Sequence record: NZ_CP099764.1
Direction: 5' to 3' (one strand)
DNA from: a plasmid
Length of the DNA stretch: 64,000 nt
In this document: piece after piece, positions 1 through 64,000 of the stretch
How the letters are laid out: each line of letters opens with the position of its first letter
How positions within the stretch are numbered: the first letter of the stretch is position 1
Translations under genes and position numbers: made by a program
Notes under the pieces: model-generated
Seen by the model: the letters and a program-made list of their open reading frames with translations, nothing else
Told to the model about the DNA's origin: nothing
Databases searched by the model: none

Positions 1-550
1 TCACGCCATCCACGGAAACGGGAATAACACTCAGACCATACGTATCCCGGAAGCCATTAATGACCTGCGCCAGTTGCCCGTCGATGGGGTCCTGCCCCCG
101 GTAAAAAAACATGATGCCGTAGTGTTCAGCCAGTTTCGCAATGGCCTGTCGCTGCTGCGCCTGGTCTGCTGCCAGCTGGTTCCGTACCGTGCCGTTGTAA
201 TGGCTGTACTGCAGGTTATAGTCCAGTTCAGGATGTGCCAGCATGGCCTTTCTGGCGCTCATGGTGAAAAGCCCGGCCTGCTGAGTCCAGTAATTTTGCA
301 GCCGGAAATATTTCACAAAATTATCCACGCCGGGATACAGAATGGCTTCGTACAGCGCCCGCTTTGTTGCCGTCTGCAGTGCGGCCAGTTTCTGCATAAT
401 ATCCGGTTCCTGACGGGGGGCTGCAGGTACAGGTTTATTTTCTTTTTCCTTCGGATTTATTTTCTCGTTATACCACTGCCAGCCTGCATCTTTTCCTGAC
501 GCCGGAAAAATAAAGCAGCAGAGTAACAGTGGCAGTAATGCTTTATTCAT
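1..550 (-). CDS. traF: TraF, F-type pilus assembly protein (partial; C-terminus beyond window start)
   Basis: minus-strand ATG at 548-550 gives MNKALLPLLLCCFIFPASGKDAGWQWYNEK..., matching recalled F TraF N-terminus; sits after trbE as in the F tra operon. Confidence 0.75.
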   Translation of the reverse strand, partial: MNKALLPLLLCCFIFPASGKDAGWQWYNEKINPKEKENKPVPAAPRQEPDIMQKLAALQTATKRALYEAILYPGVDNFVKYFRLQNYWTQQAGLFTMSARKAMLAHPELDYNLQYSHYNGTVRNQLAADQAQQRQAIAKLAEHYGIMFFYRGQDPIDGQLAQVINGFRDTYGLSVIPVSVDGV

Positions 551-803
551 CTTCATTCCTTTCATCACTTTTTCTTTCATCAGGTTTCTGCAGGTCAGTC
601 AGGGCAGAAAAACAAAAATACAGAATAAACAGGAGCACACCGGAGTAAAGGATAACGAAAGCAGCGGCAAGCATCCCGTCTGCCGTGGTTTCTTTTACCG
701 TATCCCACGACCAGATAATTACCGGAGAAATGACAATCGCTGTAATCAAAAGCCGGATAAGAAAATCAATAAAACGGTTCGACGTGAATATGACTTTCAT
801 CAT
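543..803 (-). CDS. trbE: TrbE (86 aa small inner-membrane tra protein)
   Basis: 86-aa hydrophobic ORF between traN and traF, F gene order and size. Confidence 0.7.
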   Translation of the reverse strand: MMKVIFTSNRFIDFLIRLLITAIVISPVIIWSWDTVKETTADGMLAAAFVILYSGVLLFILYFCFSALTDLQKPDERKSDERNEDE

Positions 804-826
804 TTCCCCCGGTTATTTCCCATACC

Positions 827-2635
827 TTACTGTCCTGCCTGTTTCAGCTGGTCAGCAATCTGCTCTTTCACTTTCTGCGTCAGAACGCCACTGTCCGGGA
901 TTTTCTGGTTATTCATCAGGTCTTCGTAGAAGTTAGTGAAATCCAGTCTGTTGAACTGAATTTTCTGCAGCTCATCAACCGTAATCCCCCGACAGTCAGG
1001 ATGCTTCGCACTACCAAAACTGATACGCAACTGACCGTTGCGCCCCTGCTGCTGGACTATCTGCGCCAGCTTCGAATCAAACTGACAGTAGCTGCGTTTT
1101 TTCTCCAGACAGACACCCAGCACTTTCTTCGAACAGAACTCCCCGACGCTGACGGTCAGTTTGTTTGATTTTGCTTTAGCCAGGGCCTTTTCATCACTGC
1201 TGCATTTGGCCAGCCCGATATCCTGTCCCCAGCCGCTGTCCTTACAGCAGTTGCTGTATCCGGCTGCAGCCTTCTTACAAAATTTCGCCTGACCGGTGAA
1301 AGCACGGACATCCACCCCGTTCAGCGCCGCAACATCCTTACCTGCTGCGGCCAGTGCCGCCAGCTGAGAAACGGCTTCGGCAAAATCATTACTCTGCCCG
1401 CTCTGAGCCTTATCGCATTCGCCATCGAGACAGAAGACGTCTCCCCCACAGACCATCACTTTCCCGGATGTTTTTGACTCACAGGAGTACGTGGCATATT
1501 CATGCAGACAGGCACCTTCTTCGGAGTAAAAGGCACACTGGTGTGACACCAGGGTACAGGCAGGATTGTCGGTGTAGGTCTGACAGGTTCCCTTGTCTGC
1601 TGACTGCGTGACATACGTGTCCCGGTATGCCCAGCAGCTCTGGTACATGCTGTATGACTGACCGTCTTTCACCAGCGTCCTGTTCCCGCCAGCCTCCGTA
1701 CATTCTGTTTTTGTCAGTTTCCCCAGCTCCTTGCTGAACGGGCAGCTTTCAGACCAGACAACATACGGGGTGTACGAGGCTTTTTTTACCCTGACAACCA
1801 GACGCAGCTTCATTGCCGTATGACGTTTGAATTTTGTATTCCCGACCCGGACGGGGTGAGATGACGTAAAAGCCACACCGGCAGTCAGTGTTTTCTGTAC
1901 TGGTGTAAATGAGGCATCTGCTGAGTATTTGGCATTCCAGCTCAGTGGGGTTCCCAGTACTGTAATTGTCATAGGTACACTCTTCTGCAGGTAAGTACGA
2001 CTCCAGCTGTAATGCGCATCGACAATTTCACCGGTAACGGGAGAGGTAATGGAGACAACATACTGACCATTCACTTCACGTGCAGGTAGCTGACTCATTT
2101 CATACTCCAGCGTCCGGGTTTCCCATGTGGTACTCCCCTGCAGCTCCATACGGGCAGTTCGTGTGCAGTACTGCTCCACCTGTAAATCCCGCTCACAGGT
2201 GTAATTCGTGTATTCACTCCGGCTAATCTCCTGCGCACTGCACTGCTGCCCGGTGTTTCCCACAATGCTGTCAGCCCGGTTCACCACATCCCTGCCGGTC
2301 TGGATAAACGGTGCATCCGGTGAAAGAATGTCTTTCGGCTTGTTCATGAATGACTCTGTAATGGTTTTTCCGGTTTCACCGGTCGCCCATTCCGTGGTGC
2401 CGTCATTTTTCAGGCCGCCATCCCCGCCGGCAGTCACGCCACCGTAATATTTTGTCTCGTCCGGATTCGCGTTATAGCCGGGGATACTCTCCTGTGGCTT
2501 AAAGCCCTGAATACTGCTGCTTCCCTGTCCTTTGATCTGGTGAGCAAAATCAGAGCCGGCCCGGTAATCACTGTTGCTGTCAGCCTGTGCCATGCCGGCA
2601 ACCAGAGCCAGTATCAGAGGTAAAATACGTTTCAT
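827..2635 (-). CDS. traN: TraN, mating-pair stabilisation outer-membrane protein (602 aa, Cys-rich)
   Basis: 602 aa as in F TraN, signal peptide MKRILPLILALVAGMAQA, many cysteines in C-terminal half, position between trbC and trbE. Confidence 0.9.
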   Translation of the reverse strand: MKRILPLILALVAGMAQADSNSDYRAGSDFAHQIKGQGSSSIQGFKPQESIPGYNANPDETKYYGGVTAGGDGGLKNDGTTEWATGETGKTITESFMNKPKDILSPDAPFIQTGRDVVNRADSIVGNTGQQCSAQEISRSEYTNYTCERDLQVEQYCTRTARMELQGSTTWETRTLEYEMSQLPAREVNGQYVVSITSPVTGEIVDAHYSWSRTYLQKSVPMTITVLGTPLSWNAKYSADASFTPVQKTLTAGVAFTSSHPVRVGNTKFKRHTAMKLRLVVRVKKASYTPYVVWSESCPFSKELGKLTKTECTEAGGNRTLVKDGQSYSMYQSCWAYRDTYVTQSADKGTCQTYTDNPACTLVSHQCAFYSEEGACLHEYATYSCESKTSGKVMVCGGDVFCLDGECDKAQSGQSNDFAEAVSQLAALAAAGKDVAALNGVDVRAFTGQAKFCKKAAAGYSNCCKDSGWGQDIGLAKCSSDEKALAKAKSNKLTVSVGEFCSKKVLGVCLEKKRSYCQFDSKLAQIVQQQGRNGQLRISFGSAKHPDCRGITVDELQKIQFNRLDFTNFYEDLMNNQKIPDSGVLTQKVKEQIADQLKQAGQ

Positions 2636-3270
2636 TTCCCGGAATCTCCTTTCCCTGCCAGTAAATCATGAGCCACCTGCCGGCAGTCACCCGTGGCGGC
2701 CACTTTCTCCAGCGCCTGGCCGACCCGCAGGTTTCCCCGGATGATGTCGTATCCCTGACGGCAGAACACCACCAGTGCCGGTACACTGCGAATGCCGTAC
2801 TGTGAAAACAGCGTCGGGTCGATCTGAACACCATCAGTTGCGCCGTCTTTCACCAGGGACAACACGGCTTCAGCGGTGGTCTTCAGGTCATTATTCACCA
2901 TGCCCCGCAGTGTGGCCGGAATACCGTAGTGCCGGGTTTCGCCCAGCATCCGTTTCAGCCCCTCTTCGGGAATGGAAAACGACACAAAATACAGGGCACC
3001 CTGCCGGGGTTTCCCGTCCTGTGAAGCCTGCTGTTTACGAACCAGCTCATCCAGGAAATGGTTATCTGAACGCTGAAGGGGGTTTTCCAGCACCTGCTTC
3101 TCCGCCCAGGCTTTCAGCTGATGGTCAGGTTTTTCACGCAGTTGTCTGCTTAAATTTTCCTGCTGCTTCAGGAACTGGCGGTTTTCAGGTGTGTTCACAT
3201 TTTCTGACGCCATAACCGCCCCGTTCAGCATCATCAGCAGTGCTGCCAGAGATTTCATACTCAGCTTCAT
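2632..3270 (-). CDS. trbC: TrbC, periplasmic pilus assembly protein
   Basis: 212-213 aa, signal peptide, 4-bp overlap with traN stop, F order traU-trbC-traN. Confidence 0.8.
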   Translation of the reverse strand: MKLSMKSLAALLMMLNGAVMASENVNTPENRQFLKQQENLSRQLREKPDHQLKAWAEKQVLENPLQRSDNHFLDELVRKQQASQDGKPRQGALYFVSFSIPEEGLKRMLGETRHYGIPATLRGMVNNDLKTTAEAVLSLVKDGATDGVQIDPTLFSQYGIRSVPALVVFCRQGYDIIRGNLRVGQALEKVAATGDCRQVAHDLLAGKGDSGK

Positions 3271-3278
3271 CATTCACC

Positions 3279-4271
3279 TCACAGGAAGACACAGTTACGT
3301 TTACGCCACATCAGGTAGCCGAAGTTTTTCTTTGTGTTGGGCGGATTTTTCCCGGTTTCCCAGCGGGTCACGCTGCGCCCGAACGGGTGGCACTGCCCGC
3401 TGTCCGGATACATATTCACCATCTGGTAACGCCAGCGTTCTTTGGGCAGGATTGGGGACGGATATTCATTACAGACGGCGTTATTTTTCCCGATGGTTTC
3501 CATAATCATGCCCTGACGGTGCAGCTTGAACGCCATGCGTTCACTGACCAGCAGGGAGGACTGCAACGGACTGGACTCATTACTCACCCAGCCATTGAAC
3601 GGGTACATACTTCCCTGCGAACCGGCACACCAGAACAGAGTATCGATGGGCATGTTAAAGGCGCTGGCAATGGCATCTGCAGCACAGGCCCCCTGTGCTA
3701 TCGGATTGGCAAAAATGACGGCTTCCGGATTGAGAATGGTGGTCAGGCTGCTGTCCGTCCAGGTGGGGTCGATTTCAGAAAGATAAGCGATATCCAGGTC
3801 ACCACCTTCCAGGCAGCCCAGCGATGTGATGATGTTAAGCCAGTACGTCAGCGGGTATTTGTACCAGTGAACGTGATAGAACGCTCCGTTCACCTGCTTC
3901 TCATCTTTTTTCGCCGTTCCCTGTGCCGTTTTACCAAAAGCCGGCAGGCTGAAGCCCAGGTTCACCATACATCCCGGTGACCGGGTGACGTCCGTCAGCG
4001 CCATCGGCTCCCAGTAACCAATGGCCAGTCCGATACGCCTGAACAGCGGCGGCGGTGCCGGACAAATCTGAATGGGCATCGACGGGTTCGCCGTGTCGGG
4101 GACCTTACCCTGACTGACTTTGATACTGCCCAGCGAGAGCGGGAAAATACAGCTCCAGCAGATATCCGTGATCGGGTTTACAAAACGCCCCTCACAGGCA
4201 GAATCCGCAGACGCCGCAGGGACATGACCGGCGAGAAGGAATAACATCAGCAGCCACAGGCTTCGCTTCAT
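3279..4271 (-). CDS. traU: TraU, pilus assembly / DNA transfer protein (330 aa)
   Basis: 330 aa as in F TraU, signal peptide MKRSLWLLMLFLLAGHVPAASA, F gene order. Confidence 0.9.
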   Translation of the reverse strand: MKRSLWLLMLFLLAGHVPAASADSACEGRFVNPITDICWSCIFPLSLGSIKVSQGKVPDTANPSMPIQICPAPPPLFRRIGLAIGYWEPMALTDVTRSPGCMVNLGFSLPAFGKTAQGTAKKDEKQVNGAFYHVHWYKYPLTYWLNIITSLGCLEGGDLDIAYLSEIDPTWTDSSLTTILNPEAVIFANPIAQGACAADAIASAFNMPIDTLFWCAGSQGSMYPFNGWVSNESSPLQSSLLVSERMAFKLHRQGMIMETIGKNNAVCNEYPSPILPKERWRYQMVNMYPDSGQCHPFGRSVTRWETGKNPPNTKKNFGYLMWRKRNCVFL

Positions 4272-4900
4272 TTTCTGCCCTCCTCTGCCGGAATAAATTC
4301 CACCTTCAGGAAGCGATTGCCGGGAACGGCGCTCACCCGTGCCGGTACCTGATCGATGCCGAGGCGCTGGCAGAGCACACCGTTCTGGTCAAAGTAAACA
4401 CGGCTGTCCAGTGCTTTCTGCATCTCCGGGATACTGCCCTGCACCAGGATAATTTTGCTCTCCAGTGTGGGCGGCGTCTGGCGTTTCATCCAGGCAACCT
4501 GCGCCGGATCATCGCCATTGATGAAATACAGCGTCTGGTTAAAAGGAACATACTGCAGCGGATTCATCACTTCACCCTGGCGGGCAAACACCCGCCCTTC
4601 GTTATCCCGGATATCCGCAGCCAGTCTGACGGACGGGTCAAACAACCGGCTGCCGTATTTCTCCGTGCGTCCGATACCGGGCACGGCAGGGGGCCGCAGA
4701 CTGTTGCGGATCACCCGCTCCTTAAAGGCATCCATTTTCCGGCCCATCTCACCGGACTGCTCCAGTACCGTCAGGCGCTGCATGATCACCGTCAGCATGT
4801 CCGGCTCCTTTACCGGCCACAGATCGCCCCAGGTGCCAAGATCGGCGGCGGCCACACTCTGCCCCCATACCAGCAGGGCAATCAGCCCCCGACATCTCAT
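4268..4900 (-). CDS. traW: TraW, pilus assembly protein (about 210 aa; the listed ORF carries an N-terminal extension that overlaps trbI)
   Basis: ORF 4268..5014; an internal Met (MRCRGLIALLVWGQSVAAA signal peptide) gives 210 aa as in F TraW. Confidence 0.8.
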   Translation of the reverse strand: MRCRGLIALLVWGQSVAAADLGTWGDLWPVKEPDMLTVIMQRLTVLEQSGEMGRKMDAFKERVIRNSLRPPAVPGIGRTEKYGSRLFDPSVRLAADIRDNEGRVFARQGEVMNPLQYVPFNQTLYFINGDDPAQVAWMKRQTPPTLESKIILVQGSIPEMQKALDSRVYFDQNGVLCQRLGIDQVPARVSAVPGNRFLKVEFIPAEEGRK

Positions 4901-5283
4901 GGTTCTGCCCTCATTCGCCGGGCAATATCCTGCTGGATTTCCCGGGTGATATCCGGTGCCCCCTGTACCACAGCAGGCGACACCAGAATGACCGCGTGGT
5001 GTTTCTGCTGCCACGCCTGCAGGCTGGCTTCCAGTGCCGTGTTAAAACGCGCTGAAAGGGCTTTTGACTGTACTTCTGACAGTTGTTTCTGACTGGCGCT
5101 GTCAAAAAACGCATCTACGGTCTGTTTCATGTTGAAGGCGACAGTCACCGGTGCGTTCAGTCTGACAATGCCGTAACTGACAGCTGCGTTCAGTAACACC
5201 ATTGCCAGACAACCTGGCACCGTCCACCACCAGTGGCTGCGTCGTTCTGCCGTGACGTCGGCGGGTTTCTGCGTTGAACTCAT
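4897..5283 (-). CDS. trbI: TrbI (128 aa)
   Basis: 128 aa as in F TrbI, between traC and traW, overlapping stop/start. Confidence 0.8.
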   Translation of the reverse strand: MSSTQKPADVTAERRSHWWWTVPGCLAMVLLNAAVSYGIVRLNAPVTVAFNMKQTVDAFFDSASQKQLSEVQSKALSARFNTALEASLQAWQQKHHAVILVSPAVVQGAPDITREIQQDIARRMRAEP

Positions 5284-7907
5284 GCAACACTCCTGTATTT
5301 CTCATGTTCTTCCAGCCAGGCTTCCAGCGAAGCCATCTCCGGCCCTGACTTCTTCCACGCCAGCTGCCACACCGCCTCATGAATACTCAGCCCCTCTTTA
5401 CGTTTCTGCTGCACAAACTCAAAATCCGGGCCGTCAGAGCTGTACATGGCGCGGCTTAACGGGTCCACAAACAGGCGGTGCCAGGAGGAATGGTTTTCCA
5501 CCTGCAGCAGGAAGGAACTGAACCACTGATCTTTGGCCGCACCGAACTTACCAATCATGTCACGCTGCAGTGGCAGGAACTGGTCCGGATACAGCTGGTT
5601 GTATTTCGCGAACTCCTTCGCACTCTGTTTGAGGATAATTTTGTAGGAGGAGTTACCCCATGCCGCGCGGGCAGCACTGGAGGCCTTGTCAGAGTCAAAG
5701 TCGACGATGTTCTGTGTGATGGTGATATAGGCACCGGTATGACGGCGGGCGGTACGGTAACCTTTCTCAATAAACTCACCGACCTTGTGATTTTTGAAGT
5801 CCAGCAGACGCCATCCCTCATCAATGACGTTCAGTTTTTTGAGGTTACGCGGCGTGCGGTACATCCTGTTCTCGATGTAAATAATGAGGCTGAACATCAC
5901 CGCAACCAGCAGTGACGGACGGTCTTCCAGTCCGCCCAGCTCCAGCACCACCATTTTCGCATCATCCCGCAGGGACGGCTCATCAGAGTTAAAATACCGG
6001 CCGTAAGTGCCGCCGGCGGTATATTGATCCAGCAGGACAATCATTTCATCCAGACGGCTGCGGATGGTCGGTGACTCGACATACTGGTCGTTATCACGGG
6101 CGTTTTTCAGGAAATCCACCACATCATCGATGCGCGCCCTGTTCTTTTTAGCCAGCCAGGAGGCCCTGACCGCCTGCAGCAGCAGACCTTCATGCACTTC
6201 ATCCAGGTTACCGTTGGGGCTGGCCATCACCGACAACTGGTCACGGACACGCTCCGCTGACTGGTCAATATCGGTGATGTTCGCAAACGGGTTAAAACGC
6301 AGGGTTTCACCGTCCAGATACACCCCGCCCATGTTCTCACACAGGGACTTATATCCATCCCCCATGTCAAACACCACGGCAAAGCCCCCGGAGTCCAGCA
6401 CGCTGCGGATAAGGGGCTGTATCAGTCCGGTTTTACCGGCCCCGGAGGTGCCACAGACCGCCATGTTGTAGTTGGTGTTATTCATCCCCCGGAAGAAAAT
6501 ATCGATAAACGCCAGCTGGTTACGGTAGGTGGGTGCCAGCAGACCTGCCGGTGTCAGGGGGTTATCCGCCACTAACGGCATCAGGTTGGCCACATTAAAG
6601 CTCTCTGCGCGCTGAACCACACCGGCCTCTTTCAGCTGTTTAAACAGCCCTTTCCCGGCCATAAAGGGAAGGCAGGTCAGGAAATTACGCATGTGGTTAA
6701 AGCGCGGTGAAATCAGCTCAAAACCGTTTTTACGGAAGCTGTTCAGGATGTCCTGCTCCACTTCCAGCGCCGTTTCATTATTGTCCTTGCAGAATGCTGT
6801 GATGTTGAGGAAGTAGGACACGACAGAGGACTGACCGGAGCCCAGCCGCTGACGCAGTTCCCCCCACTCCTTCGCCTCTTTCTCCACGGACGGAAACCAT
6901 TTGGCATAGGAGGTCTTCGACTTTTTCTCCAGGTCCATGTACTTCAGGTTGGCTTCGCTGTGGGTTTTCACCTGGTCTTCCACCACCAGAGTCAGCGTCA
7001 GGATGAACGGACAGGAGATGGACAGTTCCGGGTTCAGCAGGTTGCTGTAGTTGTCGGCCATGTTCCACAGGAAGGCGATTTCCGGGTTACGGGCCAGATG
7101 GAAATTCAGGATGCGGGCCGTGCTGTTCCTGCCCTTCTCACGCAGGCCCAGCGTCAGGTAATCCGCCCGGACTTTCAGGTCAAAACTGTCCTCCACACAC
7201 TGATAATTCAGATCAGAATACGGGTCCAGCTGACGTCTTTTCGGATACAGGGAGTCCGGGTTATGGTTAATCATCTCCCCGACAATATCGATAAAGGCCT
7301 GTGCATCCACCGCCTGTGTGGTGATACTGGCCCCCTGTAACGACGCCCGGATGATTTTCACCAGGTTTTCCATTTCCAGAATATCAGCCCGGCTTTTTTT
7401 CTTCGAGGGAGAACAGTACGAGAAGAATACCCGGTAATGGCGCAGGGTCAGGGGCAGATTCATCCCCTCCGGCAGCGGAAACTGTGTCGCTGCCGCGTTC
7501 ATATAATAGGCACGGGTAATGGCGTTAAACCGTTCAGCCTGTTCACCCGACCAGGAGAACTCACGCAGCCCGTATTCAATCCTGTCACCAACCAGCTGAC
7601 TGGACATCAGATGGATGCAGAACGGCACCCCGCGCGGCAGTTTGGTGCGCAGCATGTGATCGAGGGCCTCCACAATGGACTCATTCGCCCCATTGATGGG
7701 AATGGCTTCCAGCATAAAGCCCATCGTGGTGTCATTCATGAACAGACCGGATTCCTGGTTGTAATCACGGTACGGCAGCAGACGACTGAACTGCGGGAAG
7801 CTCATTTCGCCCAGAACTTCATTGGCCTTTGCGGATTCGTCAGGCAGTTTCAGTGCTGTGACGAGGGAGTTAACCGCCTGAGTGACGGCCTCAAGTGGAT
7901 TATTCAC
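5280..7907 (-). CDS. traC: TraC, VirB4-family T4SS ATPase (875 aa)
   Basis: 875 aa identical in length to F TraC; Walker A motif GTSGAGKTG, Walker B-like DEGWRLL. Confidence 0.95.
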   Translation of the reverse strand: MNNPLEAVTQAVNSLVTALKLPDESAKANEVLGEMSFPQFSRLLPYRDYNQESGLFMNDTTMGFMLEAIPINGANESIVEALDHMLRTKLPRGVPFCIHLMSSQLVGDRIEYGLREFSWSGEQAERFNAITRAYYMNAAATQFPLPEGMNLPLTLRHYRVFFSYCSPSKKKSRADILEMENLVKIIRASLQGASITTQAVDAQAFIDIVGEMINHNPDSLYPKRRQLDPYSDLNYQCVEDSFDLKVRADYLTLGLREKGRNSTARILNFHLARNPEIAFLWNMADNYSNLLNPELSISCPFILTLTLVVEDQVKTHSEANLKYMDLEKKSKTSYAKWFPSVEKEAKEWGELRQRLGSGQSSVVSYFLNITAFCKDNNETALEVEQDILNSFRKNGFELISPRFNHMRNFLTCLPFMAGKGLFKQLKEAGVVQRAESFNVANLMPLVADNPLTPAGLLAPTYRNQLAFIDIFFRGMNNTNYNMAVCGTSGAGKTGLIQPLIRSVLDSGGFAVVFDMGDGYKSLCENMGGVYLDGETLRFNPFANITDIDQSAERVRDQLSVMASPNGNLDEVHEGLLLQAVRASWLAKKNRARIDDVVDFLKNARDNDQYVESPTIRSRLDEMIVLLDQYTAGGTYGRYFNSDEPSLRDDAKMVVLELGGLEDRPSLLVAVMFSLIIYIENRMYRTPRNLKKLNVIDEGWRLLDFKNHKVGEFIEKGYRTARRHTGAYITITQNIVDFDSDKASSAARAAWGNSSYKIILKQSAKEFAKYNQLYPDQFLPLQRDMIGKFGAAKDQWFSSFLLQVENHSSWHRLFVDPLSRAMYSSDGPDFEFVQQKRKEGLSIHEAVWQLAWKKSGPEMASLEAWLEEHEKYRSVA

Positions 7908-8066
7908 ATGAATTCCTTAGTTGAAAAATAAAGCGAGAAATGCGGTAGCCATGAAGGGAATACCTGTAATTAACGCGCCATTTCCCGGCACATATACAAA
8001 GATTTCTGTTTTCTGAATATCCACTCATGTTCATCCGGAATTAAATCACTATGTTCTGCGACTGAC

Positions 8067-8288
8067 TTATGCATAATGTTTTCTCTGTCTTTCCTGATAC
8101 GCCTGACATTCAACGCACAACGTCACACCGGGAAATATTTTCCGCCGGGCTTCCGGAGCAGGATTCCCGCATGCTTCACAGAGATAAACAGGAATACCAT
8201 GAGCATTTATTTTCTGGCGTATCCGGTTTATTCCTGTCATGGTCAGTTGTTCTGTCACTGAATATGCTTCATCGGCTTCATCACTCAC
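8067..8288 (-). CDS. traR: TraR, DksA/TraR-family C4 zinc-finger protein (73 aa)
   Basis: 73 aa; CEACGNPAPEARRKIFPGVTLCVEC C4 motif; between traV and traC. Confidence 0.9.
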   Translation of the reverse strand: MSDEADEAYSVTEQLTMTGINRIRQKINAHGIPVYLCEACGNPAPEARRKIFPGVTLCVECQAYQERQRKHYA

Positions 8289-8422
8289 GGAATATTCCTC
8301 CCGACATGTTCTGACACGCTACCGCCCATCCCTTTTCACGCACAGGGCACTCGTTTTACAGGCAGATTTTGAATACAGAAAGCCTGCCGGCATTGCCGGC
8401 TGATATACAACTTCAGGGCCAG

Positions 8423-8938
8423 TTAATTAATACGTGGTTTTCCCCACGCAGACGGTTTAATAACAAAAAACACGCTGGATGGCTGATGATAAACATCCTG
8501 ATTATCAATATAAGGCGCTATCCATAATGCAGCCGTCTGCTCACCCGTTCTTAGCGGACGAGGAGGTGTTACCGGCGCAACTGAACTGACCGGAACAATC
8601 GTTTTCACTTCCCGGGCAGCGGTAAACAGCGGGCGTGGTGCCAGCAGTTTCTGCTCCGGATGTGCTGTCACCGCAGGTCTGCTGCCGGACGGAGTGGCCG
8701 CGGTGACGGTCTGCACCGGCATTGTCCGGAAGTTCCCTTCACCCAGGCGCGGCAGTGATGCCGCAACCGGCTTTGCTTCTGAGGACTGCTCCAGTTTTTT
8801 GGCCTTCTCATTGGCCTGCTCCATCGTCATACAGGTATCGGATGTGGTGGCGTTACACTCAAATTCCGTATTAGTTCCGGCACAGCCGGAAAGTAATAAG
8901 GTCCCCAGCAGAGGAATAAATAAAGAAATCTGTTTCAT
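8423..8938 (-). CDS. traV: TraV, outer-membrane lipoprotein of the T4SS core (171 aa)
   Basis: 171 aa; lipobox LLLSGCAG; F order trbG-traV-traR. Confidence 0.9.
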   Translation of the reverse strand: MKQISLFIPLLGTLLLSGCAGTNTEFECNATTSDTCMTMEQANEKAKKLEQSSEAKPVAASLPRLGEGNFRTMPVQTVTAATPSGSRPAVTAHPEQKLLAPRPLFTAAREVKTIVPVSSVAPVTPPRPLRTGEQTAALWIAPYIDNQDVYHQPSSVFFVIKPSAWGKPRIN

Positions 8939-9186
8939 TGTCCCTCACCTTTCTCATCGCAGTTCACAAAATCATTCTTCAAATCCCTGACCGTACAGGT
9001 TTTTACAATGTCAGGATTTTCAAAAACCGTATTCCGTGATGATTTATAAACATATGCCACAATGCGTTTCCCCCCCGCATCAGGTTCTGGCACACTGACT
9101 TCACATAACGGAGGGGTTATTCCGGATTCATACAGCACCGGATACTTTATTTTTTTGACGCTGCCATCAGAAACCAGCTTATTCAT
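8935..9186 (-). CDS. trbG: TrbG (83 aa)
   Basis: 83 aa as in F TrbG; position between trbD and traV. Confidence 0.7.
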   Translation of the reverse strand: MNKLVSDGSVKKIKYPVLYESGITPPLCEVSVPEPDAGGKRIVAYVYKSSRNTVFENPDIVKTCTVRDLKNDFVNCDEKGEGQ

Positions 9187-9499
9187 CGAAGGGTTCCTTA
9201 TATTTCTGAATAATTCTGTCGATTAGTTCTTTCACCGGAACAGATTTTCCGCTACCGGATTGTCCGGCAACCACAATATGCCCCGGAGAAGAAAATAAGC
9301 TCATCGACATACCCTTCTTCATCACACCGACAGCAGCCATATTAAAATTGTGCGGCAATGATTCAGAACTGAATTCCTTCGGTGCAGGAAGTACGATTCT
9401 TGTGGTGCAGTTACTGAGAACAGCATGCATAAGATCATCTGATACGCTTTTATCCGGTACAGAGCGGGCAGTAATAACATTAATATTACGCATGTTCAT
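9179..9499 (-). CDS. trbD: TrbD-like small protein with P-loop-like motif (GQSGSGKS); start uncertain
   Basis: ORF 9179..9589; the Met codons at 9499/9493 follow the traP stop; F carries trbD at this slot. Confidence 0.45.
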   Translation of the reverse strand: MNMRNINVITARSVPDKSVSDDLMHAVLSNCTTRIVLPAPKEFSSESLPHNFNMAAVGVMKKGMSMSLFSSPGHIVVAGQSGSGKSVPVKELIDRIIQKYKEPFDE

Positions 9500-10067
9500 T
9501 TTTATCTCCGTTGTTTCTGATTGTTCTGTCATCAGGGAAATAAACATGGCACTCCCTGATTTTTCCCGGCAGGGAAGTGTCTTCTGCAAGAACTTCCTTC
9601 AGACGCTCATCTGCTGTTGCCACACGGACACATTTCATTTTTCCGGGTCGCACCGGATATTTCCCGGTGCCTGCCGCAAACGACATATACATAAGTGCCA
9701 GCGTTGCCCAGAATGCGGTGACCAGTTGCATCAGTGACCGGTCAGTCTCCCTGACATAATCTGCAGCATCAGCAGCACGGTAACGGCAGATTTTCTCTTC
9801 TGCTCCTGGAAGATCATGCAGAGAAGGCAAACATTCTCTTACAGGAAACTGCCCGGCAGGGGCTGTTTGTCTTACGAAGTCAATTTCCTGAACCAGTAAT
9901 TTTCCTGGTGTGGTGTTGTCCTTCCATAAAACAAACAGAGCCATCAGGGCCATTGTGGCCAGTGGCCAGATAACCACAAACCTGACGACCCACAGCAGCC
10001 AGCGAACGACAAACGCCACACGGAATGTCAGTGCATCACCCGCCATTTCCGCCCTCCTTGCCGGCAT
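9486..10067 (-). CDS. traP: TraP, inner-membrane pilus-stability protein (about 190 aa; start at 10067 or 10046)
   Basis: hydrophobic N-terminus (WLLWVVRFVVIWPLATMALMALFVLW), size and position between traB and trbD as in F. Confidence 0.75.
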   Translation of the reverse strand: MPARRAEMAGDALTFRVAFVVRWLLWVVRFVVIWPLATMALMALFVLWKDNTTPGKLLVQEIDFVRQTAPAGQFPVRECLPSLHDLPGAEEKICRYRAADAADYVRETDRSLMQLVTAFWATLALMYMSFAAGTGKYPVRPGKMKCVRVATADERLKEVLAEDTSLPGKIRECHVYFPDDRTIRNNGDKNEHA

Positions 10068-11487
10068 CCCCGCCCAGCGGGTTCTTGTCTCCGGACATAA
10101 ACTGCTGCGGATTCAGATTGCCCAGCTGTTTCAGCATCTGGTCGGTGTTAAAACCGTTCAGGTGGCTTTCTGCCGAGGGAGGATTCGGCACCGGGCTTTC
10201 CGGGTTACCCTCTTCCGCTGTACTCTGTGACTGCTCCAGCGCCATTTCCTCCACGGTTTTCAGCTGGAAGCCGTCCTGGAACACCACGGTCACTTCGTTG
10301 CCCGCACCAATCGGTATCACCGGGTGATACTGTTCGGCACGTTTGATGTAGTAGTCACTGAGCGTCTGTGCGGCTTTCGATGCGCCGCCACCGATACCCA
10401 TTTTCAGGACATCACCAGCCCCGTAAGCGGCTGTGGCACCCAGCCCGACAGCCGGCTGGGAGGCGCGCTCCATTCCCTGACCGATACCGTCAACAAATCC
10501 CGCGCCCCATGCCCAGCCGAGGATTTTGCCGTTACGCATCACCACTTCGCCCTTGATACCGTTTTTACCCCGGAAGCTGACATGCCCCTTAATCGGCATA
10601 TCAATGGTTTTGCCGTCCTTCAGGCAGCTGATATTGCGGGTACGTACAATGGCACGCTCACTGGAGACATCCCCCCAGGCTTCCAGCCCCACAAAACATC
10701 CCGTTGCGTCATACGTTTTGCTGTTCGGCATTTCCACCAGGCCGGTGATACGCAGCTGCATCGGCACCGTGGATTCATTACCGGTGACTGAGGCATTGGC
10801 ATCCGCCCCTTCAATCAGCATGGCTTTCGCAAAACTTCCTGACGGAATGTACGGCAGTGATGGTCCCTGTTTTCCCTCATTACGGGTAAACACCTTACGC
10901 TGTATCCGGTTAGGCACCGGCACAGACTGGTACGTCACCTGTGGTGGTGGCGTGACACCATTCCCGGGATAAAACGCCGTCGGCGGTGGAACAGCAACGC
11001 TGCCCTGCGGCGGGAAGGATACGGGGGTGTTTCCTGGCTGTGGTTCGCCTTCCGGCCCGGGCGGTGAGGCTGGCGTCTGCGGTACAGGCTCACCGGTCGC
11101 GGTGACGGGATTTGCACCCAGGGCTTTCACCTGCTCTGCCAGTGCAGCATTGTCCTGTCCCAGCTTTTCAATACGACGCTGGTCATAACCGCGCTGTTTG
11201 TTCAGGACATCCAGTTCACGACGGATTTCCTCATACTGCTTCTGCATCTGTGCCGCCGTCACCTGCATCTCTGTAGTAGCATGCTGACGCACCTTGTCAT
11301 CAAAGGTCGTATCCACCACACCGGTCATATCCGGCACAGGCTCCTGTTCAGCCACGGTTTCACCGTTACCGGACATGTCCACATCAGACAGATACAGCGC
11401 ACCACCAATCGCGGAGGCTGCACCGACAACCACAATCCCCAGCCACAGGTACTGCTTGCGTTTCACAATGGTATTGATACTGGCCAT
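10036..11487 (-). CDS. traB: TraB, VirB10-like T4SS core protein (483 aa)
   Basis: Pro-rich linker (PQTPASPPGPEGEPQPGNTP...) followed by a VirB10-like C-terminal domain; F order traK-traB. Confidence 0.9.
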   Translation of the reverse strand: MASINTIVKRKQYLWLGIVVVGAASAIGGALYLSDVDMSGNGETVAEQEPVPDMTGVVDTTFDDKVRQHATTEMQVTAAQMQKQYEEIRRELDVLNKQRGYDQRRIEKLGQDNAALAEQVKALGANPVTATGEPVPQTPASPPGPEGEPQPGNTPVSFPPQGSVAVPPPTAFYPGNGVTPPPQVTYQSVPVPNRIQRKVFTRNEGKQGPSLPYIPSGSFAKAMLIEGADANASVTGNESTVPMQLRITGLVEMPNSKTYDATGCFVGLEAWGDVSSERAIVRTRNISCLKDGKTIDMPIKGHVSFRGKNGIKGEVVMRNGKILGWAWGAGFVDGIGQGMERASQPAVGLGATAAYGAGDVLKMGIGGGASKAAQTLSDYYIKRAEQYHPVIPIGAGNEVTVVFQDGFQLKTVEEMALEQSQSTAEEGNPESPVPNPPSAESHLNGFNTDQMLKQLGNLNPQQFMSGDKNPLGGDAGKEGGNGG

Positions 11488-12215
11488 CAGTTGCCCTCCC
11501 CGTCACGGATGACATACACATCCATGCGCGCACCTGCCAGTAACTGGCTGGCAGGCTGGCTGAACATCACGGCACGGGTTCCCGGCTGCCAGAAGTCACT
11601 TTCCCGGATACTCAGAGCAGACAGAGTTTTATTTTCCACGGCAAAGCGGACCATCTTCAGGTGATTCCCCGTCCATACGGCATCTGCCACTGAAGACAGA
11701 CCCGCCGGGGCCTGCAGGGTTTCCTTTGTCACCGGGACCTGATACCAGCCTGCGGGTAATTTTCCGCCACGGACGGCCTGGCTGATGGTCACAAGCAGGG
11801 ATTCGTAAGGCGTGGACGTTTCCCACGCACCGGCTTCTTCTCCGGTTCCGCGCAGGTCACTGACAAGCTGAATGGTACGCCCCGCGCCTTCACGGGGAAC
11901 GGCCTGAATGGAAAGATTCAGACCACGTTCTGTTTCCAGAATGAACGTAAAGGGCTTTTTGTTGACGGTGGCCACCACCACACTGCCGGAGGCGGTCTGC
12001 TCATTATTGGTCAGGGCACCATCCAGACTGTTCACGGCGATAATCCGGTCACCGGGAACGGTAAACAGATTCGGGCTGGTATTGCTGATGGCAATACTGG
12101 CCTGACCACCGTTCACCATTGGCACCACGGTGGGGGCCAGCGTACCGTTTGCGGCCATCACGCTGCAGGAAAAAAACAGGCTGCCGAATATTATTGCCGT
12201 ATTATTTTTTCTCAT
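11487..12215 (-). CDS. traK: TraK, VirB9-like secretin-like protein (242 aa)
   Basis: 242 aa as in F TraK; signal peptide; F order traE-traK-traB. Confidence 0.9.
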
Positions 12216-12768
12216 CGTCTGTTTCCCCGAAATTATCCAGCCAGGTCACCCCGTTTTCCCGCTTCAGAATAAGGATGTAATGTTTGATATCAGTGAAAGG
12301 TTTTGAATCACCAATCCAGGTTTTAAGCACACCACGAATTTCCACACGGCCATACTGAGGCCAGACACGAACACTGGTCTGGAAAAAGGCTGAGTTCACG
12401 TTATCGTTTTTAATACGCTTCGCTTCTTCAGCCAGAATAACTTTCATCTGGTTCTGTGCGCCCGGGCGGATATATTGCAGAAGCGCCTGATGTGAGGCAT
12501 CGACGGTTTCTGATGAAACATTCAGACGGAGGGCAATAAATGACAGCGCCATCTGCTGTAAATAAGAGGCGTCGGCACTGTTCTGTGACACGGCAAAGGG
12601 GGCATTAAATGCCATTGGCGTCACGGCAGTGCGTTGCTCATTCTGAAGACGGTAGTTATTCACTCCCTGAATGACGTTAACAGAGAGGCTGAGAACAATA
12701 AGCACTGACATAAATATAAAGGCGATGGCCATTACACGACTGGTACTTAAACGGGCACCGTGTTCCAT
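12202..12768 (-). CDS. traE: TraE, VirB5/VirB8-like pilus assembly protein (188 aa)
   Basis: 188 aa as in F TraE; N-terminal TM helix. Confidence 0.9.
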
Positions 12769-12789
12769 ATAACAATCCTGGTATCAGTT

Positions 12790-13101
12790 CTATTTAATCC
12801 ACTGCCGGAAACACGAATCGGGAACATTATGAAAAATACCGCGCAACAGGGCTGTTGGCATATACCAGTAAATCAGGTCACGTAACCAGGAACTGCCCCG
12901 CCCTTTTTTCAGTTTTTTAATCCCGAAATAAACCAGAACCGCTGCACCAATACCGAACAGATATTTCGATGTTGTGATACCCCAGCCAATACAGATTGCT
13001 GCGGGGATCAGTTCATCCAGTGGCAGGCCAAACCAGCGGCTCTGGTTGGTCAGTGTTTCCGGGAAACGATATTTCTTAAGTTTATTCTCGTCTCCCGACA
13101 T
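12790..13101 (-). CDS. traL: TraL, VirB3-like protein
   Basis: small membrane protein directly downstream of traA; F order. Confidence 0.8.
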
Positions 13102-13105
13102 CGTT

Positions 13106-13468
13106 TTATTTCAGGCCAACGACGGCCATACCCACAGCAATAAATACAGAGATGATGGCAAAACCGGCCAGGAACTTGACGTTTTTGGTCATCATGTACA
13201 TGACAGCACCGACCAGAACTTCAGCCAGAACAACCCATTTAACAACACTGGAGTCCTTACCGAAGGTCGCCTTAACCGTGGAGTTACCACTTGCCATCAG
13301 GTCCTGACTACCGGAAGCCATCGCCAGTTGCGGGAAGAACATCATCAGAACAGCAGCCGGGAGCACAGCGCGTACCAGGCGAAGCATATTCAGACGAGTG
13401 AATTTAGAAAAAAACGACTTCTTTTTGACGGGCGCAGAAGCACCCTGAACACTTAAAACAGCATTCAT
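13106..13468 (-). CDS. traA: TraA, F-type propilin (120 aa)
   Basis: [31 protein letters not shown]... long leader, then a mature pilin ending [17 protein letters not shown]; the mature N-terminus [24 protein letters not shown] differs slightly from F. Confidence 0.9.
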
Positions 13469-13500
13469 AAGTTACCTCAATTTCGGATAAATGAATAAAA

Positions 13501-13902
13501 CTAGAGTGTATTAAATGTTATATCTTCCTCTTTATCTGCCTCCCTGAATATCTCCGAGTTATAAAAATCAGGAAACTTGATCAAATGATCAATAACTCTG
13601 TCTGCAGCCTCATCTGTTTTACACCATCCACTACGATTTTTGGCTGCAATAAGTAGCTGGTTAGTTTCATCATCCAGACGCATTGTCAGATACTTAACCA
13701 GCGACTTACCATAGATATTCCCTGCCCTGTTAAACTTTGGATAGCGGTGAAGATGATCTTTAAGTCTTATTACTGCCTCAAACGATCGACTTCTTCCGCT
13801 TCTGTTACTTGCCTCAATTAATAGACTTTCCACATCTAAAGGTAATTTTAGTTTTACCATCTTACCTGTTGCAGAACGTGTACCAAATCTTTTCAATAAC
13901 AC
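13501..13902 (-). CDS. traY: TraY, relaxosome accessory ribbon-helix-helix protein
   Basis: about 130 aa basic protein between traJ and traA. Confidence 0.85.
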   Translation of the reverse strand: MLLKRFGTRSATGKMVKLKLPLDVESLLIEASNRSGRSRSFEAVIRLKDHLHRYPKFNRAGNIYGKSLVKYLTMRLDDETNQLLIAAKNRSGWCKTDEAADRVIDHLIKFPDFYNSEIFREADKEEDITFNTL

Positions 13903-13994
13903 CTCCCGCTGTTTATCTTCTGGTTACCACTTATGTTTGCAGAATAATCAGAAAAGGTAAATAGACGGAAAGTCTATATTTTATTAACACTTTA

Positions 13995-14684
13995 TTAACG
14001 CGTATTTATGATACACATAGCCTTCTCGTACAAATAATGAATAAACTTTTTATTGTAGAGTAAGATGATTAACTCATCTTTATTAGGAACAGAGAAGTAG
14101 TCGCATATCAGAGACGCGTGTTTCTTTGATGTGGAGATGGATATGTTTAATATTCTTGCTATAGCATTATGACTGATTCCGGTGCTATATAAGTAAAAGA
14201 CATCATTTACATATGATGATACAGAAGAATCATCACTCATTCTTCTGATTATATTTCTGATATCATCACTGACAATCGTTTTTTGATTATAACTGTCTTT
14301 ATGACGAACATGAGCAGCATCATAAAATTGCCACAGAATAATATTTCTGTGTCCATTAAGAAATGACTGGACAGAAATTGTCCAGAATCTGTTCTGAATA
14401 AAAACATCCTCTACAAGATTAAGATGCGTATGCTCATTCCTATATGCTTCCATCTCTGTGACAGAGATCAATTCACAAAAATCTCTCTGCGACAGAAGCC
14501 ATTTTTCAGCACTTTGATCTTGTGTAAGAAATGACTCATGAAACAGCGTATTGCAAAAAATAAATTTTCCAGTTTCGTCCCTGATACAGGCTGGATTTGG
14601 ATAATCCTGAATAACTGCCGTCAGATTTTCCAGCAGATCTATTTGACGAGCATGTTTTTGTTGAATACGATCCATCGGATACAT
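13995..14684 (-). CDS. traJ: TraJ, tra operon activator (229 aa from MYPMDRIQQK...)
   Basis: size, AT-rich codon usage typical of F traJ, position between traM and traY. Confidence 0.85.
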   Translation of the reverse strand: MYPMDRIQQKHARQIDLLENLTAVIQDYPNPACIRDETGKFIFCNTLFHESFLTQDQSAEKWLLSQRDFCELISVTEMEAYRNEHTHLNLVEDVFIQNRFWTISVQSFLNGHRNIILWQFYDAAHVRHKDSYNQKTIVSDDIRNIIRRMSDDSSVSSYVNDVFYLYSTGISHNAIARILNISISTSKKHASLICDYFSVPNKDELIILLYNKKFIHYLYEKAMCIINTR

Positions 14685-14689
14685 AGGAA

Positions 14690-14770
14690 CCTCCTCACAA
14701 AGGATTCTATGGACAGTCGATGCAGGGAGTTCACGTCTCCCTGCATCGGCGATTTTCAATTTCAAATTTT
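14690..14770 (+). ncRNA. finP: FinP antisense RNA (antisense to traJ leader)
   Basis: opposite strand of the traJ 5' UTR; perfect hairpin gtcgatgcagggag-ttcacgt-ctccctgcatcggc followed by gattttc, matching a FinP stem-loop II plus terminator arrangement. Confidence 0.5.
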
Positions 14771-14870
14771 AACGTGGCATTAACCACGTAATTAATATAC
14801 TAATTATCTTTCGTACTGTCACCTTTTTAAATCATAAAAACTCTGATATTTGAACGAAGTCAATTTTCTT

Positions 14871-15254
14871 TTATTCATCATCATTTTTTGGAAAAAATCG
14901 TTCCATCTCAGATGATACCTTCTCCCTGATATCTTCAACCATATTGGCATATTCAAACTTTGGATTTCCGGAGACATGAGGACTGAGAGACTCAATACCC
15001 AAAATTTTCGCTACTGATGATTGTGTTTTTACAACGTATTCAAGAAGCAATTTATTAAACTCAGTCTGATTAAATGCAGACTCTTTACGCTCCATCTGAG
15101 CCTCATGTACACGAAGCCCCAGTTCAAGAAGCATTGAAGCTGTTGCTGAAAAACTGACATCTTTTTCCCTTGCCCCTTCCTGTCGACGCTTCTCAATAAT
15201 CGCATTTATTTTTTCATAGGCATCATTGCTGATATACAGGTTCACCTTAGCCAT
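14871..15254 (-). CDS. traM: TraM, relaxosome / oriT-binding protein (127 aa)
   Basis: 127 aa; MAKVNLYISNDAYEKINAIIEKRRQEGAREKDVSFS... matches F TraM. Confidence 0.95.
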   Translation of the reverse strand: MAKVNLYISNDAYEKINAIIEKRRQEGAREKDVSFSATASMLLELGLRVHEAQMERKESAFNQTEFNKLLLEYVVKTQSSVAKILGIESLSPHVSGNPKFEYANMVEDIREKVSSEMERFFPKNDDE

Positions 15255-15259
15255 TAGAG

Positions 15260-15667
15260 ATTACCTTTTTTGAACATAAAATAAAGTTAATTTCGAAACA
15301 CTAAAATTCATAATGCAAACAGGGACGCACCGCTAGCAGCGCCCCCGGCGGTATCCTATAAAAAAACACACCGCGCCGCTAGCAGCACCCCTAATATAAG
15401 ATGATGTTTTTTATGAAAATAGTCAGTACCACCCCTAAAAAGCGGTGTCGGCGCGGTGTTGTAGCTGCGCCGACACCGCTTTTTTAAATATCACAAAGAG
15501 AGCAAGAAGAACTAATTTGTCATAACTCTCTATTTATAAAGAAAAATCAGCAAAAACTTGTTTTTGCGTGGGGTGTGGTGCTTTTGGTGGTGAGAACCAC
15601 CAACCTGTTGAGCCTTTTTGTGGAGTGGGTTAAATTATTTACGGATAAAGTCACCAGAGGTGGAAAA
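15260..15667 (+). other. oriT: oriT of F type; nic between 15576 and 15577 (tttgcgtggggtgt^ggtgcttt) on the plus strand
   Basis: the exact F nic-region sequence TTTGCGTGGGGTGTGGTGCTTTTGGTGGTGAGAACCACCAACC is present; upstream repeats gc(a/g)ccgctagcagc(g/a)cccc x2 and the inverted repeat aaaaagcggtgtcggcgc...gcgccgacaccgctttttt lie in the traM-proximal part. Confidence 0.85.
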
Positions 15668-16177
15668 ATGAAAAAATGGATGTTAGCCATCTGCCTGATG
15701 TTTATAAATGAGATCTGCCAGGCCACTGATTGCTTTGATCTTGCAGGCCGGGATTACAAAATAGATCCTGATTTACTGAGAGCAATATCATGGAAAGAAT
15801 CCCGTTACCGAGTTAATGCCATCGGTATTAATCCGGTAACGGGATATGGCAGCGGACTGATGCAGGTAGATTCCCAGCATTTTAACGAACTGGCCCGCTA
15901 CGGAATTAAGCCAGAACATCTGACAACAGATCCCTGCATGAACATTTATACCGGTGCTTATTATCTGGCAATAGCATTTAAAAAATGGGGCGTCACCTGG
16001 GAGGCCGTTGGTGCATACAATGCCGGATTCAGGAAAACCGAACGCCAGAACCAGAGACGTCTTGCCTACGCATCAGATGTTTACCGGATTTATACTGGGA
16101 TAAAAAGCAGTAAAGGTATCCGGCTTCCGGCCACGAAGAAATCACTTCCGGAAATTAACAGCGTGCAGAACAATTAA
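15668..16177 (+). CDS. Orf169 / gene X (P19-like) lytic transglycosylase
   Basis: 169 aa from [12 protein letters not shown]; SLT-domain motifs [18 protein letters not shown] and AYNAG; first gene on the leading side of oriT. Confidence 0.85.
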
Positions 16178-16431
16178 TCTTACAGACATTGTCAGATACC
16201 GGTTATGCCGCAAAAGCGGCATGGAAGGCCACACACAAAAATATCATATGAGTGACAATACTGACTGGCCGAAGCCCCGCGAAGCGGGAACCCATCTTAT
16301 ATATACCCGGTAACTGCGCAGCCTCCTGCCAGACCATCTTTCGCGGGCACAATATTTACAGACAACCGGAAAGCCGGTTGATGAAATTGAGGTATATCAG
16401 ACGACACAGCAATGCCGAAAAATGATAATAT

Positions 16432-16470
16432 AAGTAAAGCCCCGAAAATTTTTCCGGGGCTTTACTTATA
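16432..16470. terminator. bidirectional hairpin terminator between the convergent orf169 and orf273
   Basis: taagtaaagccccgaaaa/tttccggggctttactta, a 17-18 bp perfect stem flanked by A/T runs. Confidence 0.6.
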
Positions 16471-16473
16471 TTA

Positions 16474-17295
16474 TCATGACTTCCACTTTCTGAACTGTTC
16501 GGCAATCACCCATAACGCCTTGTTGATTCTTATATCACCATCAATACCTGTAATGGCTCTTGTCCTAGTATTTTTCCCGGAGGCACTTCGCCCCGATAAT
16601 CCACCTTTTATCATATTCTCCTGAACCCGCTGCCAGGTTGTCCAGAGATCGTTCTGTTTGTCTTCCCGACGACGGGGAGTAATTATCTGTTCAGGTGTCA
16701 CTGGCGTTTTATTTTCATCTTCATACCTGACCATCAGTGCAGCTCTGCCAAATAAATGTTGCTCGTCACTGTTAAGATGAATTTCTTTCATCGCCTCCAT
16801 ATTATCAGTGACCTTATCAAAGACACCGAGCACTTCATACGCTCCCTCGATAACCTGCCCGACAATATCACCTTTATGTGGAGCGCGGATTTCGCCAAAA
16901 TTATTTCCGCACACCAGGCCATTTGTGCAGACAAAACGAAAAATTCCGGGGATCATCTGATAACTGGATGAACCATCATGTGAATTAAGCAGGATAATTT
17001 CAGGAACTTCCTGTCCGTTAATATGCCCTTCCCTGCGAAGACGTAACATATGTTTACTGTATTCGCGACGTCCCAAATCACGAACCCGACTCTGATAGGC
17101 AAAGAATGGCTGGAAACCTTCATCACGTAACTTATTGATGATATTGATTGTTGGAATATACGTATAATGTTCACTCCGGGACTCATGTTTATCACCGGAA
17201 AATACCGAAGGCACGAACTGCATTAATTCATCATCCGTTAAAGGACTTTCACGGCGGATGGAATTATACCGACCAAAACGGGAAGCTAATCGCAT
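16474..17295 (-). CDS. leading-region protein Orf273 (DUF932-like, I believe)
   Basis: 273 aa, the size of F leading-region orf273; no recognisable catalytic motif. Confidence 0.6.
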   Translation of the reverse strand: MRLASRFGRYNSIRRESPLTDDELMQFVPSVFSGDKHESRSEHYTYIPTINIINKLRDEGFQPFFAYQSRVRDLGRREYSKHMLRLRREGHINGQEVPEIILLNSHDGSSSYQMIPGIFRFVCTNGLVCGNNFGEIRAPHKGDIVGQVIEGAYEVLGVFDKVTDNMEAMKEIHLNSDEQHLFGRAALMVRYEDENKTPVTPEQIITPRRREDKQNDLWTTWQRVQENMIKGGLSGRSASGKNTRTRAITGIDGDIRINKALWVIAEQFRKWKS

Positions 17296-17414
17296 AACAG
17301 CTACTCCTTTATGAAAGAATAAATTTAATAAAAAATTTTTCCGCTTAATATCATCCCCCCCCGATCTCTATTAACAAGATTGCAACAATCAGGAGGGATA
17401 TTCATCACATCCGG

Positions 17415-17696
17415 TCAGCAGATCGCCCGGATATCGAGGCCGGCACGCTTAATCTGACGCAGGAACTGTTTGAAGTGATCGGCTTCCGCAATGTTGATAT
17501 GGCGGAACTGCTTATCCACACCCTGACTGAGCGCGTAGCTATAACTGAAGGCCATCTTTTCCGGGTGGCTTTTGCGATATTTTTTCAGCTCAGTCAGGCT
17601 GCTGAATTCCAGGACGTCCCACTCTTCCCCGGTGTTTTTTTCTTCCCGGCAACAAGAAGCGTGTACGACGCGGTGTTAACGTGGATATTTCGGGTA
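17415..17696 (-). pseudogene. orf95-like leading-region gene disrupted by a frameshift in an A7/T7 homopolymer (17630-17636)
   Basis: minus-strand MSTRNIHVNTASYTLLVAGKKK then a premature stop; adding 1 nt to the A-run restores a 95-aa ORF ...EEWDVLEFSSLTELKKYRKSHPEKMAFSYSYALSQGVDKQFRHINIAEADHFKQFLRQIKRAGLDIRAIC. Confidence 0.6.
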
Positions 17697-17730
17697 CTCA
17701 TCCTGCTTTCTCCTCTATCTGGTTTTCAGC

Positions 17731-18351
17731 CCCCATCATCTGTTGAGTTTCGGGAGCCGCGGTTTTGACGTTTTGCGGGGACCTGCCTTTTGTTCCCTCC
17801 GGTATTCACCATCACCTGTTTGAGAACCTTCGCCGCATGGGGCATCACTGCCACGGCCGGAAACGACTGTCCGGGGGCAGACCGCAAAAGTTTTTGCCTG
17901 CTTCTGGGCAAAAACTTTTGCGGGATGTGCATTTCACCCCTGGACTGGCGGAGACGGTTGTGGCTGTCTATGCCCCCGGCGACAGGGGCTTAAACAGGTG
18001 AATGGCACCGGACACAACAACGGGCAGGGACCCGCCGCAACGACGTGAAGCGCGGTTTGCGAAACGGCGTTGCGCCTTACATCCCGGCGGCCTTTTGCCG
18101 GGATGCCAGGAGCGCAGGCCACGGCGCGACAGAGGCGGCGCGACCGGAACGGTCGCTGCAAGCCCGGGGTTTTCACGCATCGGACCGTAGCGACAGCCCG
18201 AAACCGCGCCAGCGGGTTCGGCGGAGACTGGCAGGTGCGCCAGCAGCTGCCTGTCGGAGTCGGGCCTGACGACCGGATGCCGCCAGGCAGCCGGGAGCCG
18301 AAGGTGCGCCGGCAGACAGGACAACACTGCAGTAGTCAGAATCAGAGCAGG
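17731..18351 (-). promoter_or_regulatory. Frpo-like ssDNA promoter / ssi repeat, copy 1
   Basis: about 620-bp GC-rich element beginning ccccatcatctgttgagtttcgggagccgcggttttgacg and containing long hairpins such as ccgcaaaagtttttgcc-tgcttctg-ggcaaaaacttttgcgg (17882-17923); repeated at 24507 and 27843. Confidence 0.7.
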
Positions 18352-18621
18352 AAGAAAAAGAGAATAATCACAGGGAAGGTGATGTGATTTCTGACAAGCC
18401 ATAACCAGAGAAGGCGGGGGAAAAGAACGGGCGCCGCAGGCGCGCGTTCATCCCCGTTCCTGAAGGGAAACGACCTTCCTGAAGTCAGGTTGTTCATGCC
18501 CGTACAACATCAGCAAGGAGAAAGGGGCTACCGGCGAACCAGCAGCCCCTTTATAAAGGCGCTTCAGTAGTCAGACCAGCATCAGTCCTGAAAAGGCGGG
18601 CCTGCGCCCGCCTCCAGGTTG

Positions 18622-18780
18622 CTACTTACCGGATTCGTAAGCCATGAAAGCCGCCACCTCCCTGTGTCCGTCTCTGTAACGAATCTCGCACAGCGATTTT
18701 CGTGTCAGATAAGTGAATATCAACAGTGTGAGACACACGATCAACACACACCAGACAAGGGAACTTCGTGGTAGTTTCAT
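18622..18780 (-). CDS. hok: Hok/FlmA host-killing toxin (52 aa)
   Basis: [52 protein letters not shown] equals the Hok sequence; the 3' UTR holds the fbi/terminal stem GGGGCUGCUGGUUCGCCGGUAGCCCC. Confidence 0.95.
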
Positions 18781-18838
18781 GGCCTTCTTCTCCTTGCGCA
18801 AAGCGCGGTAAGAGGCTATCCTGATGTGGACTAGACAT
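18626..18838 (-). CDS. mok: Mok/FlmC (modulation of killing, 70 aa) overlapping hok
   Basis: 70-aa overlapping frame starting MSSPHQDS, as in R1 mok. Confidence 0.8.
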
Positions 18839-18879
18839 AGGGATGCCTCGTGGTGTACTGACCCCAAAAAGTTGGACAG

Positions 18880-19731
18880 TTAAACACGAGGCATATAGGT
18901 CTGATTCCGATATTCAATTGGAGTCAGACCTTTTAATTTCAGGCTAATTCTTCTGCTGTTGTAGTATTCAATATATTCCGTAACAGCATCCTTCAGTTCG
19001 CTTATATTACTGAACTCATCAAGATAAAAACACTCCGACTTTAAGGTTCCAAAGAAACACTCCACCACAGCATTATCCAGACAATTGCCTTTTCTGGACA
19101 TGCTTTGTTTAATACCATGTTCTTTAAGGATATTTTGATATCTTCTCATACGATACTGCCATCCCTGGTCAGAGTGCAGAACAGGATGCTCGTGAGGATT
19201 AAGCTTTTTGAATGCCTGATCGAGCATATTCTCAACCATGTTCATCACTGGTCTTTCCGAAAGGCTGTAAGAAATAACTTCGTTGTTGAAGAGATCTATT
19301 ACTGGAGACAAATACAGCTTGCGCCCATTGACTGCAAATTCAGTAACATCGGTAACCCACTTCTCGTTTGGCCGCGTAGCCTTGAAATCTCTTTGGAGAA
19401 CATTAGGGGCGGTTTGCCCTACCTCTCCTCTGTAAGAGCGGTATCGCTTGACCTTAATCGCTGCTTTAAGTGAGAGGGTTCCCATCAGGCGCTGAACAGC
19501 TTTATGGTTAATCTGTTTCCCTTCTCGATGAAGAGACAGCGTTACCCTACGGTATCCGTATCGGCCTCTATTCTCGTGATAAATCTCACTAATACGCTTT
19601 TTAACGTCCGCATACTTGTCAGGCTTGCTGAGAGCCTTTAGATGATAATAAAACGTACTGCGCGGTATCTCCGCAGCCCTGAGAAGCTCATCAAGAGGAT
19701 AAAACTGCCTTAGCTCGTTGAGTACTTTCAC
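18880..19731 (-). CDS. insK: IS150 OrfB (InsK) transposase catalytic part, 283 aa
   Basis: DDE integrase core; length. Confidence 0.9.
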
Positions 19732-20249
19732 TTTTTCGTGGGATGAGCTAAGGCTTTCAGCTTTTTTAGATACATAAGCCGCGTTTCAAGAAATCGAACT
19801 TGCCTTTCAAGATCCTCAATGCGTCGGTCTTTTGACAGCTCCAATGCTGATGCCGCTTTTTCTGGATCAACTGATATTGCAATGTTTCTTTTGGTGCCAA
19901 TCTTGAGCGCGCGTAAACCAGCTTCTCCGCGCTCTTCATAGACCTTCAGCCACCTGGCTACAGAACCACTACCAGCAAGCATAAAGTGAGCAGCAGCCTG
20001 ATTAAGGGACATGTGCTGCTCGATCACAGCTTTCACGACCTTAATACGCAACTCTGGATCAGCACTAACGCCTTTAGGTTTGGGAATTAAACCTTTTTCT
20101 CCATGTTTTTCATAGAGGGCAACCCATGTCCTGACCTGGGTTCGGGGGACACCAAAACGTGCCGAGATGATCCTGTAACCATCATCAGTTGTGAAGTAGT
20201 GATTCACGACTTCAAGGCGCTTTTCAAAAGGGTATTTTGGCTTTGACAT
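19728..20249 (-). CDS. insJ: IS150 OrfA (InsJ), 173 aa HTH protein
   Basis: length and HTH/leucine zipper typical of IS3-family orfA. Confidence 0.9.
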   Translation of the reverse strand: MSKPKYPFEKRLEVVNHYFTTDDGYRIISARFGVPRTQVRTWVALYEKHGEKGLIPKPKGVSADPELRIKVVKAVIEQHMSLNQAAAHFMLAGSGSVARWLKVYEERGEAGLRALKIGTKRNIAISVDPEKAASALELSKDRRIEDLERQVRFLETRLMYLKKLKALAHPTKK

Positions 20250-20296
20250 ATTAGGGGCTATTCCATTTCATCGTCCAACAAAATGGGTGCAGTACA

Positions 20297-20430
20297 TAAT
20301 GAAAATTAACTTACTACGGGGCTATCTTCTTTCTGCCACACAACACGGCAACAAACCACCTTCACGTCATGAGGCAGAAAGCCTCAAGCGCCGGGCACAT
20401 CATAGCCCATATACCTGCACGCTGACCACA
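20297..20430 (-). promoter_or_regulatory. hok promoter and 5' leader (tac / sok-target region) separated from mok/hok by IS150
   Basis: the minus strand reads ggcgcttgaggctttctgcctcatgacgtgaaggtggtttgttgccgtgttgtgtggcagaaagaagatagccccgtagtaagttaattttcatta, the 5' part of hok mRNA; the continuation ccacgaggcatccctATG(mok) lies on the other side of IS150. Confidence 0.75.
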
Positions 20431-20498
20431 CTCACTTTCCCTGAAAATAATCCGCTCATTCAGACCGTTCACGGGAAATCCGTGTGATTGTTGCCGCA

Positions 20499-21218
20499 TC
20501 ACGCTGCCTCCCGGAGTTTGTTCGGCACCATCCACCGCTCCATCTCACGAACAGCATGACCGACCACCCTTGCCGCCATACCAGCCTCTGCGATGACCTG
20601 CCAGAATGGCATATCCTGCCACTGCCAGCGTTCCATTCCGGCCAGTGACGGAAAACGCTCGCCCCACTGCCAGAACAGGGTTTCCAGGTCATGCTCTGCC
20701 ACCCGGTCACTCCAGCGTGCATGCCAGCTTCCGACTGTTTCCGGCGAATGGAATGCCAGTTCGATTTCAGCCTGAGCGACCAGCGCCTGGTACGCACGGG
20801 CTTTCTGCTCTGCCTCCCTCGCCTGCTGGCGGCTGTACTTCTGCATGACCAGCGCGGATTTATGGCGACTGCGTTCCCTGACACGAAACCGCACCGACGG
20901 GAACAAGCGCTCTGCTGCATCACCGGGAAGGGGAAGGAGGCAGACCTCGCCCTGTGTTTCAATCAGCACATCGATGGCATACAGCCACTGAAGACGGTTG
21001 CCGTGCAGTTCTTCTGCGGTCAGGGACGGCATGAAAAATCGCAGGTCAGACAGCGATATCCTGCGGCTTCCGTTCAGACAGCGGAAAAACGCCCCCGCAT
21101 ACGGATATTCAGCCAGCGTGTTACCCTGATGGCGGCGTTTTTCGGTCTCCGCCACCGCCCGCCATGCGGCCTGTTGCTCTGTGCTGAGAGGAACCAGTGC
21201 CTGTGAACGTGCGCTCAT
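20499..21218 (-). CDS. psiA: PsiA (239 aa)
   Basis: 239 aa directly upstream-overlapping psiB, F order. Confidence 0.85.
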
Positions 21219-21649
21219 GCCTGACCTCCTTCCGCCATCAGGATATGGATGATGTCACTGACGCTGTACCCCTGCGCGTCCAGTGACGCTGCCAGTGCCA
21301 GTGAATGGCTGACGGCTTCCGGTGCAAACCGCCGCTGCACCTGAACCACCGCAAACGGCTCACCACCGGCATTCACCAGAACCAGCACCCAGACCTGAGA
21401 GACATCGCCCGGTGAACATAACGCCAGGTGAAAACGTTCGTGGGCAGGCGTGAAACGGACCTGGACGGGGAAAAAGCCGCCAAACTCGCTGCCGTACTCG
21501 CCGTTCATCGTCCAGTTATCCGGCACATCCAGCTCCCGCATCACGGCGTGAGTCAGTTCACGGCGTTCATCACTTCCGGCAGCCCGGATATCTTCATATT
21601 CCTGTGCGTTCATGGTCTGCAGGACATTCAGGGTCAGTTCAGTTTTCAT
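21215..21649 (-). CDS. psiB: PsiB, plasmid SOS-inhibition protein (144 aa)
   Basis: [41 protein letters not shown]... matches PsiB. Confidence 0.95.
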
Positions 21650-21703
21650 CACGGTATCTCCCTTGCTGCCGCCCCGTCTCCGGCGGGGCGGTGTGGTTTT
21701 TCA

Positions 21704-22327
21704 TCAGGCGGCATCAGCCAGGTTATCGGTGCGTTCAGTGGCATCCGTCTGTGGGCGTGGTGCACACATCCAGCCAGGCACCCAGCGGTTGTCTTTCATG
21801 TGGAACTCTGCATGTTCAGCCGCATCGCCTTTCTTCATCTTCTCCGCGTCCCGTGCAGCACCGGACAGGCCGGCCTCATTCAGAGCTGCGATAATCTGCG
21901 GCTTTTTCAGGTGTCCGAAGAAGTTTGCTTTTGTCGGCTGCCACCAGTCGCGCATGTGGAATCCGATAGCGGTTTCCAGCGGGTCAAGCGGACTGCGTGA
22001 CGAGTGACCACACTCGCGGGTCTGAACGCCGTGGATGCTGCACGCAGTGCAGAAACTGAGCAGGGATAACAGCACCTCCTGGCTGAGTGACAGGAACGTC
22101 GTCATGTCCCGTGACCATCCCTCCGGTAACAGGGCTGCAAGACGGGCTTTTTCTGCCATCAGCGCCATGAATGCGGCACCTTCCTTCCCCGATGGCGCAT
22201 CGCTGGTCAGCGCATAATGCTCACATTCCAGACGAATTTTTGCGGGATTGCTGTACGCCCCGCTACCAAACACATTCAGGCAGAGCGTCCATGCCAGCAG
22301 TGCCAGAGATTTGTCCGGCTGTTGCAT
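21704..22327 (-). CDS. leading-region protein of unknown function (207 aa)
   Basis: ORF with a signal-like N-terminus; conserved slot between the parB-like gene and psiB. Confidence 0.5.
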   Translation of the reverse strand: MQQPDKSLALLAWTLCLNVFGSGAYSNPAKIRLECEHYALTSDAPSGKEGAAFMALMAEKARLAALLPEGWSRDMTTFLSLSQEVLLSLLSFCTACSIHGVQTRECGHSSRSPLDPLETAIGFHMRDWWQPTKANFFGHLKKPQIIAALNEAGLSGAARDAEKMKKGDAAEHAEFHMKDNRWVPGWMCAPRPQTDATERTDNLADAA

Positions 22328-22336
22328 AAGCGCCGC

Positions 22337-23662
22337 CTAGACTGCCAGCGTGCGCTCTGAGGACATTTTCGTCAGCAGTGGCAGACTGATTTCCTCCACT
22401 GACGCTTTCTCCTGCACCTGTTCCGTGCGGTCACCATCGTCAGCCGCATCATCCTCACTGCGCAACTGCACACCACGCTGGACACACACATTACCGTAAC
22501 GCCAGGACACCACCACACCGCTTCCGGCACGCATCTCCGGCGTCCACGCTCTGACCTTCGCTATGCAGCGCATCAGCTTCATTTCTGCTTCCAGCAGGTC
22601 GGATTCCTCACACTGGTTTTCCAGCGCGTCGTAACGTGCCATCAGTTCGTTCAGGCATTCTTCTTCCGCCTCCGTCAGCACCTCTTCCGGCTCCGGCAGA
22701 CTGCGGTATGCCCGGGCATCTTCACGGCACTCACCGACAGGTTCCATGCGTCCGGCGCACCATCCCCAGCCTTCGGCTTCCCGAAGGAACTCTGCGACGG
22801 CCTGGAGTTTTTCCAGCAGGGCGGCATCGAGCGCAACACAGTCCACATAGCCACCCTCGTCGTCGCTGAACAAATCGGTGCGCAGTTCATCTGGCGAGAA
22901 GGCATCAGCCCCCACGAAGTGGAATTTACCGTTCCCCGCCACCGCCACTTCACTTTCGGTCACCAGACGACGAATGGTCTGTACTTCCGGTTTTCCTCCC
23001 CATCCCGACTGACAGGCAGCTTCAAACACCTGCACCTGACGCGCGGTGTCGTTCTCCAGCGCCAGCGCCTGACAGTGTTCGGTGGTGATGCGGTCTTCTG
23101 CCAGCGCATCGAGGATGACAGGCGCAAGGTCTGCCAGTTTCAGCATTCGCTGAACGTGGCGGGGCGAATAACCCAGCAAATCACCGATTTGTGCAGGTGT
23201 TTTGCCTTCCTGCGCCATTGCGCGGAAGCCGGCAATCTGTTCGGCAGGGTGCATATCCCGACGATGACCGTTTTCAGTCATTGATGCGGCTGTCGCCAGC
23301 TCCTGCGGAATAATTTTCACACGGACAGGCCAGTCAGCCGGAATGATGTCACGCTCTGCCAGCATGTTGAGTGCTGCCAGTCGGCGACCACCTGCGGCGA
23401 CACCGTAACGGTCACCTGGCAGGGCATGAACAACCAGATTCTGTAACAGGCCGACACCTTTAATGGAGTCCGCCAGTTCGCTGACGGACTCCGCAAAATA
23501 CGGCACCGTGCGCACATTCAGCGGTGACTTAATCAGCGAGGCCAGCGGCACGCTCACTTCCTCCGTCTGCGCCAGCAGGGTAGACAGGACTGTTTCCTGC
23601 GTTTTTGCAGGTTTACGGCTGGATTTACGCTCCGTTTTTGCCTTAGACTCTGTAACTGACAT
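22337..23662 (-). CDS. ParB/Srx-like nuclease-domain leading-region protein
   Basis: ParB N-terminal domain motifs (GLLQNLVV, GGRRLAAL) plus HTH; start probably MSVTESKAK. Confidence 0.75.
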   Translation of the reverse strand: MSVTESKAKTERKSSRKPAKTQETVLSTLLAQTEEVSVPLASLIKSPLNVRTVPYFAESVSELADSIKGVGLLQNLVVHALPGDRYGVAAGGRRLAALNMLAERDIIPADWPVRVKIIPQELATAASMTENGHRRDMHPAEQIAGFRAMAQEGKTPAQIGDLLGYSPRHVQRMLKLADLAPVILDALAEDRITTEHCQALALENDTARQVQVFEAACQSGWGGKPEVQTIRRLVTESEVAVAGNGKFHFVGADAFSPDELRTDLFSDDEGGYVDCVALDAALLEKLQAVAEFLREAEGWGWCAGRMEPVGECREDARAYRSLPEPEEVLTEAEEECLNELMARYDALENQCEESDLLEAEMKLMRCIAKVRAWTPEMRAGSGVVVSWRYGNVCVQRGVQLRSEDDAADDGDRTEQVQEKASVEEISLPLLTKMSSERTLAV

Positions 23663-23727
23663 AGTTAGTACCTCCCAAAACGGTAATAATGATTGTCTGC
23701 CGGACGTGTCCCCGTCCGGCACCTCTC

Positions 23728-24476
<749 letters not shown>

Positions 24477-24506
24477 GATGTGCCTCCTTCTGTTGATGTT
24501 TTCAGC

Positions 24507-25127
24507 CCCCATCATCTTTTGAGTTTCGGGAGCCGCGGTTTTGACGTTTTGCGGGGACCTGCCTTTTGTTCCCTCCGGTATTCACCATCACCTTTTTGAG
24601 AACCTTCGCCGCAAGGGGCATCACTGCCACGGACGGAAACGACTGTCCGGGGGCAGACCGCAAAAGTTTTTGCCTGCTTTTGGGCAAAAACTTTTGCGGG
24701 ATGTACATTTCACCCCTGGACTGGCGGAGACGGTTGTGGCTGTCTTTGCCCCCGGCGACAGGGGCTTAAACAGGTGAATGGCACCGGACAGAACAACGGG
24801 CAGGGACCCGCCGCAACGACGTGAAGCGCGGTTTGCGAAACGGCGTTGCCCCTTACATCCCGGCGGCCTTTTGCCGGGATGCCAGGAGCGCAGGCCACGG
24901 CGCGACAGAGGCGGCGCGACCGGAACGGTCGCTGCAAGCCCGGGGTTTTCACGCATCGGACCGTAGCGACAGCCCGAAACCGCGCCAGCGGGTTCGGCGG
25001 AGACTGGCAGGTGCGCCAGCAGCTGCCTGTCGGAGTCGGGCCTGACGACCGGATGCCGCCAGGCAGCCGGGAGCCGAAGGTGCGCCCGGCAGACAGGACA
25101 ACACTGCAGTAGTCAGAATCAGAGCAG
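24507..25127 (-). promoter_or_regulatory. Frpo-like ssDNA promoter / ssi repeat, copy 2, immediately upstream of ssb
   Basis: near-identical to copy 1 over about 620 bp. Confidence 0.75.
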
Positions 25128-25143
25128 CAGGAAAAAGAAGAAC

Positions 25144-25176
25144 AGTAGCAGTAGCAGTAGCAGTAGCAGTAGCAGG
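25144..25176. repeat. hexanucleotide microsatellite (CAGTAG) x about 5.5
   Basis: acagtagcagtagcagtagcagtagcagtagcagg; absent from the equivalent tails of copies 1 and 3. Confidence 0.9.
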
Positions 25177-25252
25177 AACAACAACATCATCAGTAACAGA
25201 CAAATGACAGGCATGAAGAAACAGAAGCCCCCATCAGAACGTCCGCGTAATG

Positions 25253-25284
25253 AAAGGGGCGGCGCGTGAGCGCGGCCCCTTTCA
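25253..25284 (-). terminator. rho-independent terminator downstream of the 187-aa methyltransferase
   Basis: minus strand gaaaggggccgcgctcacgcgccgcccctttcatt (GC stem followed by a T run). Confidence 0.6.
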
Positions 25285-25353
25285 GCGCCACCGGCGCGCG
25301 TTTTTTCCCGGCGCGGGCTGACAGGCATTTATCCTCCCGCCGGCCCTGTGTCA

Positions 25354-25917
25354 TCAGGCACGCAGACGAATAATCATCGTCGGGACATCGGTATAAGCAA
25401 ACGTGCCGCGCGGCAGCTCCTCGCGGACGTCAGAAAACGGTAACAGCTTCTCCTGCTGGCGTGGTCCGTTGAGACAGACGGCGACCAGCACTCCACCCGG
25501 ACGCAACAGGGAAAAGGCCCGCAGGATATGCCGGATATCCTGCCCGTGGCTGAACGGCGGATTCATGATAACCCGGCTGTAATACTGCACTGGCTGCCAT
25601 TCCATGAAGTCGCCACACTGAACCCTGACACCGTTAAAATTTTCCCGCAGATACCGGACCAGCCCGCTGTTGATTTCCACCGCATCACACATGGCCCCCG
25701 GCGCGGTATCCCGAATCGCCCGCAGTATGGCCCCGGTGCCGGCAGAGGGTTCCAGAATGTGATCACGGTTGCTGATCTCCGCCAGCATCACCAGGCGATC
25801 ACAGACCGGGGCAGGAGTCACAAAAAGCTGAGATTCAGCCCGGATTTCAGCAACCGGCGCGGCGTTATCCAGCCTTGCGCGCATCAGCCGGATACGTTCT
25901 CTTAACTGACTGTGCAT
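25354..25917 (-). CDS. orphan SAM-dependent DNA methyltransferase (187 aa)
   Basis: motif I EPSAGTGAIL and motif IV NPPF; no adjacent restriction endonuclease. Confidence 0.7.
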   Translation of the reverse strand: MHSQLRERIRLMRARLDNAAPVAEIRAESQLFVTPAPVCDRLVMLAEISNRDHILEPSAGTGAILRAIRDTAPGAMCDAVEINSGLVRYLRENFNGVRVQCGDFMEWQPVQYYSRVIMNPPFSHGQDIRHILRAFSLLRPGGVLVAVCLNGPRQQEKLLPFSDVREELPRGTFAYTDVPTMIIRLRA

Positions 25918-25964
25918 ATCATTATCTCCGTCATCCCCCGGGGATTTTCCCGGGGGGATATACC

Positions 25965-27326
25965 TTATTTCTGTGGGATTTCCGTGATTTTCATGTCGGT
26001 GATATACACATTCACCAGGCGGAAATTATTGTCCATTGTGCGGCGGTACCGGTATGCCCCGTGGTCTTCTGCTTCTGCCACACTGCGCACGGCCTTACAG
26101 TCCCGGGGCAGGGCGGCCCACTGTGCCTTTGTCATTTCCCGGAAACCTTCCCCCGGATAGTTGACTACCGGCGGACGCTTCGCGGCCTGACTAGCGACGG
26201 CAGCCTCTTCTGCCGATGGTGCTTTGTAGTCCGTGATGCGATCGGGCGTCACTTTCATCGTGCCGCTGTACCCGAGAAAACTGTAATTTGGCGTTGTGAC
26301 TGAACTCACCGCCCCGTTGCTTTTGTTCACACGGATGATGGTCAGCCACTCGCCCCGGCTGAAAACCTGTCCGCCCGGCTCAAAATCCTGTGTCCGGGTA
26401 ACCACGCCGCCGCTTTCGTCCAGCATGGCACGCTCATAGATCAGGCGGTTCTGATAGTGGTTAACCCAGCGTTGTTGATGCTGAATCTGCCGTTCATGAC
26501 AGCGGATCGCAATTTCGCGGGCCTGCTCCGTGGTGATGATGTCATCATCCAGGGCCGACCATAACGATCGACTTCCTTCATACTGGCTTTTTTCTGCCGG
26601 GCGCGGATACGTATCCAGCGGGAAACAGGCGCTGATATGGTCATGACTGCTGATGAGTTTTGCCATATTCAGATCCAGCGATTCAGCCCGCCACATCGTC
26701 AGATATTTCTGCGACTGCGCGATGGTCTTTTCAGCCTTGCGCAAATCAGCTTCGATTTTTTTGATACGACGCCAGCGAACGTCCGGACGTTCTTTATACT
26801 TCGCGTGAAGCAGTGCCGACCGCGCCCGCTCTTCCCAGTATTCCGCACGTTCAAAGAGCATCACGGCTCGTTTCATGCCGTTTTCAATACGCTGCGCATC
26901 ACGACGGGCGCGGCGTTCGCTGTGATGCCCCACAAGAATGGGCTGACCGGGCGGGATCATCGCGGCCAGTCTTTCCACTTCATCAAGTGCCTGTGCGGAT
27001 TCACTGGCCCGCTTTCCGCTGTATCCGGTAAACCGCTCCGCCCGTGCTTCCTGACGTTCAGCGAGCGTGCTGTCTTCATCCTCAATCTCTCCGGCAAGTG
27101 AGAGGAGCACGTCTTCCCGGCCCGGTGTCCATGCTGGCGCGACAAACAGCGCCTGTTTTGGTGCCCAGCGGAAACCGGCATCATGCACTTTTTTATACGT
27201 CTCCGAGTCAAGACGTGACACGGCATACAGGCGCAGTTTGTTGTCATCCGGTGAGTAGGTCGCGCGGTACATCTGCACAGGGCTGGCGGCTTCCGGGGCG
27301 GTCATGGTGATTGCTGCTAATGTCAT
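25965..27326 (-). CDS. large leading-region protein of unknown function (453 aa)
   Basis: charged, coiled-coil-like central region; first gene downstream of Frpo copy 3. Confidence 0.5.
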   Translation of the reverse strand: MTLAAITMTAPEAASPVQMYRATYSPDDNKLRLYAVSRLDSETYKKVHDAGFRWAPKQALFVAPAWTPGREDVLLSLAGEIEDEDSTLAERQEARAERFTGYSGKRASESAQALDEVERLAAMIPPGQPILVGHHSERRARRDAQRIENGMKRAVMLFERAEYWEERARSALLHAKYKERPDVRWRRIKKIEADLRKAEKTIAQSQKYLTMWRAESLDLNMAKLISSHDHISACFPLDTYPRPAEKSQYEGSRSLWSALDDDIITTEQAREIAIRCHERQIQHQQRWVNHYQNRLIYERAMLDESGGVVTRTQDFEPGGQVFSRGEWLTIIRVNKSNGAVSSVTTPNYSFLGYSGTMKVTPDRITDYKAPSAEEAAVASQAAKRPPVVNYPGEGFREMTKAQWAALPRDCKAVRSVAEAEDHGAYRYRRTMDNNFRLVNVYITDMKITEIPQK

Positions 27327-27377
27327 AAAATGTTCTCCTTCCGTCTGTTGCCGCCCCTCGCGGGGCGGCTCACCTCA

Positions 27378-27608
27378 TCAGTTAAAAGCGCGTTTCAGTT
27401 CGAGTGTGCGGAGCACCTGCCCGAAGGCCGTGTTTTTCATGGCGGGGATGTGTACACCACGCCCCCGGTGAAAACTCCGGGCAATGTGTCGCCCGAAGGC
27501 TTTCAGCACGGGGTCAATTTCCGGCGCGGGGATGTCTTCGCGTCTGAAACGGGGATGACGGCGGGGCTTTACAGCCGCTGCGGAAGGTGAAACAATACTT
27601 ACTGTCAT
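27378..27608 (-). CDS. possible small basic protein (76 aa)
   Basis: ORF sits between Frpo copy 3 and orf453; Arg/Lys-rich; no other support. Confidence 0.25.
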   Translation of the reverse strand: MTVSIVSPSAAAVKPRRHPRFRREDIPAPEIDPVLKAFGRHIARSFHRGRGVHIPAMKNTAFGQVLRTLELKRAFN

Positions 27609-27842
27609 AATTTAGCCTCTTATGACGTTAATTAATGAAACCGTAAAGACTGTTCGTGCAGTCTCTGCGGTGTGGATTAAGCAGGTCCCTGACCTGCTTT
27701 TTTCATATCTGCGTCTGACGTTCTCCGGTGTTTTCCTCCTTCTGTTCCTGCGTTCTCATTACCTGCCAGCCGGATGACTGACAGAACACATAAATGCGTA
27801 TTGCCGGAGCCTGAAATAAATCCTGATTTTTAAAGAACATCA

Positions 27843-28453
27843 CCCGTTGAGTTTCGGGAGCCGCGGTTTTGACGTTTCGCGGGAACCTGCTGCTGTATTC
27901 CCTGTGGTATGAACTTCACCCGTTTGAGAACCTTCGCCGCAAGGGGCATCACTGCCACGGCCTGACGCACCTGTCCTGGGCAGAACGCAAAATTTTTTAC
28001 CGGGTTTTGGGTAAAAAATTTTGTGGGCTGTTCATTTACCCTGGACAGTCAGTGCGGCAGGTTGTGGCTGTATCAGCCCCCGGCGACAGGGACTCATACG
28101 GGTGTGTAGCACCGGCAGGCAATGAGCAGGGACCCGCCGCAACGACGGAGAGCGCGTGCGCGAAACGGCGTTGCCCCTTACATCCCGGCGGCCTTTTGCC
28201 GGGATGTCGGGAGCGCAGGCCACGGCGCGACAGAGGCGGCGCGACCGGAACGGTCGCTGCAAGCCCGGGGTTTTCACGCATCGGACCGTAGCGACAGCCC
28301 GAAACCGCGCCAGCGGGTTCGGCGGAGACTGGCGGGTGCGCCAGCAGCTGCCTGTCGGAGTCGGGCCTGACGACCGGATGCCGCCAGGCAGCCGGGAGCC
28401 GAAGGTGCGCCCGGCAGACAGAACAACACTGCAGTAGTCAGAATCAGAGCAGC
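27843..28453 (-). promoter_or_regulatory. Frpo-like ssDNA promoter / ssi repeat, copy 3 (most diverged centrally)
   Basis: shares the 5' gttgagtttcgggagccgcggttttgacg core and the about 330-bp 3' part with copies 1 and 2. Confidence 0.7.
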
Positions 28454-28642
28454 AGATAAAGGAACAACAACATCAGGAACAGTTCCATAACATAAGAAAG
28501 AAACACTCCTGAGTCAGACACATCACAGACGGGAAGGGTAACGGGCGACGCGTCAGCGTGGCCCGCTTCCCTTCCGGCAGGCGTCAGCCTGCCAGGGGTT
28601 TTCGCGCGGACTGACAGGCGGCCTCCACCGCCTGCCCCTGTA

Positions 28643-28834
28643 TCACCTGTTTCTGCTACCCTGTAAGATGTAGTGACCGCCCAGGAAAACCGCCTGCTGA
28701 TTCACCACAAAATCGCAGATTTCATCAACAATCTGCGCGGTGGTGAGCGGTTTCTGCCCCATTTCACGACGCCGCGCATTAATCACGGCCCTGTAATTAC
28801 GCAGAATTTCGCGGGTTTCTGTGCTGATATTCAT
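28643..28834 (-). CDS. small protein (63 aa) co-operonic with the 140-aa ORF
   Basis: 4-bp overlap with the upstream gene. Confidence 0.4.
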   Translation of the reverse strand: MNISTETREILRNYRAVINARRREMGQKPLTTAQIVDEICDFVVNQQAVFLGGHYILQGSRNR

Positions 28835-29253
28835 GACATCGTCTCCCCGTCCAGCGCCTTTAACACAACGTCCATTGCTTCGCGTTCCTCCCTGACGAAT
28901 GCGTCACCGTCGCCCCCGTTCTCACTCCCGACGGCATACAGGCGCTTCATTTCACTGCCTGCCAGCGCCATCACTTTTTCCAGCATCACCGCCGGGACTG
29001 TCACCTGACGGCTGGCGCGCTTTTCTTCCATCAGTTCACGAACAACGCCGTGAACAACGCTGACATCCGCACCATATTCAAAGGCATCGTCCAGCCGCTG
29101 CATGACGGTTTCCAGCTCATCGTCTGTCAGACTCCAGTCCTGGGCTATGTGACGCACATCCCCACGGGTCAGCACTACGGCAAAAACGCATTCACTGTCC
29201 GGCACGTCTGTATCCAGCACTTCGCGGATAATTTCTTTAACAGTACAGTACAT
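28831..29253 (-). CDS. acidic leading-region protein (140 aa), paralogue of ORF 30957..31424
   Basis: shares the RQVTVPA motif and overall acidic composition with the 155-aa ORF. Confidence 0.5.
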   Translation of the reverse strand: MYCTVKEIIREVLDTDVPDSECVFAVVLTRGDVRHIAQDWSLTDDELETVMQRLDDAFEYGADVSVVHGVVRELMEEKRASRQVTVPAVMLEKVMALAGSEMKRLYAVGSENGGDGDAFVREEREAMDVVLKALDGETMS

Positions 29254-29299
29254 GTTCTCGTCTCCTTTACAGGGGCGGCATTGCCGCCCCGTCCGTTAA

Positions 29300-29725
29300 T
29301 CAGTCCAGAGCCGCGTAAATCGCGTTGCATTCGAGGTGAAATTCGATGTGACGCCACAACTGCGCATCGCGCATCCGGTAAAGCTGGGTCAGTCCTGCAT
29401 CCCCGCTGTCGTGGTACAGCCACAACTGGCGGTTAATCACAAGGGAGGTCAGGATGATGCCTGCGGCATCAGCACTCACGGTACGGTCAAACCAGTTTGC
29501 ACCGTTCACCATGTGGAAACGGTCGCCATCCGGCATCATGTAACCGCCACCGTCCGGCAGGCGGATGAAGTGCCAGAAGCCTCCCTGATATTCCGGCATC
29601 ATTTTTTGCGCCAGCGCGTACACATACGCCTCGGCATACAGAAAATCGTTGCCAAACAGATACGGCAGAAAGGAGAGACGGTCGCACTCTTCAACATTCA
29701 GAGTGACAGGTTTCGCATATTGCAT
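29300..29725 (-). CDS. klcA: KlcA/ArdB-family antirestriction protein (141 aa)
   Basis: 141 aa; [53 protein letters not shown]... typical of KlcA/YubI. Confidence 0.8.
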
Positions 29726-30141
29726 GATGTTTTCCTCCGTTGTTCACATATTCTGCGACACCGGGCGGTGCCGTGCCTCCATAAAAGCCGGGCGAACAGG
29801 CGGGGATGCAGGGGCGCAAGGGAAGCCGCAGCCTGACGCACACGGCTGACGGGAGTTGCAGGGTGAGACCGCGAAATCTGAGCGGGTGAACGACCGGAAA
29901 ATCACGGCAGACGGGAAGGAGGGACCGGGTGACCGCAGCGGCGAAGCGTACCCTTGCATCAACGCCAGCCCGGCTAAGATGGAGGCACGGCACAGCCCGC
30001 ACACGACGCTGAGGCCACATAACTGAAAAACCACAAGGCCATGCCCTGCATGGCCGGGTAAAGCGGAGCCGGCGGCGACTTCCTTTGTGCTCTGTCCGGG
30101 GACCGGCAGGAAAAAGGCGGGGATTTACCCTGCCAACGTCA

Positions 30142-30912
30142 TCATTTCCGGATTTTTGCCAGGGCATCCGCCATGCTGCGGATTTCGGCCCGGGCTTTCC
30201 GGACCACCTCCCGCAGAACACCACGGTCAAACCAGCGGCGGGGCGGTTCATCCGGTATACGCAGCACATCGCAGGCCAGCCCACTGGACAGGATATGCTC
30301 AATACAATCGCTGACCAGGTACATTTCCACCGACGAAAAACGTGCTCCCCGGTTCACGATGGCATCGAGCACCACGGGCAGGTTTTCGTCATCTTCATCG
30401 AGCCAGCAGGGGTGATCGCTTTCCTTCACAACCAGACGAAAGCGGCGCGTCTGGCGGGTCAGCAACGTCTGACCGGTGGTGGTCAGCGCCGCCCGGATAC
30501 GCCGCGCATCGTCTGCCACCTGGTAACAGATGCTTCGTATTGCATCGCGCACCGCCGCAAGTACAGCCCTGATTTCGTCTTCTGCCAGCCACTCACCGGC
30601 ATACGGGAAAGACACCTGCGTTCCGTCTGCCGGAAGTACCGGCAGCGACTGCCACTGACTGCCGGACAGAACAAGTTCCGCCCCGGTTCCGGTCAGTTTC
30701 TGAATGGCAGAGGCCAGGTGCGGCGGCAGTACGCCGCCGTGACGGTTGATAAGTAACGTCGCCAGCCGGGGCGCATCCAGCCGCACGTAAATGCTGATCC
30801 AGCCCGGATGGTTCGGATTTCGCTGGTCAACATCCGTCTCTTCCGGCCAGCCCTGCGCCAGCAGCAGGTTACGGGCGTGGCGACAAATCAGTGCATTCAG
30901 CGTTTCGTTCAT
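30142..30912 (-). CDS. leading-region protein of unknown function (256 aa)
   Basis: ORF with coding-like composition; no motif recognised. Confidence 0.45.
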
Positions 30913-30956
30913 GATTCATGGTCTCCCTGAATCGCCGCCCGCAGGCGGCGATAACA

Positions 30957-31424
30957 TCAGTCGTTTTCGCGTGTGTTGTTTTTCAGCAGGGTGCGGGCCT
31001 GATTAATCACCGCCTGACGGCGGGTGACGCATTCCGGGACGGCGAGGCCATGATCCCGGGCGGCCCATTCACGTTTCCACAATGCCTGTTCAGCGGTCTG
31101 AATCAGGGACGCCAGCAGTTCAGCAGGGACGGTCACCTGGCGGTTTTCGCTCACGTTATTGATGATCTCCATCGCCACGCCGGAAGAAATACCGGATTCA
31201 GTCCGCTGGTCTTCCGGGATGTCCTCCAGGCGCGCCAGGACGGTTCTGATTTCATGATCGGACAGGGAAATATCCATTCCGTCAGCGAGGGCCTGAATCT
31301 CTTCCGGGGACCAGATAACCAGCATCAGCGGCATGTCTCCCGGATACTTTACTGCCAGCTCCCGGCATAGCGTTTCGCATGTTCCGTACATTCTCGTCTC
31401 CTTCTCAATCTTTAAAGCACGCAT
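30957..31424 (-). CDS. acidic leading-region protein (155 aa), paralogue of ORF 28831..29253
   Basis: RQVTVPAELL motif shared with the 140-aa ORF. Confidence 0.5.
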   Translation of the reverse strand: MRALKIEKETRMYGTCETLCRELAVKYPGDMPLMLVIWSPEEIQALADGMDISLSDHEIRTVLARLEDIPEDQRTESGISSGVAMEIINNVSENRQVTVPAELLASLIQTAEQALWKREWAARDHGLAVPECVTRRQAVINQARTLLKNNTREND

Positions 31425-31626
31425 CCAGTTCCAGAATTTCGGTATATGCCTCCATCAGGAGGCGGTTTGCGCGAAACAGCGTCTGACGCACCAGACGTTC
31501 CGGCAGGGTGTCGGCATTAAAGCTGTACCGCTGCTCCATCTCATTCATGGTTGTACGCAGGTCGCACATGGCATTGGCCACCTCCGCCACTTCGGCGCGC
31601 AGTTTTTCGTGTCCGGCATAGTTCAT
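31405..31626 (-). CDS. small protein (73 aa) co-operonic with the 155-aa ORF
   Basis: overlaps the downstream gene by 20 nt, start abutting the methyltransferase stop. Confidence 0.4.
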   Translation of the reverse strand: MNYAGHEKLRAEVAEVANAMCDLRTTMNEMEQRYSFNADTLPERLVRQTLFRANRLLMEAYTEILELDACFKD

Positions 31627-32310
31627 TTACGCAGCCTCCGGCATAAACCAGTCATCATTCGCGGCCCCCTGCTGCATGGCCCGTTGCACGGCGGCAAGGC
31701 GTTGCTGCCCGGCACGGTGATACTGCTCAAGCAGCTCGATACCGATATACCGGCGTCCGGACTGGAGGGCGGCGACGCAGGTTGAGCCGCTGCCTGCAAA
31801 CGGGTCCAGCACAATTGCGTTCGGGTGTGTGAAGCTCTCAATCAGCGGTTGCAGGCTGGTAACGGGCTTTTCCGTCGGGTGATGACGATTGCCCGAATAT
31901 TTCCAGCCCAGCACGTCCGGCAGCGGGTTTGGTGGCAGACGTGGACGGCCTTTTGCCAGGATGTAGGCGCATTCGTGGCGATAGCCCACATATGCGGCCT
32001 TCGATGTGTAGTTTTTGGTGAAGACCAGGTGACCAACAACGCTGAATCCCGCATTTTTCCAGGCGGCCATAAAGCGATCGACGCGGTTCCAGCCGTAGAA
32101 GCTGACCATCAGCGCATCTTTTTTGAGTACGCGAAACATTTCAATACAGGCCGGTTGCAGCCATTCATCGGTTTTATCGCCGGCAATGGTACGCCCGGAA
32201 CGGTCACGGAAACCGACGAGATACGGCGGGTCGGTGAGGATGAAATCGACAGCATTGTCCGGAAACGTGGCCATAACTCGCACGCAGTCACCCAGGATAA
32301 AACGGGACAT
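31627..32310 (-). CDS. orphan N6-adenine/N4-cytosine DNA methyltransferase (227 aa)
   Basis: DPPY motif (ILTDPPYLV) near the N-terminus and FxGxG (LDPFAGSGSTCVAA) near the C-terminus, the beta-class order; no REase partner. Confidence 0.8.
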   Translation of the reverse strand: MSRFILGDCVRVMATFPDNAVDFILTDPPYLVGFRDRSGRTIAGDKTDEWLQPACIEMFRVLKKDALMVSFYGWNRVDRFMAAWKNAGFSVVGHLVFTKNYTSKAAYVGYRHECAYILAKGRPRLPPNPLPDVLGWKYSGNRHHPTEKPVTSLQPLIESFTHPNAIVLDPFAGSGSTCVAALQSGRRYIGIELLEQYHRAGQQRLAAVQRAMQQGAANDDWFMPEAA

Positions 32311-32644
32311 AAAAGCCTCCTTCTCTTACAGAAGGCACCGGGAGGGCACCCCTGTGGTGCCCGTTCCCCGCGGCCTGTGGGCTGTTCACCGCGTCCGGTA
32401 ACGGGTCAGGCCGACCGTGGAATACCGCAGCCGTCGTCTTTTTGACGGCAAGGCTATGCCGCGAAAGCGGCTTGAAGGGCGTTCATCAGAAAAGGGCGAC
32501 GGGCTGGCGTACACTGTCACCGGTGCCAGCCGGGAGCGGTAAAAGCGCCCGTCCCGTGCCCGCCGGACGCGGGACACTGACCACAGGCAGCGTTTATGCC
32601 GCGCCGCGTCAGCCGGCGCAGTAAAAAGAGGAGCACGGCGACAT

Positions 32645-32685
32645 CCTTTGTCGGAAAAGAAACGGGCGGTTGCCCGCCCGTCTCC
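32645..32685 (-). terminator. rho-independent terminator after the 323-aa ORF
   Basis: minus strand gacgggcgggcaaccgcccgtttcttttcc. Confidence 0.6.
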
Positions 32686-32693
32686 GTCAGAAT

Positions 32694-33665
32694 TCATCCA
32701 CCGTAATGCGCCACCTTGTCGACAATCCACGCAGGTCCGGTGACTTCCGGCAGCTCATCGTCATCTGTCGGGGAAGACCATTCCAGTTCCCCCCACAGGA
32801 CATCAACAAGCTCTCCACGCTCATATCGCTGCCAGCCACAGAAATTGCAGCCCTGCTCGGCATACCAGTGCTCCAGTGTGCAACTGAAACGGCGGCTTAA
32901 TTCTGCAATAACGTCGCTTTCCGGCTGACACCACGGCGTGTCGAAATCAACCTGAATGAAGTTGTCTCCCTGACTGCTGATATTCACCTCATACCCCACA
33001 GGCCACTTCACGCCATACTGTTCCGTATACCAGTGATACGCAGAAGGAACACCGTTCAGAACACCACCGTTAAAGCCATTCACTTCAACATCCAGGCGGG
33101 TGGGCAGAACCGTCAGCAGGTCAAACGGCATGGTTTTTTCCGGCAGTACATTGTCACACAGACGGTTCCACCACACCGATACATCCTCGTTACTCCAGAA
33201 GCCACACCAGTCACCTCTTTTGGCGGTGAAATGCACGGTGATGGTTTCCCTGACCTCATCCGGTAATCCTTCCCAGCGACGCTGGCCAGTACCACTCTGC
33301 AGCCAGAGTTCATGCAGCATCAGGCAGTTTTGTTCATCCAGTAGCACACCGTTCTGCAGGTGTGTCAGCCAGCGGGTGAACGCGATATTCTCCGGCGATA
33401 CAACACCACGCCCGGCAGCCGTCAGTCCGGGGCATGGTTCAAACCGCACATCTTCAGTGGTCTGCAGAAGTCCGGCACTACCGGCCAGAAACAGCTGAAT
33501 ACCTTCATCTGTGGCGCGGCGATAAAGCGGTGTGACTGCACCGCTGGCCAGTCGTTTAATCTCAGCGATCTGTGCTGGTTCACCAGAAAAATGCATACGA
33601 TTTGAGCACCAGTTTGGCATGGGAATTCTCCTCTCACATGCGGCCTCCATCAGGCCGTGCCGCAC
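32694..33665 (-). CDS. Trp/Cys-rich leading-region protein of unknown function (about 308-323 aa)
   Basis: long ORF; start probably MPNWCSNRMHF at 33620. Confidence 0.5.
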   Translation of the reverse strand: MRHGLMEAACERRIPMPNWCSNRMHFSGEPAQIAEIKRLASGAVTPLYRRATDEGIQLFLAGSAGLLQTTEDVRFEPCPGLTAAGRGVVSPENIAFTRWLTHLQNGVLLDEQNCLMLHELWLQSGTGQRRWEGLPDEVRETITVHFTAKRGDWCGFWSNEDVSVWWNRLCDNVLPEKTMPFDLLTVLPTRLDVEVNGFNGGVLNGVPSAYHWYTEQYGVKWPVGYEVNISSQGDNFIQVDFDTPWCQPESDVIAELSRRFSCTLEHWYAEQGCNFCGWQRYERGELVDVLWGELEWSSPTDDDELPEVTGPAWIVDKVAHYGG

Positions 33666-33969
33666 CTGTAACCGGGCGACCGCATACGAATGCAGGTGCG
33701 GCCCCGAAGCCGCAGCGCGTGGAGGAGGAACGACGAAACGTGACCGGGTGAGGAGGCCGGCGACAGCGACACACTTGCATCGGATGCAGCCCGGTTAACG
33801 TGCCGGCACGGCCTGGGTAACCAGGTATTTTGTCCACATAACCGTGCGCAAAATGTTGTGGATAAGCAGGACACAGCAGCAATCCACAGCAGGCATACAA
33901 CCGCACACCGAGGTTACTCCGTTCTACAGGTTACGACGACATGTCAATACTTGCCCTTGACAGGCATTG

Positions 33970-34270
33970 ATGGAATCGTAGTCTCACGCTGATAGTCTGA
34001 TCGACAATACAAGTGGGACCGTGGTCCCAGACCGATAATCAGACCGACAACACGAGTGGGATCGTGGTCCCAGACTAATAATCAGACCGACGATACGAGT
34101 GGGACCGTGGTCCCAGACTAATAATCAGACCGACGATACGAGTGGGACCATGGTCCCAGACTAATAATCAGACCGACGATACGAGTGGGACCGTGGTCCC
34201 AGACTAATAATCAGACCGACGATACAAGTGGAACAGTGGGCCCAGAGAGAATATTCAGGCCAGTTATGCT
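33970..34270. repeat. sopC: sopC partition centromere, 43-bp tandem repeats (5 good plus 2 degenerate units)
   Basis: gtgggaccgtggtcccagactaataatcagaccgacgatacga repeated with a 43-bp period at 34013, 34056, 34099, 34142, 34185. Confidence 0.9.
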
Positions 34271-34333
34271 TTCTGGCCTGTAACAAAGGACATTAAGTAA
34301 AGACAGATAAACGTAGACTAAAACGTGGTCGCA

Positions 34334-35305
34334 TCAGGGTGCTGGCTTTTCAAGTTCCTTAAGAATGGCCTCAATTTTCTCTATACACTCAGTTGGAACA
34401 CGAGACCTGTCCAGGTTAAGCACCATTTTATCGCCCTTATACAATACTGTCGCTCCAGGAGCAAACTGATGTCGTGAGCTTAAACTAGTTCTTGATGCAG
34501 ATGACGTTTTAAGCACAGAAGTTAAAAGAGTGATAACTTCTTCAGCTTCAAATATCACCCCAGCTTTTTTCTGCTCATGAAGGTTAGATGCCTGCTGCTT
34601 AAGTAATTCCTCTTTATCTGTAAAGGCTTTTTGAAGTGCATCACCTGACCGGGCAGATAGTTCACCGGGGTGAGAAAAAAGAGCAACAACTGATTTAGGC
34701 AATTTGGCTGTGTTGATACAGCGGGTAATAATCTTACGTGAAATATTTTCCGCATCAGCCAGCGCAGAAATATTTCCAGCAAATTCATTCTGCAATCGGC
34801 TTGCATAACGCTGACCACGTTCATAAGCACTTGTTGGGCGATAATCGTTACCCAATCTGGATAATGCAGCCATCTGCTCATCATCCAGCTCGCCAACCAG
34901 AACACGATAATCACTTTCGGTAAGTGCAGCAGCTTTACGACGGCGACTCCCATCGGCAATTTCTATGACACCAGATACTCTTCGACCGAACGCCGGTGTC
35001 TGTTGACCAGTCAGTAGAAAAGAAGGGATGAGATCATCCAGTGCGTCCTCAGTAAGCAGCTCCTGGTCACGTTCATTACCTGACCATACCCGAGAGGTCT
35101 TCTCAACACTATCACCCCGGAGCACTTCAAGAGTAAACTTCACATCCCGACCACATACAGGCAAAGTAATGGCATTACCGCGAGCCATTACTCCTACGCG
35201 CGCAATTAACGAATCCACCATCGGGGCAGCTGGTGTCGATAACGAAGTATCTTCAACCGGTTGAGTATTGAGCGTATGTTTTGGAATAACAGGCGCACGC
35301 TTCAT
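34334..35305 (-). CDS. sopB: SopB, ParB-family partition protein (323 aa)
   Basis: 323 aa as in F SopB; adjacent to sopC. Confidence 0.95.
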
Positions 35306-36471
35306 TATCTAATCTCCCAGCGTGGTTTAATCAGACGATCGAAAATTTCATTGCAGACAGGTTCCCAAATAGAAAGAGCATTTCTCCAGGCACCAGTTGA
35401 AGAGCGTTGATCAATGGCCTGTTCAAAAACAGTTCTCATCCGGATCTGACCTTTACCAACTTCATCCGTTTCACGTACAACATTTTTTAGAACCATGCTT
35501 CCCCAGGCATCCCGAATTTGCTCCTCCATCCACGGGGACTGAGAGCCATTACTATTGCTGTATTTGGTAAGCAAAATACGTACATCAGGCTCGAACCCTT
35601 TAAGATCAACGTTCTTGAGCAGATCACGAAGCATATCGAAAAACTGCAGTGCGGAGGTGTAGTCAAACAACTCAGCAGGCGTGGGAACAATCAGCACATC
35701 AGCAGCACATACGACATTAATCGTGCCGATACCCAGGTTAGGCGCGCTGTCAATAACTATGACATCATAGTCATGAGCAACAGTTTCAATGGCCAGTCGG
35801 AGCATCAGGTGTGGATCGGTGGGCAGTTTACCTTCATCAAATTTGCCCATTAACTCAGTTTCAATACGGTGCAGAGCCAGACAGGAAGGAATAATGTCAA
35901 GCCCCGGCCAGCAAGTGGGCTTTATTGCATAAGTGACATCGTCCTTTTCCCCAAGATAGAAAGGCAGGAGAGTGTCTTCTGCATGAATATGAAGATCTGG
36001 TACCCATCCGTGATACATTGAGGCTGTTCCCTGGGGGTCGTTACCTTCCACGAGCAAAACACGTAGCCCCTTCAGAGCCAGATCCTGAGCAAGATGAACA
36101 GAAACTGAGGTTTTGTAAACGCCACCTTTATGGGCAGCAACCCCGATCACCGGTGGAAATACGTCTTCAGCACGTCGCAATCGCGTACCAAACACATCAC
36201 GCATATGATTAATTTGTTCAATTGTATAACCAACACGTTGCTCAACCCGTCCTCGAATTTCCATATCCGGGTGCGGTAGTCGCCCTGCTTTCTCGGCATC
36301 TCTGATAGCCTGAGAAGAAACCCCAACTAAATCCGCTGCTTCACCTATTCTCCAGCGCCGGGTTATTTTCCTCGCTTCCGGGCTGTCATCATTAAACTGT
36401 GCAATGGCGATAGCCTTCGTCATTTCATGACCAGCGTTTATGCACTGGTTAAGTGTTTCCATGAGTTTCAT
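35305..36471 (-). CDS. sopA: SopA, Walker-type partition ATPase (388 aa)
   Basis: [26 protein letters not shown]...; deviant Walker A motif KGGVYKTS. Confidence 0.95.
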
Positions 36472-36489
36472 TCTGAACATCCTTTAATC

Positions 36490-36600
36490 ATTGCTTTGCG
36501 TTTTTTTATTAAATCTTGCAATTTACTGCAAAGCAACAACAAAATCGCAAAGTCATCAAAAAACCGCAAAGTTGTTTAAAATAAGAGCAACACTACAAAA
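36490..36600 (-). promoter_or_regulatory. sopAB promoter/operator with four ctttgcg/cgcaaag SopA-binding repeats
   Basis: tgctttgcg, ctgcaaagc, tcgcaaagt and ccgcaaagt within 80 bp upstream of sopA. Confidence 0.6.
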
Positions 36601-36884
36601 GGAGATAAGAAGAGCACATACCTCAGTCACTTATTATCACTAGCGCTCGCCGCAGCCGTGTAACCGAGCATAGCGAGCGAACTGGCGAGGAAGCAAAGAA
36701 GAACTGTTCTGTCAGATAGCTCTTACGCTCAGCGCAAGAAGAAATATCCACCGTGGGAAAAACTCCAGGTAGAGGTACACACGCGGATAGCCAATTCAGA
36801 GTAATAAACTGTGATAATCAACCCTCATCAATGATGACGAACTAACCCCCGATATCAGGTCACATGACGAAGGGAAAGAGAAGG

Positions 36885-37058
36885 AAATCAACTGTGACAA
36901 ACTGCCCTCAAATTTGGCTTCCTTAAAAATTACAGTTCAAAAAGTATGAGAAAATCCATGCAGGCTGAAGGAAACAGCAAAACTGTGACAAATTACCCTC
37001 AGTAGGTCAGAATAAATGTGACGAACCACCCTCAAATCTGTGACAGATAACCCTCAGA

Positions 37059-37060
<2 letters not shown>
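36885..37060. repeat. incC: incC iterons downstream of repE
   Basis: tgtgacaaa(c/t)t(g/a)ccctca-type 19-bp repeats at 36888, 36986, 37017 and 37040. Confidence 0.75.
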
Positions 37061-38070
<1,010 letters not shown>

Positions 38071-38535
38071 GGAAGTTTTTTCAGGCATCGTGTGTAAGCA
38101 GAATATATAAGTGCTGTTCCCTGGTGCTTCCTCGCTCACTCGAGGGCTTCGCCCTGTCGCTCGACTGCGGCGAGCACTACTGGCTGTAAAAGGACAGACC
38201 AAACATCATGGTTCTGTGTTCATTAGGTTGTTCTGTCCATTGCTGACATAATCCGCTCCACTTCAACGTAACACCGCACGAAGATTTCTATTGTTCCTGA
38301 AGGCATATTCAAATCGTTTTCGTTACCGCTTGCAGGCATCATGACAGAACACTACTTCCTATAAACGCTACACAGGCTCCTGAGATTAATAATGCGGATC
38401 TCTACGATAATGGGAGATTTTCCCGACTGTCTCGTTCGCTTCTCAGTGGATAACAGCCAGCTTCTCTGTTTAACAGACAAAAACAGCATATCCACTCAGT
38501 TCCACATTTCCATATAAAGGCCAAGGCATTTATTC

Positions 38536-39342
38536 TCAGGATAATTGTTTCAGCATCGCAACCGCATCAGACTCCGGCATCGCAAACTGCACCCGGTGCC
38601 GGGCAGCCACATCCAGCGCAAAAACCTTCGTGTAGACTTCCGTTGAACTGATGGACTTATGTCCCATCAGGCTTTGCAGAACTTTCAGCGGTATACCGGC
38701 ATACAGCATGTGCATCGCATAGGAATGGCGGAACGTATGTGGTGTGACCGGAACAGAGAACGTCACACCGTCAGCAGCAGCGGCGGCAACCGCCTCCCCA
38801 ATCCAGGTCCTGACCGTTCTGTCCGTCACTTCCCAGATCCGCGCTTTCTCTGTCCTTCCTGTGCGACGGTTACGCCGCTCCATGGGTATTTTCAGTGTTG
38901 CCACCATCGTCTGCAGCTGGCTGACGTACCAGGAGTCAGAGAGCGGAACCAGCCGGTGAGTCTGCTGACCGGCGGGCATTCTCCCCGCCGTCCTGGCAGC
39001 TTTTTCGGTCCGTTGTTTCAGGGTCGCAAGCTGCACAAACGGATACGGAGGCGTGAGCGAAAAATCCCCCCGCGTCAGCGCTAGTGCTTCATTAATACGC
39101 GCGCCGGTGTTCCACAGAGTGGCCAGCAGCATCTTGCGGCGCAGATCCGGGACATAATGAAGCAGGGCACTCACCTCGGGAGCCAGCAGATATTTCGGCA
39201 GTTCATCATGAACCATCGACATCTGGCGGAGTGCCAGAGCTGCCGGATAATCAATGGCAACAGGAAGTTGTGCAGACTGTCCGGCAGAATACACTGCCGG
39301 TACCATGGCTGCAGACTGGCTGTGTATAACGGAGCCTGACAT
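38536..39342 (-). CDS. resD: ResD (D protein) tyrosine site-specific recombinase / resolvase (268 aa)
   Basis: 268 aa; C-terminal HTFRHSYA...LMGHKSISSTEVY tyrosine-recombinase motifs; directly upstream of ccdAB as in F. Confidence 0.9.
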   Translation of the reverse strand: MSGSVIHSQSAAMVPAVYSAGQSAQLPVAIDYPAALALRQMSMVHDELPKYLLAPEVSALLHYVPDLRRKMLLATLWNTGARINEALALTRGDFSLTPPYPFVQLATLKQRTEKAARTAGRMPAGQQTHRLVPLSDSWYVSQLQTMVATLKIPMERRNRRTGRTEKARIWEVTDRTVRTWIGEAVAAAAADGVTFSVPVTPHTFRHSYAMHMLYAGIPLKVLQSLMGHKSISSTEVYTKVFALDVAARHRVQFAMPESDAVAMLKQLS

Positions 39343-39868
<526 letters not shown>

Positions 39869-40495
39869 AATGCACCTCATCTTACATACTCTCTGTACAC
39901 CATTAAGTATACACCAGTATTACGCTATAACATGCCTCCGGCAACGGAATATTGTTATCCAGCTATTATTAACACCACCATCAATAACTGACCTGAAAAG
40001 TAATCATGACAATAATAACCTGCAATGTAGTAACCATGATAAATTACAGGATGACTGTTTTTCTATGATCCGATTTTTATCGGATTCAGGATTTTCCGGA
40101 AGTGAATCAGGATCAGTGAATAAGCGAAGCGATCTTTTCTGCCGCTGATGACTGGCTCGGGAACACGGGAAGAAACACAACATACAGTGTCATGTCAGCG
40201 GAGCGGGACACCACATCCTGTGAAAGCGGACCAGCGGGCGGCAGCGAAGGATCCGCGGATCCGGAACCACCAGAAACCGGATCTGCACGGGGAAAGAGAG
40301 AAAATAACATAGGCTGAACATATCCATATGCCTGACATCTGCATATTCATGGTATACGCATATCCTCACCATCTGCATATGCTGAATCTATACATATGCC
40401 TAACATCTGCCTATACTAAACATATGCACACACCCGGTGCAATGAACATCATTCCGGATATGCATCACATATCCACACTTACCCGGGAGAGAATC

Positions 40496-40726
40496 ATGAG
40501 AACCGTATCCATTTTTAAAAATGGCAACAACCGTGCTATCCGCCTTCCACGCGATCTGGATTTTGAGGGGGTGAGCGAGCTGGAGATCGTCCGGGAAGGG
40601 GACAGCATCATTCTGCGCCCCGTCCGGCCGACCTGGGGCTCATTCCTGGAGCTAGAAAAGGCCGATCCGGACTTTATGACGGAGCGCGAGGACGTTGTCA
40701 GCGACGAAGGACGAGTTAACCTGTGA
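40496..40726 (+). CDS. vagC: VagC, AbrB/SpoVT-type antitoxin (76 aa)
   Basis: MRTVSIFKNGNNRAIRLPRDLDFEGVSELEIVREGDSIILRPV...; 4-bp overlap with vagD. Confidence 0.85.
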   Translation: MRTVSIFKNGNNRAIRLPRDLDFEGVSELEIVREGDSIILRPVRPTWGSFLELEKADPDFMTEREDVVSDEGRVNL

Positions 40727-41139
40727 ACAAGATCTATATGCTCGACACGAACATCTGCTCGTTCATCATGCGCGAGCAACCTGAAGCATTGCTTAAGCAC
40801 CTGGAGCAGTCGGTGCTGCGCGGTCACCGTATCGTGGTCTCGGCCATCACCTACTCCGAGATGCGCTTCGGTGCCACCGGTCCGAAGGCCTCGCCACGCC
40901 ACGTGCAACTGGTTGACGCGTTCTGTGAGAGGCTCGATGCCGTCCTGCCGTGGGACCGCGCCGCGGTGGATGCGACCACGGAGATTAAGGTGGCACTGCG
41001 TCTCGCCGGCACGCCGATCGGTCCGAACGACACGGCGATAGCCGGACACGCCATCGCTGCCTGTGCCATTCTGGTGACGAATAATGTGAGAGAGTTTGAG
41101 CGGGTACCGGGTCTTGTGCTGGAAGACTGGGTAAGATAA
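40723..41139 (+). CDS. vagD: VagD, PIN-domain (VapC-type) toxin (138 aa)
   Basis: MNKIYMLDTNICSFIMREQPE... has the PIN acidic residues. Confidence 0.85.
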   Translation: MNKIYMLDTNICSFIMREQPEALLKHLEQSVLRGHRIVVSAITYSEMRFGATGPKASPRHVQLVDAFCERLDAVLPWDRAAVDATTEIKVALRLAGTPIGPNDTAIAGHAIAACAILVTNNVREFERVPGLVLEDWVR

Positions 41140-41213
41140 CGCTGTAAAACAAAACAGGCGGTCAGGCGCGGCCGGCCGCTCTTTCAGGCAGCGGTATATA
41201 AAGGAATAAAAAA

Positions 41214-42779
41214 ATGCCACTGATCACGCGGCTTATGCTGCAAAACTTCAAAAAGTTTCCGGAACTGGACCTGCGCTTCAGCAACGATCGTAACATTCTG
41301 GTTGGGGACAATGAGTCCGGGAAAAGCACTATTCTGCTGGCTCTTGACCTTGTGCTGAGTGACAGCAGGCATCGGGTTGAGGCGCTGGGGGTGGAATCGC
41401 TCCTGTCACAGTCAGCAGTCAGGCATTTTCAGGAAGGTGAGCGCCGTGCCGATCAGTTACCCGTGCTGACCGCTGACGTTTTCCTGAGTAATGGGGGAGA
41501 GCCTGACCTGAACGGCAGGCAAAATCTGGCGGGTATCGATGCGGATGGTCTCAGAATGCGCATTGCTCCCATGATGGAGGAATACGGTCAGGATATACAC
41601 CATGTTTTGCAGCAGGATCCTGATAATTTTCCCTATGAATACTATTCCGTGCAGTTCAGCACATTCTCCGGTGGTCATTTCGCAGGCTTCAGACGCTATC
41701 TGCGCCATCTGTTCTTAGACAGTGCACGCATTGATAACGAGCATGCCGCACAGGAGTATACGCGCACAGTTTACAGCGTCAATGTGCCGGTGGCCGATCG
41801 GTACCGGCTTGAAAACAGTTACCGGCAACAGAAAATGCACTTCTGCGCCCGGCATCTGTCCGCCATAAACGACACGCTGAAAACGTATCAGTTTGGCGTG
41901 CGTTCCGGCGCTAAATCAGGTCTTGAGGCGAACCTGGACATTACTGAGGACGGTATTTCCATTCGTCACCGCGGAAAAGGAAGACAGTGTTTCATCAAAA
42001 CGGAGTTTGCGCTGCAGCGGCATCAGCAGCAGGGGGGAGAGATCCACGCGCTGTTGCTTGAGGAGCCGGAGAATCATCTCAGCCATGTCAGTATGAAGAG
42101 GCTGGTTAATCAGCTTGCCACGGAACGGCAGACGCAGGTGTTTATTGCCACACACAGTAGCCATATCTCCTCCCGCCTCGACCTACGTAAGGCTATTCTC
42201 CTCGGAGCTACCCGGCCGGTACTGATGAATGAACTTTCCGCTGAGACTGCCGCCTTCTTCATGAAAGCACCGGATAATAACGTGCTGGAATTTGCGCTGG
42301 CCAGACGCGTGCTGCTCGTGGAGGGGGATGCTGAGTTTATTCTGATCGAGGCCTTTTATCACCGCCTGTATGGCAGGGCACCGGAGGATGACGGGGTTCA
42401 CATCATCGCTATCGGCGGAACGAGTTTCCGTCGTTATCTTGAACTGGCCCGTCTTCTGGAAAATCGTGTCGCGGCCCTTCGCGACAATGACGGCAACTAT
42501 CAGCAAAATTGCGATGAACGCTATGCTGACGTGCTTTGTTCCCGCTCCCGGGTATTTGCTGACCACGACAACAGCCGCTCCACATTTGAAATCTGCCTGT
42601 ATCAGGATAATGCCGACCTGTGTGATGCGCTTTTCCGCGGAACCCGCCGGACACTCACGGTTCAGGATTACATGCTGGCCAATAAGGCAGAAGCAGCATT
42701 CCAGCTGTTACAGTTGCACGCCGAAAAGCTGACCGTTCCTGATTATATCCAGGAGGCACTGGCATGGATAAGAGAGTGA
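41214..42779 (+). CDS. OLD-family ABC-type ATPase with C-terminal Toprim nuclease domain (521 aa), GajA-like
   Basis: Walker A VGDNESGKSTILLALDL; D-loop/Walker B LLLEEPENHLS; H-loop ATHSSH; Toprim E motif VLLVEGDAEFILIEAF and DxD RDNDGNY. Confidence 0.8.
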   Translation: MPLITRLMLQNFKKFPELDLRFSNDRNILVGDNESGKSTILLALDLVLSDSRHRVEALGVESLLSQSAVRHFQEGERRADQLPVLTADVFLSNGGEPDLNGRQNLAGIDADGLRMRIAPMMEEYGQDIHHVLQQDPDNFPYEYYSVQFSTFSGGHFAGFRRYLRHLFLDSARIDNEHAAQEYTRTVYSVNVPVADRYRLENSYRQQKMHFCARHLSAINDTLKTYQFGVRSGAKSGLEANLDITEDGISIRHRGKGRQCFIKTEFALQRHQQQGGEIHALLLEEPENHLSHVSMKRLVNQLATERQTQVFIATHSSHISSRLDLRKAILLGATRPVLMNELSAETAAFFMKAPDNNVLEFALARRVLLVEGDAEFILIEAFYHRLYGRAPEDDGVHIIAIGGTSFRRYLELARLLENRVAALRDNDGNYQQNCDERYADVLCSRSRVFADHDNSRSTFEICLYQDNADLCDALFRGTRRTLTVQDYMLANKAEAAFQLLQLHAEKLTVPDYIQEALAWIRE

Positions 42780-43786
42780 TATTTGCGGTTGCCGGCTCGG
42801 GTAAAACCACGCTGCTGATACGTCGGTTAAGAGAGGACCGGCGGACGCTGATCCTGACCTTCACCGTAAATAATGAAGCACATCTGCGGGCGCAGATTAT
42901 CAGACGCTTTGGCTACATACCGTACGGGATCCGTGTGATGACCTGGTTTGAGTTTCTGCACGGTTTCTGTTTTCGCCCTTTCCTGCAGGAGCAACTGTCA
43001 TCGCGTGGTCTGAGCTTCAACCAGCCCCCTTCCAGAATACCGCGCACGAATATCCGGCATTATCAGGATCCCGCCGGACGGCTGTATCACCGGCGGCTCG
43101 CACACCTGCTGACAGCCCGGGGGTTGCTGCCAGATATCCGTACCCGACTTGCCCGTTACTACGATGAGTTGTTCGTTGATGAAGTCCAGGACTTTGCCGG
43201 CCATGACTTTAATTTTCTGCTGGAGCTATGCCGCGCGGAAATCTCAGTGCTGTGCTGCGGGGATTTTTATCAGCATACCTTTGACACAAGCCGCGACGGT
43301 AACGTCAATGCTACGCTGCATGAAGACATAACCCGATACGAGGCTCGCTTCAGGGCTGCGGGTATCATGGTGGATTGTGAGACGCTCAGCCGGACATGGC
43401 GCTGTTCAGCTACAGTGTGTGAGTTCATTACCGGACAACTGAACATTCGCATTTCGGCTCATGGAACACATACCACCCAGATTGAAATCGTCACGGATGA
43501 AGCGCGTTCAGCGGCCCTGCACGCGGACAACACGATGATCAAGCTCTTCTATCGCGAACATCACCGTTACGGATGCCACTCAATGAACTGGGGGGGCAGT
43601 AAAGGACTCGACCACTTTCAGGACGTCTGCATCGTGATGGGGGCCAACCACTGGATGCGCCTCATCCAACAGAAGCTGGCAGCACTTCCACCATCATCCC
43701 GTAACAGGCTATACGTGGCCTGCTCACGGGCACGGGGCAACATCTATTTTATTCCGGAAAGCCATCTTCGGAGATTCAGAAACTAA
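42764..43786 (+). CDS. short SF1 UvrD/PcrA-like helicase (340 aa), GajB-like, overlapping the OLD gene by 16 nt
   Basis: motif I AVAGSGKTT; Ia TFTVNNEA; II DEVQDF; III GDFYQ; VI VACSRARG. Confidence 0.75.
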   Translation: MDKRVIFAVAGSGKTTLLIRRLREDRRTLILTFTVNNEAHLRAQIIRRFGYIPYGIRVMTWFEFLHGFCFRPFLQEQLSSRGLSFNQPPSRIPRTNIRHYQDPAGRLYHRRLAHLLTARGLLPDIRTRLARYYDELFVDEVQDFAGHDFNFLLELCRAEISVLCCGDFYQHTFDTSRDGNVNATLHEDITRYEARFRAAGIMVDCETLSRTWRCSATVCEFITGQLNIRISAHGTHTTQIEIVTDEARSAALHADNTMIKLFYREHHRYGCHSMNWGGSKGLDHFQDVCIVMGANHWMRLIQQKLAALPPSSRNRLYVACSRARGNIYFIPESHLRRFRN

Positions 43787-44039
43787 GTCAGCGGCTTCTC
43801 AACTGGGCACAAGCCGGTAAAAAGTAGTCAACGACAAAACTTCAGGCCGAAAAATGAGGCTCCGGTTTCGCCGGAAACCGGACCTGCGTGGAGGGAAACC
43901 CGCAGATGATATGATATTTATCATTAATCGCATAATAAATCCTGGCCTGATATTTACAGGCAGAGAAATAAATCATTCGATATATGATTTTATCGTCATC
44001 AGCCATTAACCCCCCAGGAAGCGCGGTAATGACTCCAAC

Positions 44040-44429
44040 TTATTGATAGTGTTTTATGTTCAGATAATGCCCGATGACTTTGTCATGCAGCTCCACCGAT
44101 TTTGAGAACGACAGCGACTTCCGTCCCAGCCGTGCCAGGTGCTGCCTCAGATTCAGGTTATGCCGCTCAATTCGCTGCGTATATCGCTTGCTGATTACGT
44201 GCAGCTTTCCCTTCAGGCGGGATTCATACAGCGGCCAGCCATCCGTCATCCATATCACCACGTCAAAGGGTGACAGCAGGCTCATAAGACGCCCCAGCGT
44301 CGCCATAGTGCGTTCACCGAATACGTGCGCAACAACCGTCTTCCGGAGACTGTCATACGCGTAAAACAGCCAGCGCTGGCGCGACATAGCCCCACTGTTC
44401 GTCCATTTCCGCGCAGACGATGACGTCAC
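44040..44429 (-). CDS. insB: IS1 InsB' frame carrying an internal 11-bp deletion (N-terminal part frameshifted)
   Basis: reads [26 protein letters not shown]... where canonical InsB has ...[21 protein letters not shown]; the nucleotides ggggctaaatc are missing after tggggctatgtc. Confidence 0.75.
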
Positions 44430-44450
44430 TGCCCGGCTGTATGCGCGAGG

Positions 44451-44726
44451 TTACCGACTGCGGCCTGAGTTTTTTAAGTGACGTAAAATCGTGTTGAGGC
44501 CAACGCCCATAATGCGGGCAGTTACCCGGCATCCAACGCCATTCATGGCCATATCAATGATTTTCTGGTGCGTACCGGGTTGAGAAGCGGTGTAAGTGAA
44601 CTGCAGTTGCCATGTTTTACGGCAGTGAGAGCAGAGATAGCGCTGATGTCCGGCGGTGCTTTTGCCGTTACGCACCACCCCGTCAGTAGCTGAACAGGAG
44701 GGACAGCTGATAGAAACAGAAGCCAC
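44451..44726 (-). CDS. insA: IS1 InsA (91 aa)
   Basis: [91 protein letters not shown]. Confidence 0.95.
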
Positions 44727-44776
44727 TGGAGCACCTCAAAAACACCATCATACACTAAATCAGTAAGTTGGCAGCA

Positions 44777-45676
44777 TCACCGACATCTGTTATCACTTAA
44801 CCCATTACAAGCCCGCTGCCGCAGATATTCCCGTGGCGAGCGATAACCCAGCGCACTATGCGGATGCCATTCGTTATAATGCTCGAACGCCTCTGCAAGG
44901 TTCTTTGCTGCCGTTAACCCGTCTGGTTTGGGCATGATACTGATGTAGTCACGCTTTATCGTTTTCACGAAGCTCTCTGCTATTCCGTTACTCTCCGGAC
45001 TCCGCACCGCCGTGTTCTTCGGTTCAAGTCCCAACATCCGGGCGAACTGGCGTGTTTCATTAGCCCGGTAGCATGAACCATTATCCGTCAGCCACTCCAC
45101 TGGAGACGACGGAAGATCGTTGCCGAAGCGGCGTTCCACCGCTCCCAGCATGACGTCCTGTACTGTTTCACTGTTGAAGCCGCCGGTAGTGACCGCCCAG
45201 TGCAGTGCCTCACGATCACAGCAGTCCAGCGCGAACGTGACACGCAGTCTCTCTCCGTTATCACAGCAGAACTCGAACCCGTCAGAGCACCATCGCTGAT
45301 TGCTTTCTTTCACGGCCACTCTGCCTGTATGTGCCCGTTTCGATGGCGGTACAGCAGGTTTTCGCTCAAGCAACAGCGCATTCTGGCGCATGATCCGGTA
45401 AACACGTTTGGCATTGATCGCAGGCATACCATCAAGTTCTGCCTGTCTGCGAAGCAGCGCCCATACCCGACGATAACCATACGTGGGCAGCTCTCCGATA
45501 ACATGGTGTATACGGAGAAGCACATCCGTATCATCAGTGTGACGACTGCGGCGGCCATCCATCCAGTCATCGGTTCGTCTGAGAATGACGTGCAACTGCG
45601 CACGCGACACCCGGAGACAACGGCTGACTAAGCTTACTCCCCATCCCCGGGCAATAAGGGCGCGTGCGCTATCCAC
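44777..45676 (-). CDS. insD: IS2 OrfB (InsD) transposase; the C-terminal codons run into the IS1 terminus
   Basis: 299 aa DDE transposase; its stop codon lies inside the IS1 copy A end. Confidence 0.85.
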
Positions 45677-46090
45677 TTTTTTGCCCGTCCATATTCAACG
45701 GCTTCTTTGAGGAGTTCATTTTCCATCGTTTTCTTGCCGAGCAGGCGCTGGAGTTCTTTAATCTGCTTCATGGCGGCAGCAAGTTCAGAGGCAGGAACAA
45801 CCTGTTCTCCGGCGGCGACAGCAGTAAGACTTCCTTCCTGGTATTGCTTACGCCAGAGAAATAACTGGCTGGCTGCTACACCATGTTGCCGGGCAACGAG
45901 GGAGACCGTCATCCCCGGTTCAAAGCTCTGCTGAACAATTGCGATCTTTTCCTGTGTGGTACGCCGTCTGCGTTTCTCCGGCCCTAAGACATCAATCATC
46001 TGTTCTCCAATGACTAGTCTAAAAACTAGTATTAAGACTATCACTTATTTAAGTGATATTGGTTGTCTGGAGATTCAGGGGGCCAGTCTA
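44782..46090 (-). mobile_element. IS2 lacking about 22 bp of its right terminal inverted repeat (truncated by IS1 copy A)
   Basis: left end TAGACTGGCCCCCTGAATCTCCAGACAACC (reverse complement at 46090); the other side starts directly at gacatctgttatcacttaaccc (internal IRR sequence) abutting the IS1 terminus. Confidence 0.85.
45634..45999 (-). CDS. insC: IS2 OrfA (InsC), 121 aa
   Basis: [56 protein letters not shown]... Confidence 0.9.
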
Positions 46091-46280
46091 ACTTTTTGTT
46101 AGAATACTAATTCTTTTCTTGTATTTTTTTGAGGAAATGAGCACGGAACACGACATAATCTGTAGTCAGTAAAGAGTCTATCCTCCCTGACTACAGATTA
46201 TGTCGTGTATTATATGATATCAACTTGGCTGTCAGCGGCCATGTTGATATCAGCGTACCTTTGTTGTAAAGGAATACCGG

Positions 46281-48479
46281 TCAGAACAGCACAGAGTAGT
46301 TCAGACCAAAGGTTCGGCCCCTGCCTTTGTAGTCGTACAGTGACGCTGGGCCGTAACCCGGGCTGTAGTACAGTGGTGCACGCTGCCCCCAGACAGTGGT
46401 GTAGTCACGGTCGAAGAGGTTTTCAATGCTGAAGCTGAGTGTACCCACCGGAAGCTGATAACTGCCGAGCAGATCCACGGTGGTATAGCCATCGACCTTG
46501 TAGCCCTGCGCGTCGCTCACGTCAAAGGAGGTGGTGCTCTGCACGCGCAGACTCCACGGGTCCGGTGCCCAGCCAATGTAGGCTGTCGCTTTTGATGGGC
46601 TTGCTGTCTTCACATCGTATTTCTGCCAGGTACCGTTCACTTTCGACTCAGTTTTCAGCACGTTGAAGTTCACTCCGGTACTCCAGTCAGTATCAGGAAT
46701 CAGGTAGTCCACCGCACCTTCCACGCCGTAAATACGGCGTTTGTCGTCCACCACGCTGATGGTCAGATCTTTATTCGCCACCACGCTCTTATCAGAAATC
46801 GAATAGTAGGCCGCGATTTGGGTACGCAGATTATTGCCAGTAAAGCGCCAGCCCAGCTCATAAGAATCGACTTTCACGCCTTCCAGCTTGCTGTCGCTGA
46901 CGTTCACACTCTTTGTTAGAGGAAGATGGCCGTTCACTGCAGCACCATAGATGCCGCGACCATAGTATTTACCCGGGTCCGGCAGCTCCACGCCCTGGGA
47001 GAAGTTGAGCCATGCCTGCTGGCGTTCGGTGATGTGCATCAGCAGACCGGCGTTGAACAGGAAGTTGTCGTAATCGACTGAGCCGCCAGGAATGGCGTCG
47101 GCGGATGTAGCCTTCCCGGCGGCAATCTGCCGTTGCTGCGCGTAGCCGATGAAATCATCAATCTTGTTTTCAGTGTACTGATAGCGTACGCCACCGTTGA
47201 GGGTAAAGAGATTATTGATGTCATAGCCTGATTGCAGGAAGGCCGCCAGGTTGGTGATGTCATACGACGGATAGCGCCCGGTGGTGTAAATCTTCTTGTT
47301 GTTCAGCCCTCCGGAAGCGCTTGCCTGAGCCAGGTCGAAGAACATCTGGTTGGAGGTAAAGCGCTCATGATCAGCATCCAGCCCCCAGGTGATTTGCCAG
47401 CCGTCCATCGGTTTGCTGTTCAGAGTCAGTTTCATGCCGTACTGGTCGGTGTCCTGCTGTGACGAAGAGAAAGCCGTCACCTGTTTGTTCGCATTTACCG
47501 TCGGGAACGGGTAGAATCGCAACGACTCATCGCGGTAGTAAACCTGACCGACCAGCTCCTGTCCCAGAAAAGCGCTGTCAGAGTACTGCAGGCTGATCAA
47601 ATGCCGCTCAGTGCCGGGAATACGGTCGGAATTCAGCCCGTTACTGACGAATGGCGTGCTGGTCCCTCTGATGGCAGAGAAGCCTTTCCCGAGATTAAGC
47701 CCGTAATCGTCGTCGCCCTGGCTTTTATAGTACTGTGTGATCAACTGAAGCTGCCGGGATTCATCGATGTTCAGCGTACCAGTTCCCATGATGTCCAGCC
47801 GATCGGAGTACTGCAGGCCGGTCTGGGTGTTATCAAGCAAGGTGGCATCGCCGTTACCGTCAAACCAGCCGCCAAATTTCTGATATGCCACGGAAAGACG
47901 TCCGGAGATATGCTCATTTCCGCCGGAGACAGCTCCGGCAATGCGTTCATCGTGATCTTTACTGCTGCTAAAGCCACTTTTGGTGCCAGCCTCAAACTCC
48001 ATCATGGTTTCCGGCTGGCCTTTTTTGGTCACGATGTTGATCAGGCCACCGGTACTGCCGCCGCCGTACAGGGACGTCGCACCGGAGATCACTTCAATAT
48101 GGTCGATATTAAAAGGATCTATAGAGTCCAGTTGTCGGCTGTCGGTACGTGAAGAGTTGAGACGCACGCCGTCAACCAGCACGACCAGCGGGCGGCCACG
48201 CACATTCATACCGTAGTTGGTGCGGCTCCGGCTGCTGACGTCAAGGCCAGGGATCAGCTGAGCCAGTGCGTCTTTAAGCTCTTTGCCGCCCTGAATCTGC
48301 TGTTCCAGTTCGGCGTTTTCGATAACCCAGGTGGTTTGCGCCATCTCCGCTACGGTGCGATTGCTGCGGTTGGCAGACACCACGAACGTTTCATCATCGG
48401 TTTGTTGAGCGACTGCTGGCGCCATCATGGTAAGAAGCAGTGGGTTGAGAGCCCAAAGCGTATACTTTTTGCTTATCAT
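46281..48479 (-). CDS. iutA: IutA, TonB-dependent ferric-aerobactin outer-membrane receptor (732 aa)
   Basis: TonB box and plug/beta-barrel, C-terminal ...GLNYSVLF; follows iucD. Confidence 0.95.
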   Translation of the reverse strand: MISKKYTLWALNPLLLTMMAPAVAQQTDDETFVVSANRSNRTVAEMAQTTWVIENAELEQQIQGGKELKDALAQLIPGLDVSSRSRTNYGMNVRGRPLVVLVDGVRLNSSRTDSRQLDSIDPFNIDHIEVISGATSLYGGGSTGGLINIVTKKGQPETMMEFEAGTKSGFSSSKDHDERIAGAVSGGNEHISGRLSVAYQKFGGWFDGNGDATLLDNTQTGLQYSDRLDIMGTGTLNIDESRQLQLITQYYKSQGDDDYGLNLGKGFSAIRGTSTPFVSNGLNSDRIPGTERHLISLQYSDSAFLGQELVGQVYYRDESLRFYPFPTVNANKQVTAFSSSQQDTDQYGMKLTLNSKPMDGWQITWGLDADHERFTSNQMFFDLAQASASGGLNNKKIYTTGRYPSYDITNLAAFLQSGYDINNLFTLNGGVRYQYTENKIDDFIGYAQQRQIAAGKATSADAIPGGSVDYDNFLFNAGLLMHITERQQAWLNFSQGVELPDPGKYYGRGIYGAAVNGHLPLTKSVNVSDSKLEGVKVDSYELGWRFTGNNLRTQIAAYYSISDKSVVANKDLTISVVDDKRRIYGVEGAVDYLIPDTDWSTGVNFNVLKTESKVNGTWQKYDVKTASPSKATAYIGWAPDPWSLRVQSTTSFDVSDAQGYKVDGYTTVDLLGSYQLPVGTLSFSIENLFDRDYTTVWGQRAPLYYSPGYGPASLYDYKGRGRTFGLNYSVLF

Positions 48480-48563
48480 CATTATTCCTCCATACGGGCG
48501 GAAAAAATCAGCCCAAAGATGCTGTGTAGCGAGTTAAAGAAGCAGCCTCCGGCTGCGTTTTCC

Positions 48564-49841
48564 CTAGGTGCCGCTGCGCCACTGAATCAGGGCGGGCGGC
48601 ATACTGAGATCGAATAAATCACGTCCCATTACGCGATTAAGAATACGTGCAGATCTCCATGCCATCAGGCTGAGCTGGGGTTCGGCGATGCCATGGGTTT
48701 GCATACTGGCGTTGACCACGAAGATGTTGTTCTCTTTCGGGCCACTCCATTCCAGAGTGAAGTCATCACGCACTTTAAAGGTGTTCTTATCGTGCATGGT
48801 GATCAGGGGCATCAGTGAGGGAAGTATTTGTGGCAACGCAGAACGGTAACCTGTGGCGAAAATCACCACATCACTTTCCAGGCTCTCCCTGCCCTGATCC
48901 AGATGATGCTCCATCAGCAACTTCCAGCCAGGACCACTACTTTCCAGAGTTGTTACCGAGCGGCTGGGTAGCAGACGGATATTTCTTGGTTTTCTCAGAA
49001 CTTCAAAACGGTGGTACAACTCACGATAAATGGTCAGTAAAGAATCGGCAGTGATGCCATCCGATGTCATTTTCTGCTCATCCAGTAACTGATGGCGAAT
49101 ATCTTCCTCCAGTCCGGAGAAGCCTGAAATATATTCAGGTGTAAAATACTCATCAGCAAAAGCAGCCTCATCCAGTGCGTTAAAATTATTACGCCGGGAG
49201 ACCCAGTTTATTTCCGCCGCTTCTCCCCATTCCCCGCGTAATGCATTAAGGAACAGGTCTGCACCACTCTGTCCTCCACCAACCACGGTTATCCGTTTTC
49301 CACTAAGGTCCGGCCGACGAAGATTCATTTCACTGGCATGGAAACAGGATTGTGTCATATGCTTCACACAGGGTGGTAAATAAGGTTGTTTTCCTGTACC
49401 AAGGCAGATATTGCGGGCAAAATATTCTCCCTGGCTGGTTTGCACCAGAAACAATCGACGTTTTTTATCGAAATCAATGTTTTCAACGGTATGACTGAAA
49501 TACAGGTTATTCATATCTTCAGCAGCCCAGCGGAGGTAGTCAGAAAACTCTTCACGGGATACTGTACGTAGTCTGCTTGTAAGGAAGCGATAGAACTTTT
49601 TGTGCTTCACCAGATAGTTAACAAAACTGTAGGGATTTGTAGGTGCAACAGCACTGACCAGATCTTTCAGAAAGACGGTCTGCATATGACAATCCGGTAC
49701 CAGCATACCCGGATGCCAGGAAAAATGAGGATGTTCATCAAAGAAGAGACAGTCCAGTTCTTCGATCTGATGTGACAACGCAGCAATGCTGAGATTAAAT
49801 GGCCCTGTCCCTACACCAATAAAATCGACACTTTTTTTCAT
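48564..49841 (-). CDS. iucD: IucD, L-lysine N6-monooxygenase (425 aa)
   Basis: FAD/NADPH motifs GVGTGPFNLSIA and VVGGGQSGADLF. Confidence 0.95.
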   Translation of the reverse strand: MKKSVDFIGVGTGPFNLSIAALSHQIEELDCLFFDEHPHFSWHPGMLVPDCHMQTVFLKDLVSAVAPTNPYSFVNYLVKHKKFYRFLTSRLRTVSREEFSDYLRWAAEDMNNLYFSHTVENIDFDKKRRLFLVQTSQGEYFARNICLGTGKQPYLPPCVKHMTQSCFHASEMNLRRPDLSGKRITVVGGGQSGADLFLNALRGEWGEAAEINWVSRRNNFNALDEAAFADEYFTPEYISGFSGLEEDIRHQLLDEQKMTSDGITADSLLTIYRELYHRFEVLRKPRNIRLLPSRSVTTLESSGPGWKLLMEHHLDQGRESLESDVVIFATGYRSALPQILPSLMPLITMHDKNTFKVRDDFTLEWSGPKENNIFVVNASMQTHGIAEPQLSLMAWRSARILNRVMGRDLFDLSMPPALIQWRSGT

Positions 49842-51580
49842 GATTCATATTCCTGAGTTACCAGCCACAGCGGATTTTGCAGATCCTCAAGGTAATTCGG
49901 CAGCATGCGGCTGCCGCCATCCAGATCAGGCCAGGTCAGTTTTACCGGGTTCAGCACCACGCGAATGATTTGTGGCCTGAAAAGTGAGAAAAGCGCAAAA
50001 CGCTCTGACATTTGTGGATGTTTTTTCATGTAATCACTCAACACTGCTGCCAGCAGTTGATAAAATCGCCTTTCAGGTACGCCAAGACGAACCATCAGTG
50101 GCGAAATAAAACGCAGTACTGTCACGAAGTGACCCGTCTGCAAATCATGGATTAAGTAGTCCGCACTCAGGCGGGATGTAACATCACGAACCTCCTGAGG
50201 CAAAGAGTCCATTTCGGGGAACTCTTCTTTCACCAGTCGCATATCGCCCTGGAAGTCTTTCAGCAGAACACGCTGTGGAACCCCCTCTTTCATGGCGAGA
50301 GTTATATTTTGTCCATGTGCAATAAGCGCGACACCGTAGCGGCAAAGCAGGTGATACAGAGGAACCACGACCACCCGGAACAGTTGCGTAAGCCAGGTTT
50401 CAGCGTCCAGCCCGGAGCGGTCTATATATGCGCCTGCCAGCGGCTGATTGTTTTCGTCGCACTCCATCAGTGTTGCCATCAGAACCGGACTTTCATCCGG
50501 TTTCAGCCAGCGGCACGGATTCTCCCGCCAGATAACACCAAGCATTTCCTGGTAGCGATAGGGAGCCCGGGCAAGCGCGGCATAGCCTTCATGGGAGACA
50601 TAGCCTGCAGCCGGTTCACCAAGTATCACTGCGCCGCTTTGCACTAGGGTGGCGTCGGTCGCAAAAACCTGTTGTAGCCAGCGTGAAGCCAGTGGTCCGG
50701 CAGCGATGTATCTGCCAGGGATCCCCCGGTAGCATGAGGTGTTGTAGATGGTCAGCGGCAGCTTGATATCCAGCCCGCCCCGGCGACTGGCGTTGGTCAG
50801 GGTACGCAGCGACTGCTGGGCGAGCCACTGGTCGCCAAACTCGCCGAGAGACACCATCCTGCCTTCGGCAAAATCAGCGATGAAGTCGGTAGCGATTTTT
50901 TGCTGCCACTGCCACGGATGTACCGGCAGCGGCAGCCAGTTATGATCCAGTCCGTTTTCCTGCCAGACCTGACTGAAGCGGGCAAACTCCTGCGGATCCA
51001 TTGCGGCCGTCAACAACTGATGAATATCCATCTCGTTATCACAGCGCCAGATCATATGTTCACGTTTTACCGCCAGCCAGTGCAGTCTGAAGGTGTTGGC
51101 ATACTCTGGCGCATATCGTTCCAGCGCCTCTTTACCCCAGCCACGGCGACCTTTATTAAAAACGAATTTAGGATGACCGCTCAGCAGGCATTGCAGGCGG
51201 TCGGCATTAAGATTAATCAGGTCACTGGCGCTCAGCCCGCGACGGGCTTTCAGTAGTTGCAGGTCGCCCAGCAGCGTGGCATACAAATCCTGCATATGCT
51301 CAGCAACGGTTGCATCGCTCATTGACAGTACCTGCTTTAGCTGCATCAGCAGCGTCTGAGCCAGTACTGGCTCGTCCGCGCAGCGCAGAGTTTGAGCATC
51401 AATCCAGAGCCAGCCCCAGATACCACGTTCAGCGATGAAGCGCCATTGTGCTCCCGGCAGGTTAATGCAGTAGCGGTCATCGCCCTGAGATTCCGCGTGG
51501 AAAACCTGCTCATACTCCAGCTCAGACAACATTTTTGCCACCAGGCGGCGGTTGACCAAATCCCAGTCTTTGTGATTCAT
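49838..51580 (-). CDS. iucC: IucC, aerobactin synthase (580 aa)
   Basis: IucA/IucC family, 580 aa. Confidence 0.95.
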   Translation of the reverse strand: MNHKDWDLVNRRLVAKMLSELEYEQVFHAESQGDDRYCINLPGAQWRFIAERGIWGWLWIDAQTLRCADEPVLAQTLLMQLKQVLSMSDATVAEHMQDLYATLLGDLQLLKARRGLSASDLINLNADRLQCLLSGHPKFVFNKGRRGWGKEALERYAPEYANTFRLHWLAVKREHMIWRCDNEMDIHQLLTAAMDPQEFARFSQVWQENGLDHNWLPLPVHPWQWQQKIATDFIADFAEGRMVSLGEFGDQWLAQQSLRTLTNASRRGGLDIKLPLTIYNTSCYRGIPGRYIAAGPLASRWLQQVFATDATLVQSGAVILGEPAAGYVSHEGYAALARAPYRYQEMLGVIWRENPCRWLKPDESPVLMATLMECDENNQPLAGAYIDRSGLDAETWLTQLFRVVVVPLYHLLCRYGVALIAHGQNITLAMKEGVPQRVLLKDFQGDMRLVKEEFPEMDSLPQEVRDVTSRLSADYLIHDLQTGHFVTVLRFISPLMVRLGVPERRFYQLLAAVLSDYMKKHPQMSERFALFSLFRPQIIRVVLNPVKLTWPDLDGGSRMLPNYLEDLQNPLWLVTQEYES

Positions 51581-52527
51581 TACAGACCGACCTCCGTGAA
51601 GAAGTGATGACGATCCGCCATCACCATGCGCGAGCGTTTATGTGGGAAGTCGAACTCTTTAATTGTCCGGTATCCCGCAGGCTCAAGATGGCGGAACAGG
51701 CGCTGGTTATCGGTGCGTGGCTCCAGTACTGTGCGCTGCGTACGTGGCTCATTCAGCAGCAGGTAATGTGTCACCCCGCGCAGCCAGCTTTGCACATAGT
51801 GGGCTCCGCGCCATTGCTGTTCACCAACCAGCAGATGCAGGCCACGGTCAAAGGGCTGCCACGAATAGTGGCGACCAATGCGGTCTTCCGCCGCCCAGTA
51901 GATTTCGAAATAACTGAACGGCCGATCGTCGAAACAACCAATCAGCGGGAATGCATGTTTACTGGTGAGCTGGCGTTCCAGATAGGCGATCTGTACCTCC
52001 AGTGAGCCACTTTGCTCCCAGAAATACTCAACGCGCGGATCGTTCATCCAGCGAGTGAAACGTTCTGCATCAGAAACGGGATCGGCAATGCGGAAACTCA
52101 GCATCCTGCGAATGCGTGGATCGTAACGACGATAAACTTCACCCTGCGGACGGGGGGGGCGCTGCGGGAAATAAATCTCACGCTCTGCATCAAAAACCAT
52201 TTCACCGGAGGCCCGGTTTGCCGGAGAACTCAGCCATAACGGTAACTGCCAGAAAGCGGAACGATGGATAATGTCGCTTTGTACCTGTCCGAAAAGCGTC
52301 AGCGCCTGTGGCTCCTCACACCATTCGGACCAGGGAAGAACCACTGCTGAAAGTTGTGGTGCGGCGATAAATATCTGATCCAGCGCGTCGCACAGCCACC
52401 CTGTTGGCAGCTCCCCGGGCCAGTGCAACACCGCGCTATTGTCCAGCCCCCAGCCAAGATTCAGAGGCTTGTCGAGTTTTTCACAGCGCAGTCCATATCC
52501 GCTGTGAACAATGTTTGCCCCAGACAT
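51580..52527 (-). CDS. iucB: IucB, N6-hydroxylysine O-acetyltransferase (315 aa)
   Basis: 315 aa, position in the operon. Confidence 0.95.
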   Translation of the reverse strand: MSGANIVHSGYGLRCEKLDKPLNLGWGLDNSAVLHWPGELPTGWLCDALDQIFIAAPQLSAVVLPWSEWCEEPQALTLFGQVQSDIIHRSAFWQLPLWLSSPANRASGEMVFDAEREIYFPQRPPRPQGEVYRRYDPRIRRMLSFRIADPVSDAERFTRWMNDPRVEYFWEQSGSLEVQIAYLERQLTSKHAFPLIGCFDDRPFSYFEIYWAAEDRIGRHYSWQPFDRGLHLLVGEQQWRGAHYVQSWLRGVTHYLLLNEPRTQRTVLEPRTDNQRLFRHLEPAGYRTIKEFDFPHKRSRMVMADRHHFFTEVGL

Positions 52528-54252
52528 TCAGACCTCCTGAGCCTGCAGCGGGTTAGCGAAATCAAAATAGATCACCGAAGGGTCAACGATGGTGTTCTCG
52601 TTATGATCGTTCAGATAACAGAAAAAGTTACCTTTTACGTTCCAGTACGGACTTTCCAGAACATAGTTGAGACAGGTTTTATGAGTCACCTGGTCACGCA
52701 CTTCAGCCAGCAATGTTCGTACACGAGCCATCAGATTCGCTTCGCTGTCCAGCCCGGCAGCACCCAGCGCAGCAGTTACGGCAAAAGTGGAGTTAACCAG
52801 CAGGTAATAAGGGAAATAGCGCAGCAACTGCTCACGGGTGAAAATATTTTCCGCCTGCGCCTCGTCAATGGTATCGAGCCACTCTGTCGCGTGAGGCATA
52901 AACGCGCTGCCCTGGCAGTCACGGTAAATAAATCCGACCGGCAGATCCCCAAGCATCTGCACAAGAATATTTTGCTGATGCGCCAGCAGCACCAGGCCGT
53001 AATCCGCTTCAGCCGTAAACAGAGGCTTCAGCACCTGCTGACAGTAAGCATCGACCCATGCGTGGGCGGCCTGTTGCACAGTGATACCGAGGCGATCGCT
53101 CAGGCGTTTTACCGCCGAAACCAGCAGCGAATCACCGCCATCCGGTGCGGCCTGAGTCAGGGAAACCAGAACGTTGGTCTGGCTTTGCGGCTGCTCCAGC
53201 AGCAGGTTTTCACGCAGGGAAAACAAACTTTCCTGCATGATGTTGCCGTTAAGATCGCGCAGCCCGGCCCAGCCGTCCTCCTGCATTACCCGGAAAGTAG
53301 GGAAGCGGGCCTGTAGCATCTGCCAGCCGTCGGTTTGCGCCAGACGTGCCAGGCGCATTCCTCGCTCCACCTCTTTCACAGACAGAGTACGGACGGAGTT
53401 GGTCAGCCGAACGCTCAGGGAGAACTTGATCATATCGCGGCTGGTAGCACAGTAGAGGGAGCGGGAAGAGGTGGTCGGCAGCCACGACGTGCCGGCCTCG
53501 CCTAAGTCTCTGATAAGTCCTTTAGCAAAAAGTGCCTGGCACCACACTTGCTGCAAAAGATATTCTCCCTGCCACGGGTGCAGCGGGAACAGCCATTGAT
53601 TGTCACTTAATTCGTTGAGTAACTGGGGCGCATTTTCTGCGGCAAATCGCGTCAACCGCTGTTGAAGGTTAAGATGCAGACTTTCACCAGCGATTTGCGT
53701 TTTATCCACCGAAAACCACCGCAGCGGGAAGTGAGGTGCCATGTCAGGCAGGTATCGTTCAGCTTCCTGGCGGTTAAACGGTTCATGAGACTTAGGTGCA
53801 GGGTGGAAAGCGTGTCCTGTCAGCAGTGCCTGCTCAGCCTCGCCAAAATTCAACGCTTTTTCACGCAGGATGGCCCAGTCATGGCGGGCATCAATTGTCT
53901 GTTGCGTATGGGCGTAGCTTTCCAGCACGCGTTGGTGGAAAGTTTCGCAGAGGGGAACTGGCAGAAAAAGTTGATGCCGGAGCTTATCAATAATAAGCCG
54001 GGAGAGAGTGGTAAAGTCGACAGGATAACTGCCTGATGCCGTGACCAGATGAGCAGGAAATGCAAAGCGGTGATGCTGGGTTGGGGAGAAATAAGCCACT
54101 CTGAAATGGAGCGACTTCTGTTCGTCCAGCGGGATAATCAATTCGTCTGGCGGGTATTCCGCCAGTTGCCAGTCTTTGGTTTCACGAATCAAGGCATTCA
54201 GGAAGCACTGCGCAGCCACATCTGTGGCGGATTTTTCAGAGGGCAGGATCAT
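52528..54252 (-). CDS. iucA: IucA, N2-citryl-N6-acetyl-N6-hydroxylysine synthase (574 aa from MILPSEKSATD)
   Basis: IucA/IucC family; the 574-aa start is placed 10 bp downstream of the Fur box. Confidence 0.95.
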   Translation of the reverse strand: MILPSEKSATDVAAQCFLNALIRETKDWQLAEYPPDELIIPLDEQKSLHFRVAYFSPTQHHRFAFPAHLVTASGSYPVDFTTLSRLIIDKLRHQLFLPVPLCETFHQRVLESYAHTQQTIDARHDWAILREKALNFGEAEQALLTGHAFHPAPKSHEPFNRQEAERYLPDMAPHFPLRWFSVDKTQIAGESLHLNLQQRLTRFAAENAPQLLNELSDNQWLFPLHPWQGEYLLQQVWCQALFAKGLIRDLGEAGTSWLPTTSSRSLYCATSRDMIKFSLSVRLTNSVRTLSVKEVERGMRLARLAQTDGWQMLQARFPTFRVMQEDGWAGLRDLNGNIMQESLFSLRENLLLEQPQSQTNVLVSLTQAAPDGGDSLLVSAVKRLSDRLGITVQQAAHAWVDAYCQQVLKPLFTAEADYGLVLLAHQQNILVQMLGDLPVGFIYRDCQGSAFMPHATEWLDTIDEAQAENIFTREQLLRYFPYYLLVNSTFAVTAALGAAGLDSEANLMARVRTLLAEVRDQVTHKTCLNYVLESPYWNVKGNFFCYLNDHNENTIVDPSVIYFDFANPLQAQEV

Positions 54253-54262
54253 AATCAAACAG

Positions 54263-54303
54263 CTCCTACACAGTAAAATAATAACAATTATGTCAATAAT
54301 GAT
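54263..54303 (-). promoter_or_regulatory. aerobactin promoter P1 with Fur boxes
   Basis: minus strand GATAATGAGAATCATTATTGACATAATTGTTATTATTTTAC. Confidence 0.85.
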
Positions 54304-54387
54304 TCTCATTATCAATGAGAAATGTTATTGTCAGAAAAATTAATTTTACAAATAAACACAATTAATACATGGTGTTGAAACATTACA

Positions 54388-55581
54388 ATGTCATCTAAGA
54401 TCGAAGATACGCCCCAAAAAACCCTGTCCTGCTGGCCACTGGCGTTCAGTGCCGGTCTTCTCGGTATCGGACAGAACGGTCTGCTGGTTGTACTCCCTGT
54501 TCTGGTCATACAGACAAATCTGAGTCTGTCTGTATGGGCTGCCCTGCTGATGCTGGGCTCAATGCTGTTTCTGCCATCTTCCCCATGGTGGGGAAAGCAA
54601 ATTTCCCTTACTGGCAGTAAGACTGTGGTGCTGTGGGCTCTGGGAGGATATGGCGTAAGCTTTACCCTGCTTGGGCTGGGAAGCGTGCTGATGGCTACCG
54701 GTGCCGTAACAACAGCGGTGGGGTTGGGAATATTAATCATCGCCCGGATCGTCTACGGTCTGACCGTGTCAGCAATGGTGCCAGCCTGTCAGGTCTGGGC
54801 ATTGCAGAGAGCGGGAGAAGGGAATCGCATGGCCGCTCTGGCAACCATCAGCTCCGGCCTGAGCTGCGGCAGGCTATTCGGGCCGCTGTGCGCGGCGGCA
54901 ATGTTGGTCATTCACCCTCTGGCGCCAGTGTGGATGCTGATGGCAGCTCCGGTGTGGGCTGTGGTGATGCTTCTGCGGTTGCCCGGCACACCACCACAGC
55001 CCACACCGGAGCGCAAGAGCGTCAGCCTGAAGCGGGATTGCCTGCCTTATCTGCTTTGCGCAATGTTACTGGCTGCGGCAATGAGCATGATGCAGCTTGG
55101 ACTTTCGCCAGCCCTTACTCGCCAGTTCGATACTGATACCACCACTATTAGCCAACAGGTGGCGTGGTTGTTGGGGCTGTCCGCAATAGCTGCGCTTATC
55201 GCGCAGTTCGTGGTACTCCGTCCACAGCGCCTGACTCCAGTGGCTCTGCTCCTGAGTGCCGGGGTGTTGATGAGTAGTGGTCTGGCTATCATGCTCACTG
55301 AACAGCTATGGTTGTTTTACCTGGGCTGTGCAGTGCTGTCATTTGGGGCCGCTCTGGCAACACCCGCTTATCAACTTTTACTGAATGATAAGCTGGCCGA
55401 CGGCGCAGGCGCGGGCTGGCTTGCGGCCAGTCACACACTTGGCTATGGGCTGTGCGCATTGTTGGTGCCACTGGCGTCGAAAACAGGTGTCTCAATCGCG
55501 CTGATTGTGACGGCATTATTTGCCGCTGTATTATTTACCATAGTGTCTGCATGTATTTGGCATTACCGTACAATCAAGTAA
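54388..55581 (+). CDS. shiF: ShiF, MFS transporter divergent from iucA (397 aa)
   Basis: 12-TM MFS profile; conserved partner of the aerobactin locus. Confidence 0.85.
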   Translation: MSSKIEDTPQKTLSCWPLAFSAGLLGIGQNGLLVVLPVLVIQTNLSLSVWAALLMLGSMLFLPSSPWWGKQISLTGSKTVVLWALGGYGVSFTLLGLGSVLMATGAVTTAVGLGILIIARIVYGLTVSAMVPACQVWALQRAGEGNRMAALATISSGLSCGRLFGPLCAAAMLVIHPLAPVWMLMAAPVWAVVMLLRLPGTPPQPTPERKSVSLKRDCLPYLLCAMLLAAAMSMMQLGLSPALTRQFDTDTTTISQQVAWLLGLSAIAALIAQFVVLRPQRLTPVALLLSAGVLMSSGLAIMLTEQLWLFYLGCAVLSFGAALATPAYQLLLNDKLADGAGAGWLAASHTLGYGLCALLVPLASKTGVSIALIVTALFAAVLFTIVSACIWHYRTIK

Positions 55582-55769
55582 GGCTATGATGTTGTACTCA
55601 CAGCCGGCATAACGTCCTGTGCAATTTCGCTGTCGAAACCGCCTGTGCTGACCGCCCAGTGCACTCACCTGAAGCACATCGCAGCATGCCACCAGGATAC
55701 CAGATCGTCTTCTGAAATGGGTGGATACATTGGCAACGTTAACCGCAACAATTTTTCAGAGAGAATTTT

Positions 55770-55808
55770 GGGGGGTGAGGGCCAGTGATGTAAAAAATAC
55801 GCCAAGAG
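55770..55808 (+). repeat. Tn3-family-like 38-39 bp terminal inverted repeat, left copy
   Basis: ggggggtgagggccagtgatgtaaaaaatacgccaagag; inverted partner at 57356-57395. Confidence 0.6.
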
Positions 55809-55960
55809 GTTAATTCATTGTTTATACTGATATGTCAGGTAATGCGTTTGCAGTCATTACAGTCGTCATGGAGACTGTAATGACTGCAAACGCATACCAT
55901 GGAGCGAAATTCTATCCTAAGCGTCACATTAGTTGATAAACCTGTAACGTTAATGAATTC

Positions 55961-56341
55961 TCATGCGAAAAGTATGGTTATGATAAAAAAGCCTAAAGCT
56001 GTCATGATGAGGGAGCCAATGACGTGAACAAGTACAGACGTCAAAGCCCATATATAATTTCCCGCCTGGAGTAATGCGAATACTTCAACAGAAAATGTAG
56101 AGAAAGTACTCAGACCTCCACAAAGTCCCGTTGTTATCATTAATTTCCAAAAAGGATCAAGGTGTGGTTGTCGTAAAAAGTACGCCAACGCAGTACCAAT
56201 AATTAACCCGGCAAGGAGGTTCACCACCAGTGTACCTGGAGGTAGATTTGGAAAAAGACTGTTAAAGCGTGTGGACAGTAACCAGCGCAGAGTACATCCA
56301 ACAGAACCGCCGATAATGACGGCAAAAAGTGATTTAATCAT
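55961..56341 (-). CDS. crcB: CrcB/FluC fluoride channel (126 aa)
   Basis: four-TM CrcB family, GGxxR-type motifs (VGGSVGCTLRW, LCGGLSTFSTFS). Confidence 0.9.
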   Translation of the reverse strand: MIKSLFAVIIGGSVGCTLRWLLSTRFNSLFPNLPPGTLVVNLLAGLIIGTALAYFLRQPHLDPFWKLMITTGLCGGLSTFSTFSVEVFALLQAGNYIWALTSVLVHVIGSLIMTALGFFIITILFA

Positions 56342-56412
56342 GTACCCCTCATAAAATAATTTTTTATCGTAACAATATCAGAATATGTTCTCATTTGACT
56401 GATATTGTTAAT

Positions 56413-56685
56413 TTATATCCTTTGACTACATGCAAGATAAGGGAAGGTTCTATTTATTGACATTAATACCCTCGACAATTGCTGAGCAGAAGCCCCCACG
56501 ACAAGTGACAGAATGACAACATCTACAGTGGGGAGCGTTTTATCGATGAACAAGCAACCAAGAAGTAACACGGCATAGGTGACGACAATGCCAGTAAGCA
56601 TAGAAATAACAAAAACGTGAGCTTTCATCATTCCTCCAGAATAACCCCGACGTGTAAGCCTGGGGGATTGGCACAATAATGTCAT
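56413..56685 (-). CDS. small membrane protein (90 aa) between the eno fragment and crcB
   Basis: two predicted TM helices; translationally coupled to the eno fragment. Confidence 0.4.
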
Positions 56686-57116
56686 TTAAAGGCAGACTTT
56701 CCGGCAAATTGCGCCGATGAACCCAGTTCATCCTCAATTCTCATAAGCTGGTTATATTTTTCAATACGCTCACCCCGGCATGGAGCTCCCGTTTTGAGAT
56801 GACCTGCGCGCATTGCAACTGTCATATCGGCGATAAAGCTGTCCACTGTCTCACCACTGCGGTGTGAGATAAAGGTGCCCCAGTTGTTGTCATGGCAAAG
56901 TTGTACCGCATCAAAGGTTTCACTCAGGGAACCAATCTGGTTGAGTTTAATCAATGCTGAATTGGCAAGGTTTTCGTCAATGCCGCGCTGAATATACTTT
57001 ACGTTGGTCACAAACAGATCGTCGCCAACCAATTCTATCTGCTCTCCCAATGCACCATGCAGGATTTTCCATCCAGCCCAGTCATCTTCAGCTACCGTTA
57101 AGGGCAGGAAGATCAA
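56682..57116 (-). pseudogene. eno: C-terminal fragment of enolase (144 aa; N-terminal about 290 aa absent)
   Basis: ...SHRSGETEDSFIADLAV-like motif [48 protein letters not shown] is the enolase C-terminus. Confidence 0.8.
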
Positions 57117-57355
57117 CTAGGTGCTCTGGGGCTGGTGACCAATGCGGTTGTGCTGTGAAACACACTTTACATGCAGGAGGCGTTGTCACATCTTCGCAAA
57201 TCGGGAGAAACTCCTGAGGAGTAGCATCCGGCAAGATTATCGCTGCTGATACATAGCCATATAAATATGCTGGGGCATTATACGTCTTCGTTACCGGAAG
57301 ATATTCTTAAGGGTGAGTTAAGATCATTAAACTTCAATACAAACAATTAATTAAA

Positions 57356-57395
57356 CTCTTAGCGTGGTTTTTTACATCACTGGCCCTCGCCCCCC
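57356..57395 (-). repeat. Tn3-family-like terminal inverted repeat, right copy
   Basis: reverse complement ggggggcgagggccagtgatgtaaaaaaccacgctaagag; the inner ACGCTAAG motif is like the Tn3-family IRs. Confidence 0.6.
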
Positions 57396-57583
57396 AATTT
57401 TCTCTATGTTTTGCCACTACTTCCCTCATTTTACTGCGCTGTTTGCTATCCCTGAGAATCGACATTACTTGCTATCCAGTCCGCAGCAACTCTCTGGCAA
57501 CAAAACTTATCAGAATCATAAGTCTGTGCATTATTCGTTCAAGCGCATCGCCAATAAGCGGATGTTGCTGGCCGAGTGTTCTG

Positions 57584-58441
57584 CTAATCGGATGATAACA
57601 AATCCCGTGGTTCGGCATTTTCCTTTGTGCGTGCGTTGATGCTGGTAACGGTAAACGTCATGATGAACATGACCGCGAATAAGACAACAATTGTCGGAGC
57701 TGGCGCGCTGTCGATAAAAAAGGACAGCCAGACACCAGTCATTGAGACCAATATCGATATGCCAGTCGCCAGCAGGAGCGCAATATGAAAGCGTTGTGTC
57801 AGGAGTACCGCAATGGCACCAGGCGCAATGAGAAGAGAAATAGAGAGAATGATACCTACCGCTTTCAGCGTCGCCACAATGGTCAGGGAGACCATGCACA
57901 GCAGCCCATAATGCAGCCATCTCGTATGCAAACCGCTTGCCTGCGCCTGTTGATAATCAAAGCTGAACAGCAAAAAATCCCGCCATTTTACGCTAATAAC
58001 AAGTGTAACCAGTCCGGCAATAATCACCGTCTGGATTATATCGCCGATGGTTATCCCGAGCATGTCGCCGAAAAGAATATGATCAAGATGTACGTCTGGT
58101 TTGACTGCAATATACAAGATCAGACCTGCGGCAAACATGCCAGAAAAAACAATCCCCATCACTGTATCTTGCTTGATTCGGCTGTTGTCTTTCAGGTATC
58201 CCGTCGCCACCGCACAGAATACTCCGGCGACGAATGCCCCTGTAGCCAGAGGTAACCCCAGAATCCAGGCAAGCACGATGCCAGGAAAAACCGCATGACT
58301 CATCGCGTCACCCATCAGTGCCCAACTTTTCAGGACCAGAAAGACCGACAGCAGCGCACAGGGTATGGAAACTACCAGTGAAATCAGCAGTGCGTGACTC
58401 ATAAAGGTGAACTGCAGTGGCTCCAGTAATAATGCCATCAT
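57584..58441 (-). CDS. sitD: SitD, Mn/Fe ABC transporter permease (285 aa)
   Basis: ABC-3 permease, paralogue of sitC. Confidence 0.9.
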   Translation of the reverse strand: MMALLLEPLQFTFMSHALLISLVVSIPCALLSVFLVLKSWALMGDAMSHAVFPGIVLAWILGLPLATGAFVAGVFCAVATGYLKDNSRIKQDTVMGIVFSGMFAAGLILYIAVKPDVHLDHILFGDMLGITIGDIIQTVIIAGLVTLVISVKWRDFLLFSFDYQQAQASGLHTRWLHYGLLCMVSLTIVATLKAVGIILSISLLIAPGAIAVLLTQRFHIALLLATGISILVSMTGVWLSFFIDSAPAPTIVVLFAVMFIMTFTVTSINARTKENAEPRDLLSSD

Positions 58442-59295
58442 GAGCGATCCTCCAGCGCTTTATGCGCACGCCGACGATTTGCCAAAAGCCCATGGGTGGG
58501 CGCAAAGACAAATGCTAAAAGAAACAGCAGTGTCTGCGCCACCACGATGATTCCACCTGTCGCGCCGTCCAGAAAGTAACTGACCCACGCGCCGAGGAAA
58601 CTGGTCACACTGCCAATAGTTACAGCAATCATGAGCAGGCGGGGAAAACGATCGGTTAACAACCATGCTGTTGCACCGGGAGTCACCACCAGACAGATCA
58701 CCAGAAAGGCACCAACCGTTTGCAGCGCCGCAACGGTCGAAACCGACAGCAGGGTGAAGAAGAGGATTTTTAATCTGCCCGGATGCAATCCAATAGCACG
58801 GGCGTGATTCTCGTCGAAAAAGGTCACCATAAGATCTTTCCATTTGAAAAAAAGCACGATGATCGAGAGAATGCCAATGATAGTGAGTTGCAGGATATCC
58901 GCCGGATCGATTGCCAGAATATTGCCCAGGACGATGGTCTGAATGTTCACGGATGTCGGGTTCAATGACACCATAAACAGCCCCAGGCCAAAAAAGGACG
59001 AGAAGATCAGGCCGATGATGGCATCTTCTTTTAAGCGAGTGAGTTGGTTAAGAAACAGCATGCTGCCCGCTGCCAGTCCGCCGGAAAAGAAGGCTCCCAG
59101 AGAAAACGGAAGCCCCAGCATATATGCCCCCGCAACACCCGGGACAATAGAGTGCGACAGCGCATCGCCAATCAGCGACCAGCCTTTTAGCATCAGATAG
59201 CATGACAGGAAAGCGCAGAGACCGCCGACCATCGCCGAGACCCACATCGCATTGAGCATATATTCATAGCTGAAGGGTTCCAGTAGCACGTTCAT
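58438..59295 (-). CDS. sitC: SitC, Mn/Fe ABC transporter permease (285 aa)
   Basis: ABC-3 permease. Confidence 0.9.
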
Positions 59296-60119
59296 CTTTC
59301 TTCCCTCTGCACCGCTGACGGTCGATGTGCCACAAAAGGGCGTTCATCGTCAGTAATAATGCTTTCTTCCGAGCCGTTAAGTGTGACATGGCGCAGTACG
59401 CCGCTAAAAGCCAGCTCCAGGTTCTCGGCTGTAAAAGTGGTGTCTGTCGGCCCGCTTGCCAGGACGGTGCCTTTGACCATGACCGTATAATCGCAAAATG
59501 TCGTGACGGATCCGAGATTGTGCGTTGAGACAAGCATCGTTTTGCCTTCCGCGCGTAACTCCCTCAACAGGCTGATGATTTTCGCTTCGGTTTTCACATC
59601 AACGCCGGTAAAAGGTTCATCCAGCAGGATCACATCACCCTGCTGTGCAATCGCTCTCGCCAGAAAGACGCGTTTCTTTTGTCCACCGGAAAGCTCGCCG
59701 ATTTGTCGATGGCGAAAATCCACCATATCGACACGTTCCAGCGCATCGGTGACAATCTGACGATCCCTCTTTTTGGCGATACGCAACATACCCATATGCC
59801 CATAGCGGCCCATCATCACCACATCTTCCACCAGTACAGGAAATGACCAGTCAACCTCTTCTGACTGAGGGACGTAGGCAACCAGGTTTTTCTGTAGCGC
59901 CTGTCGTGTGGGAATACCCAGAACAGATATCTTCCCGCTGGTCAGACGCACAAATCCCATAATCGCTTTAAACAACGTCGATTTTCCGGAACCGTTTACC
60001 CCAACCAGAGCGGCAATAGATCCGCCTGGTACTGTGAAGGATGCATCGCGCAGTGCTGTGTGCCCGTTACGCCAGGTGACAGTAACATCATTAACGACAA
60101 TGCCTGCAGATTGCATCAT
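59292..60119 (-). CDS. sitB: SitB, ABC transporter ATP-binding protein (275 aa)
   Basis: Walker [10 protein letters not shown], signature LSGGQKKR. Confidence 0.95.
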
Positions 60120-61033
60120 TATTTCTCCCTTTTTCCGGCTTTAATTCCCTGTACCAGCGTACTGGTAGTAACCTTCAGAAGGTCGATATACGTAGGTACC
60201 GGGCCGTTTTCTGTGCTCAGGGAATCGACATAGAGCACACCACCGTAGTGCGCGCCGGTTTCACGCGCAACCTGACGCGCTGGTTTATCGGAAATCGTAC
60301 TCTCGCTAAAGACTGCCGGGATATGATTTTTCTTAACTATATCAACAACCTTACGTACCTGCTGCGGTGTTCCTTGTTGATCGGCATTAATCGGCCACAG
60401 ATAAAGCTCTTTTAGCCCCAAATCGCGTGCGAGATAAGAAAAAGCCCCTTCACTGGTGACCATCCATCGCTGATTCTCAGGGAGTTCCGCAATCTGCTTA
60501 CGCAGGGGGGCAAGGGTTTGGGTAATCTTGGCTTTATAAGTATCGGCATTACGTTGGTAGGTTTGTGCATTTATCGGATCGTATTTTATAAACGCATCAC
60601 GAATATTATCGACGTAAATCAGAGCATTATCTGGCGACATCCAGGCATGGGGGTTAGGTTTGCCCTCATAGGGCCCTTCGGTGATCCCTACTGGCGTCAC
60701 ACCCGAAGAGACAATTACTTCTGGAACCCCATTGAGATGCTGGTAAAAGCGTTGGAACCACAATTCCAGATTCATACCATTGGCGAGAATCAGTTGTGCC
60801 CCCTGCGCACGTTTAATATCGCCAGGGGTAGGCTGATACTCATGAATTTCTGCACCAGGCTTGGTTATGGATGAGACTTCTGCAGCATCTCCAGCCACGT
60901 TTTTGGCCATATCTGCGATGATGGTAAAAGTTGTAATGACCTTGAATTTTTCAGCTGCACTCGCCTGAAATGCTATCGAGCAGGTGAGGACTAGGCACCC
61001 CAAGAGCATGGTTACTTTTTTTATTGAGAGCAT
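60119..61033 (-). CDS. sitA: SitA, periplasmic Mn/Fe-binding protein (304 aa)
   Basis: ZnuA/TroA-family SBP with signal peptide. Confidence 0.95.
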
Positions 61034-61039
61034 GATTTA

Positions 61040-61140
61040 GTACCTATAGTGAGCAAAATTAGAATAAACATAGCAACTACTATGTTTTATAGCAGAAGCT
61101 ATAAAATGTAAATAATTATCATTAGCGATTATAAGATCCC
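61040..61140 (-). promoter_or_regulatory. sitABCD promoter with an MntR box and a Fur-like box
   Basis: aaacatagcaactactatgtttta palindrome (61066-61089), the MntR consensus AAACATAGC-N-GCTATGTTT; the AT-rich aatgataattattt is Fur-like. Confidence 0.7.
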
Positions 61141-61388
61141 AACACAGGGATTAGGTTATTTCCTGCTGACGATGTGGTATTGAGGATAAAAGTTGGGCAG
61201 CGCTTTGGCTTTAAAATGAACTTGTTCAGGACGATTGGTAATGGCAAAGCAAAAATAATGTAGGTTATTGGCAAGTTCTCTAGGACGCAGGAGAGCATGA
61301 AAAACCCAGGGGCAGTCACTAAATGAAGGGATCGGTGATGCTGCCAACTTACTGATTTAGTGTATGATGGTGTTTTTGAGGTGCTCCA

Positions 61389-61664
61389 GTGGCTTCTGTT
61401 TCTATCAGCTGTCCCTCCTGTTCAGCTACTGACGGGGTGGTGCGTAACGGCAAAAGCACCGCCGGACATCAGCGCTATCTCTGCTCTCACTGCCGTAAAA
61501 CATGGCAACTGCAGTTCACTTACACCGCTTCTCAACCCGGTACGCACCAGAAAATCATTGATATGGCCATGAATGGCGTTGGATGCCGGGTAACTGCCCG
61601 CATTATGGGCGTTGGCCTCAACACGATTTTACGTCACTTAAAAAACTCAGGCCGCAGTCGGTAA
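61389..61664 (+). CDS. insA: IS1 InsA
   Basis: identical to the copy A InsA. Confidence 0.95.
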
Positions 61665-61685
61665 CCTCGCGCATACAGCCGGGCA

Positions 61686-62075
61686 GTGACGTCATCGTCT
61701 GCGCGGAAATGGACGAACAGTGGGGCTATGTCGCGCCAGCGCTGGCTGTTTTACGCGTATGACAGTCTCCGGAAGACGGTTGTTGCGCACGTATTCGGTG
61801 AACGCACTATGGCGACGCTGGGGCGTCTTATGAGCCTGCTGTCACCCTTTGACGTGGTGATATGGATGACGGATGGCTGGCCGCTGTATGAATCCCGCCT
61901 GAAGGGAAAGCTGCACGTAATCAGCAAGCGATATACGCAGCGAATTGAGCGGCATAACCTGAATCTGAGGCAGCACCTGGCACGGCTGGGACGGAAGTCG
62001 CTGTCGTTCTCAAAATCGGTGGAGCTGCATGACAAAGTCATCGGGCATTATCTGAACATAAAACACTATCAATAA
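61686..62075 (+). CDS. insB: IS1 InsB' frame carrying the 11-bp deletion
   Basis: same [22 protein letters not shown] junction as copy A. Confidence 0.75.
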
Positions 62076-62254
62076 GTTGGAGTCATTACCTGCTTTTTCG
62101 GTTGAAAAGAAATTGATTGAATTACTGGAAAAACAATCTGGTCTCCATACGTCTGTGGATTGCAGTACTCCCCTTACAGAGCAGAGTCTGTCGAGAAATG
62201 ACGGTGAAGACCAGACCAGAAGAAACGCTGAAAATATGTTCGGAGATGACTGAA

Positions 62255-62830
62255 CTAACCCAGCCTGGCCAGGGGAATATCTCGCCATTTAGTTGTATAA
62301 CACTGACTCAACATTTCCCGTTTCATTTGCCATTCAGGGGCGGTTCCTCGCCCCGCAAACCACACTTTCCCTTTTCCCGACTGGTTCAGTTCATCGAGTG
62401 TTTTCATTAACTTTTCACTGTTTTTACGGGGCTGGATTTCATCAAATAATCCCGGCTGCGCTATACCCGATGGTGTGAAATCAGCCAGCATGACTCCTGC
62501 CTTCATATAGCGGTACCCTTCACGCCAGACATGGTTTAAGGCTCTGCATGCGGCGGCAATAATGTCCCGGCTGTCCTGTGTGGGCAATGAAAGCTTTTCC
62601 ACAGCGGCATTGCTGTAACAGGGTTCAGGGGGATGTCCGTACAAATGTCGTCACCTGCCGGCAATACTGACGCTCCCCACGTAGTTTCTCTGCGGCCCGC
62701 TCTGCATACTGAACAACAGCCTGGTGCATGGCATCTTTGTCTGTGATTCGTTCACCAAAACTGCGACTATGTCAACGCCACGATGTTTGACCGTTATTTG
62801 CCATTTTCATGCCCGCTAAATACTTTCGTT
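62255..62830 (-). pseudogene. C-terminal remnant of a UmuC/ImpB/MucB-like Y-family polymerase subunit (frameshifted, N-terminus deleted)
   Basis: the 129-aa frame ends ...GKVWFAGRGTAPEWQMKREMLSQCYTTKWRDIPLARLG, like the UmuC C-terminus; upstream continuation is in other frames. Confidence 0.6.
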
Positions 62831-62901
62831 ACTGATGCTGTCCGCTTTGCACCATTTCATCATCACTGATTGGCGTTGTGTTTTTGGTCAGCACTCCAGC
62901 T

Positions 62902-63258
62902 TTACGTTTCTCTTTTAACCGGTAACTCTCTCCTTGTTCTTTTTGACGGACGCATTTTACGTTTGGGCTGGATGTAGTAACGCAGCATGGAACGTCCGCC
63001 CGTATAACCCATTGCCTTAATCTCCGCGAAGATAACCTCGCTATTCCAGACATTCTCTGCCAGGCGCATGTCGATGTAATCCATAAACGGTTTCAGCTTA
63101 ACCATTTTGTGGCGGGTCTTTCTGGCTGGCGGTTCAGGGTATTTGAGGTAGCGTCTGACCGTCCGTTCAGAGCAACCAATCTGAGCCGCAATATCGACAA
63201 TGTACGCGCCCTGCTGGCGCATTTGCTTTATCATGTAAAAGTCCTCTCTGCTCAGCAT
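62902..63258 (-). pseudogene. istA: IS21-family IstA transposase N-terminal fragment (118 aa, truncated)
   Basis: MLSREDFYMIKQMRQQGAYIVDIAAQIGCSERTVRRYLKY... HTH N-terminus typical of IS21 IstA; ORF breaks after about 118 aa. Confidence 0.6.
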
Positions 63259-64000
63259 GTTGATGTCCTTTCTGGTGTGAGAACCTTAAGGAAACAACAT
63301 GTTGGGTGGAGCGGACAATCCAAATGGTGAATTACCGTCTTATATCACTGGCGCTGACACCTGTAGTTTGTATACACAATCCCTGGCATTGAAACACACA
63401 TATGAAGTGTACTTCGGATATGACCGTACGCTCAGGAAGTACGGCAGATTCCGTCAAAAATTACCTGTAAAGACAGACATCAGAAAAAACAGTGCTCGCC
63501 GCAGACCGGTGACCGGGCGAAGCCCGCGAACCGGCGAGGAAGCGCAATGGATCTGTAGTTACAGTGAGCAGGTACGCCCTGAAGCCTTCATAATCGGTAG
63601 TGTATGCTGTTTTTCTGGAATGATTTATCCACATATCCAGAGGCCCGATCCAGTAAACAGATCCATGAATGATCAACAAAGGATCCATTAAAGATCCCCA
63701 TATCGCTGTCAACCTTGTCACTCATGGGCCGGGACCACGTTCACATAAGCGGTGGCATGTTATGGATAAACTGTAACAGGTTCATGATAAGCTGTATTCA
63801 GTAATGCATATACTGAAGTAAGTTAATGACATAAACTATGGTCAGTACGCCAGACTCAGTTGTTAAATACAGACTGCAGGTTTTTCTTCAGTCAGTTGAC
63901 GGGGTTCTGACACACGATTTTCTGTTTATTCTTTTACTGTCCACAGGCAGGAGGCTTTCTGGAAAACGAAAATTCAGACATCAAAAAACTGTTCGGCGAG

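Follow-up and report, generated by a model that had tools for sequence, protein, structure and literature searches.

Described hok/sok loci and insertion elements

Among the closest described relatives of the locus studied here are hok/sok (parB) of plasmid R1 and flm of plasmid F, which are functional type I toxin–antitoxin systems. In such loci, mutations in the hok promoter, the tac stem or the mok start codon each abolish toxicity (PMC9841398). Chromosomal hok loci inactivated by insertion sequences, including hokA::IS150 of Escherichia coli K-12, are known from Pedersen and Gerdes (1999), as summarized in PMC3562002 and PMC9841398. In both E. coli and K. pneumoniae, the neighbourhood of hok homologues was found to be a repeated landing site for mobile elements (Durrant et al., bioRxiv 10.1101/527788), as it is here. 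IS150 also hit hokC, hokE and mokB repeatedly in evolution experiments (PMC5419217), a pattern that resembles the plasmid series described below. These two studies (bioRxiv 10.1101/527788; PMC5419217) give no nucleotide-level site, orientation or motif, and no hok alleles of the IncF leading region. The inactivation of hok loci by insertion sequences is already known, and the specificity of site and orientation is the interesting part of the present case. Among the papers searched, none linked IS150 with psiA, psiB, flm or the leading region.

IS1397 and ISKpn1 are members of the IS150 subgroup. Like the elements at hok leaders, they belong to the IS3 family, target a small hairpin and generate a duplication of 3–4 bp at a fixed position relative to the stem (PMC1525189). 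Their targets are REP/PU sequences, whereas the putative specificity of IS150 would be for the hairpin foot (GAGGC...GCCTC) in hok leaders.

Structure of the interrupted locus

The window analysed was a stretch of 64,000 nucleotides from plasmid record NZ_CP099764.1, in which a hok locus adjoins psiA–psiB. The gene order points to the leading region of a ColV-like plasmid (IncFIA/FIB/FIC). The window matched plasmid pFAM21845_1 (NZ_CP017221.1) with 99.945% identity over 39.8 kb (15 mismatches).

A complete IS150 (18854–20296, minus strand, 1443 bp) occupies the hok leader. The preliminary description had placed it about 15 bp upstream of mok; the distance to the downstream mok ATG (18838) is exactly 15 nt, and the insertion lies within the sok gene. 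The copy is 100% identical to the IS150 of K-12 MG1655, with 0 mismatches. Its ends (IRL, 20266–20296; IRR, 18854–18884) are 31-nt imperfect terminal inverted repeats that start with TGTACTG. The two genes, insA (19728–20249, minus strand; Pfam HTH_28 match) and insB (18880–19731, minus strand; 350 bits against NF033516, IS3 family transposase, and a Pfam rve match), overlap and are co-directional with hok. An A AAA AAG slippery motif (19760–19769, gcttttttag when read in the plus strand) was identified by eye, which gives the element the two frames and the frameshift site of IS150 (IS3 family, IS150 group). The 3–4 bp target-site duplication of IS150 is lacking in the window, where the flanks read ...TTCATTA and CCACGAGG.... 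The element is nevertheless IS150 beyond doubt, because the loss of the duplication appears to be secondary (the parent allele has CCA, see below).

On the minus strand, IS150 is followed by CCACGAGGCATCCCT and then by the mok ATG. The 15 nt between the element and mok (18839–18853, minus strand) contain the mok Shine–Dalgarno GAGG, as seen from the sequence and from alignment to the intact locus. Both the mok ORF (18626–18838, minus strand; 70 aa; Pfam PF17496, 140 bits) and the overlapping hok toxin gene (18622–18780, minus strand; 52 aa; PF01848, 76.5 bits; NCBIfam NF007279, 126 bits) are intact, so that the Hok/Gef toxin frame and the overlapping mok frame of a hok/sok locus are present. 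The hok 3' UTR (18515–18621, minus strand) holds the fold-back (fbi) and a terminator hairpin, the hairpin and T-run of which were read by eye. Positions 18534–18855, comprising mok, the 52-aa hok and the 3' UTR down to 18534, were 100% identical to +99..+420 of the uninterrupted locus, in agreement with the mok start, intact hok and fbi 3' end previously described to the left of the element.

The promoter and 5' leader reported to the right of IS150 were likewise recovered. The hok mRNA +1 was set at 20392 (minus strand) by alignment to the intact leader, and this numbering agrees with PMC9841398. A promoter-like site (TGGTCA, 18-nt spacer, TATGAT; 20399–20428, minus strand) was detected by a consensus scan. 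The leader fragment +1..+96 (20297–20392, minus strand), which is 100% identical to the intact leader and ends in ...GTAGTAAGTTAATTTTCATTA, contains tac and ucb together with the 5' portion of the Sok target; it is severed from mok and hok.

The sok promoter and the ends of sok were placed where we take them to be from established knowledge of R1 hok/sok, together with published target coordinates. The target spans nt 65–131 of the hok mRNA (PMC3562002), and IS150 falls within it, as had been proposed from the overlap of Sok with the mok initiation region; the antisense sok gene is accordingly incomplete. The putative sok promoter and the first 25–30 nt of sok (18794–18853, plus strand) read into IRR. 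An orphaned 3' part of sok, presumably the complement of +65..+96 with the 3' arm of the hairpin and the U-tail region, lies at 20297–20328 (plus strand). Candidate promoter hexamers for sok were read by eye (TTGCGC, 18794–18799; 17-nt spacer; TATCCT, 18817–18822); they were below the threshold of the promoter consensus scan, which did not detect them. The Rfam sok family (RF01794) gave a partial match of 59.2 bits in the window versus 88.9 bits at the intact locus. It was dropped as a means of placing Sok, because the model matches the hok mRNA strand.

The 52-aa Hok, the overlapping mok, the leader numbering, the 3' fold-back and the inferred sok promoter are shared with R1 parB and F flm. 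In contrast to these systems, the window has 1443 bp inserted between the parts of the leader and of sok, lacks 4 bp and does not encode the contiguous regulatory RNA architecture of a working locus. Uninterrupted loci read ...TTCATTA-ACCA-CCACGAGG; the window lacks ACCA (+97..+100), and +1..+96 is separated by 1443 bp from +101 onwards. Both flanks are collinear with intact hok loci, and the proposal that the two halves rebuild a continuous R1/F-type hok mRNA stands to that extent, but the missing ACCA means that the join is not seamless. Comparison with uninterrupted loci thus defined the target site and revealed, instead of a 3-bp duplication at the window IS150, a loss of 4 bp. Several junctions were read by eye from the sequence.

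The K-12 hokA::IS150 allele resembles the window in that an identical IS150 lies between the sok/promoter side and the hok side, in the mok Shine–Dalgarno region, without a target duplication and with loss of IS-adjacent sequence. It differs in being chromosomal, in affecting another hok paralogue, in the opposite orientation of the element and in a deletion of 38 bp that includes the mokA Shine–Dalgarno sequence and start codon. sokA and mokA are pseudogenes at this K-12 locus. A co-directional hokA::IS150 without the 38-bp deletion also exists (L101).

Allele series and origin of the window allele

Alleles were counted by exact junction searches in PLSDB with 40-nt junction queries. The IncF hok leader has five IS150 insertion sites, all in a single orientation and each with its own duplication: CGCT at +3–6, TTC at +90–92, TTA at +94–96, TAA at +95–97 and CCA at +101–103. 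Exact junctions were found in 107 PLSDB records for site A, 185 for site B and 141 for site E, and in a few records for two further sites. Type C alleles carry the TTA duplication, with TTCATTA directly preceding the element at the upstream junction; type E alleles carry the CCA duplication, with CCACGAGG directly following it. The hok-side junction of the window was present exactly in 146 PLSDB records, about 5 of which appear to have the window form. An independent plasmid, pYLMB31a, has both window junctions and an identical IS. A set of 445 plasmids covering most of a 2.4-kb query was rejected as representing the same allele, as the top matches have the element about 95 bp away, at +3..+6.

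The window allele is a form of a common, inherited allele. The type E plasmids pFAM21845_1 and pSH696_117 (NC_019117.1) share with it the backbone, the IS150, the junction with CCACGAGG and the orientation. They keep the CCA duplication, with the element flanked by ...AACCACCA and CCACGAGG..., whereas the window lacks ACCACCA beside IRL. The alignment with pFAM21845_1, which carries IS150 at the same place, has a single gap of 7 bp (TGGTGGT on the plus strand) at the IRL junction. The original event would have been an ordinary insertion that duplicated CCA at +101..+103, just 5' of the mok Shine–Dalgarno sequence (type E). A later loss of 7 bp (ACCACCA) beside the left end of the element, in the lineage of the window, would leave no duplication and a net deficit of 4 bp in the leader. 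The single simple insertion implied by the preliminary description does not describe this allele, which has no target duplication and derives from a widespread allele in a leader that is hit recurrently and with an orientation bias.

Two other origins were weighed against this history. An assembly artefact or chimeric join would account for the absent target duplication and for nothing else. The hok-side junction recurs in 146 independent plasmid records, pYLMB31a has both junctions together with an identical IS, and the flanks are collinear with intact loci; we regard an artefact as next to impossible. Documented causes of IS150 copies without a duplication are adjacent deletions and recombination between IS copies (PMC11708052), and the latter offers a possible, if somewhat doubtful, route that dispenses with the 7-bp deletion, namely a homologous exchange inside IS150 between type C and type E alleles. 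The junctions of the window are exactly those of type C upstream and type E downstream, and the psiA-side flank of pYLMB31a differs from that of the window, which places the allele on more than one backbone. On the other hand, starting with the base next to the junction, the psiA-side flank of the window equals that of type E plasmids, a sequenced type C plasmid differs from it from +209 onwards, and the backbone is of type E over its full 39.8 kb, so that recombination would require the conversion tract to be very short. All alleles share an identical sequence over the first 450 nt on the hok side, and the two plasmids with the window allele differ on the psiA side. The flank polymorphisms favour, although not decisively, an origin from type E.

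Recurrent insertion at hok leaders

In hok leaders, the 5' foot of GAGGC...GCCTC hairpins is hit repeatedly by IS150-group elements, mostly with IRR towards mok. IS150-like elements abut the mok Shine–Dalgarno sequence in diverged hok loci of Klebsiella, IncHI2 plasmids, Shigella, Enterobacter and Kluyvera and in chromosomal hokA. The same relative site is taken by ISKpn8 in one hok leader from Klebsiella and by an IS150-like element in one from IncHI2. In a scan of species-representative genomes, 14 of the 15 Enterobacterales loci with this IS end were hok-family loci, and the IRR tip was 3–5 nt from (Y)GAGGC in 12 of these 14. In hok-family leaders, the duplication lies immediately 5' of (Y)GAGGC in at least 11 independent events, a fixed position relative to a hairpin-forming target, and 11 of 12 scored insertion events had one orientation. 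In evolving E. coli B, IS150 was reported to have inserted de novo into hokC (PMC5419217); this insertion maps between ACC and CGAGGC when its coordinates are assumed to be in REL606 numbering. The IS150 coordinates given in the same study for trg/mokB and insA-7/hokE lie outside the hok loci of NC_012967.1 and were set aside, which left only hokC usable.

The hok leader was compared with the IS150 ends for extended similarity that might mark a pseudo-end, and only a decamer, CACGAGGCAT, stood out. It was equalled or beaten in 4 of 500 shuffles, uncorrected for four comparisons, and an 8-nt match of IRL to the hok leader was not significant in the shuffle test. The decamer was not relied on as a recognition signal, as the match falls to 6–8 nt in the Klebsiella and IncHI2 loci.

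Predicted effect on toxin expression

Judging from published hok genetics, this locus has most likely lost its capacity for post-segregational killing. The element separates mok and hok from their promoter and from tac and ucb, and would cut sok such that its promoter and 5' recognition segment lie apart from its hairpin/terminator. With the leader and sok both split, no normal mRNA for hok and no normal Sok RNA would be expected. Such a loss would be tolerable, since the plasmid has ccdAB and sopAB as well; both are present in a near-identical plasmid.

The RNAs predicted from the interrupted locus are consistent with silencing. In transcripts reading out of the element, the mok Shine–Dalgarno sequence would be sequestered by a complementary decamer encoded by IS150: AUGCCUCGUG at the end of insB (18885–18894, minus strand) is the perfect complement of CACGAGGCAU at 18843–18852, as found by inverted-repeat detection; shuffled sequences gave as good a match in 4 of 500 cases. 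The predicted read-through RNA contains the corresponding 10-bp stem between the mok Shine–Dalgarno sequence and IS150 (−23.7 kcal/mol, z = −3.5). Transcripts from the sok promoter would be chimeric antisense RNAs that end at a hairpin inside IS150. The terminator scan located this terminator-like hairpin at 18897–18941 (plus strand; 15-bp stem followed by a U-run), facing transcripts that enter from the sok promoter; the fold of the predicted chimeric RNA had z = −6.8.

Some residual function may persist, given that hok and mok are intact in sequence and that interrupted and intact plasmids share one Hok protein accession in their annotation. The terminator scan found no sense-strand terminator between insB and mok, so that read-through from the hok promoter or an IS150 promoter into mok is conceivable.

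Explanations for the probable silencing and for the possible site preference

The preliminary description also considered an IS-driven promoter fusion. Transcription supplied by IS150, through read-through or a hybrid promoter at its right end, would keep mok and hok active, perhaps under a chimeric Sok-like RNA. The co-directional element, the lack of a sense-strand terminator between insB and mok in the scan, the intact mok, hok and mok Shine–Dalgarno sequence, and the sok promoter with the first 25–30 nt of Sok still beside mok would all suit such expression. However, the promoter scan showed no outward promoter-like site near IRR, and the mok Shine–Dalgarno sequence is predicted to be buried in the 10-bp stem with IS150 AUGCCUCGUG. 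Activation requires the tac element, which here lies at a distance of 1.4 kb, and toxicity is abolished by mutations in tac alone (PMC9841398). Were Hok made without a proper Sok, the outcome would be lethal, and yet hundreds of plasmids carry alleles of this series. We therefore consider IS-driven expression very improbable. The explanation that best covers the observations, and which we hold to be likely, is an IS150-split flm-type locus that derives from type E, has most likely lost its killing function and was hit at a non-accidental site.

As to the recurrence at this site, we tentatively propose, with slightly less than even confidence, that IS150-group transposases recognize the foot of the GAGGC...GCCTC hairpin as an oriented target, which would make IS150-type elements homing elements for type I toxin loci. 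The target hairpins would be the mok Shine–Dalgarno/dcb stem and the sequence-related tac hairpin. Insertion would decapitate hok and sok in one step, and the right end of the element would provide both the decamer masking the mok Shine–Dalgarno sequence and the terminator capping the sok promoter; under homing, the insertion would therefore be harmless to the host. The toxin locus would thus serve IS150-type elements as a safe harbour, on plasmids and chromosomes and across Enterobacterales. Alternatively, IS150 might insert without site preference, and insertions would be seen here since losing hok/sok is an advantage and only those that silence hok and sok together survive. Such selection would agree with the description of hok/sok loci as mobile-element insertion hotspots, read as adaptive disruption (bioRxiv 10.1101/527788), with repeated hok and ldr disruptions in evolving populations (PMC5419217) and with IS186 in hokC and hokE of K-12 (PMC3562002). 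The locus could be inactivated just as effectively by insertions in the promoter or in the mok or hok coding sequences, but those found fall within a stretch of about 14 nt or at a second site, which has the same YGAGGC hairpin foot. Selection alone also sits poorly with a duplication that directly abuts (Y)GAGGC in diverged loci, with the single orientation of 11 of the 12 scored events and with the transposase-determined small-palindrome specificity of the IS3-family elements IS1397 and ISKpn1 (PMC1525189), and we judge it unlikely.

Implications for addiction systems and IS150 biology

Plasmid surveys routinely score hok/sok among the addiction systems of epidemic IncF plasmids. The description of pEC958 counts hok/sok as an addiction system and leaves the IS unmentioned (PMC4398462). 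The exact-junction searches yielded over 430 PLSDB records with IS150 in the hok leader, and the hok locus in these records is very probably non-functional. Gene-presence inventories therefore probably overstate the addiction systems of these plasmids. IS150 is the most active insertion sequence of the E. coli long-term evolution experiment. If the site preference reflects true target recognition, IS150 would gain a defined preferred target, and the frequent occurrence of insertion sequences in chromosomal hok loci would be explained.

The interrupted hok/mok/sok locus

A complete IS150 (1443 bp, imperfect 31-nt terminal repeats) was located at 18854–20296, with 0 mismatches to the K-12 copy. 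Its overlapping insA and insB genes lie on the minus strand and gave the expected HTH, rve and IS3-family matches. Both IS150 and hok occur once in the window. In mRNA sense, 20392–20297 matched positions +1 to +96 of the uninterrupted IncF hok leader and 18855–18534 matched +99 to +420, both at 100%, so that the toxin genes are parted from their promoter, as the preliminary description had proposed. The hok promoter-like site (TGGTCA-18-TATGAT) lies at 20428–20399. With the mok ATG at +116 and the hok ATG at +174, the numbering agrees with PMC9841398. The element had been placed about 15 bp upstream of mok; CCACGAGGCATCCCT stands between IS150 and the mok ATG at 18838, a distance of exactly 15 nt. 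mok was intact (70 aa, PF17496), and so, as first described, was hok to the left of IS150 (52 aa, PF01848 and NF007279). The two halves had also been read as one split hok mRNA, which is supported by the perfect match of both flanks to the intact locus, but 4 bp are absent between them.

Because Sok targets nt 65–131 of the hok mRNA (PMC3562002), IS150 sits in the middle of the sok gene, in line with the proposed insertion into the overlap of Sok and the mok initiation region. The putative sok promoter (TTGCGC-17-TATCCT, 18794–18822, plus strand) and the first 25–30 nt of sok would remain on the mok/hok side, and the remainder of sok, including its terminator, on the side of the hok promoter. 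The feature is therefore real and was rightly described.

The Rfam model RF01794 ("sok antitoxin") aligned to the hok mRNA strand, from leader position +1 to the hok ATG (minus strand, 1825–2001 in comparison locus L001 and 20220–20393 in the window), and in neither sequence to the Sok-encoding antisense strand. Since the model aligns to the mRNA strand, a match marks the hok leader and not the sok gene. RefSeq Hok in four comparison loci (L001, L004, L009 and L014) is a 126-nt CDS of 41 codons (WP_001372321.1), although the 52-aa frame (18622–18780 in the window) is intact. A 62-aa ORF opposite the leader strand is called "protein sok" in some records; as Sok is an RNA, this name looks like an annotation artefact.

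Predicted functional consequences

Saturation mutagenesis of R1 hok/sok has shown that toxicity is abolished by mutations in any one of three elements, namely the hok promoter, the tac stem or the mok start codon (PMC9841398). In the window, the promoter, tac and ucb are now 1.4 kb from mok, and Sok is left without its hairpin and terminator, from which we infer, as a plausible loss-of-function reading of the sequence, that neither the hok nor the sok product would be functional and that post-segregational killing by the locus would be lost. The IS-driven promoter fusion that had also been considered was not borne out: the promoter scan found no promoter-like site directed outward from the right terminal inverted repeat (IRR), and the nearest minus-strand site was 1.3 kb upstream inside insA. 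Read-through into mok may occur, since no sense-strand terminator was found in the terminator scan. In the predicted read-through RNA, AUGCCUCGUG of IS150 (18885–18894) would pair with CACGAGGCAU, which holds the mok Shine-Dalgarno, in a 10-bp stem (−23.7 kcal/mol for the 76-nt segment, z = −3.5). RNA initiated at the sok promoter would comprise approximately 25 nt of Sok, continue across the IRR into IS150 and then meet a 15-bp hairpin with a U-run at 18897–18941 (predicted fold z = −6.8).

Plasmid context

The window belongs to an F-like plasmid, with traJ/FinP at approximately 14.7 kb. psiA (20499–21218) lies directly to the right of the hok/IS150 feature and is followed by psiB (21215–21652). 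Identity with the ColV-like IncFIA/FIB/FIC plasmid pFAM21845_1 was 100% over 39001–64000 and 99.945% over 1–39775. Its gene order is tra genes, DUF932, hok, IS150, psiA/psiB, parB-like, ssb, anti-restriction genes, sopAB, repE and ccdAB; ccdAB and sopAB are kept on the plasmid. We read this order as putting the hok/psi segment in the leading region. Three GC-rich copies of approximately 640 bp (88–98% mutual identity) were observed, one just downstream of hok (17722–18364), one upstream of ssb (24498–25142) and one further along (27838–28469), the last adjoined by an Rfam AS-pc01 match (27603–27702). These segments are similar to the single-strand promoter regions (Frpo/ssi-like) that recur in the leading region of F plasmids.

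Insertion alleles in IncF hok leaders

Instead of the single insertion event first supposed, comparison with public plasmids revealed five IS150 sites in the same hok leader, each with its own duplication and all with the transposase genes co-directional with hok. Counted as PLSDB records matching the exact 40-nt junction, type A (CGCT, +3 to +6; ST131-type plasmids such as NZ_LR130556) was present in 107, type B (TTC, +90 to +92; NZ_CP027537) in 185 and type E (CCA, +101 to +103; pSH696_117 and pFAM21845_1) in 141; types C (TTA, +94 to +96; CP088650 and CP055672) and D (TAA, +95 to +97; Salmonella p28945-1) jointly accounted for about ten. The junction of IS150 with CCACGAGG, common to type E and the window, was found in 146 records, which leaves about 5 with the window's form; pYLMB31a was verified as one by both junctions and an identical IS. 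With roughly 450 interrupted loci (107 + 185 + 146, plus about ten of types C and D) against at least 3980 records with an uninterrupted homologue, on the order of one in ten IncF-type hok loci in PLSDB is interrupted.

A 3-bp target duplication was not present in the window. Uninterrupted loci read TTCATTA, ACCA and CCACGAGG in succession, and the window reads TTCATTA, IS150 and CCACGAGG; nothing is duplicated and 4 bp are lost (708 bp in uninterrupted loci vs 704 bp for the joined flanks). Relative to the type E plasmid pFAM21845_1, the window had 15 substitutions in 39.8 kb and a single indel, in which TGGTGGT (ACCACCA on the mRNA strand) immediately beside the left terminal repeat is missing. 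In the simplest history, a type E insertion would have come first and an adjacent deletion of 7 bp later. Recombination within IS150 between type C and type E alleles is an alternative, since the window's upstream junction equals that of type C; the flank polymorphisms favour type E ancestry, although they are compatible with a short conversion tract. Adjacent deletion and IS recombination are both documented for IS150 copies without duplications (PMC11708052). Twelve of the 15 substitutions fell within 174 bp (15346–15519) between traM and a transglycosylase gene, presumably near oriT; this stretch has the look of a small patch exchanged by recombination, the backbone being otherwise identical.

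Recurrence at other hok loci

In a Klebsiella IncF plasmid, ISKpn8 (1443 bp, 94.7% identity to IS150) lies in a diverged hok leader with a CCCA duplication directly 5' of CGAGGC, and in IncHI2 plasmids an IS150-like element lies in an unrelated hok locus with an AACC duplication, again directly 5' of CGAGGC. The IRL-junction query placed approximately 949 PLSDB records in the 80–90% identity class, of which the sampled rows were ISKpn8 and IncHI2-type loci. A search for the IS150-type right end among species-representative genomes gave at least 120 loci. Among the matches listed were 15 Enterobacterales loci, 12 of which shared the order IRR tip, 3–5 nt, (Y)GAGGC, mok ATG, dcb TAGCCTCTTAC, hok Shine-Dalgarno and ATG; they include Shigella flexneri and Enterobacter hormaechei chromosomes, Kluyvera, E. 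coli hokA and two paralogues in [Erwinia] mediterraneensis. Two more were hok loci with deletions (K-type hokA and Buttiauxella). GAGGC at 3–5 nt occurred in 1 of approximately 105 non-enterobacterial loci among the matches listed.

K-12 hokA carries the same IS150, but in the opposite orientation to the window's, and a 38-bp deletion has taken the mokA Shine-Dalgarno and start codon. Across 5426 complete E. coli genomes (8039 places), the hokA leader was uninterrupted in 2826 and split at the K-12 position in approximately 2600 (hokA loci L003 and L015), which puts the K-12-type interruption in about half of the strains sequenced. In evolving E. coli B, an IS150 insertion reported to have arisen de novo in hokC (position 16,972; PMC5419217) maps between ACC and CGAGGC, if REL606 numbering applies. 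Two other positions in Table 3 of that study, trg/mokB 1,272,468 and insA-7/hokE 582,237, fall in chaB and cusA of REL606 (NC_012967.1; L017–L019); the coordinates are either shifted or on another reference.

Among the matches listed (L020–L139), the 23-nt IS150 right end recurs unchanged, frequently at the ends of contigs, in many assemblies of Streptococcus, Alistipes, Fusobacterium, Rikenellaceae and Clostridia, so elements with an identical terminus spread far beyond Enterobacterales; GAGGC was absent beside it in these loci. Contigs of Moraxella osloensis (L098) and Methylobacillus sp. (L049, 454 bp) carry E. coli hokA::IS150 junctions, that of L049 matching the K-12 junction exactly, and are probably E. 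coli contamination of the assemblies. In an Enterobacter hormaechei chromosome (L099, approximately 4184–5626), the hok leader holds an IS150-like element of 1443 bp, flanked by ACCTGTA and TTCCGAGGC and with no evident duplication; this could be a further derived allele of the kind seen in the window.

A proposed target preference of IS150-type elements

The type A site, elsewhere in the leader, is also directly 5' of TGAGGC, here the foot of the tac hairpin TGAGGCTTTCTGCCTCA. The mok Shine-Dalgarno region is similar to tac, presumably because both pair with ucb. As the mok-side sites lie 5' of (Y)GAGGC and type A lies 5' of TGAGGC, what the events share is that 3–4 bp are duplicated at the 5' foot of a GAGGC...GCCTC hairpin. 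The IRR was directed toward the hairpin in 11 of 12 events scored as independent. Selection for hok inactivation would by itself predict neither such positional nor such orientational precision, and a target preference of IS150-type elements for the hairpin foot in hok leaders would be the better explanation of these sequences. The IS3-family elements IS1397 and ISKpn1 have a comparable preference, for palindromic units (PMC1525189).

IS-inactivated hok loci of K-12 have long been known, with IS150 in hokA and IS186 in hokC and hokE, according to the passages citing them in PMC3562002 and PMC9841398. Homologues of hok/sok have been flagged as hotspots for the insertion of mobile elements in E. 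coli and K. pneumoniae (bioRxiv 10.1101/527788), and IS150 repeatedly hit sites near hokC, hokE and mokB in experimental evolution (PMC5419217). The description of pEC958 counts hok/sok among four toxin-antitoxin systems and leaves the IS unmentioned (PMC4398462). In the searchable literature, we found no account of the series of IncF alleles, of the motif or of the bias in orientation. The locus in the window, probably inactivated by its IS, is of a known kind and derives from an allele common among public plasmids; its interest is mainly that IS150-type elements target hok leaders repeatedly and in an oriented way.

Follow-up and report, generated by a model that had tools for sequence, protein, structure and literature searches.

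Results

The stretch of DNA analysed in this work (the window; 64,000 nucleotides of plasmid sequence NZ_CP099764.1) carries a 16.5-kb iron-uptake module bounded by two inverted IS1 copies, as an earlier note on this DNA had proposed and as both repeat search and alignment agree. A single inverted repeat was reported in the window, its arms (44025-44783 and 61332-62090) being 759 nt long, 100% complementary and 16548 nt apart. The IS1 copies themselves are 757 bp each and, by alignment, identical base for base; the two extra nucleotides per arm are a chance match of flanking bases, for which the odds are about 1 in 16.

What was said to lie between the copies (aerobactin, MFS transporter, crcB and sit genes) is borne out by the open reading frames and by RefSeq annotation. 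Next to the left IS1 is a truncated IS2 (44782..46090, minus strand, 1309 bp), intact at 46090 and cut at the other end exactly where the IRL end of IS1 begins; presuming a reference length of 1331 bp for IS2, the element lacks its terminal 22 bp. The 280-bp spacer between iutA and IS1 in the related plasmid p4_2_1.1 is absent from the window. The aerobactin genes follow on the minus strand at 46281..54252 (iutA, 46281-48482; iucD, 48564-49841; iucC, 49838-51580; iucB, 51580-52527; iucA, 52528-54252), as open reading frames named after the RefSeq and AMRFinder annotation of an identical plasmid. The plus-strand gene at 54388..55581, previously called shiF, is named only 'MFS transporter' in RefSeq and has no NCBIfam match, and crcB, a fluoride exporter gene (55961..56341, minus strand), is recognised by NCBIfam NF010792 (3.7e-52) and by RefSeq. 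Between crcB and the genes of the sitDCBA iron/manganese ABC transporter (57584..61033, minus strand; open reading frames with RefSeq/AMRFinder annotation) lie truncated enolase (eno') and truncated Tn3-family transposase fragments (56682..57350; RefSeq pseudogenes of the identical plasmid, coordinates converted), relics of the way in which the cargo was put together.

Four public plasmids match the region at 100% identity, and matches over at least 80% of its length exist in 725. One relative, pFAM21845_1, is not base-identical to the window as a whole: identity in the alignment is 99.95%, and small indels lie upstream of the module. The replicon types of near-identical plasmids are IncFIA/IncFIB/IncFIC, and the combination by which a ColV-type F virulence plasmid region is recognised, aerobactin iucABCD-iutA plus sitABCD on an IncF backbone, is present; no cva genes are annotated in the examined parts of the reference plasmid, which are all but about 33 kb of it. 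This is the well-known IS1-bounded aerobactin and Sit block of F-type (ColV-like, IncFIA/FIB) virulence plasmids, and its arrangement is already in the literature: an inverted IS1 pair around iucABCD-iutA and sitABCD, lacking target duplications, is known in either orientation (PMC4707298; PMC2626276), and inversion of the block was noted in the pAPEC-1 paper (PMC2626276).

The left IS1 copy (44025..44781, minus strand; repeat search, alignment and translation) has its IRR end outward at 44025 and its IRL end inward at 44781, with insA at 44451-44726, a remnant insB' open reading frame at 44040-44429 and the deletion junction of the allele here called del-A between 44384 and 44385. The right copy (61334..62090, plus strand; same evidence and an NCBIfam profile) mirrors it, with IRL inward at 61334, IRR outward at 62090, insA at 61389-61664, the A6C frameshift motif at 61638-61646, the remnant insB' frame at 61686-62075 and the junction between 61730 and 61731. 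The terminal inverted repeats of about 23 bp (IRL GGTGATGCTGCCAACTTACTGAT and its IRR counterpart) equal those of IS1A at both ends of both copies. In pFAM21845_1, where the two copies have the same sequence, RefSeq labels them as pseudogenes ('IS1 family transposase, frameshifted').

Compared to IS1A of E. coli K-12 MG1655 (768 bp; NC_000913.3 19796-20563), the reference for all deletion calls, both window copies lack positions 398-408 inside insB', TCGGGGCTAAA, equally writable as GGGGCTAAATC owing to a 3-nt TCG ambiguity, and carry two substitutions, C258T and A262T, with an Ala to Val change in InsA. The earlier note was thus right that canonical insB has the 11 nucleotides missing here, and the possibility that the two copies differ elsewhere is removed by their identity. 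In both copies insA is an unbroken frame of 91 codons by translation, its product matching positions 1-81 of the IS1 transposase profile NCBIfam NF033558 and the N-terminal zinc-binding domain NF050000 (2.1e-10), and the A6C signal for -1 frameshifting, TTAAAAAAC, is unchanged at IS1 positions 305-313, at the end of insA. Loss of positions 398-408 truncates InsAB', since the frameshift product now stops 9 codons past the deletion (...MDEQWGYV plus 9 out-of-frame residues). The C-terminal InsB' part has become a separate frame, in the frame of insA, with the (V/M) start first noted for it; it covers NF033558 positions 104-199, positions 82-103 being lost. The N- and C-terminal parts are, as claimed, out of frame by translation, and a full continuous insB' frame is absent from both copies by translation and profile. 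The lesion therefore destroys the InsAB' transposase, which agrees with the proposal that these elements could move only if another source provided transposase in trans, or through homologous recombination.

Movement in trans is what the wider distribution of the allele seems to point to. Among the roughly 75000 IS1 places of E. coli complete genomes, 432 have a deletion of this kind, 143 of them chromosomal, with a median of 1 and a maximum of 9 deleted copies per genome. At four different chromosomal sites the deleted element is flanked by perfect 8-9 bp target duplications (CGTAAACTC, CCGGAAATA, GCGTCAAC and CAAATTAA), and an insertion in GmrSD, which a single genome out of 5426 has, matches at 100% identity the allele on the plasmid of the same strain. 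In experiments, InsAB' supplied in trans acted on IS1 copies that were themselves immobile (PMC12903888). The defective 757-bp element would, judging from these sites, still be mobile in trans; alternatively, the chromosomal copies could in principle come from insertion of an intact IS1 followed by conversion.

The insertion sites in the window tell a different story from recent transposition. The left outer flank (43925..44024), downstream of gajB, forms its junction with an IS1 IRR end in 664 PLSDB plasmids, and the right outer flank (62091..62190), adjoining a truncated umuC/dinB-like pseudogene, does so in 1055; with junctions common to so many plasmids, both insertion sites are old. The database search called for in the earlier note finds a deleted copy at the left junction in 205 of the 664 plasmids (31%), all with del-A, and at the right junction in 38 of the 1055, 31 with del-A and 7 with a different allele, most plasmids having canonical IS1 at the right-hand site. 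The counts of the deletion over plasmids as a whole and over E. coli complete genomes come from searches at E<=1e-12; a 56-nt query spanning the deletion junction, run at default E-value, did not exclude canonical IS1, two short pieces of it being joined, and the counts at >=99% that it gave, 372 and 267, are upper bounds only. In one sampled relative, 2009C-3133, the left outer flank differs and adjoins a canonical IS1.

The 8-9 bp target duplications that were suggested to lie outside 44025 and 62090 were not found there. No duplication exists in any of the four flank pairings, including those expected after inversion: the flanks match in neither inversion state (GGAAGCGC-IS1-GACATCTG and GAAGGGATC-IS1-TGCTTTTTC), nor does the unit as a whole have one (left AGGAAGCGC versus right TGCTTTTTC). 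This bears on a composite-transposon origin, in which a defective IS1 was mobilised in trans to the second position or the whole unit transposed with two defective ends. Aerobactin DNA between IS1 copies can reportedly transpose (de Lorenzo 1988, as cited in PMC4707298), insertions of the 757-bp allele with target duplications exist at new sites, and the window has two copies of one IS with intact outer ends, though no transposase from a flanking copy. However, neither the copies nor the unit have an 8-9 bp duplication in either inversion state; base for base, the two junctions are those of the 664 and 1055 plasmids, where the IS1 is mostly canonical; and a second insertion that hits precisely this base pair is implausible. 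Such an origin is hence extremely improbable, and with no target duplication and with outer junctions as in all those plasmids, the different left flank of 2009C-3133 apart, there is no sign of the 18-kb unit having moved as a composite transposon.

What is missing corresponds to one of the units of a tandem quasi-repeat of 11 bp in insB', GGGGCTATGTC followed by GGGGCTAAATC. A second 11-bp deletion allele, del-B (GGGGCTAAATCGCGCC), is present in the right-hand copy of pVH1-2-KPC and six other plasmids, where it retains the SNPs of the canonical right copy (GG at 444/486); it is independent of del-A, and the site itself is a deletion hotspot. The left copy of pVH1-2-KPC being del-A, its flanking copies are inactivated by different deletions, so independent deletions do occur at this spot, and some shared deletions elsewhere may be independent too. 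No description of the 11-bp allele was found in the literature, which is weak evidence given the thin coverage of IS1 papers of the 1980s-90s.

Bases linked to the deletion are more telling than the deletion itself. Haplotypes are written here as bases 258/262, deletion state and bases 444/486. At the exact right-hand junction of the window, p4_2_1.1 has an intact 768-bp IS1 (CA-wt-GG) and, on the left, del-A (CA-del-TT). Both copies are TT-del-TT in the window, pFAM21845_1 and pSH163_120, and both are CA-del-TT in pB17EC0231-1. The 15.2-kb cargo of the latter equals that of p4_2_1.1, a single-deletion plasmid, both differing from the window at the same 5 SNPs; homogenisation would thus have taken place at least twice, and the double-deletion state appears to have arisen or been re-homogenised at least twice independently. 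In pSH163_120 the cargo is inverted between the same outer flanks, and in 79 PLSDB plasmids the left outer flank is joined via IS1 to the sitA-side flank, so that recombination between the two IS1 copies is real. The match within plasmids, the differences between them and the 79 inverted plasmids together suggest gene conversion during recombination of IS1 with IS1, and conversion between resident old copies is the most likely reason for the identity of the window copies. The direction and mechanism of copying are deduced from seven related plasmids and database counts rather than a full phylogeny.

The TT at 258/262 was seen only in double-deletion plasmids, one sit-side copy and one chromosomal copy, and could have originated by point mutation followed by conversion or by conversion from a third IS1. 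A chromosomal copy at espX1, considered as a second proof of conversion at the K-12 IS1A site, was rejected, its flanks being different.

The quasi-repeat and the del-B right copies (with GG), together with the del-A left copy of pVH1-2-KPC, raise the question of whether each flanking copy in the window could have lost the same 11 bp separately, by slippage at the hotspot. In the window, however, the right copy lacks G444 and G486 of the canonical right copy and shares T258/T262 with the left, all linked sites being homogenised and not the deletion alone. In addition, the microhomology at del-A is just 3 nt, any such deletion is rare among E. coli IS1 places, and the one left junction holds 205 of roughly 210 del-A plasmids, consistent with a single origin. 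Independent recurrence in the window is thus very unlikely. It also follows that the shared lesion by itself is a weaker argument for common origin than was first claimed, the quasi-repeat and del-B being known, and that homogenisation in the window is indicated by the linked SNPs.

Equally, one could suspect that the copies really differ and were made identical by collapse of repeat reads, as IS copies are classic victims of consensus polishing and finished records, not reads, were examined here. The double deletion is found, though, in 31 independent records from various laboratories, hosts and years, including Salmonella of the 2012 era, the two copies are resolved as different in many assemblies of close relatives, and two distinct double haplotypes exist. 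An artefact of assembly or polishing is therefore highly implausible.

Discussion

Taken as a whole, we hold it quite likely that old inverted insertions of IS1A type, del-A in one of them, and recombination with conversion between the two gave rise to the pair of non-autonomous elements seen in the window. Two IS1A-type elements would have inserted long ago, inverted and with IRR ends outward, their junctions being inherited by hundreds of plasmids. The gajB-side copy would then have lost one unit of the quasi-repeat, probably by slippage, to become del-A. Recombination between the inverted copies flips the 16.5-kb cargo, and repair of the heteroduplex may copy one IS1 allele onto the other by gene conversion; in the ancestry of the window the right copy would in this way have taken on the left allele, with its deletion and the SNPs linked to it. 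The 757-bp elements that resulted would be moved only by InsAB' of another IS1 or rearranged by homologous recombination of the RecA type. The claim that the copies derive from one another therefore stands in the sense that they are related through one another, and fails in the sense of an element copying itself to a second position, the sites being old and shared and the right IS1 mostly canonical.

It is tempting to ask whether the allele is favoured in itself. Copies making InsA and no transposase, together with a truncated InsAB' that has the DNA-binding part, might damp IS1 in trans and so protect the virulence block, a selected self-restraint compatible with the account just given. InsA, after all, represses insAB' transcription (PMC12903888); all deleted copies examined have insA, the promoter region and both ends intact; the allele reaches 31% at the left junction; and one plasmid group has both flanking copies inactivated by two different deletions. 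That frequency is, however, equally explained by hitch-hiking on successful plasmid clones and a mutational hotspot, canonical copies are kept in most plasmids, and inversion and adjacent deletion still happened in deleted lineages, all of which makes such selection very improbable. The bolder form of the idea, with the quasi-repeat as a built-in recurrent off-switch and InsA-only copies positively selected on F virulence plasmids, repressing IS1 in trans and spreading by gene conversion, is a speculation with only a small chance of being true.

The proposed use of the deletion as a lineage marker holds in part. It is usable, but homoplastic, as double deletion came about, or was homogenised anew, on at least two occasions, and it needs careful reading, since homoplasy results from both gene conversion and inversion between the copies. 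Together, the allele of each flanking IS1 (canonical, del-A or del-B), the orientation of the cargo and the presence of IS2 could serve to type, by structure and at low cost, the aerobactin/Sit virulence plasmids of E. coli, Salmonella and Klebsiella, a very common family; this is a modest but real value. The region offers, in addition, a clean example from nature of concerted evolution of IS elements, a defective IS moved in trans and a small IS1 deletion hotspot, although the understanding of IS1 or of such plasmids is unchanged by these findings.

How the window compares to known systems can be said in some detail. With K-12 IS1A its copies share 755 of the 757 retained positions, the terminal inverted repeats, insA (with one Ala to Val change) and the A6C motif, and they differ in lacking positions 398-408, in the truncated InsAB' and in the absence of a target duplication. 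The inverted IS1 bracket without target duplication is shared with the ColV/IncF blocks of pEC302/04, pAPEC-1 and pAPEC-O2-ColV and, by description only, with the aerobactin region of pColV-K30, whereas the window has the 11-bp deletion in both copies, del-A being present at the right junction of no more than 31 of the 1055 PLSDB plasmids, and a truncated IS2 between iutA and the left IS1. Tn9-type composite transposons also have IS1 at both ends of the cargo and intact outer terminal repeats; here, however, the orientation of the copies is inverted instead of direct, a transposase is encoded in neither, no duplication flanks them and, by junction counts in the sampled plasmids, the unit is at no second location with a flanking duplication. 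Non-autonomous elements moved in trans (MITE-like) likewise keep both ends, have no transposase of their own and reach new sites with 8-9 bp duplications, yet the allele described here retains almost the whole of IS1 (757 of 768 bp), including the coding sequence of InsA, and its copy number is low. Finally, as in the concerted evolution of IS copies and rRNA operons by gene conversion, recombining repeats are identical within a replicon and different between related replicons, with the difference that here there are two copies only and the allele that spreads is one of lost function.

The inverted IS1 pair and its lesion

The sole long inverted repeat of the window has arms at 44025-44783 and 61332-62090, each of 759 nt, 100% complementary and spaced by 16548 nt. 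They hold two IS1 copies of 757 bp, the left at 44025-44781 on the minus strand and the right at 61334-62090 on the plus strand, both with IRR outward and IRL inward, and both with the same sequence base for base. Compared with IS1A of K-12 MG1655 (768 bp, a mobile element in the annotation of NC_000913.3 at 19796-20563), each shows C258T, A262T and an 11-nt gap at positions 398-408. The earlier note had described two inverted 757-bp copies sharing one 11-nt deletion, and both the repeat search and the alignment bear this out: IS1A does contain the 11 nt, and translation returns the peptide strings that the note gave for the deletion region. RefSeq already labels both copies 'IS1 family transposase, frameshifted'.

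By translation, insA and the A6C slippery site are undamaged, the -1 frameshift product stops prematurely, and the remainder of InsB' is shifted into the insA frame as a separate ORF of 129 codons with a V/M start. The NCBIfam IS1 transposase profile is covered at positions 1-81 by insA and at 104-199 by the remnant ORF, positions 82-103 being missing. Since InsAB' is the IS1 transposase and bears the DDE catalytic motif (PMC12903888), the truncated product is predicted to be incapable of catalysis.

The site of the lesion is a small hotspot. Canonical insB' reads GGGGCTATGTC GGGGCTAAATC G, i.e., two 11-bp units with two positions different; the window allele (del-A) retains the first unit, GGGGCTATGTCGCGCC, with 3 nt of microhomology at the junction, while a second 11-bp deletion allele (del-B) retains the second, GGGGCTAAATCGCGCC, and is the product expected of slippage on the 7-nt GGGGCTA repeat. 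Exact matches to del-B number 8 among PLSDB records and 6 among E. coli records, including an O104:H4 pAA plasmid and the FAM21845 chromosome (e.g., NC_018666.1 50631-50686 and NZ_CP017220.1 308346-308401); its places are the right junction of Klebsiella and E. coli plasmids, the O104:H4 pAA plasmid and three E. coli chromosomes. A variant of del-B with one mismatch is seen in about a dozen pAA plasmids of O104:H4. The K. pneumoniae plasmid pVH1-2-KPC (NZ_CP027802.1, ~18700-19460) has del-B in its right copy, on the CA...GG background of the canonical right copy, and del-A in its left copy; thus, its two flanking copies were inactivated independently. With a second independent allele at the same site, a shared 11-bp gap is by itself no proof of common descent. 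The earlier claim that the window copies derive from one another is therefore not proved by the identical gap; it is the linked SNPs that, in the window, decide for copying.

Homogenization of the two copies

Related plasmids can be compared by the bases at IS1 positions 258/262, the deletion state and the bases at 444/486. The window and pFAM21845_1 are TT-del-TT on both sides with IS2 present, as is pSH163_120, where the cargo is inverted. p4_2_1.1 has CA-del-TT on the left, an intact 768-bp CA-wt-GG copy on the right and no IS2; pB17EC0231-1, also with no IS2, is CA-del-TT on both sides; and the 2009C-3133 plasmid has a canonical CA-wt-GT left copy on a different outer flank, TT-del-TT on the right and two IS3-family insertions in the cargo. 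The right-hand site of the window is the same base pair as that of the canonical right copy of p4_2_1.1. Within one plasmid the IS1 copies are identical, and from plasmid to plasmid they differ, which is the signature of concerted evolution. Moreover, pB17EC0231-1 and the single-deletion p4_2_1.1 share one and the same 15243-nt cargo sequence, which departs from that of the window at five SNPs; the pair has therefore been homogenized on at least two occasions.

Recombination between the two IS1 copies is directly visible in inversion isomers. pSH163_120 (Salmonella Heidelberg, NC_019122.1, 1698-19762) has the same outer flanks but carries the entire 16.5 kb of cargo in the opposite orientation, and in 79 PLSDB plasmids the left, gajB-side outer flank is joined via IS1, mostly of 768 bp, to the inner flank on the sitA side. 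ColV plasmids have also been reported to differ by an inversion of the sit-iuc block (PMC2626276). A reciprocal crossover relocates the deletion but never doubles it; for both copies to carry it, a non-reciprocal transfer (gene conversion) is therefore required. Such a transfer would most likely be part of the same recombination, a heteroduplex being formed between the IS1 copies and its repair copying one allele onto the other.

Origin and spread of the deleted allele

Junction queries of 160 nt, each with 60 nt of IS1 end adjoining 100 nt of outer flank, matched 664 PLSDB plasmids for the left junction and 1055 for the right. Synthetic queries, in which the outer flank was joined to the 56-nt deletion junction and the E-value limit shut out canonical IS1, placed a deleted IS1 at the left junction in 205 plasmids and at the right in 38, 31 of them with the exact window allele and 7 with the other; a second deleted junction lies elsewhere in the same record in 29 of those 31. 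Altogether, 11-bp-deleted IS1 junctions occur at 288 places in 228 PLSDB plasmids, and at 432 places (143 chromosomal and 289 plasmid) in 281 of 5426 complete E. coli genomes, IS1 overall having ~75000 places in 4971 of these. Nearly every plasmid carrying the window allele has del-A at the left junction, where its frequency is 31% of the plasmids having that junction. This concentration at one left junction fits a single origin there, followed by inheritance. At 258/262, del-A comes with three backgrounds: most sampled plasmids have CA, five chromosomal copies have CT, and the window lineage shares TT with a single chromosomal copy.

The gajB-IS1 junction also occurs without the aerobactin block in some of the 664 plasmids, p45407_1 (NZ_CP041393.1) among them. 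At ~19050-20950 of p45407_1, the gajB junction has a del-A copy with another IS1, divergent and intact, immediately behind it; the cargo beyond is different and comprises an FTR1/ABC iron-transport cluster and genes for macrolide resistance. The marked IS1 thus survives on plasmids without the aerobactin block.

Nor does the defective element seem to be dead, the same allele being present at several chromosomal sites: in a GmrSD gene with the 9-bp target duplication CGTAAACTC, in espX1 with CCGGAAATA (9 bp; two loci, L007 and L010), in a porin gene with GCGTCAAC (8 bp), in the yoaB-yoaC spacer with CAAATTAA (8 bp), and in wbdC with no target duplication. The most telling of these is the GmrSD insertion, whose junction is found in only 1 of 5426 complete E. 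coli genomes and whose element matches, at 100% identity, the TT-del allele carried by the same strain's plasmid. Insertion of an intact IS1, later converted to the deleted allele, is a formal alternative for the chromosomal copies; for the GmrSD copy, the simplest reading is that it would have moved from the plasmid by means of the InsAB' of another IS1. InsAB' action in trans has been shown experimentally, and is weaker than in cis (PMC12903888).

Junctions and cargo

In element orientation, the left IS1 is flanked by the IS2 remnant at IRL and by GCGCTTCCTGGG at IRR, the right by AATGAAGGGATC and TGCTTTTTCGGT, respectively; on the outer side of the right copy lies a truncated umuC/dinB-like pseudogene. 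Target duplications, which the earlier note proposed to look for outside 44025 and 62090, were sought around each IS1, around the whole unit and with the inner flanks swapped as by inversion, and no pairing matches. The junctions are therefore remodelled and record no recent insertion.

Between the IS1 copies lie a one-ended IS2, iutA, iucDCBA, an MFS transporter, crcB, enolase and Tn3 transposase fragments, and sitDCBA. IS2, 1331 bp in its reference form, here spans 1309 bp (44782-46090), with its end at 46090 intact and 22 bp missing from the other, cut exactly at the IS1 IRL; the 280-bp iutA-IS1 spacer of p4_2_1.1 is also absent. The loss of both from the IRL looks like an IS1-type adjacent deletion, and leaves IS2 one-ended and immobile. 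Truncated enolase and Tn3-family transposase fragments at 56682-57350, between crcB and sitD, are scars which suggest that older transposon events brought the aerobactin and sit parts together. iucD (48564-49841) is an unbroken ORF of 425 codons to which RefSeq/PGAP, in three related plasmids, gives the tag 'frameshifted'. A reference model that extends further at one end is the probable cause, and the tag may be an annotation artefact and not a true defect in aerobactin synthesis.

Outside this segment, the window carries an F-type transfer region, a leading region, sopAB, repE, ccdAB, vapBC and a Gabija pair. This anti-phage pair lies immediately left of the left IS1, with gajA at 41214-42779 (PADLOC GajA, 6.5e-102) and gajB at 42764-43786 (GajB, 1.9e-47), named 'ATP-dependent nuclease' and 'helicase UvrD' in RefSeq. 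A 43-bp tandem repeat array adjoining sopB (33928-34271) is probably the sopC partition site known from F plasmids. Three dispersed direct repeats of ~640 bp (17722-18358, 24498-25134 and 27826-28459), 87-98% identical in part, lie among small hypothetical ORFs of the leading region.

Relation to described structures

As a lineage marker, which the earlier note had proposed, the deletion is usable, with the caveat that conversion and inversion give rise to homoplasy. Of the remaining readings, the most interesting is one in which InsA-only IS1 copies would be selected, but nothing here requires it. Our literature search returned no account of del-A as an allele of single origin at the junction on the gajB side and of its occasional transfer to the partner copy, nor of a second independent 11-bp IS1 allele or in-trans mobilization of the defective element; these allele-level points are incremental. 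The segment 43000-63000 is 100% identical in four public plasmids (E. coli pFAM21845_1, CP088805.1 and two Salmonella plasmids) and at least 80% of it is covered in a further 725 PLSDB plasmids, the remaining window aligning with pFAM21845_1 at 99.95%. The IS1-bounded structure is of a well-described kind, present verbatim in annotated public records, and a paper on the IS1-bounded aerobactin/sit structure (PMC4707298) refers to Perez-Casal & Crosa 1984 and de Lorenzo et al.

Follow-up and report, generated by a model that had tools for sequence, protein, structure and literature searches.

Transposons of the Tn3 family carry terminal inverted repeats (IRs) of ∼38 bp with GGGG at the start and TAAG at the other end, encode a large DDE transposase of ∼1,000 residues whose gene (tnpA) runs at its 3′ end into the repeat termed IRR, and duplicate 5 bp of AT-rich DNA at the target site. 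Their res sites usually lie in the intergenic region between tnpR and tnpA. Elements with such ends that have no working transposase have also been described. In Xanthomonas, mobile insertion cassettes (MICs) with TnXax1-type IRs enclose TALE genes as passengers and are flanked by a direct repeat; they occupy many sites, some with 5-bp target-site duplications (TSDs), which indicates movement as cassettes (PMC4337579). TIMEs and their derivatives combine 38-bp Tn3-type IRs with the lack of a transposase and are found in AT-rich targets with 5- or 6-bp duplications; the TIMEs are 262 bp long and non-coding, and experiments have shown that they transpose (PMC4133298).

The locus described here shares several of these structural features. 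It is a 1,626-bp element at positions 55770-57395 of the window (the whole 64-kb stretch of plasmid record NZ_CP099764.1 that was analyzed), in which crcB, a small membrane ORF, and the last third of eno lie between Tn3-type IRs, with a direct repeat on either side and no functional transposase gene. By contrast with the Xanthomonas MICs, it occupies one site, at which a decay intermediate is also found, and keeps a stub of tnpA. It differs from the TIMEs in being gene-bearing and deletion-derived, with no sign of movement, and with 1.6 kb and an intact gene it lies outside the size range of miniature non-coding TIMEs (∼260-300 bp).

The genes themselves recall the FRM operon of Enterobacter cloacae (ppaC-uspA-eno-gpmA-crcB-orf5249 with a fluoride riboswitch), which is part of a genomic island with unspecified transposases on its flanks and for which induction by fluoride and high fluoride resistance have both been shown experimentally (PMC5533749). 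Longer forms of the present element have nearly the same gene set in the same arrangement, with a riboswitch upstream of ppaC followed by usp, eno, and crcB. In the transposon version, however, a 60-aa ORF is found instead of gpmA and the operon lies inside a defined Tn3-family element, whereas in the window copy the operon is reduced to crcB, the small ORF, and one third of eno.

Among sequenced relatives, the closest is an element carried by Citrobacter freundii plasmid NZ_CP056645.1 (L003, positions 1875-9305), with similar copies in Klebsiella, Kluyvera, Silvania, and Morganella. These elements share with the window copy the 38-bp IR family GGGG..GAGG.CCA..GATGTAAAAAACCACG.TAAG and a tnpA gene that reads into IRR. 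Their TnpA is 91% identical to the residues that survive in the window (tblastn, residues 914-990 of the intact L003 protein) and ∼95% identical to that of a fluoride-operon copy in Rouxiella. Their tnpR and tnpA genes are divergent, and their TSDs measure 5 bp; the L003 copy has no TSD (AAATC vs TTTCA), is probably rearranged, and was not used in this respect. The cargo of L003 is SIR2 and DUF87, in contrast to the fluoride operon of the present lineage. Unlike L003, the window copy is without tnpR, the tnpR-tnpA intergenic region, and 91% of tnpA, and its IR tips read GGGGGG rather than GGGGTT.

Results

Terminal Repeats and Flanking DNA

The element lies between shiF, which encodes an MFS transporter, and sitD, with iron-uptake genes for aerobactin on one side and sit on the other. 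These neighbors had been named correctly in a preliminary description of the locus, as had the enclosed crcB gene and enolase C-terminal fragment, both of which were confirmed by Pfam profile matches. The cargo-side repeat (IRL; 55770-55808, plus strand) starts with GGGGGG and has the sequence GGGGGGTGAGGGCCAGTGATGTAAAAAATACGCCAAGAG. The tnpA-side repeat (IRR; 57356-57395, minus strand, canonical 38 bp at 57358-57395) also starts with GGGGGG; its 38 bp run from GGGGGGCGAGG to ACGCTAAG, and its reverse complement is GGGGGGCGAGGGCCAGTGATGTAAAAAACCACGCTAAGAG. The near-perfect pair reported earlier is thus present, with 3 substitutions and a 1-nt gap between its arms. Relative to its orthologues in the Rouxiella copy and in metagenome copies (GGGGTTTGAGGGCCAGTGATGTAAAAAACCACGCCAAGAGG), IRL of the window has an inner 1-nt deletion; IRR conforms to the GGGG...TAAG pattern over its full 38 bp. 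The 26-nt IR core, allowing up to 3 mismatches, was found at these two sites only in the 64-kb window, against an expectation of 0.00 in shuffled sequence. Homology to the related copy L004 starts exactly at position 55770, the IRL tip, and the ends of related intact elements coincide with that of IRR. The GGGGGG tips at both ends contrast with GGGGTT in ∼45 relatives examined. No match to the window IR at ≤3 mismatches was obtained in relatives L002 and L003 because their IRs differ at more positions; the IRs of such relatives were located by repeat finding and a degenerate IR-core pattern. That the repeats are genuine Tn3-family ends, as first proposed, is borne out by intact relatives with IRs of the same family, which encode a transposase of NCBIfam family NF033527 (1,108 bits for the Rouxiella protein, cut-off 500) and a serine resolvase and have 5-bp TSDs.

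A 5-bp direct repeat immediately outside the IRs, as the earlier reading had anticipated, was not observed, the adjacent 5-mers being ATTTT and AATTT. Direct reading instead revealed the 6-bp repeat AATTTT on both sides (55764-55769 and 57396-57401), which is presumed to be a TSD; the same flanks are present in a longer form of the element (L001). Four paired copies of this IR lineage could be inspected; all have a TSD of 5 bp, compared with 6 bp for the repeat in the window, and Tn3-derived elements are known to generate TSDs of either 5 or 6 bp in AT-rich DNA (PMC4133298). The unoccupied shiF-sitD site was sought with a query in which the left and right flanks were joined through a single AATTTT (expected sequence, GAGAGAATTTTCTCTATG). 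The join was covered in none of 1,014 matching plasmids or 5,426 E. coli genomes, and a 22-nt exact pattern for it was absent from the metagenome collection. In chromosomal sit loci, homology begins only within sitD, which makes them unsuitable as an unoccupied site. Insertion and duplication length are thus deduced from the flanking repeat.

Remnant of tnpA

The preliminary description had stated that no transposase is present. This holds for a functional enzyme, but the 3′ end of tnpA persists at 57093-57362 (plus strand), where it runs into IRR and is interrupted by several in-frame stop codons. It corresponds to TnpA from residue 914 to the C terminus, with 77 residues recognizable (914-990 of 1,002), and matches positions 330-389 of 389 of the Pfam DDE_Tnp_Tn3 profile (PF01526; E = 2.4e-17). 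The transposase is full length in the Rouxiella copy. No other Tn3-family tnpA was detected in the 64-kb window at E < 1e-3, and the TnpR/res module for cointegrate resolution is absent from the window.

Cargo Genes

The crcB gene (55961-56341, minus strand) is intact and encodes a fluoride channel of 126 aa (Pfam CRCB, E = 9e-27; NCBIfam NF010792, 175.8 bits, cut-off 125). CrcB of the near-identical long form L001 is 97.6% identical to that of the Rouxiella copy (tblastn). The interval from IRL to the stop codon of crcB contains a hairpin (55842-55895; 23-bp stem, 8-nt loop) that is perfect in the window, whereas L004 and the Rouxiella copy have imperfect arms. Within the element, Rfam families gave just sub-threshold chance matches of microRNA models to this hairpin.

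Upstream of crcB is a small hydrophobic ORF (56413-56631, minus strand) predicted to encode a membrane protein. The earlier reading of 90 aa was right about its existence and its predicted location in the membrane but had over-extended it: the ORF starts at MMKAH, a start that is conserved in other copies and has its own ribosome-binding site, and encodes 72 aa in the window. Its product is 60 aa in the other copies, the difference being due to a 1-nt deletion. No Pfam or NCBIfam match was obtained for this orphan. Its homologues are all ≥75% identical and confined to this element lineage, and synonymous and non-synonymous codon differences occur at ∼1:1, a ratio that suggests only moderate constraint.

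The eno fragment (56682-57092, minus strand) comprises the last 136 codons and the stop codon and matches positions 158-293 of 296 of the Enolase_C profile; eno is full length in L001, L004, and the Rouxiella copy. No fluoride riboswitch (RF01734) was detected at E ≤ 1 between positions 55000 and 58500 of the window. Relative to its precursor, the window element has therefore lost the riboswitch, the sequence upstream of ppaC, ppaC and usp in their entirety, and two thirds of eno. Judged by their content, the remaining genes would not make up a working fluoride-resistance unit.

Related Copies and the Decay Series

An intact copy of 7,601 bp in Rouxiella sp. T17 consists, in order, of an IR, crcB, the 60-aa ORF, eno, usp, ppaC, a fluoride riboswitch (46.3 bits), tnpR (187 aa), tnpA (1,002 aa), and the second IR, and has the TSD ATCTA. 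A metagenome copy with both ends has the TSD ATTGA. An intact tnpR is found in L004 and in the Rouxiella and metagenome copies, so the ancestor of the window element had this gene. The parent transposon family is mobile, as at least six different flanks adjoin the crcB-side IR, and related intact transposons are found in ∼190 Enterobacterales plasmids of PLSDB.

A long form of 5,867 bp is present in 16 ColV-type plasmids at exactly the same shiF-sitD site, with IRs and flanks identical to those of the window. It contains crcB, eno, usp, ppaC, and a fluoride riboswitch (RF01734, 43.8 bits, gathering score 34), together with fragments of tnpR and tnpA. The sequence missing from it, corresponding to positions 4142-5846 of the Rouxiella copy, includes the 5′ end of tnpR, the tnpR-tnpA intergenic region, and the 5′ end of tnpA; only the C-terminal part of TnpR (approximately residues 93-184) is retained. 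The short form differs from the long form by a single internal deletion of 4,241 bp, which has one junction at 57091/57092 with 2-nt microhomology, where the eno fragment is fused to the tnpA fragment (blastn vs L001). Since the two forms share site, IRs, and flanks and are one deletion apart, the 1,626-bp form arose in place.

The whole cassette with both flanks was found in 734 PLSDB plasmids. The left junction, with the same flanks, was spanned in 766 of 775 records and the right junction in 951. Among ∼950 PLSDB plasmids, the short form was found in no other context: although the preliminary description had looked to other plasmids for the same cassette in different surroundings, the copies there always share both flanks. 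They are ∼99.9% identical to one another. In some plasmids, IS1 or IS3 has inserted into the cassette, or its left part is missing.

Expression of crcB

Any expression of crcB would most likely be due to read-through from the sitABCD operon, which lies upstream on the same strand. The evidence for this consists of published fold-changes and a simple consensus scan. In plasmid pS88, induction measured by qRT-PCR decreases in the order sitD, eno fragment, small ORF, crcB (PMC3438092). The scan revealed no terminator-like site between sitD and IRR. Matches to promoter and terminator consensus were no more common than in shuffled sequence, and no internal crcB promoter was established by it.

Discussion

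The combination of element anatomy, longer forms, and a common insertion site leads us to conclude, with a probability of ∼0.9, that the 1,626-bp element is what remains, in place, of a replicative Tn3-family transposon of ∼7.6 kb that carried a riboswitch-controlled fluoride operon. The ancestor would have had working tnpA and tnpR genes and, as cargo, an operon of ppaC, usp, eno, the 60-aa ORF, and crcB governed by a fluoride riboswitch. It would have inserted once, in AT-rich DNA between shiF and sitD of an ancestral ColV-type virulence plasmid, with duplication of AATTTT. A first deletion, of 1,705 bp, would then have removed the 5′ ends of tnpR and tnpA and the region between them to give the 5,867-bp form, and a second, of 4,241 bp, from approximately eno codon 290 to tnpA codon 914 across the 2-nt microhomology, would have produced the 1,626-bp form. 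Transposase-mediated adjacent deletion was considered as the source of both events and rejected, since all of the endpoints are internal and none lies at an IR. The element in its present state is probably incapable of autonomous movement, having an inner 1-nt deletion in IRL and no other Tn3-family transposase in the window. It retains crcB as an intact gene without the riboswitch and all that lay upstream, and the enolase and tnpA fragments are pseudogenes.

The preliminary description had proposed instead a transposase-less, Tn3-derived cassette of the MIC or TIME type; on this view, it was moved as such by a cognate transposase acting in trans and may still be mobilizable. The structure accords with the published description of MICs, in which passenger genes lie between IS- or Tn-type IRs without a working transposase (PMC4337579); the direct repeat flanks the element in AT-rich DNA; the related intact transposons on ∼190 Enterobacterales plasmids are possible donors of TnpA; and mobilization in trans has been shown experimentally for Tn3-derived non-autonomous elements of up to 3.9 kb (PMC4133298). 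Neither further sites nor separate duplications were found for the short form, however, and a longer precursor, one internal deletion away, is found at this site between the same flanks and with identical IRs, which implies that the cassette formed after insertion. Given also the constant context across ∼950 plasmids, the defect in IRL, and the lack of a second transposase gene in the window, this explanation is very improbable, and the element is MIC-like in structure only. The related suggestion that a fluoride-resistance unit was ferried into the iron-uptake region is retained in part: a Tn3-family element would have brought the genes into the shiF-sitD gap, but it was not the 1.6-kb cassette. 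Even less credence can be given to the idea that the ends are solo IRs, left by separate Tn3-family insertions that happened to bracket native plasmid crcB and eno genes and never belonged to one transposon. Plasmids often carry solo IRs, and IRL and IRR are not identical (3 substitutions and 1 indel). Against this, the same gene order and IR types occur as a single unit with a 5-bp TSD in Rouxiella and in the metagenome contig, homology between the ColV and L004 copies begins exactly at the IR tip, and identical 6-bp repeats are present at both ends.

A proposal that we regard as doubtful is that crcB, alone or together with the small ORF, is under selection as a functional module rather than a neutral fossil, co-opted into regulation with sit by iron or manganese so as to provide additional fluoride tolerance in host niches. 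The gene is intact and is annotated as such across hundreds of plasmids, it was spared by both deletions, no terminator-like site separates it from sitD, and transcripts have been detected that are induced 4- to 6-fold in urine and in vivo (PMC3438092). With copies ∼99.9% identical, however, intactness may reflect recent common descent rather than selection. The E. coli chromosome, moreover, reportedly already carries a crcB gene under riboswitch control (Baker et al. 2012, cited in PMC4723317). Insertions of IS1 or IS3 and loss of the left part in some plasmids also argue against selection, and the induction of crcB was not statistically significant (p = 0.05-0.8; table in PMC3438092). Similarly tentative is a broader scenario in which the parent is an undescribed, recently or still active Tn3-family transposon that spreads a complete riboswitch-regulated fluoride operon among Enterobacterales, present at six or more sites, and the fossil crcB of ColV plasmids has been rewired to the iron/manganese-regulated sit promoter in a cassette that related transposases could still mobilize. 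If the rewiring to sit were real, expression of a fluoride channel would be coupled to host-niche signals.

The truncated enolase and CrcB-like genes of this element, and probably the small ORF, have previously been assigned speculative roles of their own. The truncated enolase, which is induced in urine, was proposed to aid siderophore synthesis (PMC3438092), and the CrcB-like protein was proposed to act in plasmid condensation (PMC4723317). The present analysis indicates that the "truncated enolase" and "CrcB-like" core genes of ExPEC and APEC ColV-like plasmids are leftovers of a transposon cargo operon, as is the small ORF. Induction of the enolase fragment would be explained most simply by read-through from sit. 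Nothing here alters the known workings of Tn3-family elements or of fluoride resistance. The parent element provides a defined mobile vehicle for fluoride resistance, a Tn3-family transposon with riboswitch-governed cargo, and no named transposon with this cargo was found in the searchable literature (as distinct from ISfinder and TnCentral). Both the deletion junction and the constant site of insertion mark the lineage and could serve to trace the aerobactin-sit module in plasmids of E. coli, Klebsiella, and Salmonella.

Structure of the crcB Cassette

The 1,626-bp cassette between shiF and sitD (55770-57395) is bounded by a crcB-side inverted repeat (IRL) at 55770-55808, GGGGGGTGAGGGCCAGTGATGTAAAAAATACGCCAAGAG, and a tnpA-side repeat (IRR) at 57356-57395, the reverse complement of which is GGGGGGCGAGGGCCAGTGATGTAAAAAACCACGCTAAGAG; this pair had been recognized in a preliminary description of the sequence. 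Three substitutions and a single-nucleotide gap distinguish the two repeats. A search of the 64-kb window for their 26-nt core, allowing up to 3 mismatches, returned these two sites and no others, against a shuffled-sequence expectation of 0.00. At the tips (55770-55775 and 57390-57395), the ColV element has GGGGGG at both ends; ∼45 relatives, including other copies of the fluoride transposon, have GGGGTT, and one has GGGGGT. The inner IRL (55797-55800) shows a 1-nt deletion and a substitution relative to orthologous IRLs (AAAAAA-TACG versus AAAAAACCACG). Both changes are common to the window and a 5.87-kb form, and could weaken transposase binding.

Three minus-strand ORFs are enclosed by the repeats, with shiF, encoding an MFS transporter, ending at 55581 and the minus-strand sitD ending at 57584. 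The crcB gene (126 aa; 55961-56341) matched Pfam CRCB (E = 9e-27) and NCBIfam NF010792 (175.8 bits; cut-off 125). Between IRL and crcB lies a perfect hairpin (55842-55895; 23-bp stem, 8-nt loop), followed by no T-run on either strand. The right arm is imperfect in the Enterobacter hormaechei plasmid copy (L004) and the Rouxiella copy, where 21 extra bp follow; the ColV lineage seems to have “perfected” this quasi-palindrome, perhaps by template switching.

The small hydrophobic ORF between eno and crcB lies within 56413-56685 (conserved form, 56413-56631). It was initially over-called at 90 aa: in diverged copies, its 60 aa begin with MMKAH, preceded by a ribosome-binding site of the GGAGG type, and in the ColV lineage a 1-nt deletion lengthens it to 72 aa. 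A length of 59-60 aa is kept in other copies down to ∼80% identity (Rouxiella loci L047/L044; L004 7590-7930), and neither a family match nor homologues outside the fluoride-transposon lineage were found. The third ORF is an enolase C-terminal fragment running from 56682 to a deletion junction at 57092 (Enolase_C profile positions 158-293 of 296), so that 136 codons at the 3' end are all that remains of eno. The ORF call extends to 57116, its first 8 codons being antisense tnpA sequence.

The 260 bp separating the enolase fragment from IRR proved to be tnpA sequence and not spacer. Translation of plus-strand frame 1, with stops masked, gave a match to the 60 C-terminal positions of Pfam DDE_Tnp_Tn3 (E = 2.4e-17), and the same stub was 91% identical to residues 914-990 of the 1,002-aa Tn3-family transposase of a related intact element. 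The stub reads into IRR, as is usual for tnpA in Tn3-family elements. Given that this stop-ridden frame matches both DDE_Tnp_Tn3 and the related transposase and ends in IRR, sequence comparison indicates that a stub of the element's own tnpA, no longer functional, survives in it. The earlier view that no transposase is present thus holds for a usable enzyme, but overlooked the stub of residues 914-990. No other Tn3-family tnpA, and no resolvase, was found in the 64-kb window.

Longer and Intact Forms of the Element

When the cassette, extended by 70 bp of flanking sequence at either end, was compared with PLSDB, matches were obtained in 1,170 plasmids, 734 of them over ≥80% of the query length and mostly at 99.9% identity. 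Escherichia albertii pKBSW50i-A (L001) carries a longer element between the same shiF and sitD neighbors, with inverted repeats and outside flanks identical to those of the window. This long form (5,867 bp; 16 plasmids) contains crcB, the small ORF, eno at full length, usp (universal stress protein) and ppaC (manganese-dependent inorganic pyrophosphatase), with a fluoride riboswitch upstream of ppaC (RF01734; 43.8 bits, gathering score 34). Its serine resolvase is represented by the C-terminal part, and its tnpA (∼residues 440-990) is frameshifted. Removal of 4,241 bp from the long form yields the window element: 55700-57092 of the window aligns with L001 9001-10393, and the sequence from 57091 with L001 from 14633, the two alignments sharing 2 nt at the junction.

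A one-genome-per-species scan for the repeat core CCARYGATGTAAAAAACCACG identified 44 loci, nearly all in Enterobacterales. Two contiguous loci of Rouxiella sp. T17 (L047 and L044) provide an intact 7,601-bp version in the order inverted repeat, crcB, 60-aa ORF, eno (426 aa), usp, ppaC, fluoride riboswitch (46.3 bits), tnpR (187 aa), tnpA (1,002 aa; NF033527, 1,108 bits, cut-off 500) and inverted repeat. A perfect 5-bp duplication, ATCTA, borders this copy, which is 90-92% identical to the ColV element at the nucleotide level. Compared with the Rouxiella copy, 1,705 bp is missing from the 5,867-bp form, covering the first ∼87 tnpR codons, the tnpR-tnpA intergenic region (the usual location of res sites in Tn3-family elements) and tnpA codons 1-429.

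In some ColV-type plasmids, IS1 or IS3 interrupts the cassette, and in others only the right ∼430 bp is left (PLSDB matches H132-H136 and H27-H33); erosion of the remnant is therefore continuing.

Mobility of the Parent Transposon and the Short Cassette

An 85%-identical copy on the IncHI-type E. hormaechei plasmid L004 has an intact resolvase and a tnpA cut by IS26. Its homology with the window sets in precisely at the initial G of the inverted repeat, beyond which the flanking sequence is unrelated. When metagenomes were scanned with the crcB-side repeat, three further contexts were recovered, one of them a full-length copy with both repeats and a 5-bp target-site duplication, ATTGA. With the Rouxiella and ColV sites included, the parent transposon occupies at least six different insertion sites. 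Further members of the same repeat lineage have 5-bp duplications TAATA and AGTTA. In the full-length metagenome copy, which is otherwise complete (L052 3468-6735; contig Ga0183101_1000531), the tnpA match falls into two pieces ∼220 nt apart (residues 1-340 and 332-1002), which suggests a small insertion or duplication within the gene.

By contrast, movement of the short form as a cassette, as first proposed, is not borne out by junction-spanning searches of plasmids. A left-junction query, half inside and half outside the cassette, was spanned in 766 of 775 matching plasmids. A right query comprising the deletion junction, tnpA stub, IRR and right flank was spanned in 951, and the only matches stopping at the repeat tip were intact relatives (91-92% identity). 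No short-form copy turned up at another site in these plasmids. Judged from these distributions, the parent transposon is, or was, mobile, whereas no movement of the short cassette is apparent. The window element presumably cannot move by itself.

A 5-bp direct repeat had been anticipated at the insertion site. The adjoining 5-mers do not match (ATTTT versus AATTT), but AATTTT, a 6-bp repeat, lies directly outside both inverted repeats. Its three possible readings predict one unoccupied site (...CAGAGAGAATTTTCTCTATG...), which was not found in plasmids, complete E. coli genomes or metagenomes. A 6-bp match beside both tips has a probability of ∼1 in 4,096, assuming equal base frequencies, and is within the published range, as AT-rich targets and duplications of 5 or 6 bp are reported for Tn3-derived non-autonomous elements by Szuplewska et al. 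(PMC4133298). AATTTT is unlikely to have arisen by chance and was treated as a true target-site duplication, 1 base longer than the lineage norm. The inferred target AGAGAA-TT-TTCTCT (55758-55769 with 57396-57409) is an imperfect palindrome, and the arms in the repeat search consequently reached 13 nt into the flanks.

Expression of crcB

No riboswitch was found in the window element, ppaC and usp are absent, and its enolase and tnpA pieces are probably pseudogenes. The intact crcB shares a strand with sitABCD and is downstream of it, with no terminator-like site found between sitD and IRR. In qRT-PCR of pS88, in vivo fold-changes drop with distance from the sit promoter, from 139.75 for sitD to 18.68 for the “putative enolase” (ORF17), 9.74 for hypothetical ORF16 and 6.08 for CrcB-like ORF15 (PMC3438092). 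Read-through from the sit promoter would give such a falling gradient; we infer, from this pattern and not from a mapped transcript, that any transcription of crcB probably starts there. The 5,867-bp and intact forms would be expected to function as does the experimentally characterized E. cloacae FRM fluoride operon, in which a riboswitch upstream of ppaC induces ppaC, uspA, eno, gpmA and crcB, all of which add to resistance (PMC5533749).

Relation to Known Elements and Significance

The window element is a decayed member of the Tn3 family: inverted repeats and a transposase remnant are present, the resolution module is lost, and the flanking repeat is 6 bp. Of the original label, mobile insertion cassette or TIME-like, the former fits the published description in structure (PMC4337579), but no sign of movement as a cassette was found in the plasmids searched, which is what matters for that proposal. 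The element is not a TIME, given its length of 1.6 kb and the gene within it.

The closest intact relative, on the Citrobacter freundii plasmid NZ_CP056645.1 (L003 1875-9305), carries SIR2-family and DUF87 proteins beside tnpR, cargo that looks like a defense-type gene pair. An eno-usp-ppaC block on Rahnella aquatilis plasmid CP042359.1 (PLSDB H131/H173; 78-81% identity), in which neither the inverted repeat nor the crcB end was matched at megablast sensitivity, may represent a source-like form of the operon, outside any transposon, in Yersiniaceae.

The cassette genes are already well known as ColV-type plasmid annotations, “truncated enolase” and crcB being listed as plasmid core genes in one study (PMC4723317). 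The literature search found no report linking them to a Tn3-family element, and none of a Tn3-family transposon carrying this riboswitch-controlled fluoride operon (ISfinder and TnCentral lay outside its coverage). In summary, the mechanism of the element is unsurprising, but its anatomy corrects functional speculation about these ColV plasmid genes, and the parent transposon is a defined mobile vehicle for fluoride resistance.
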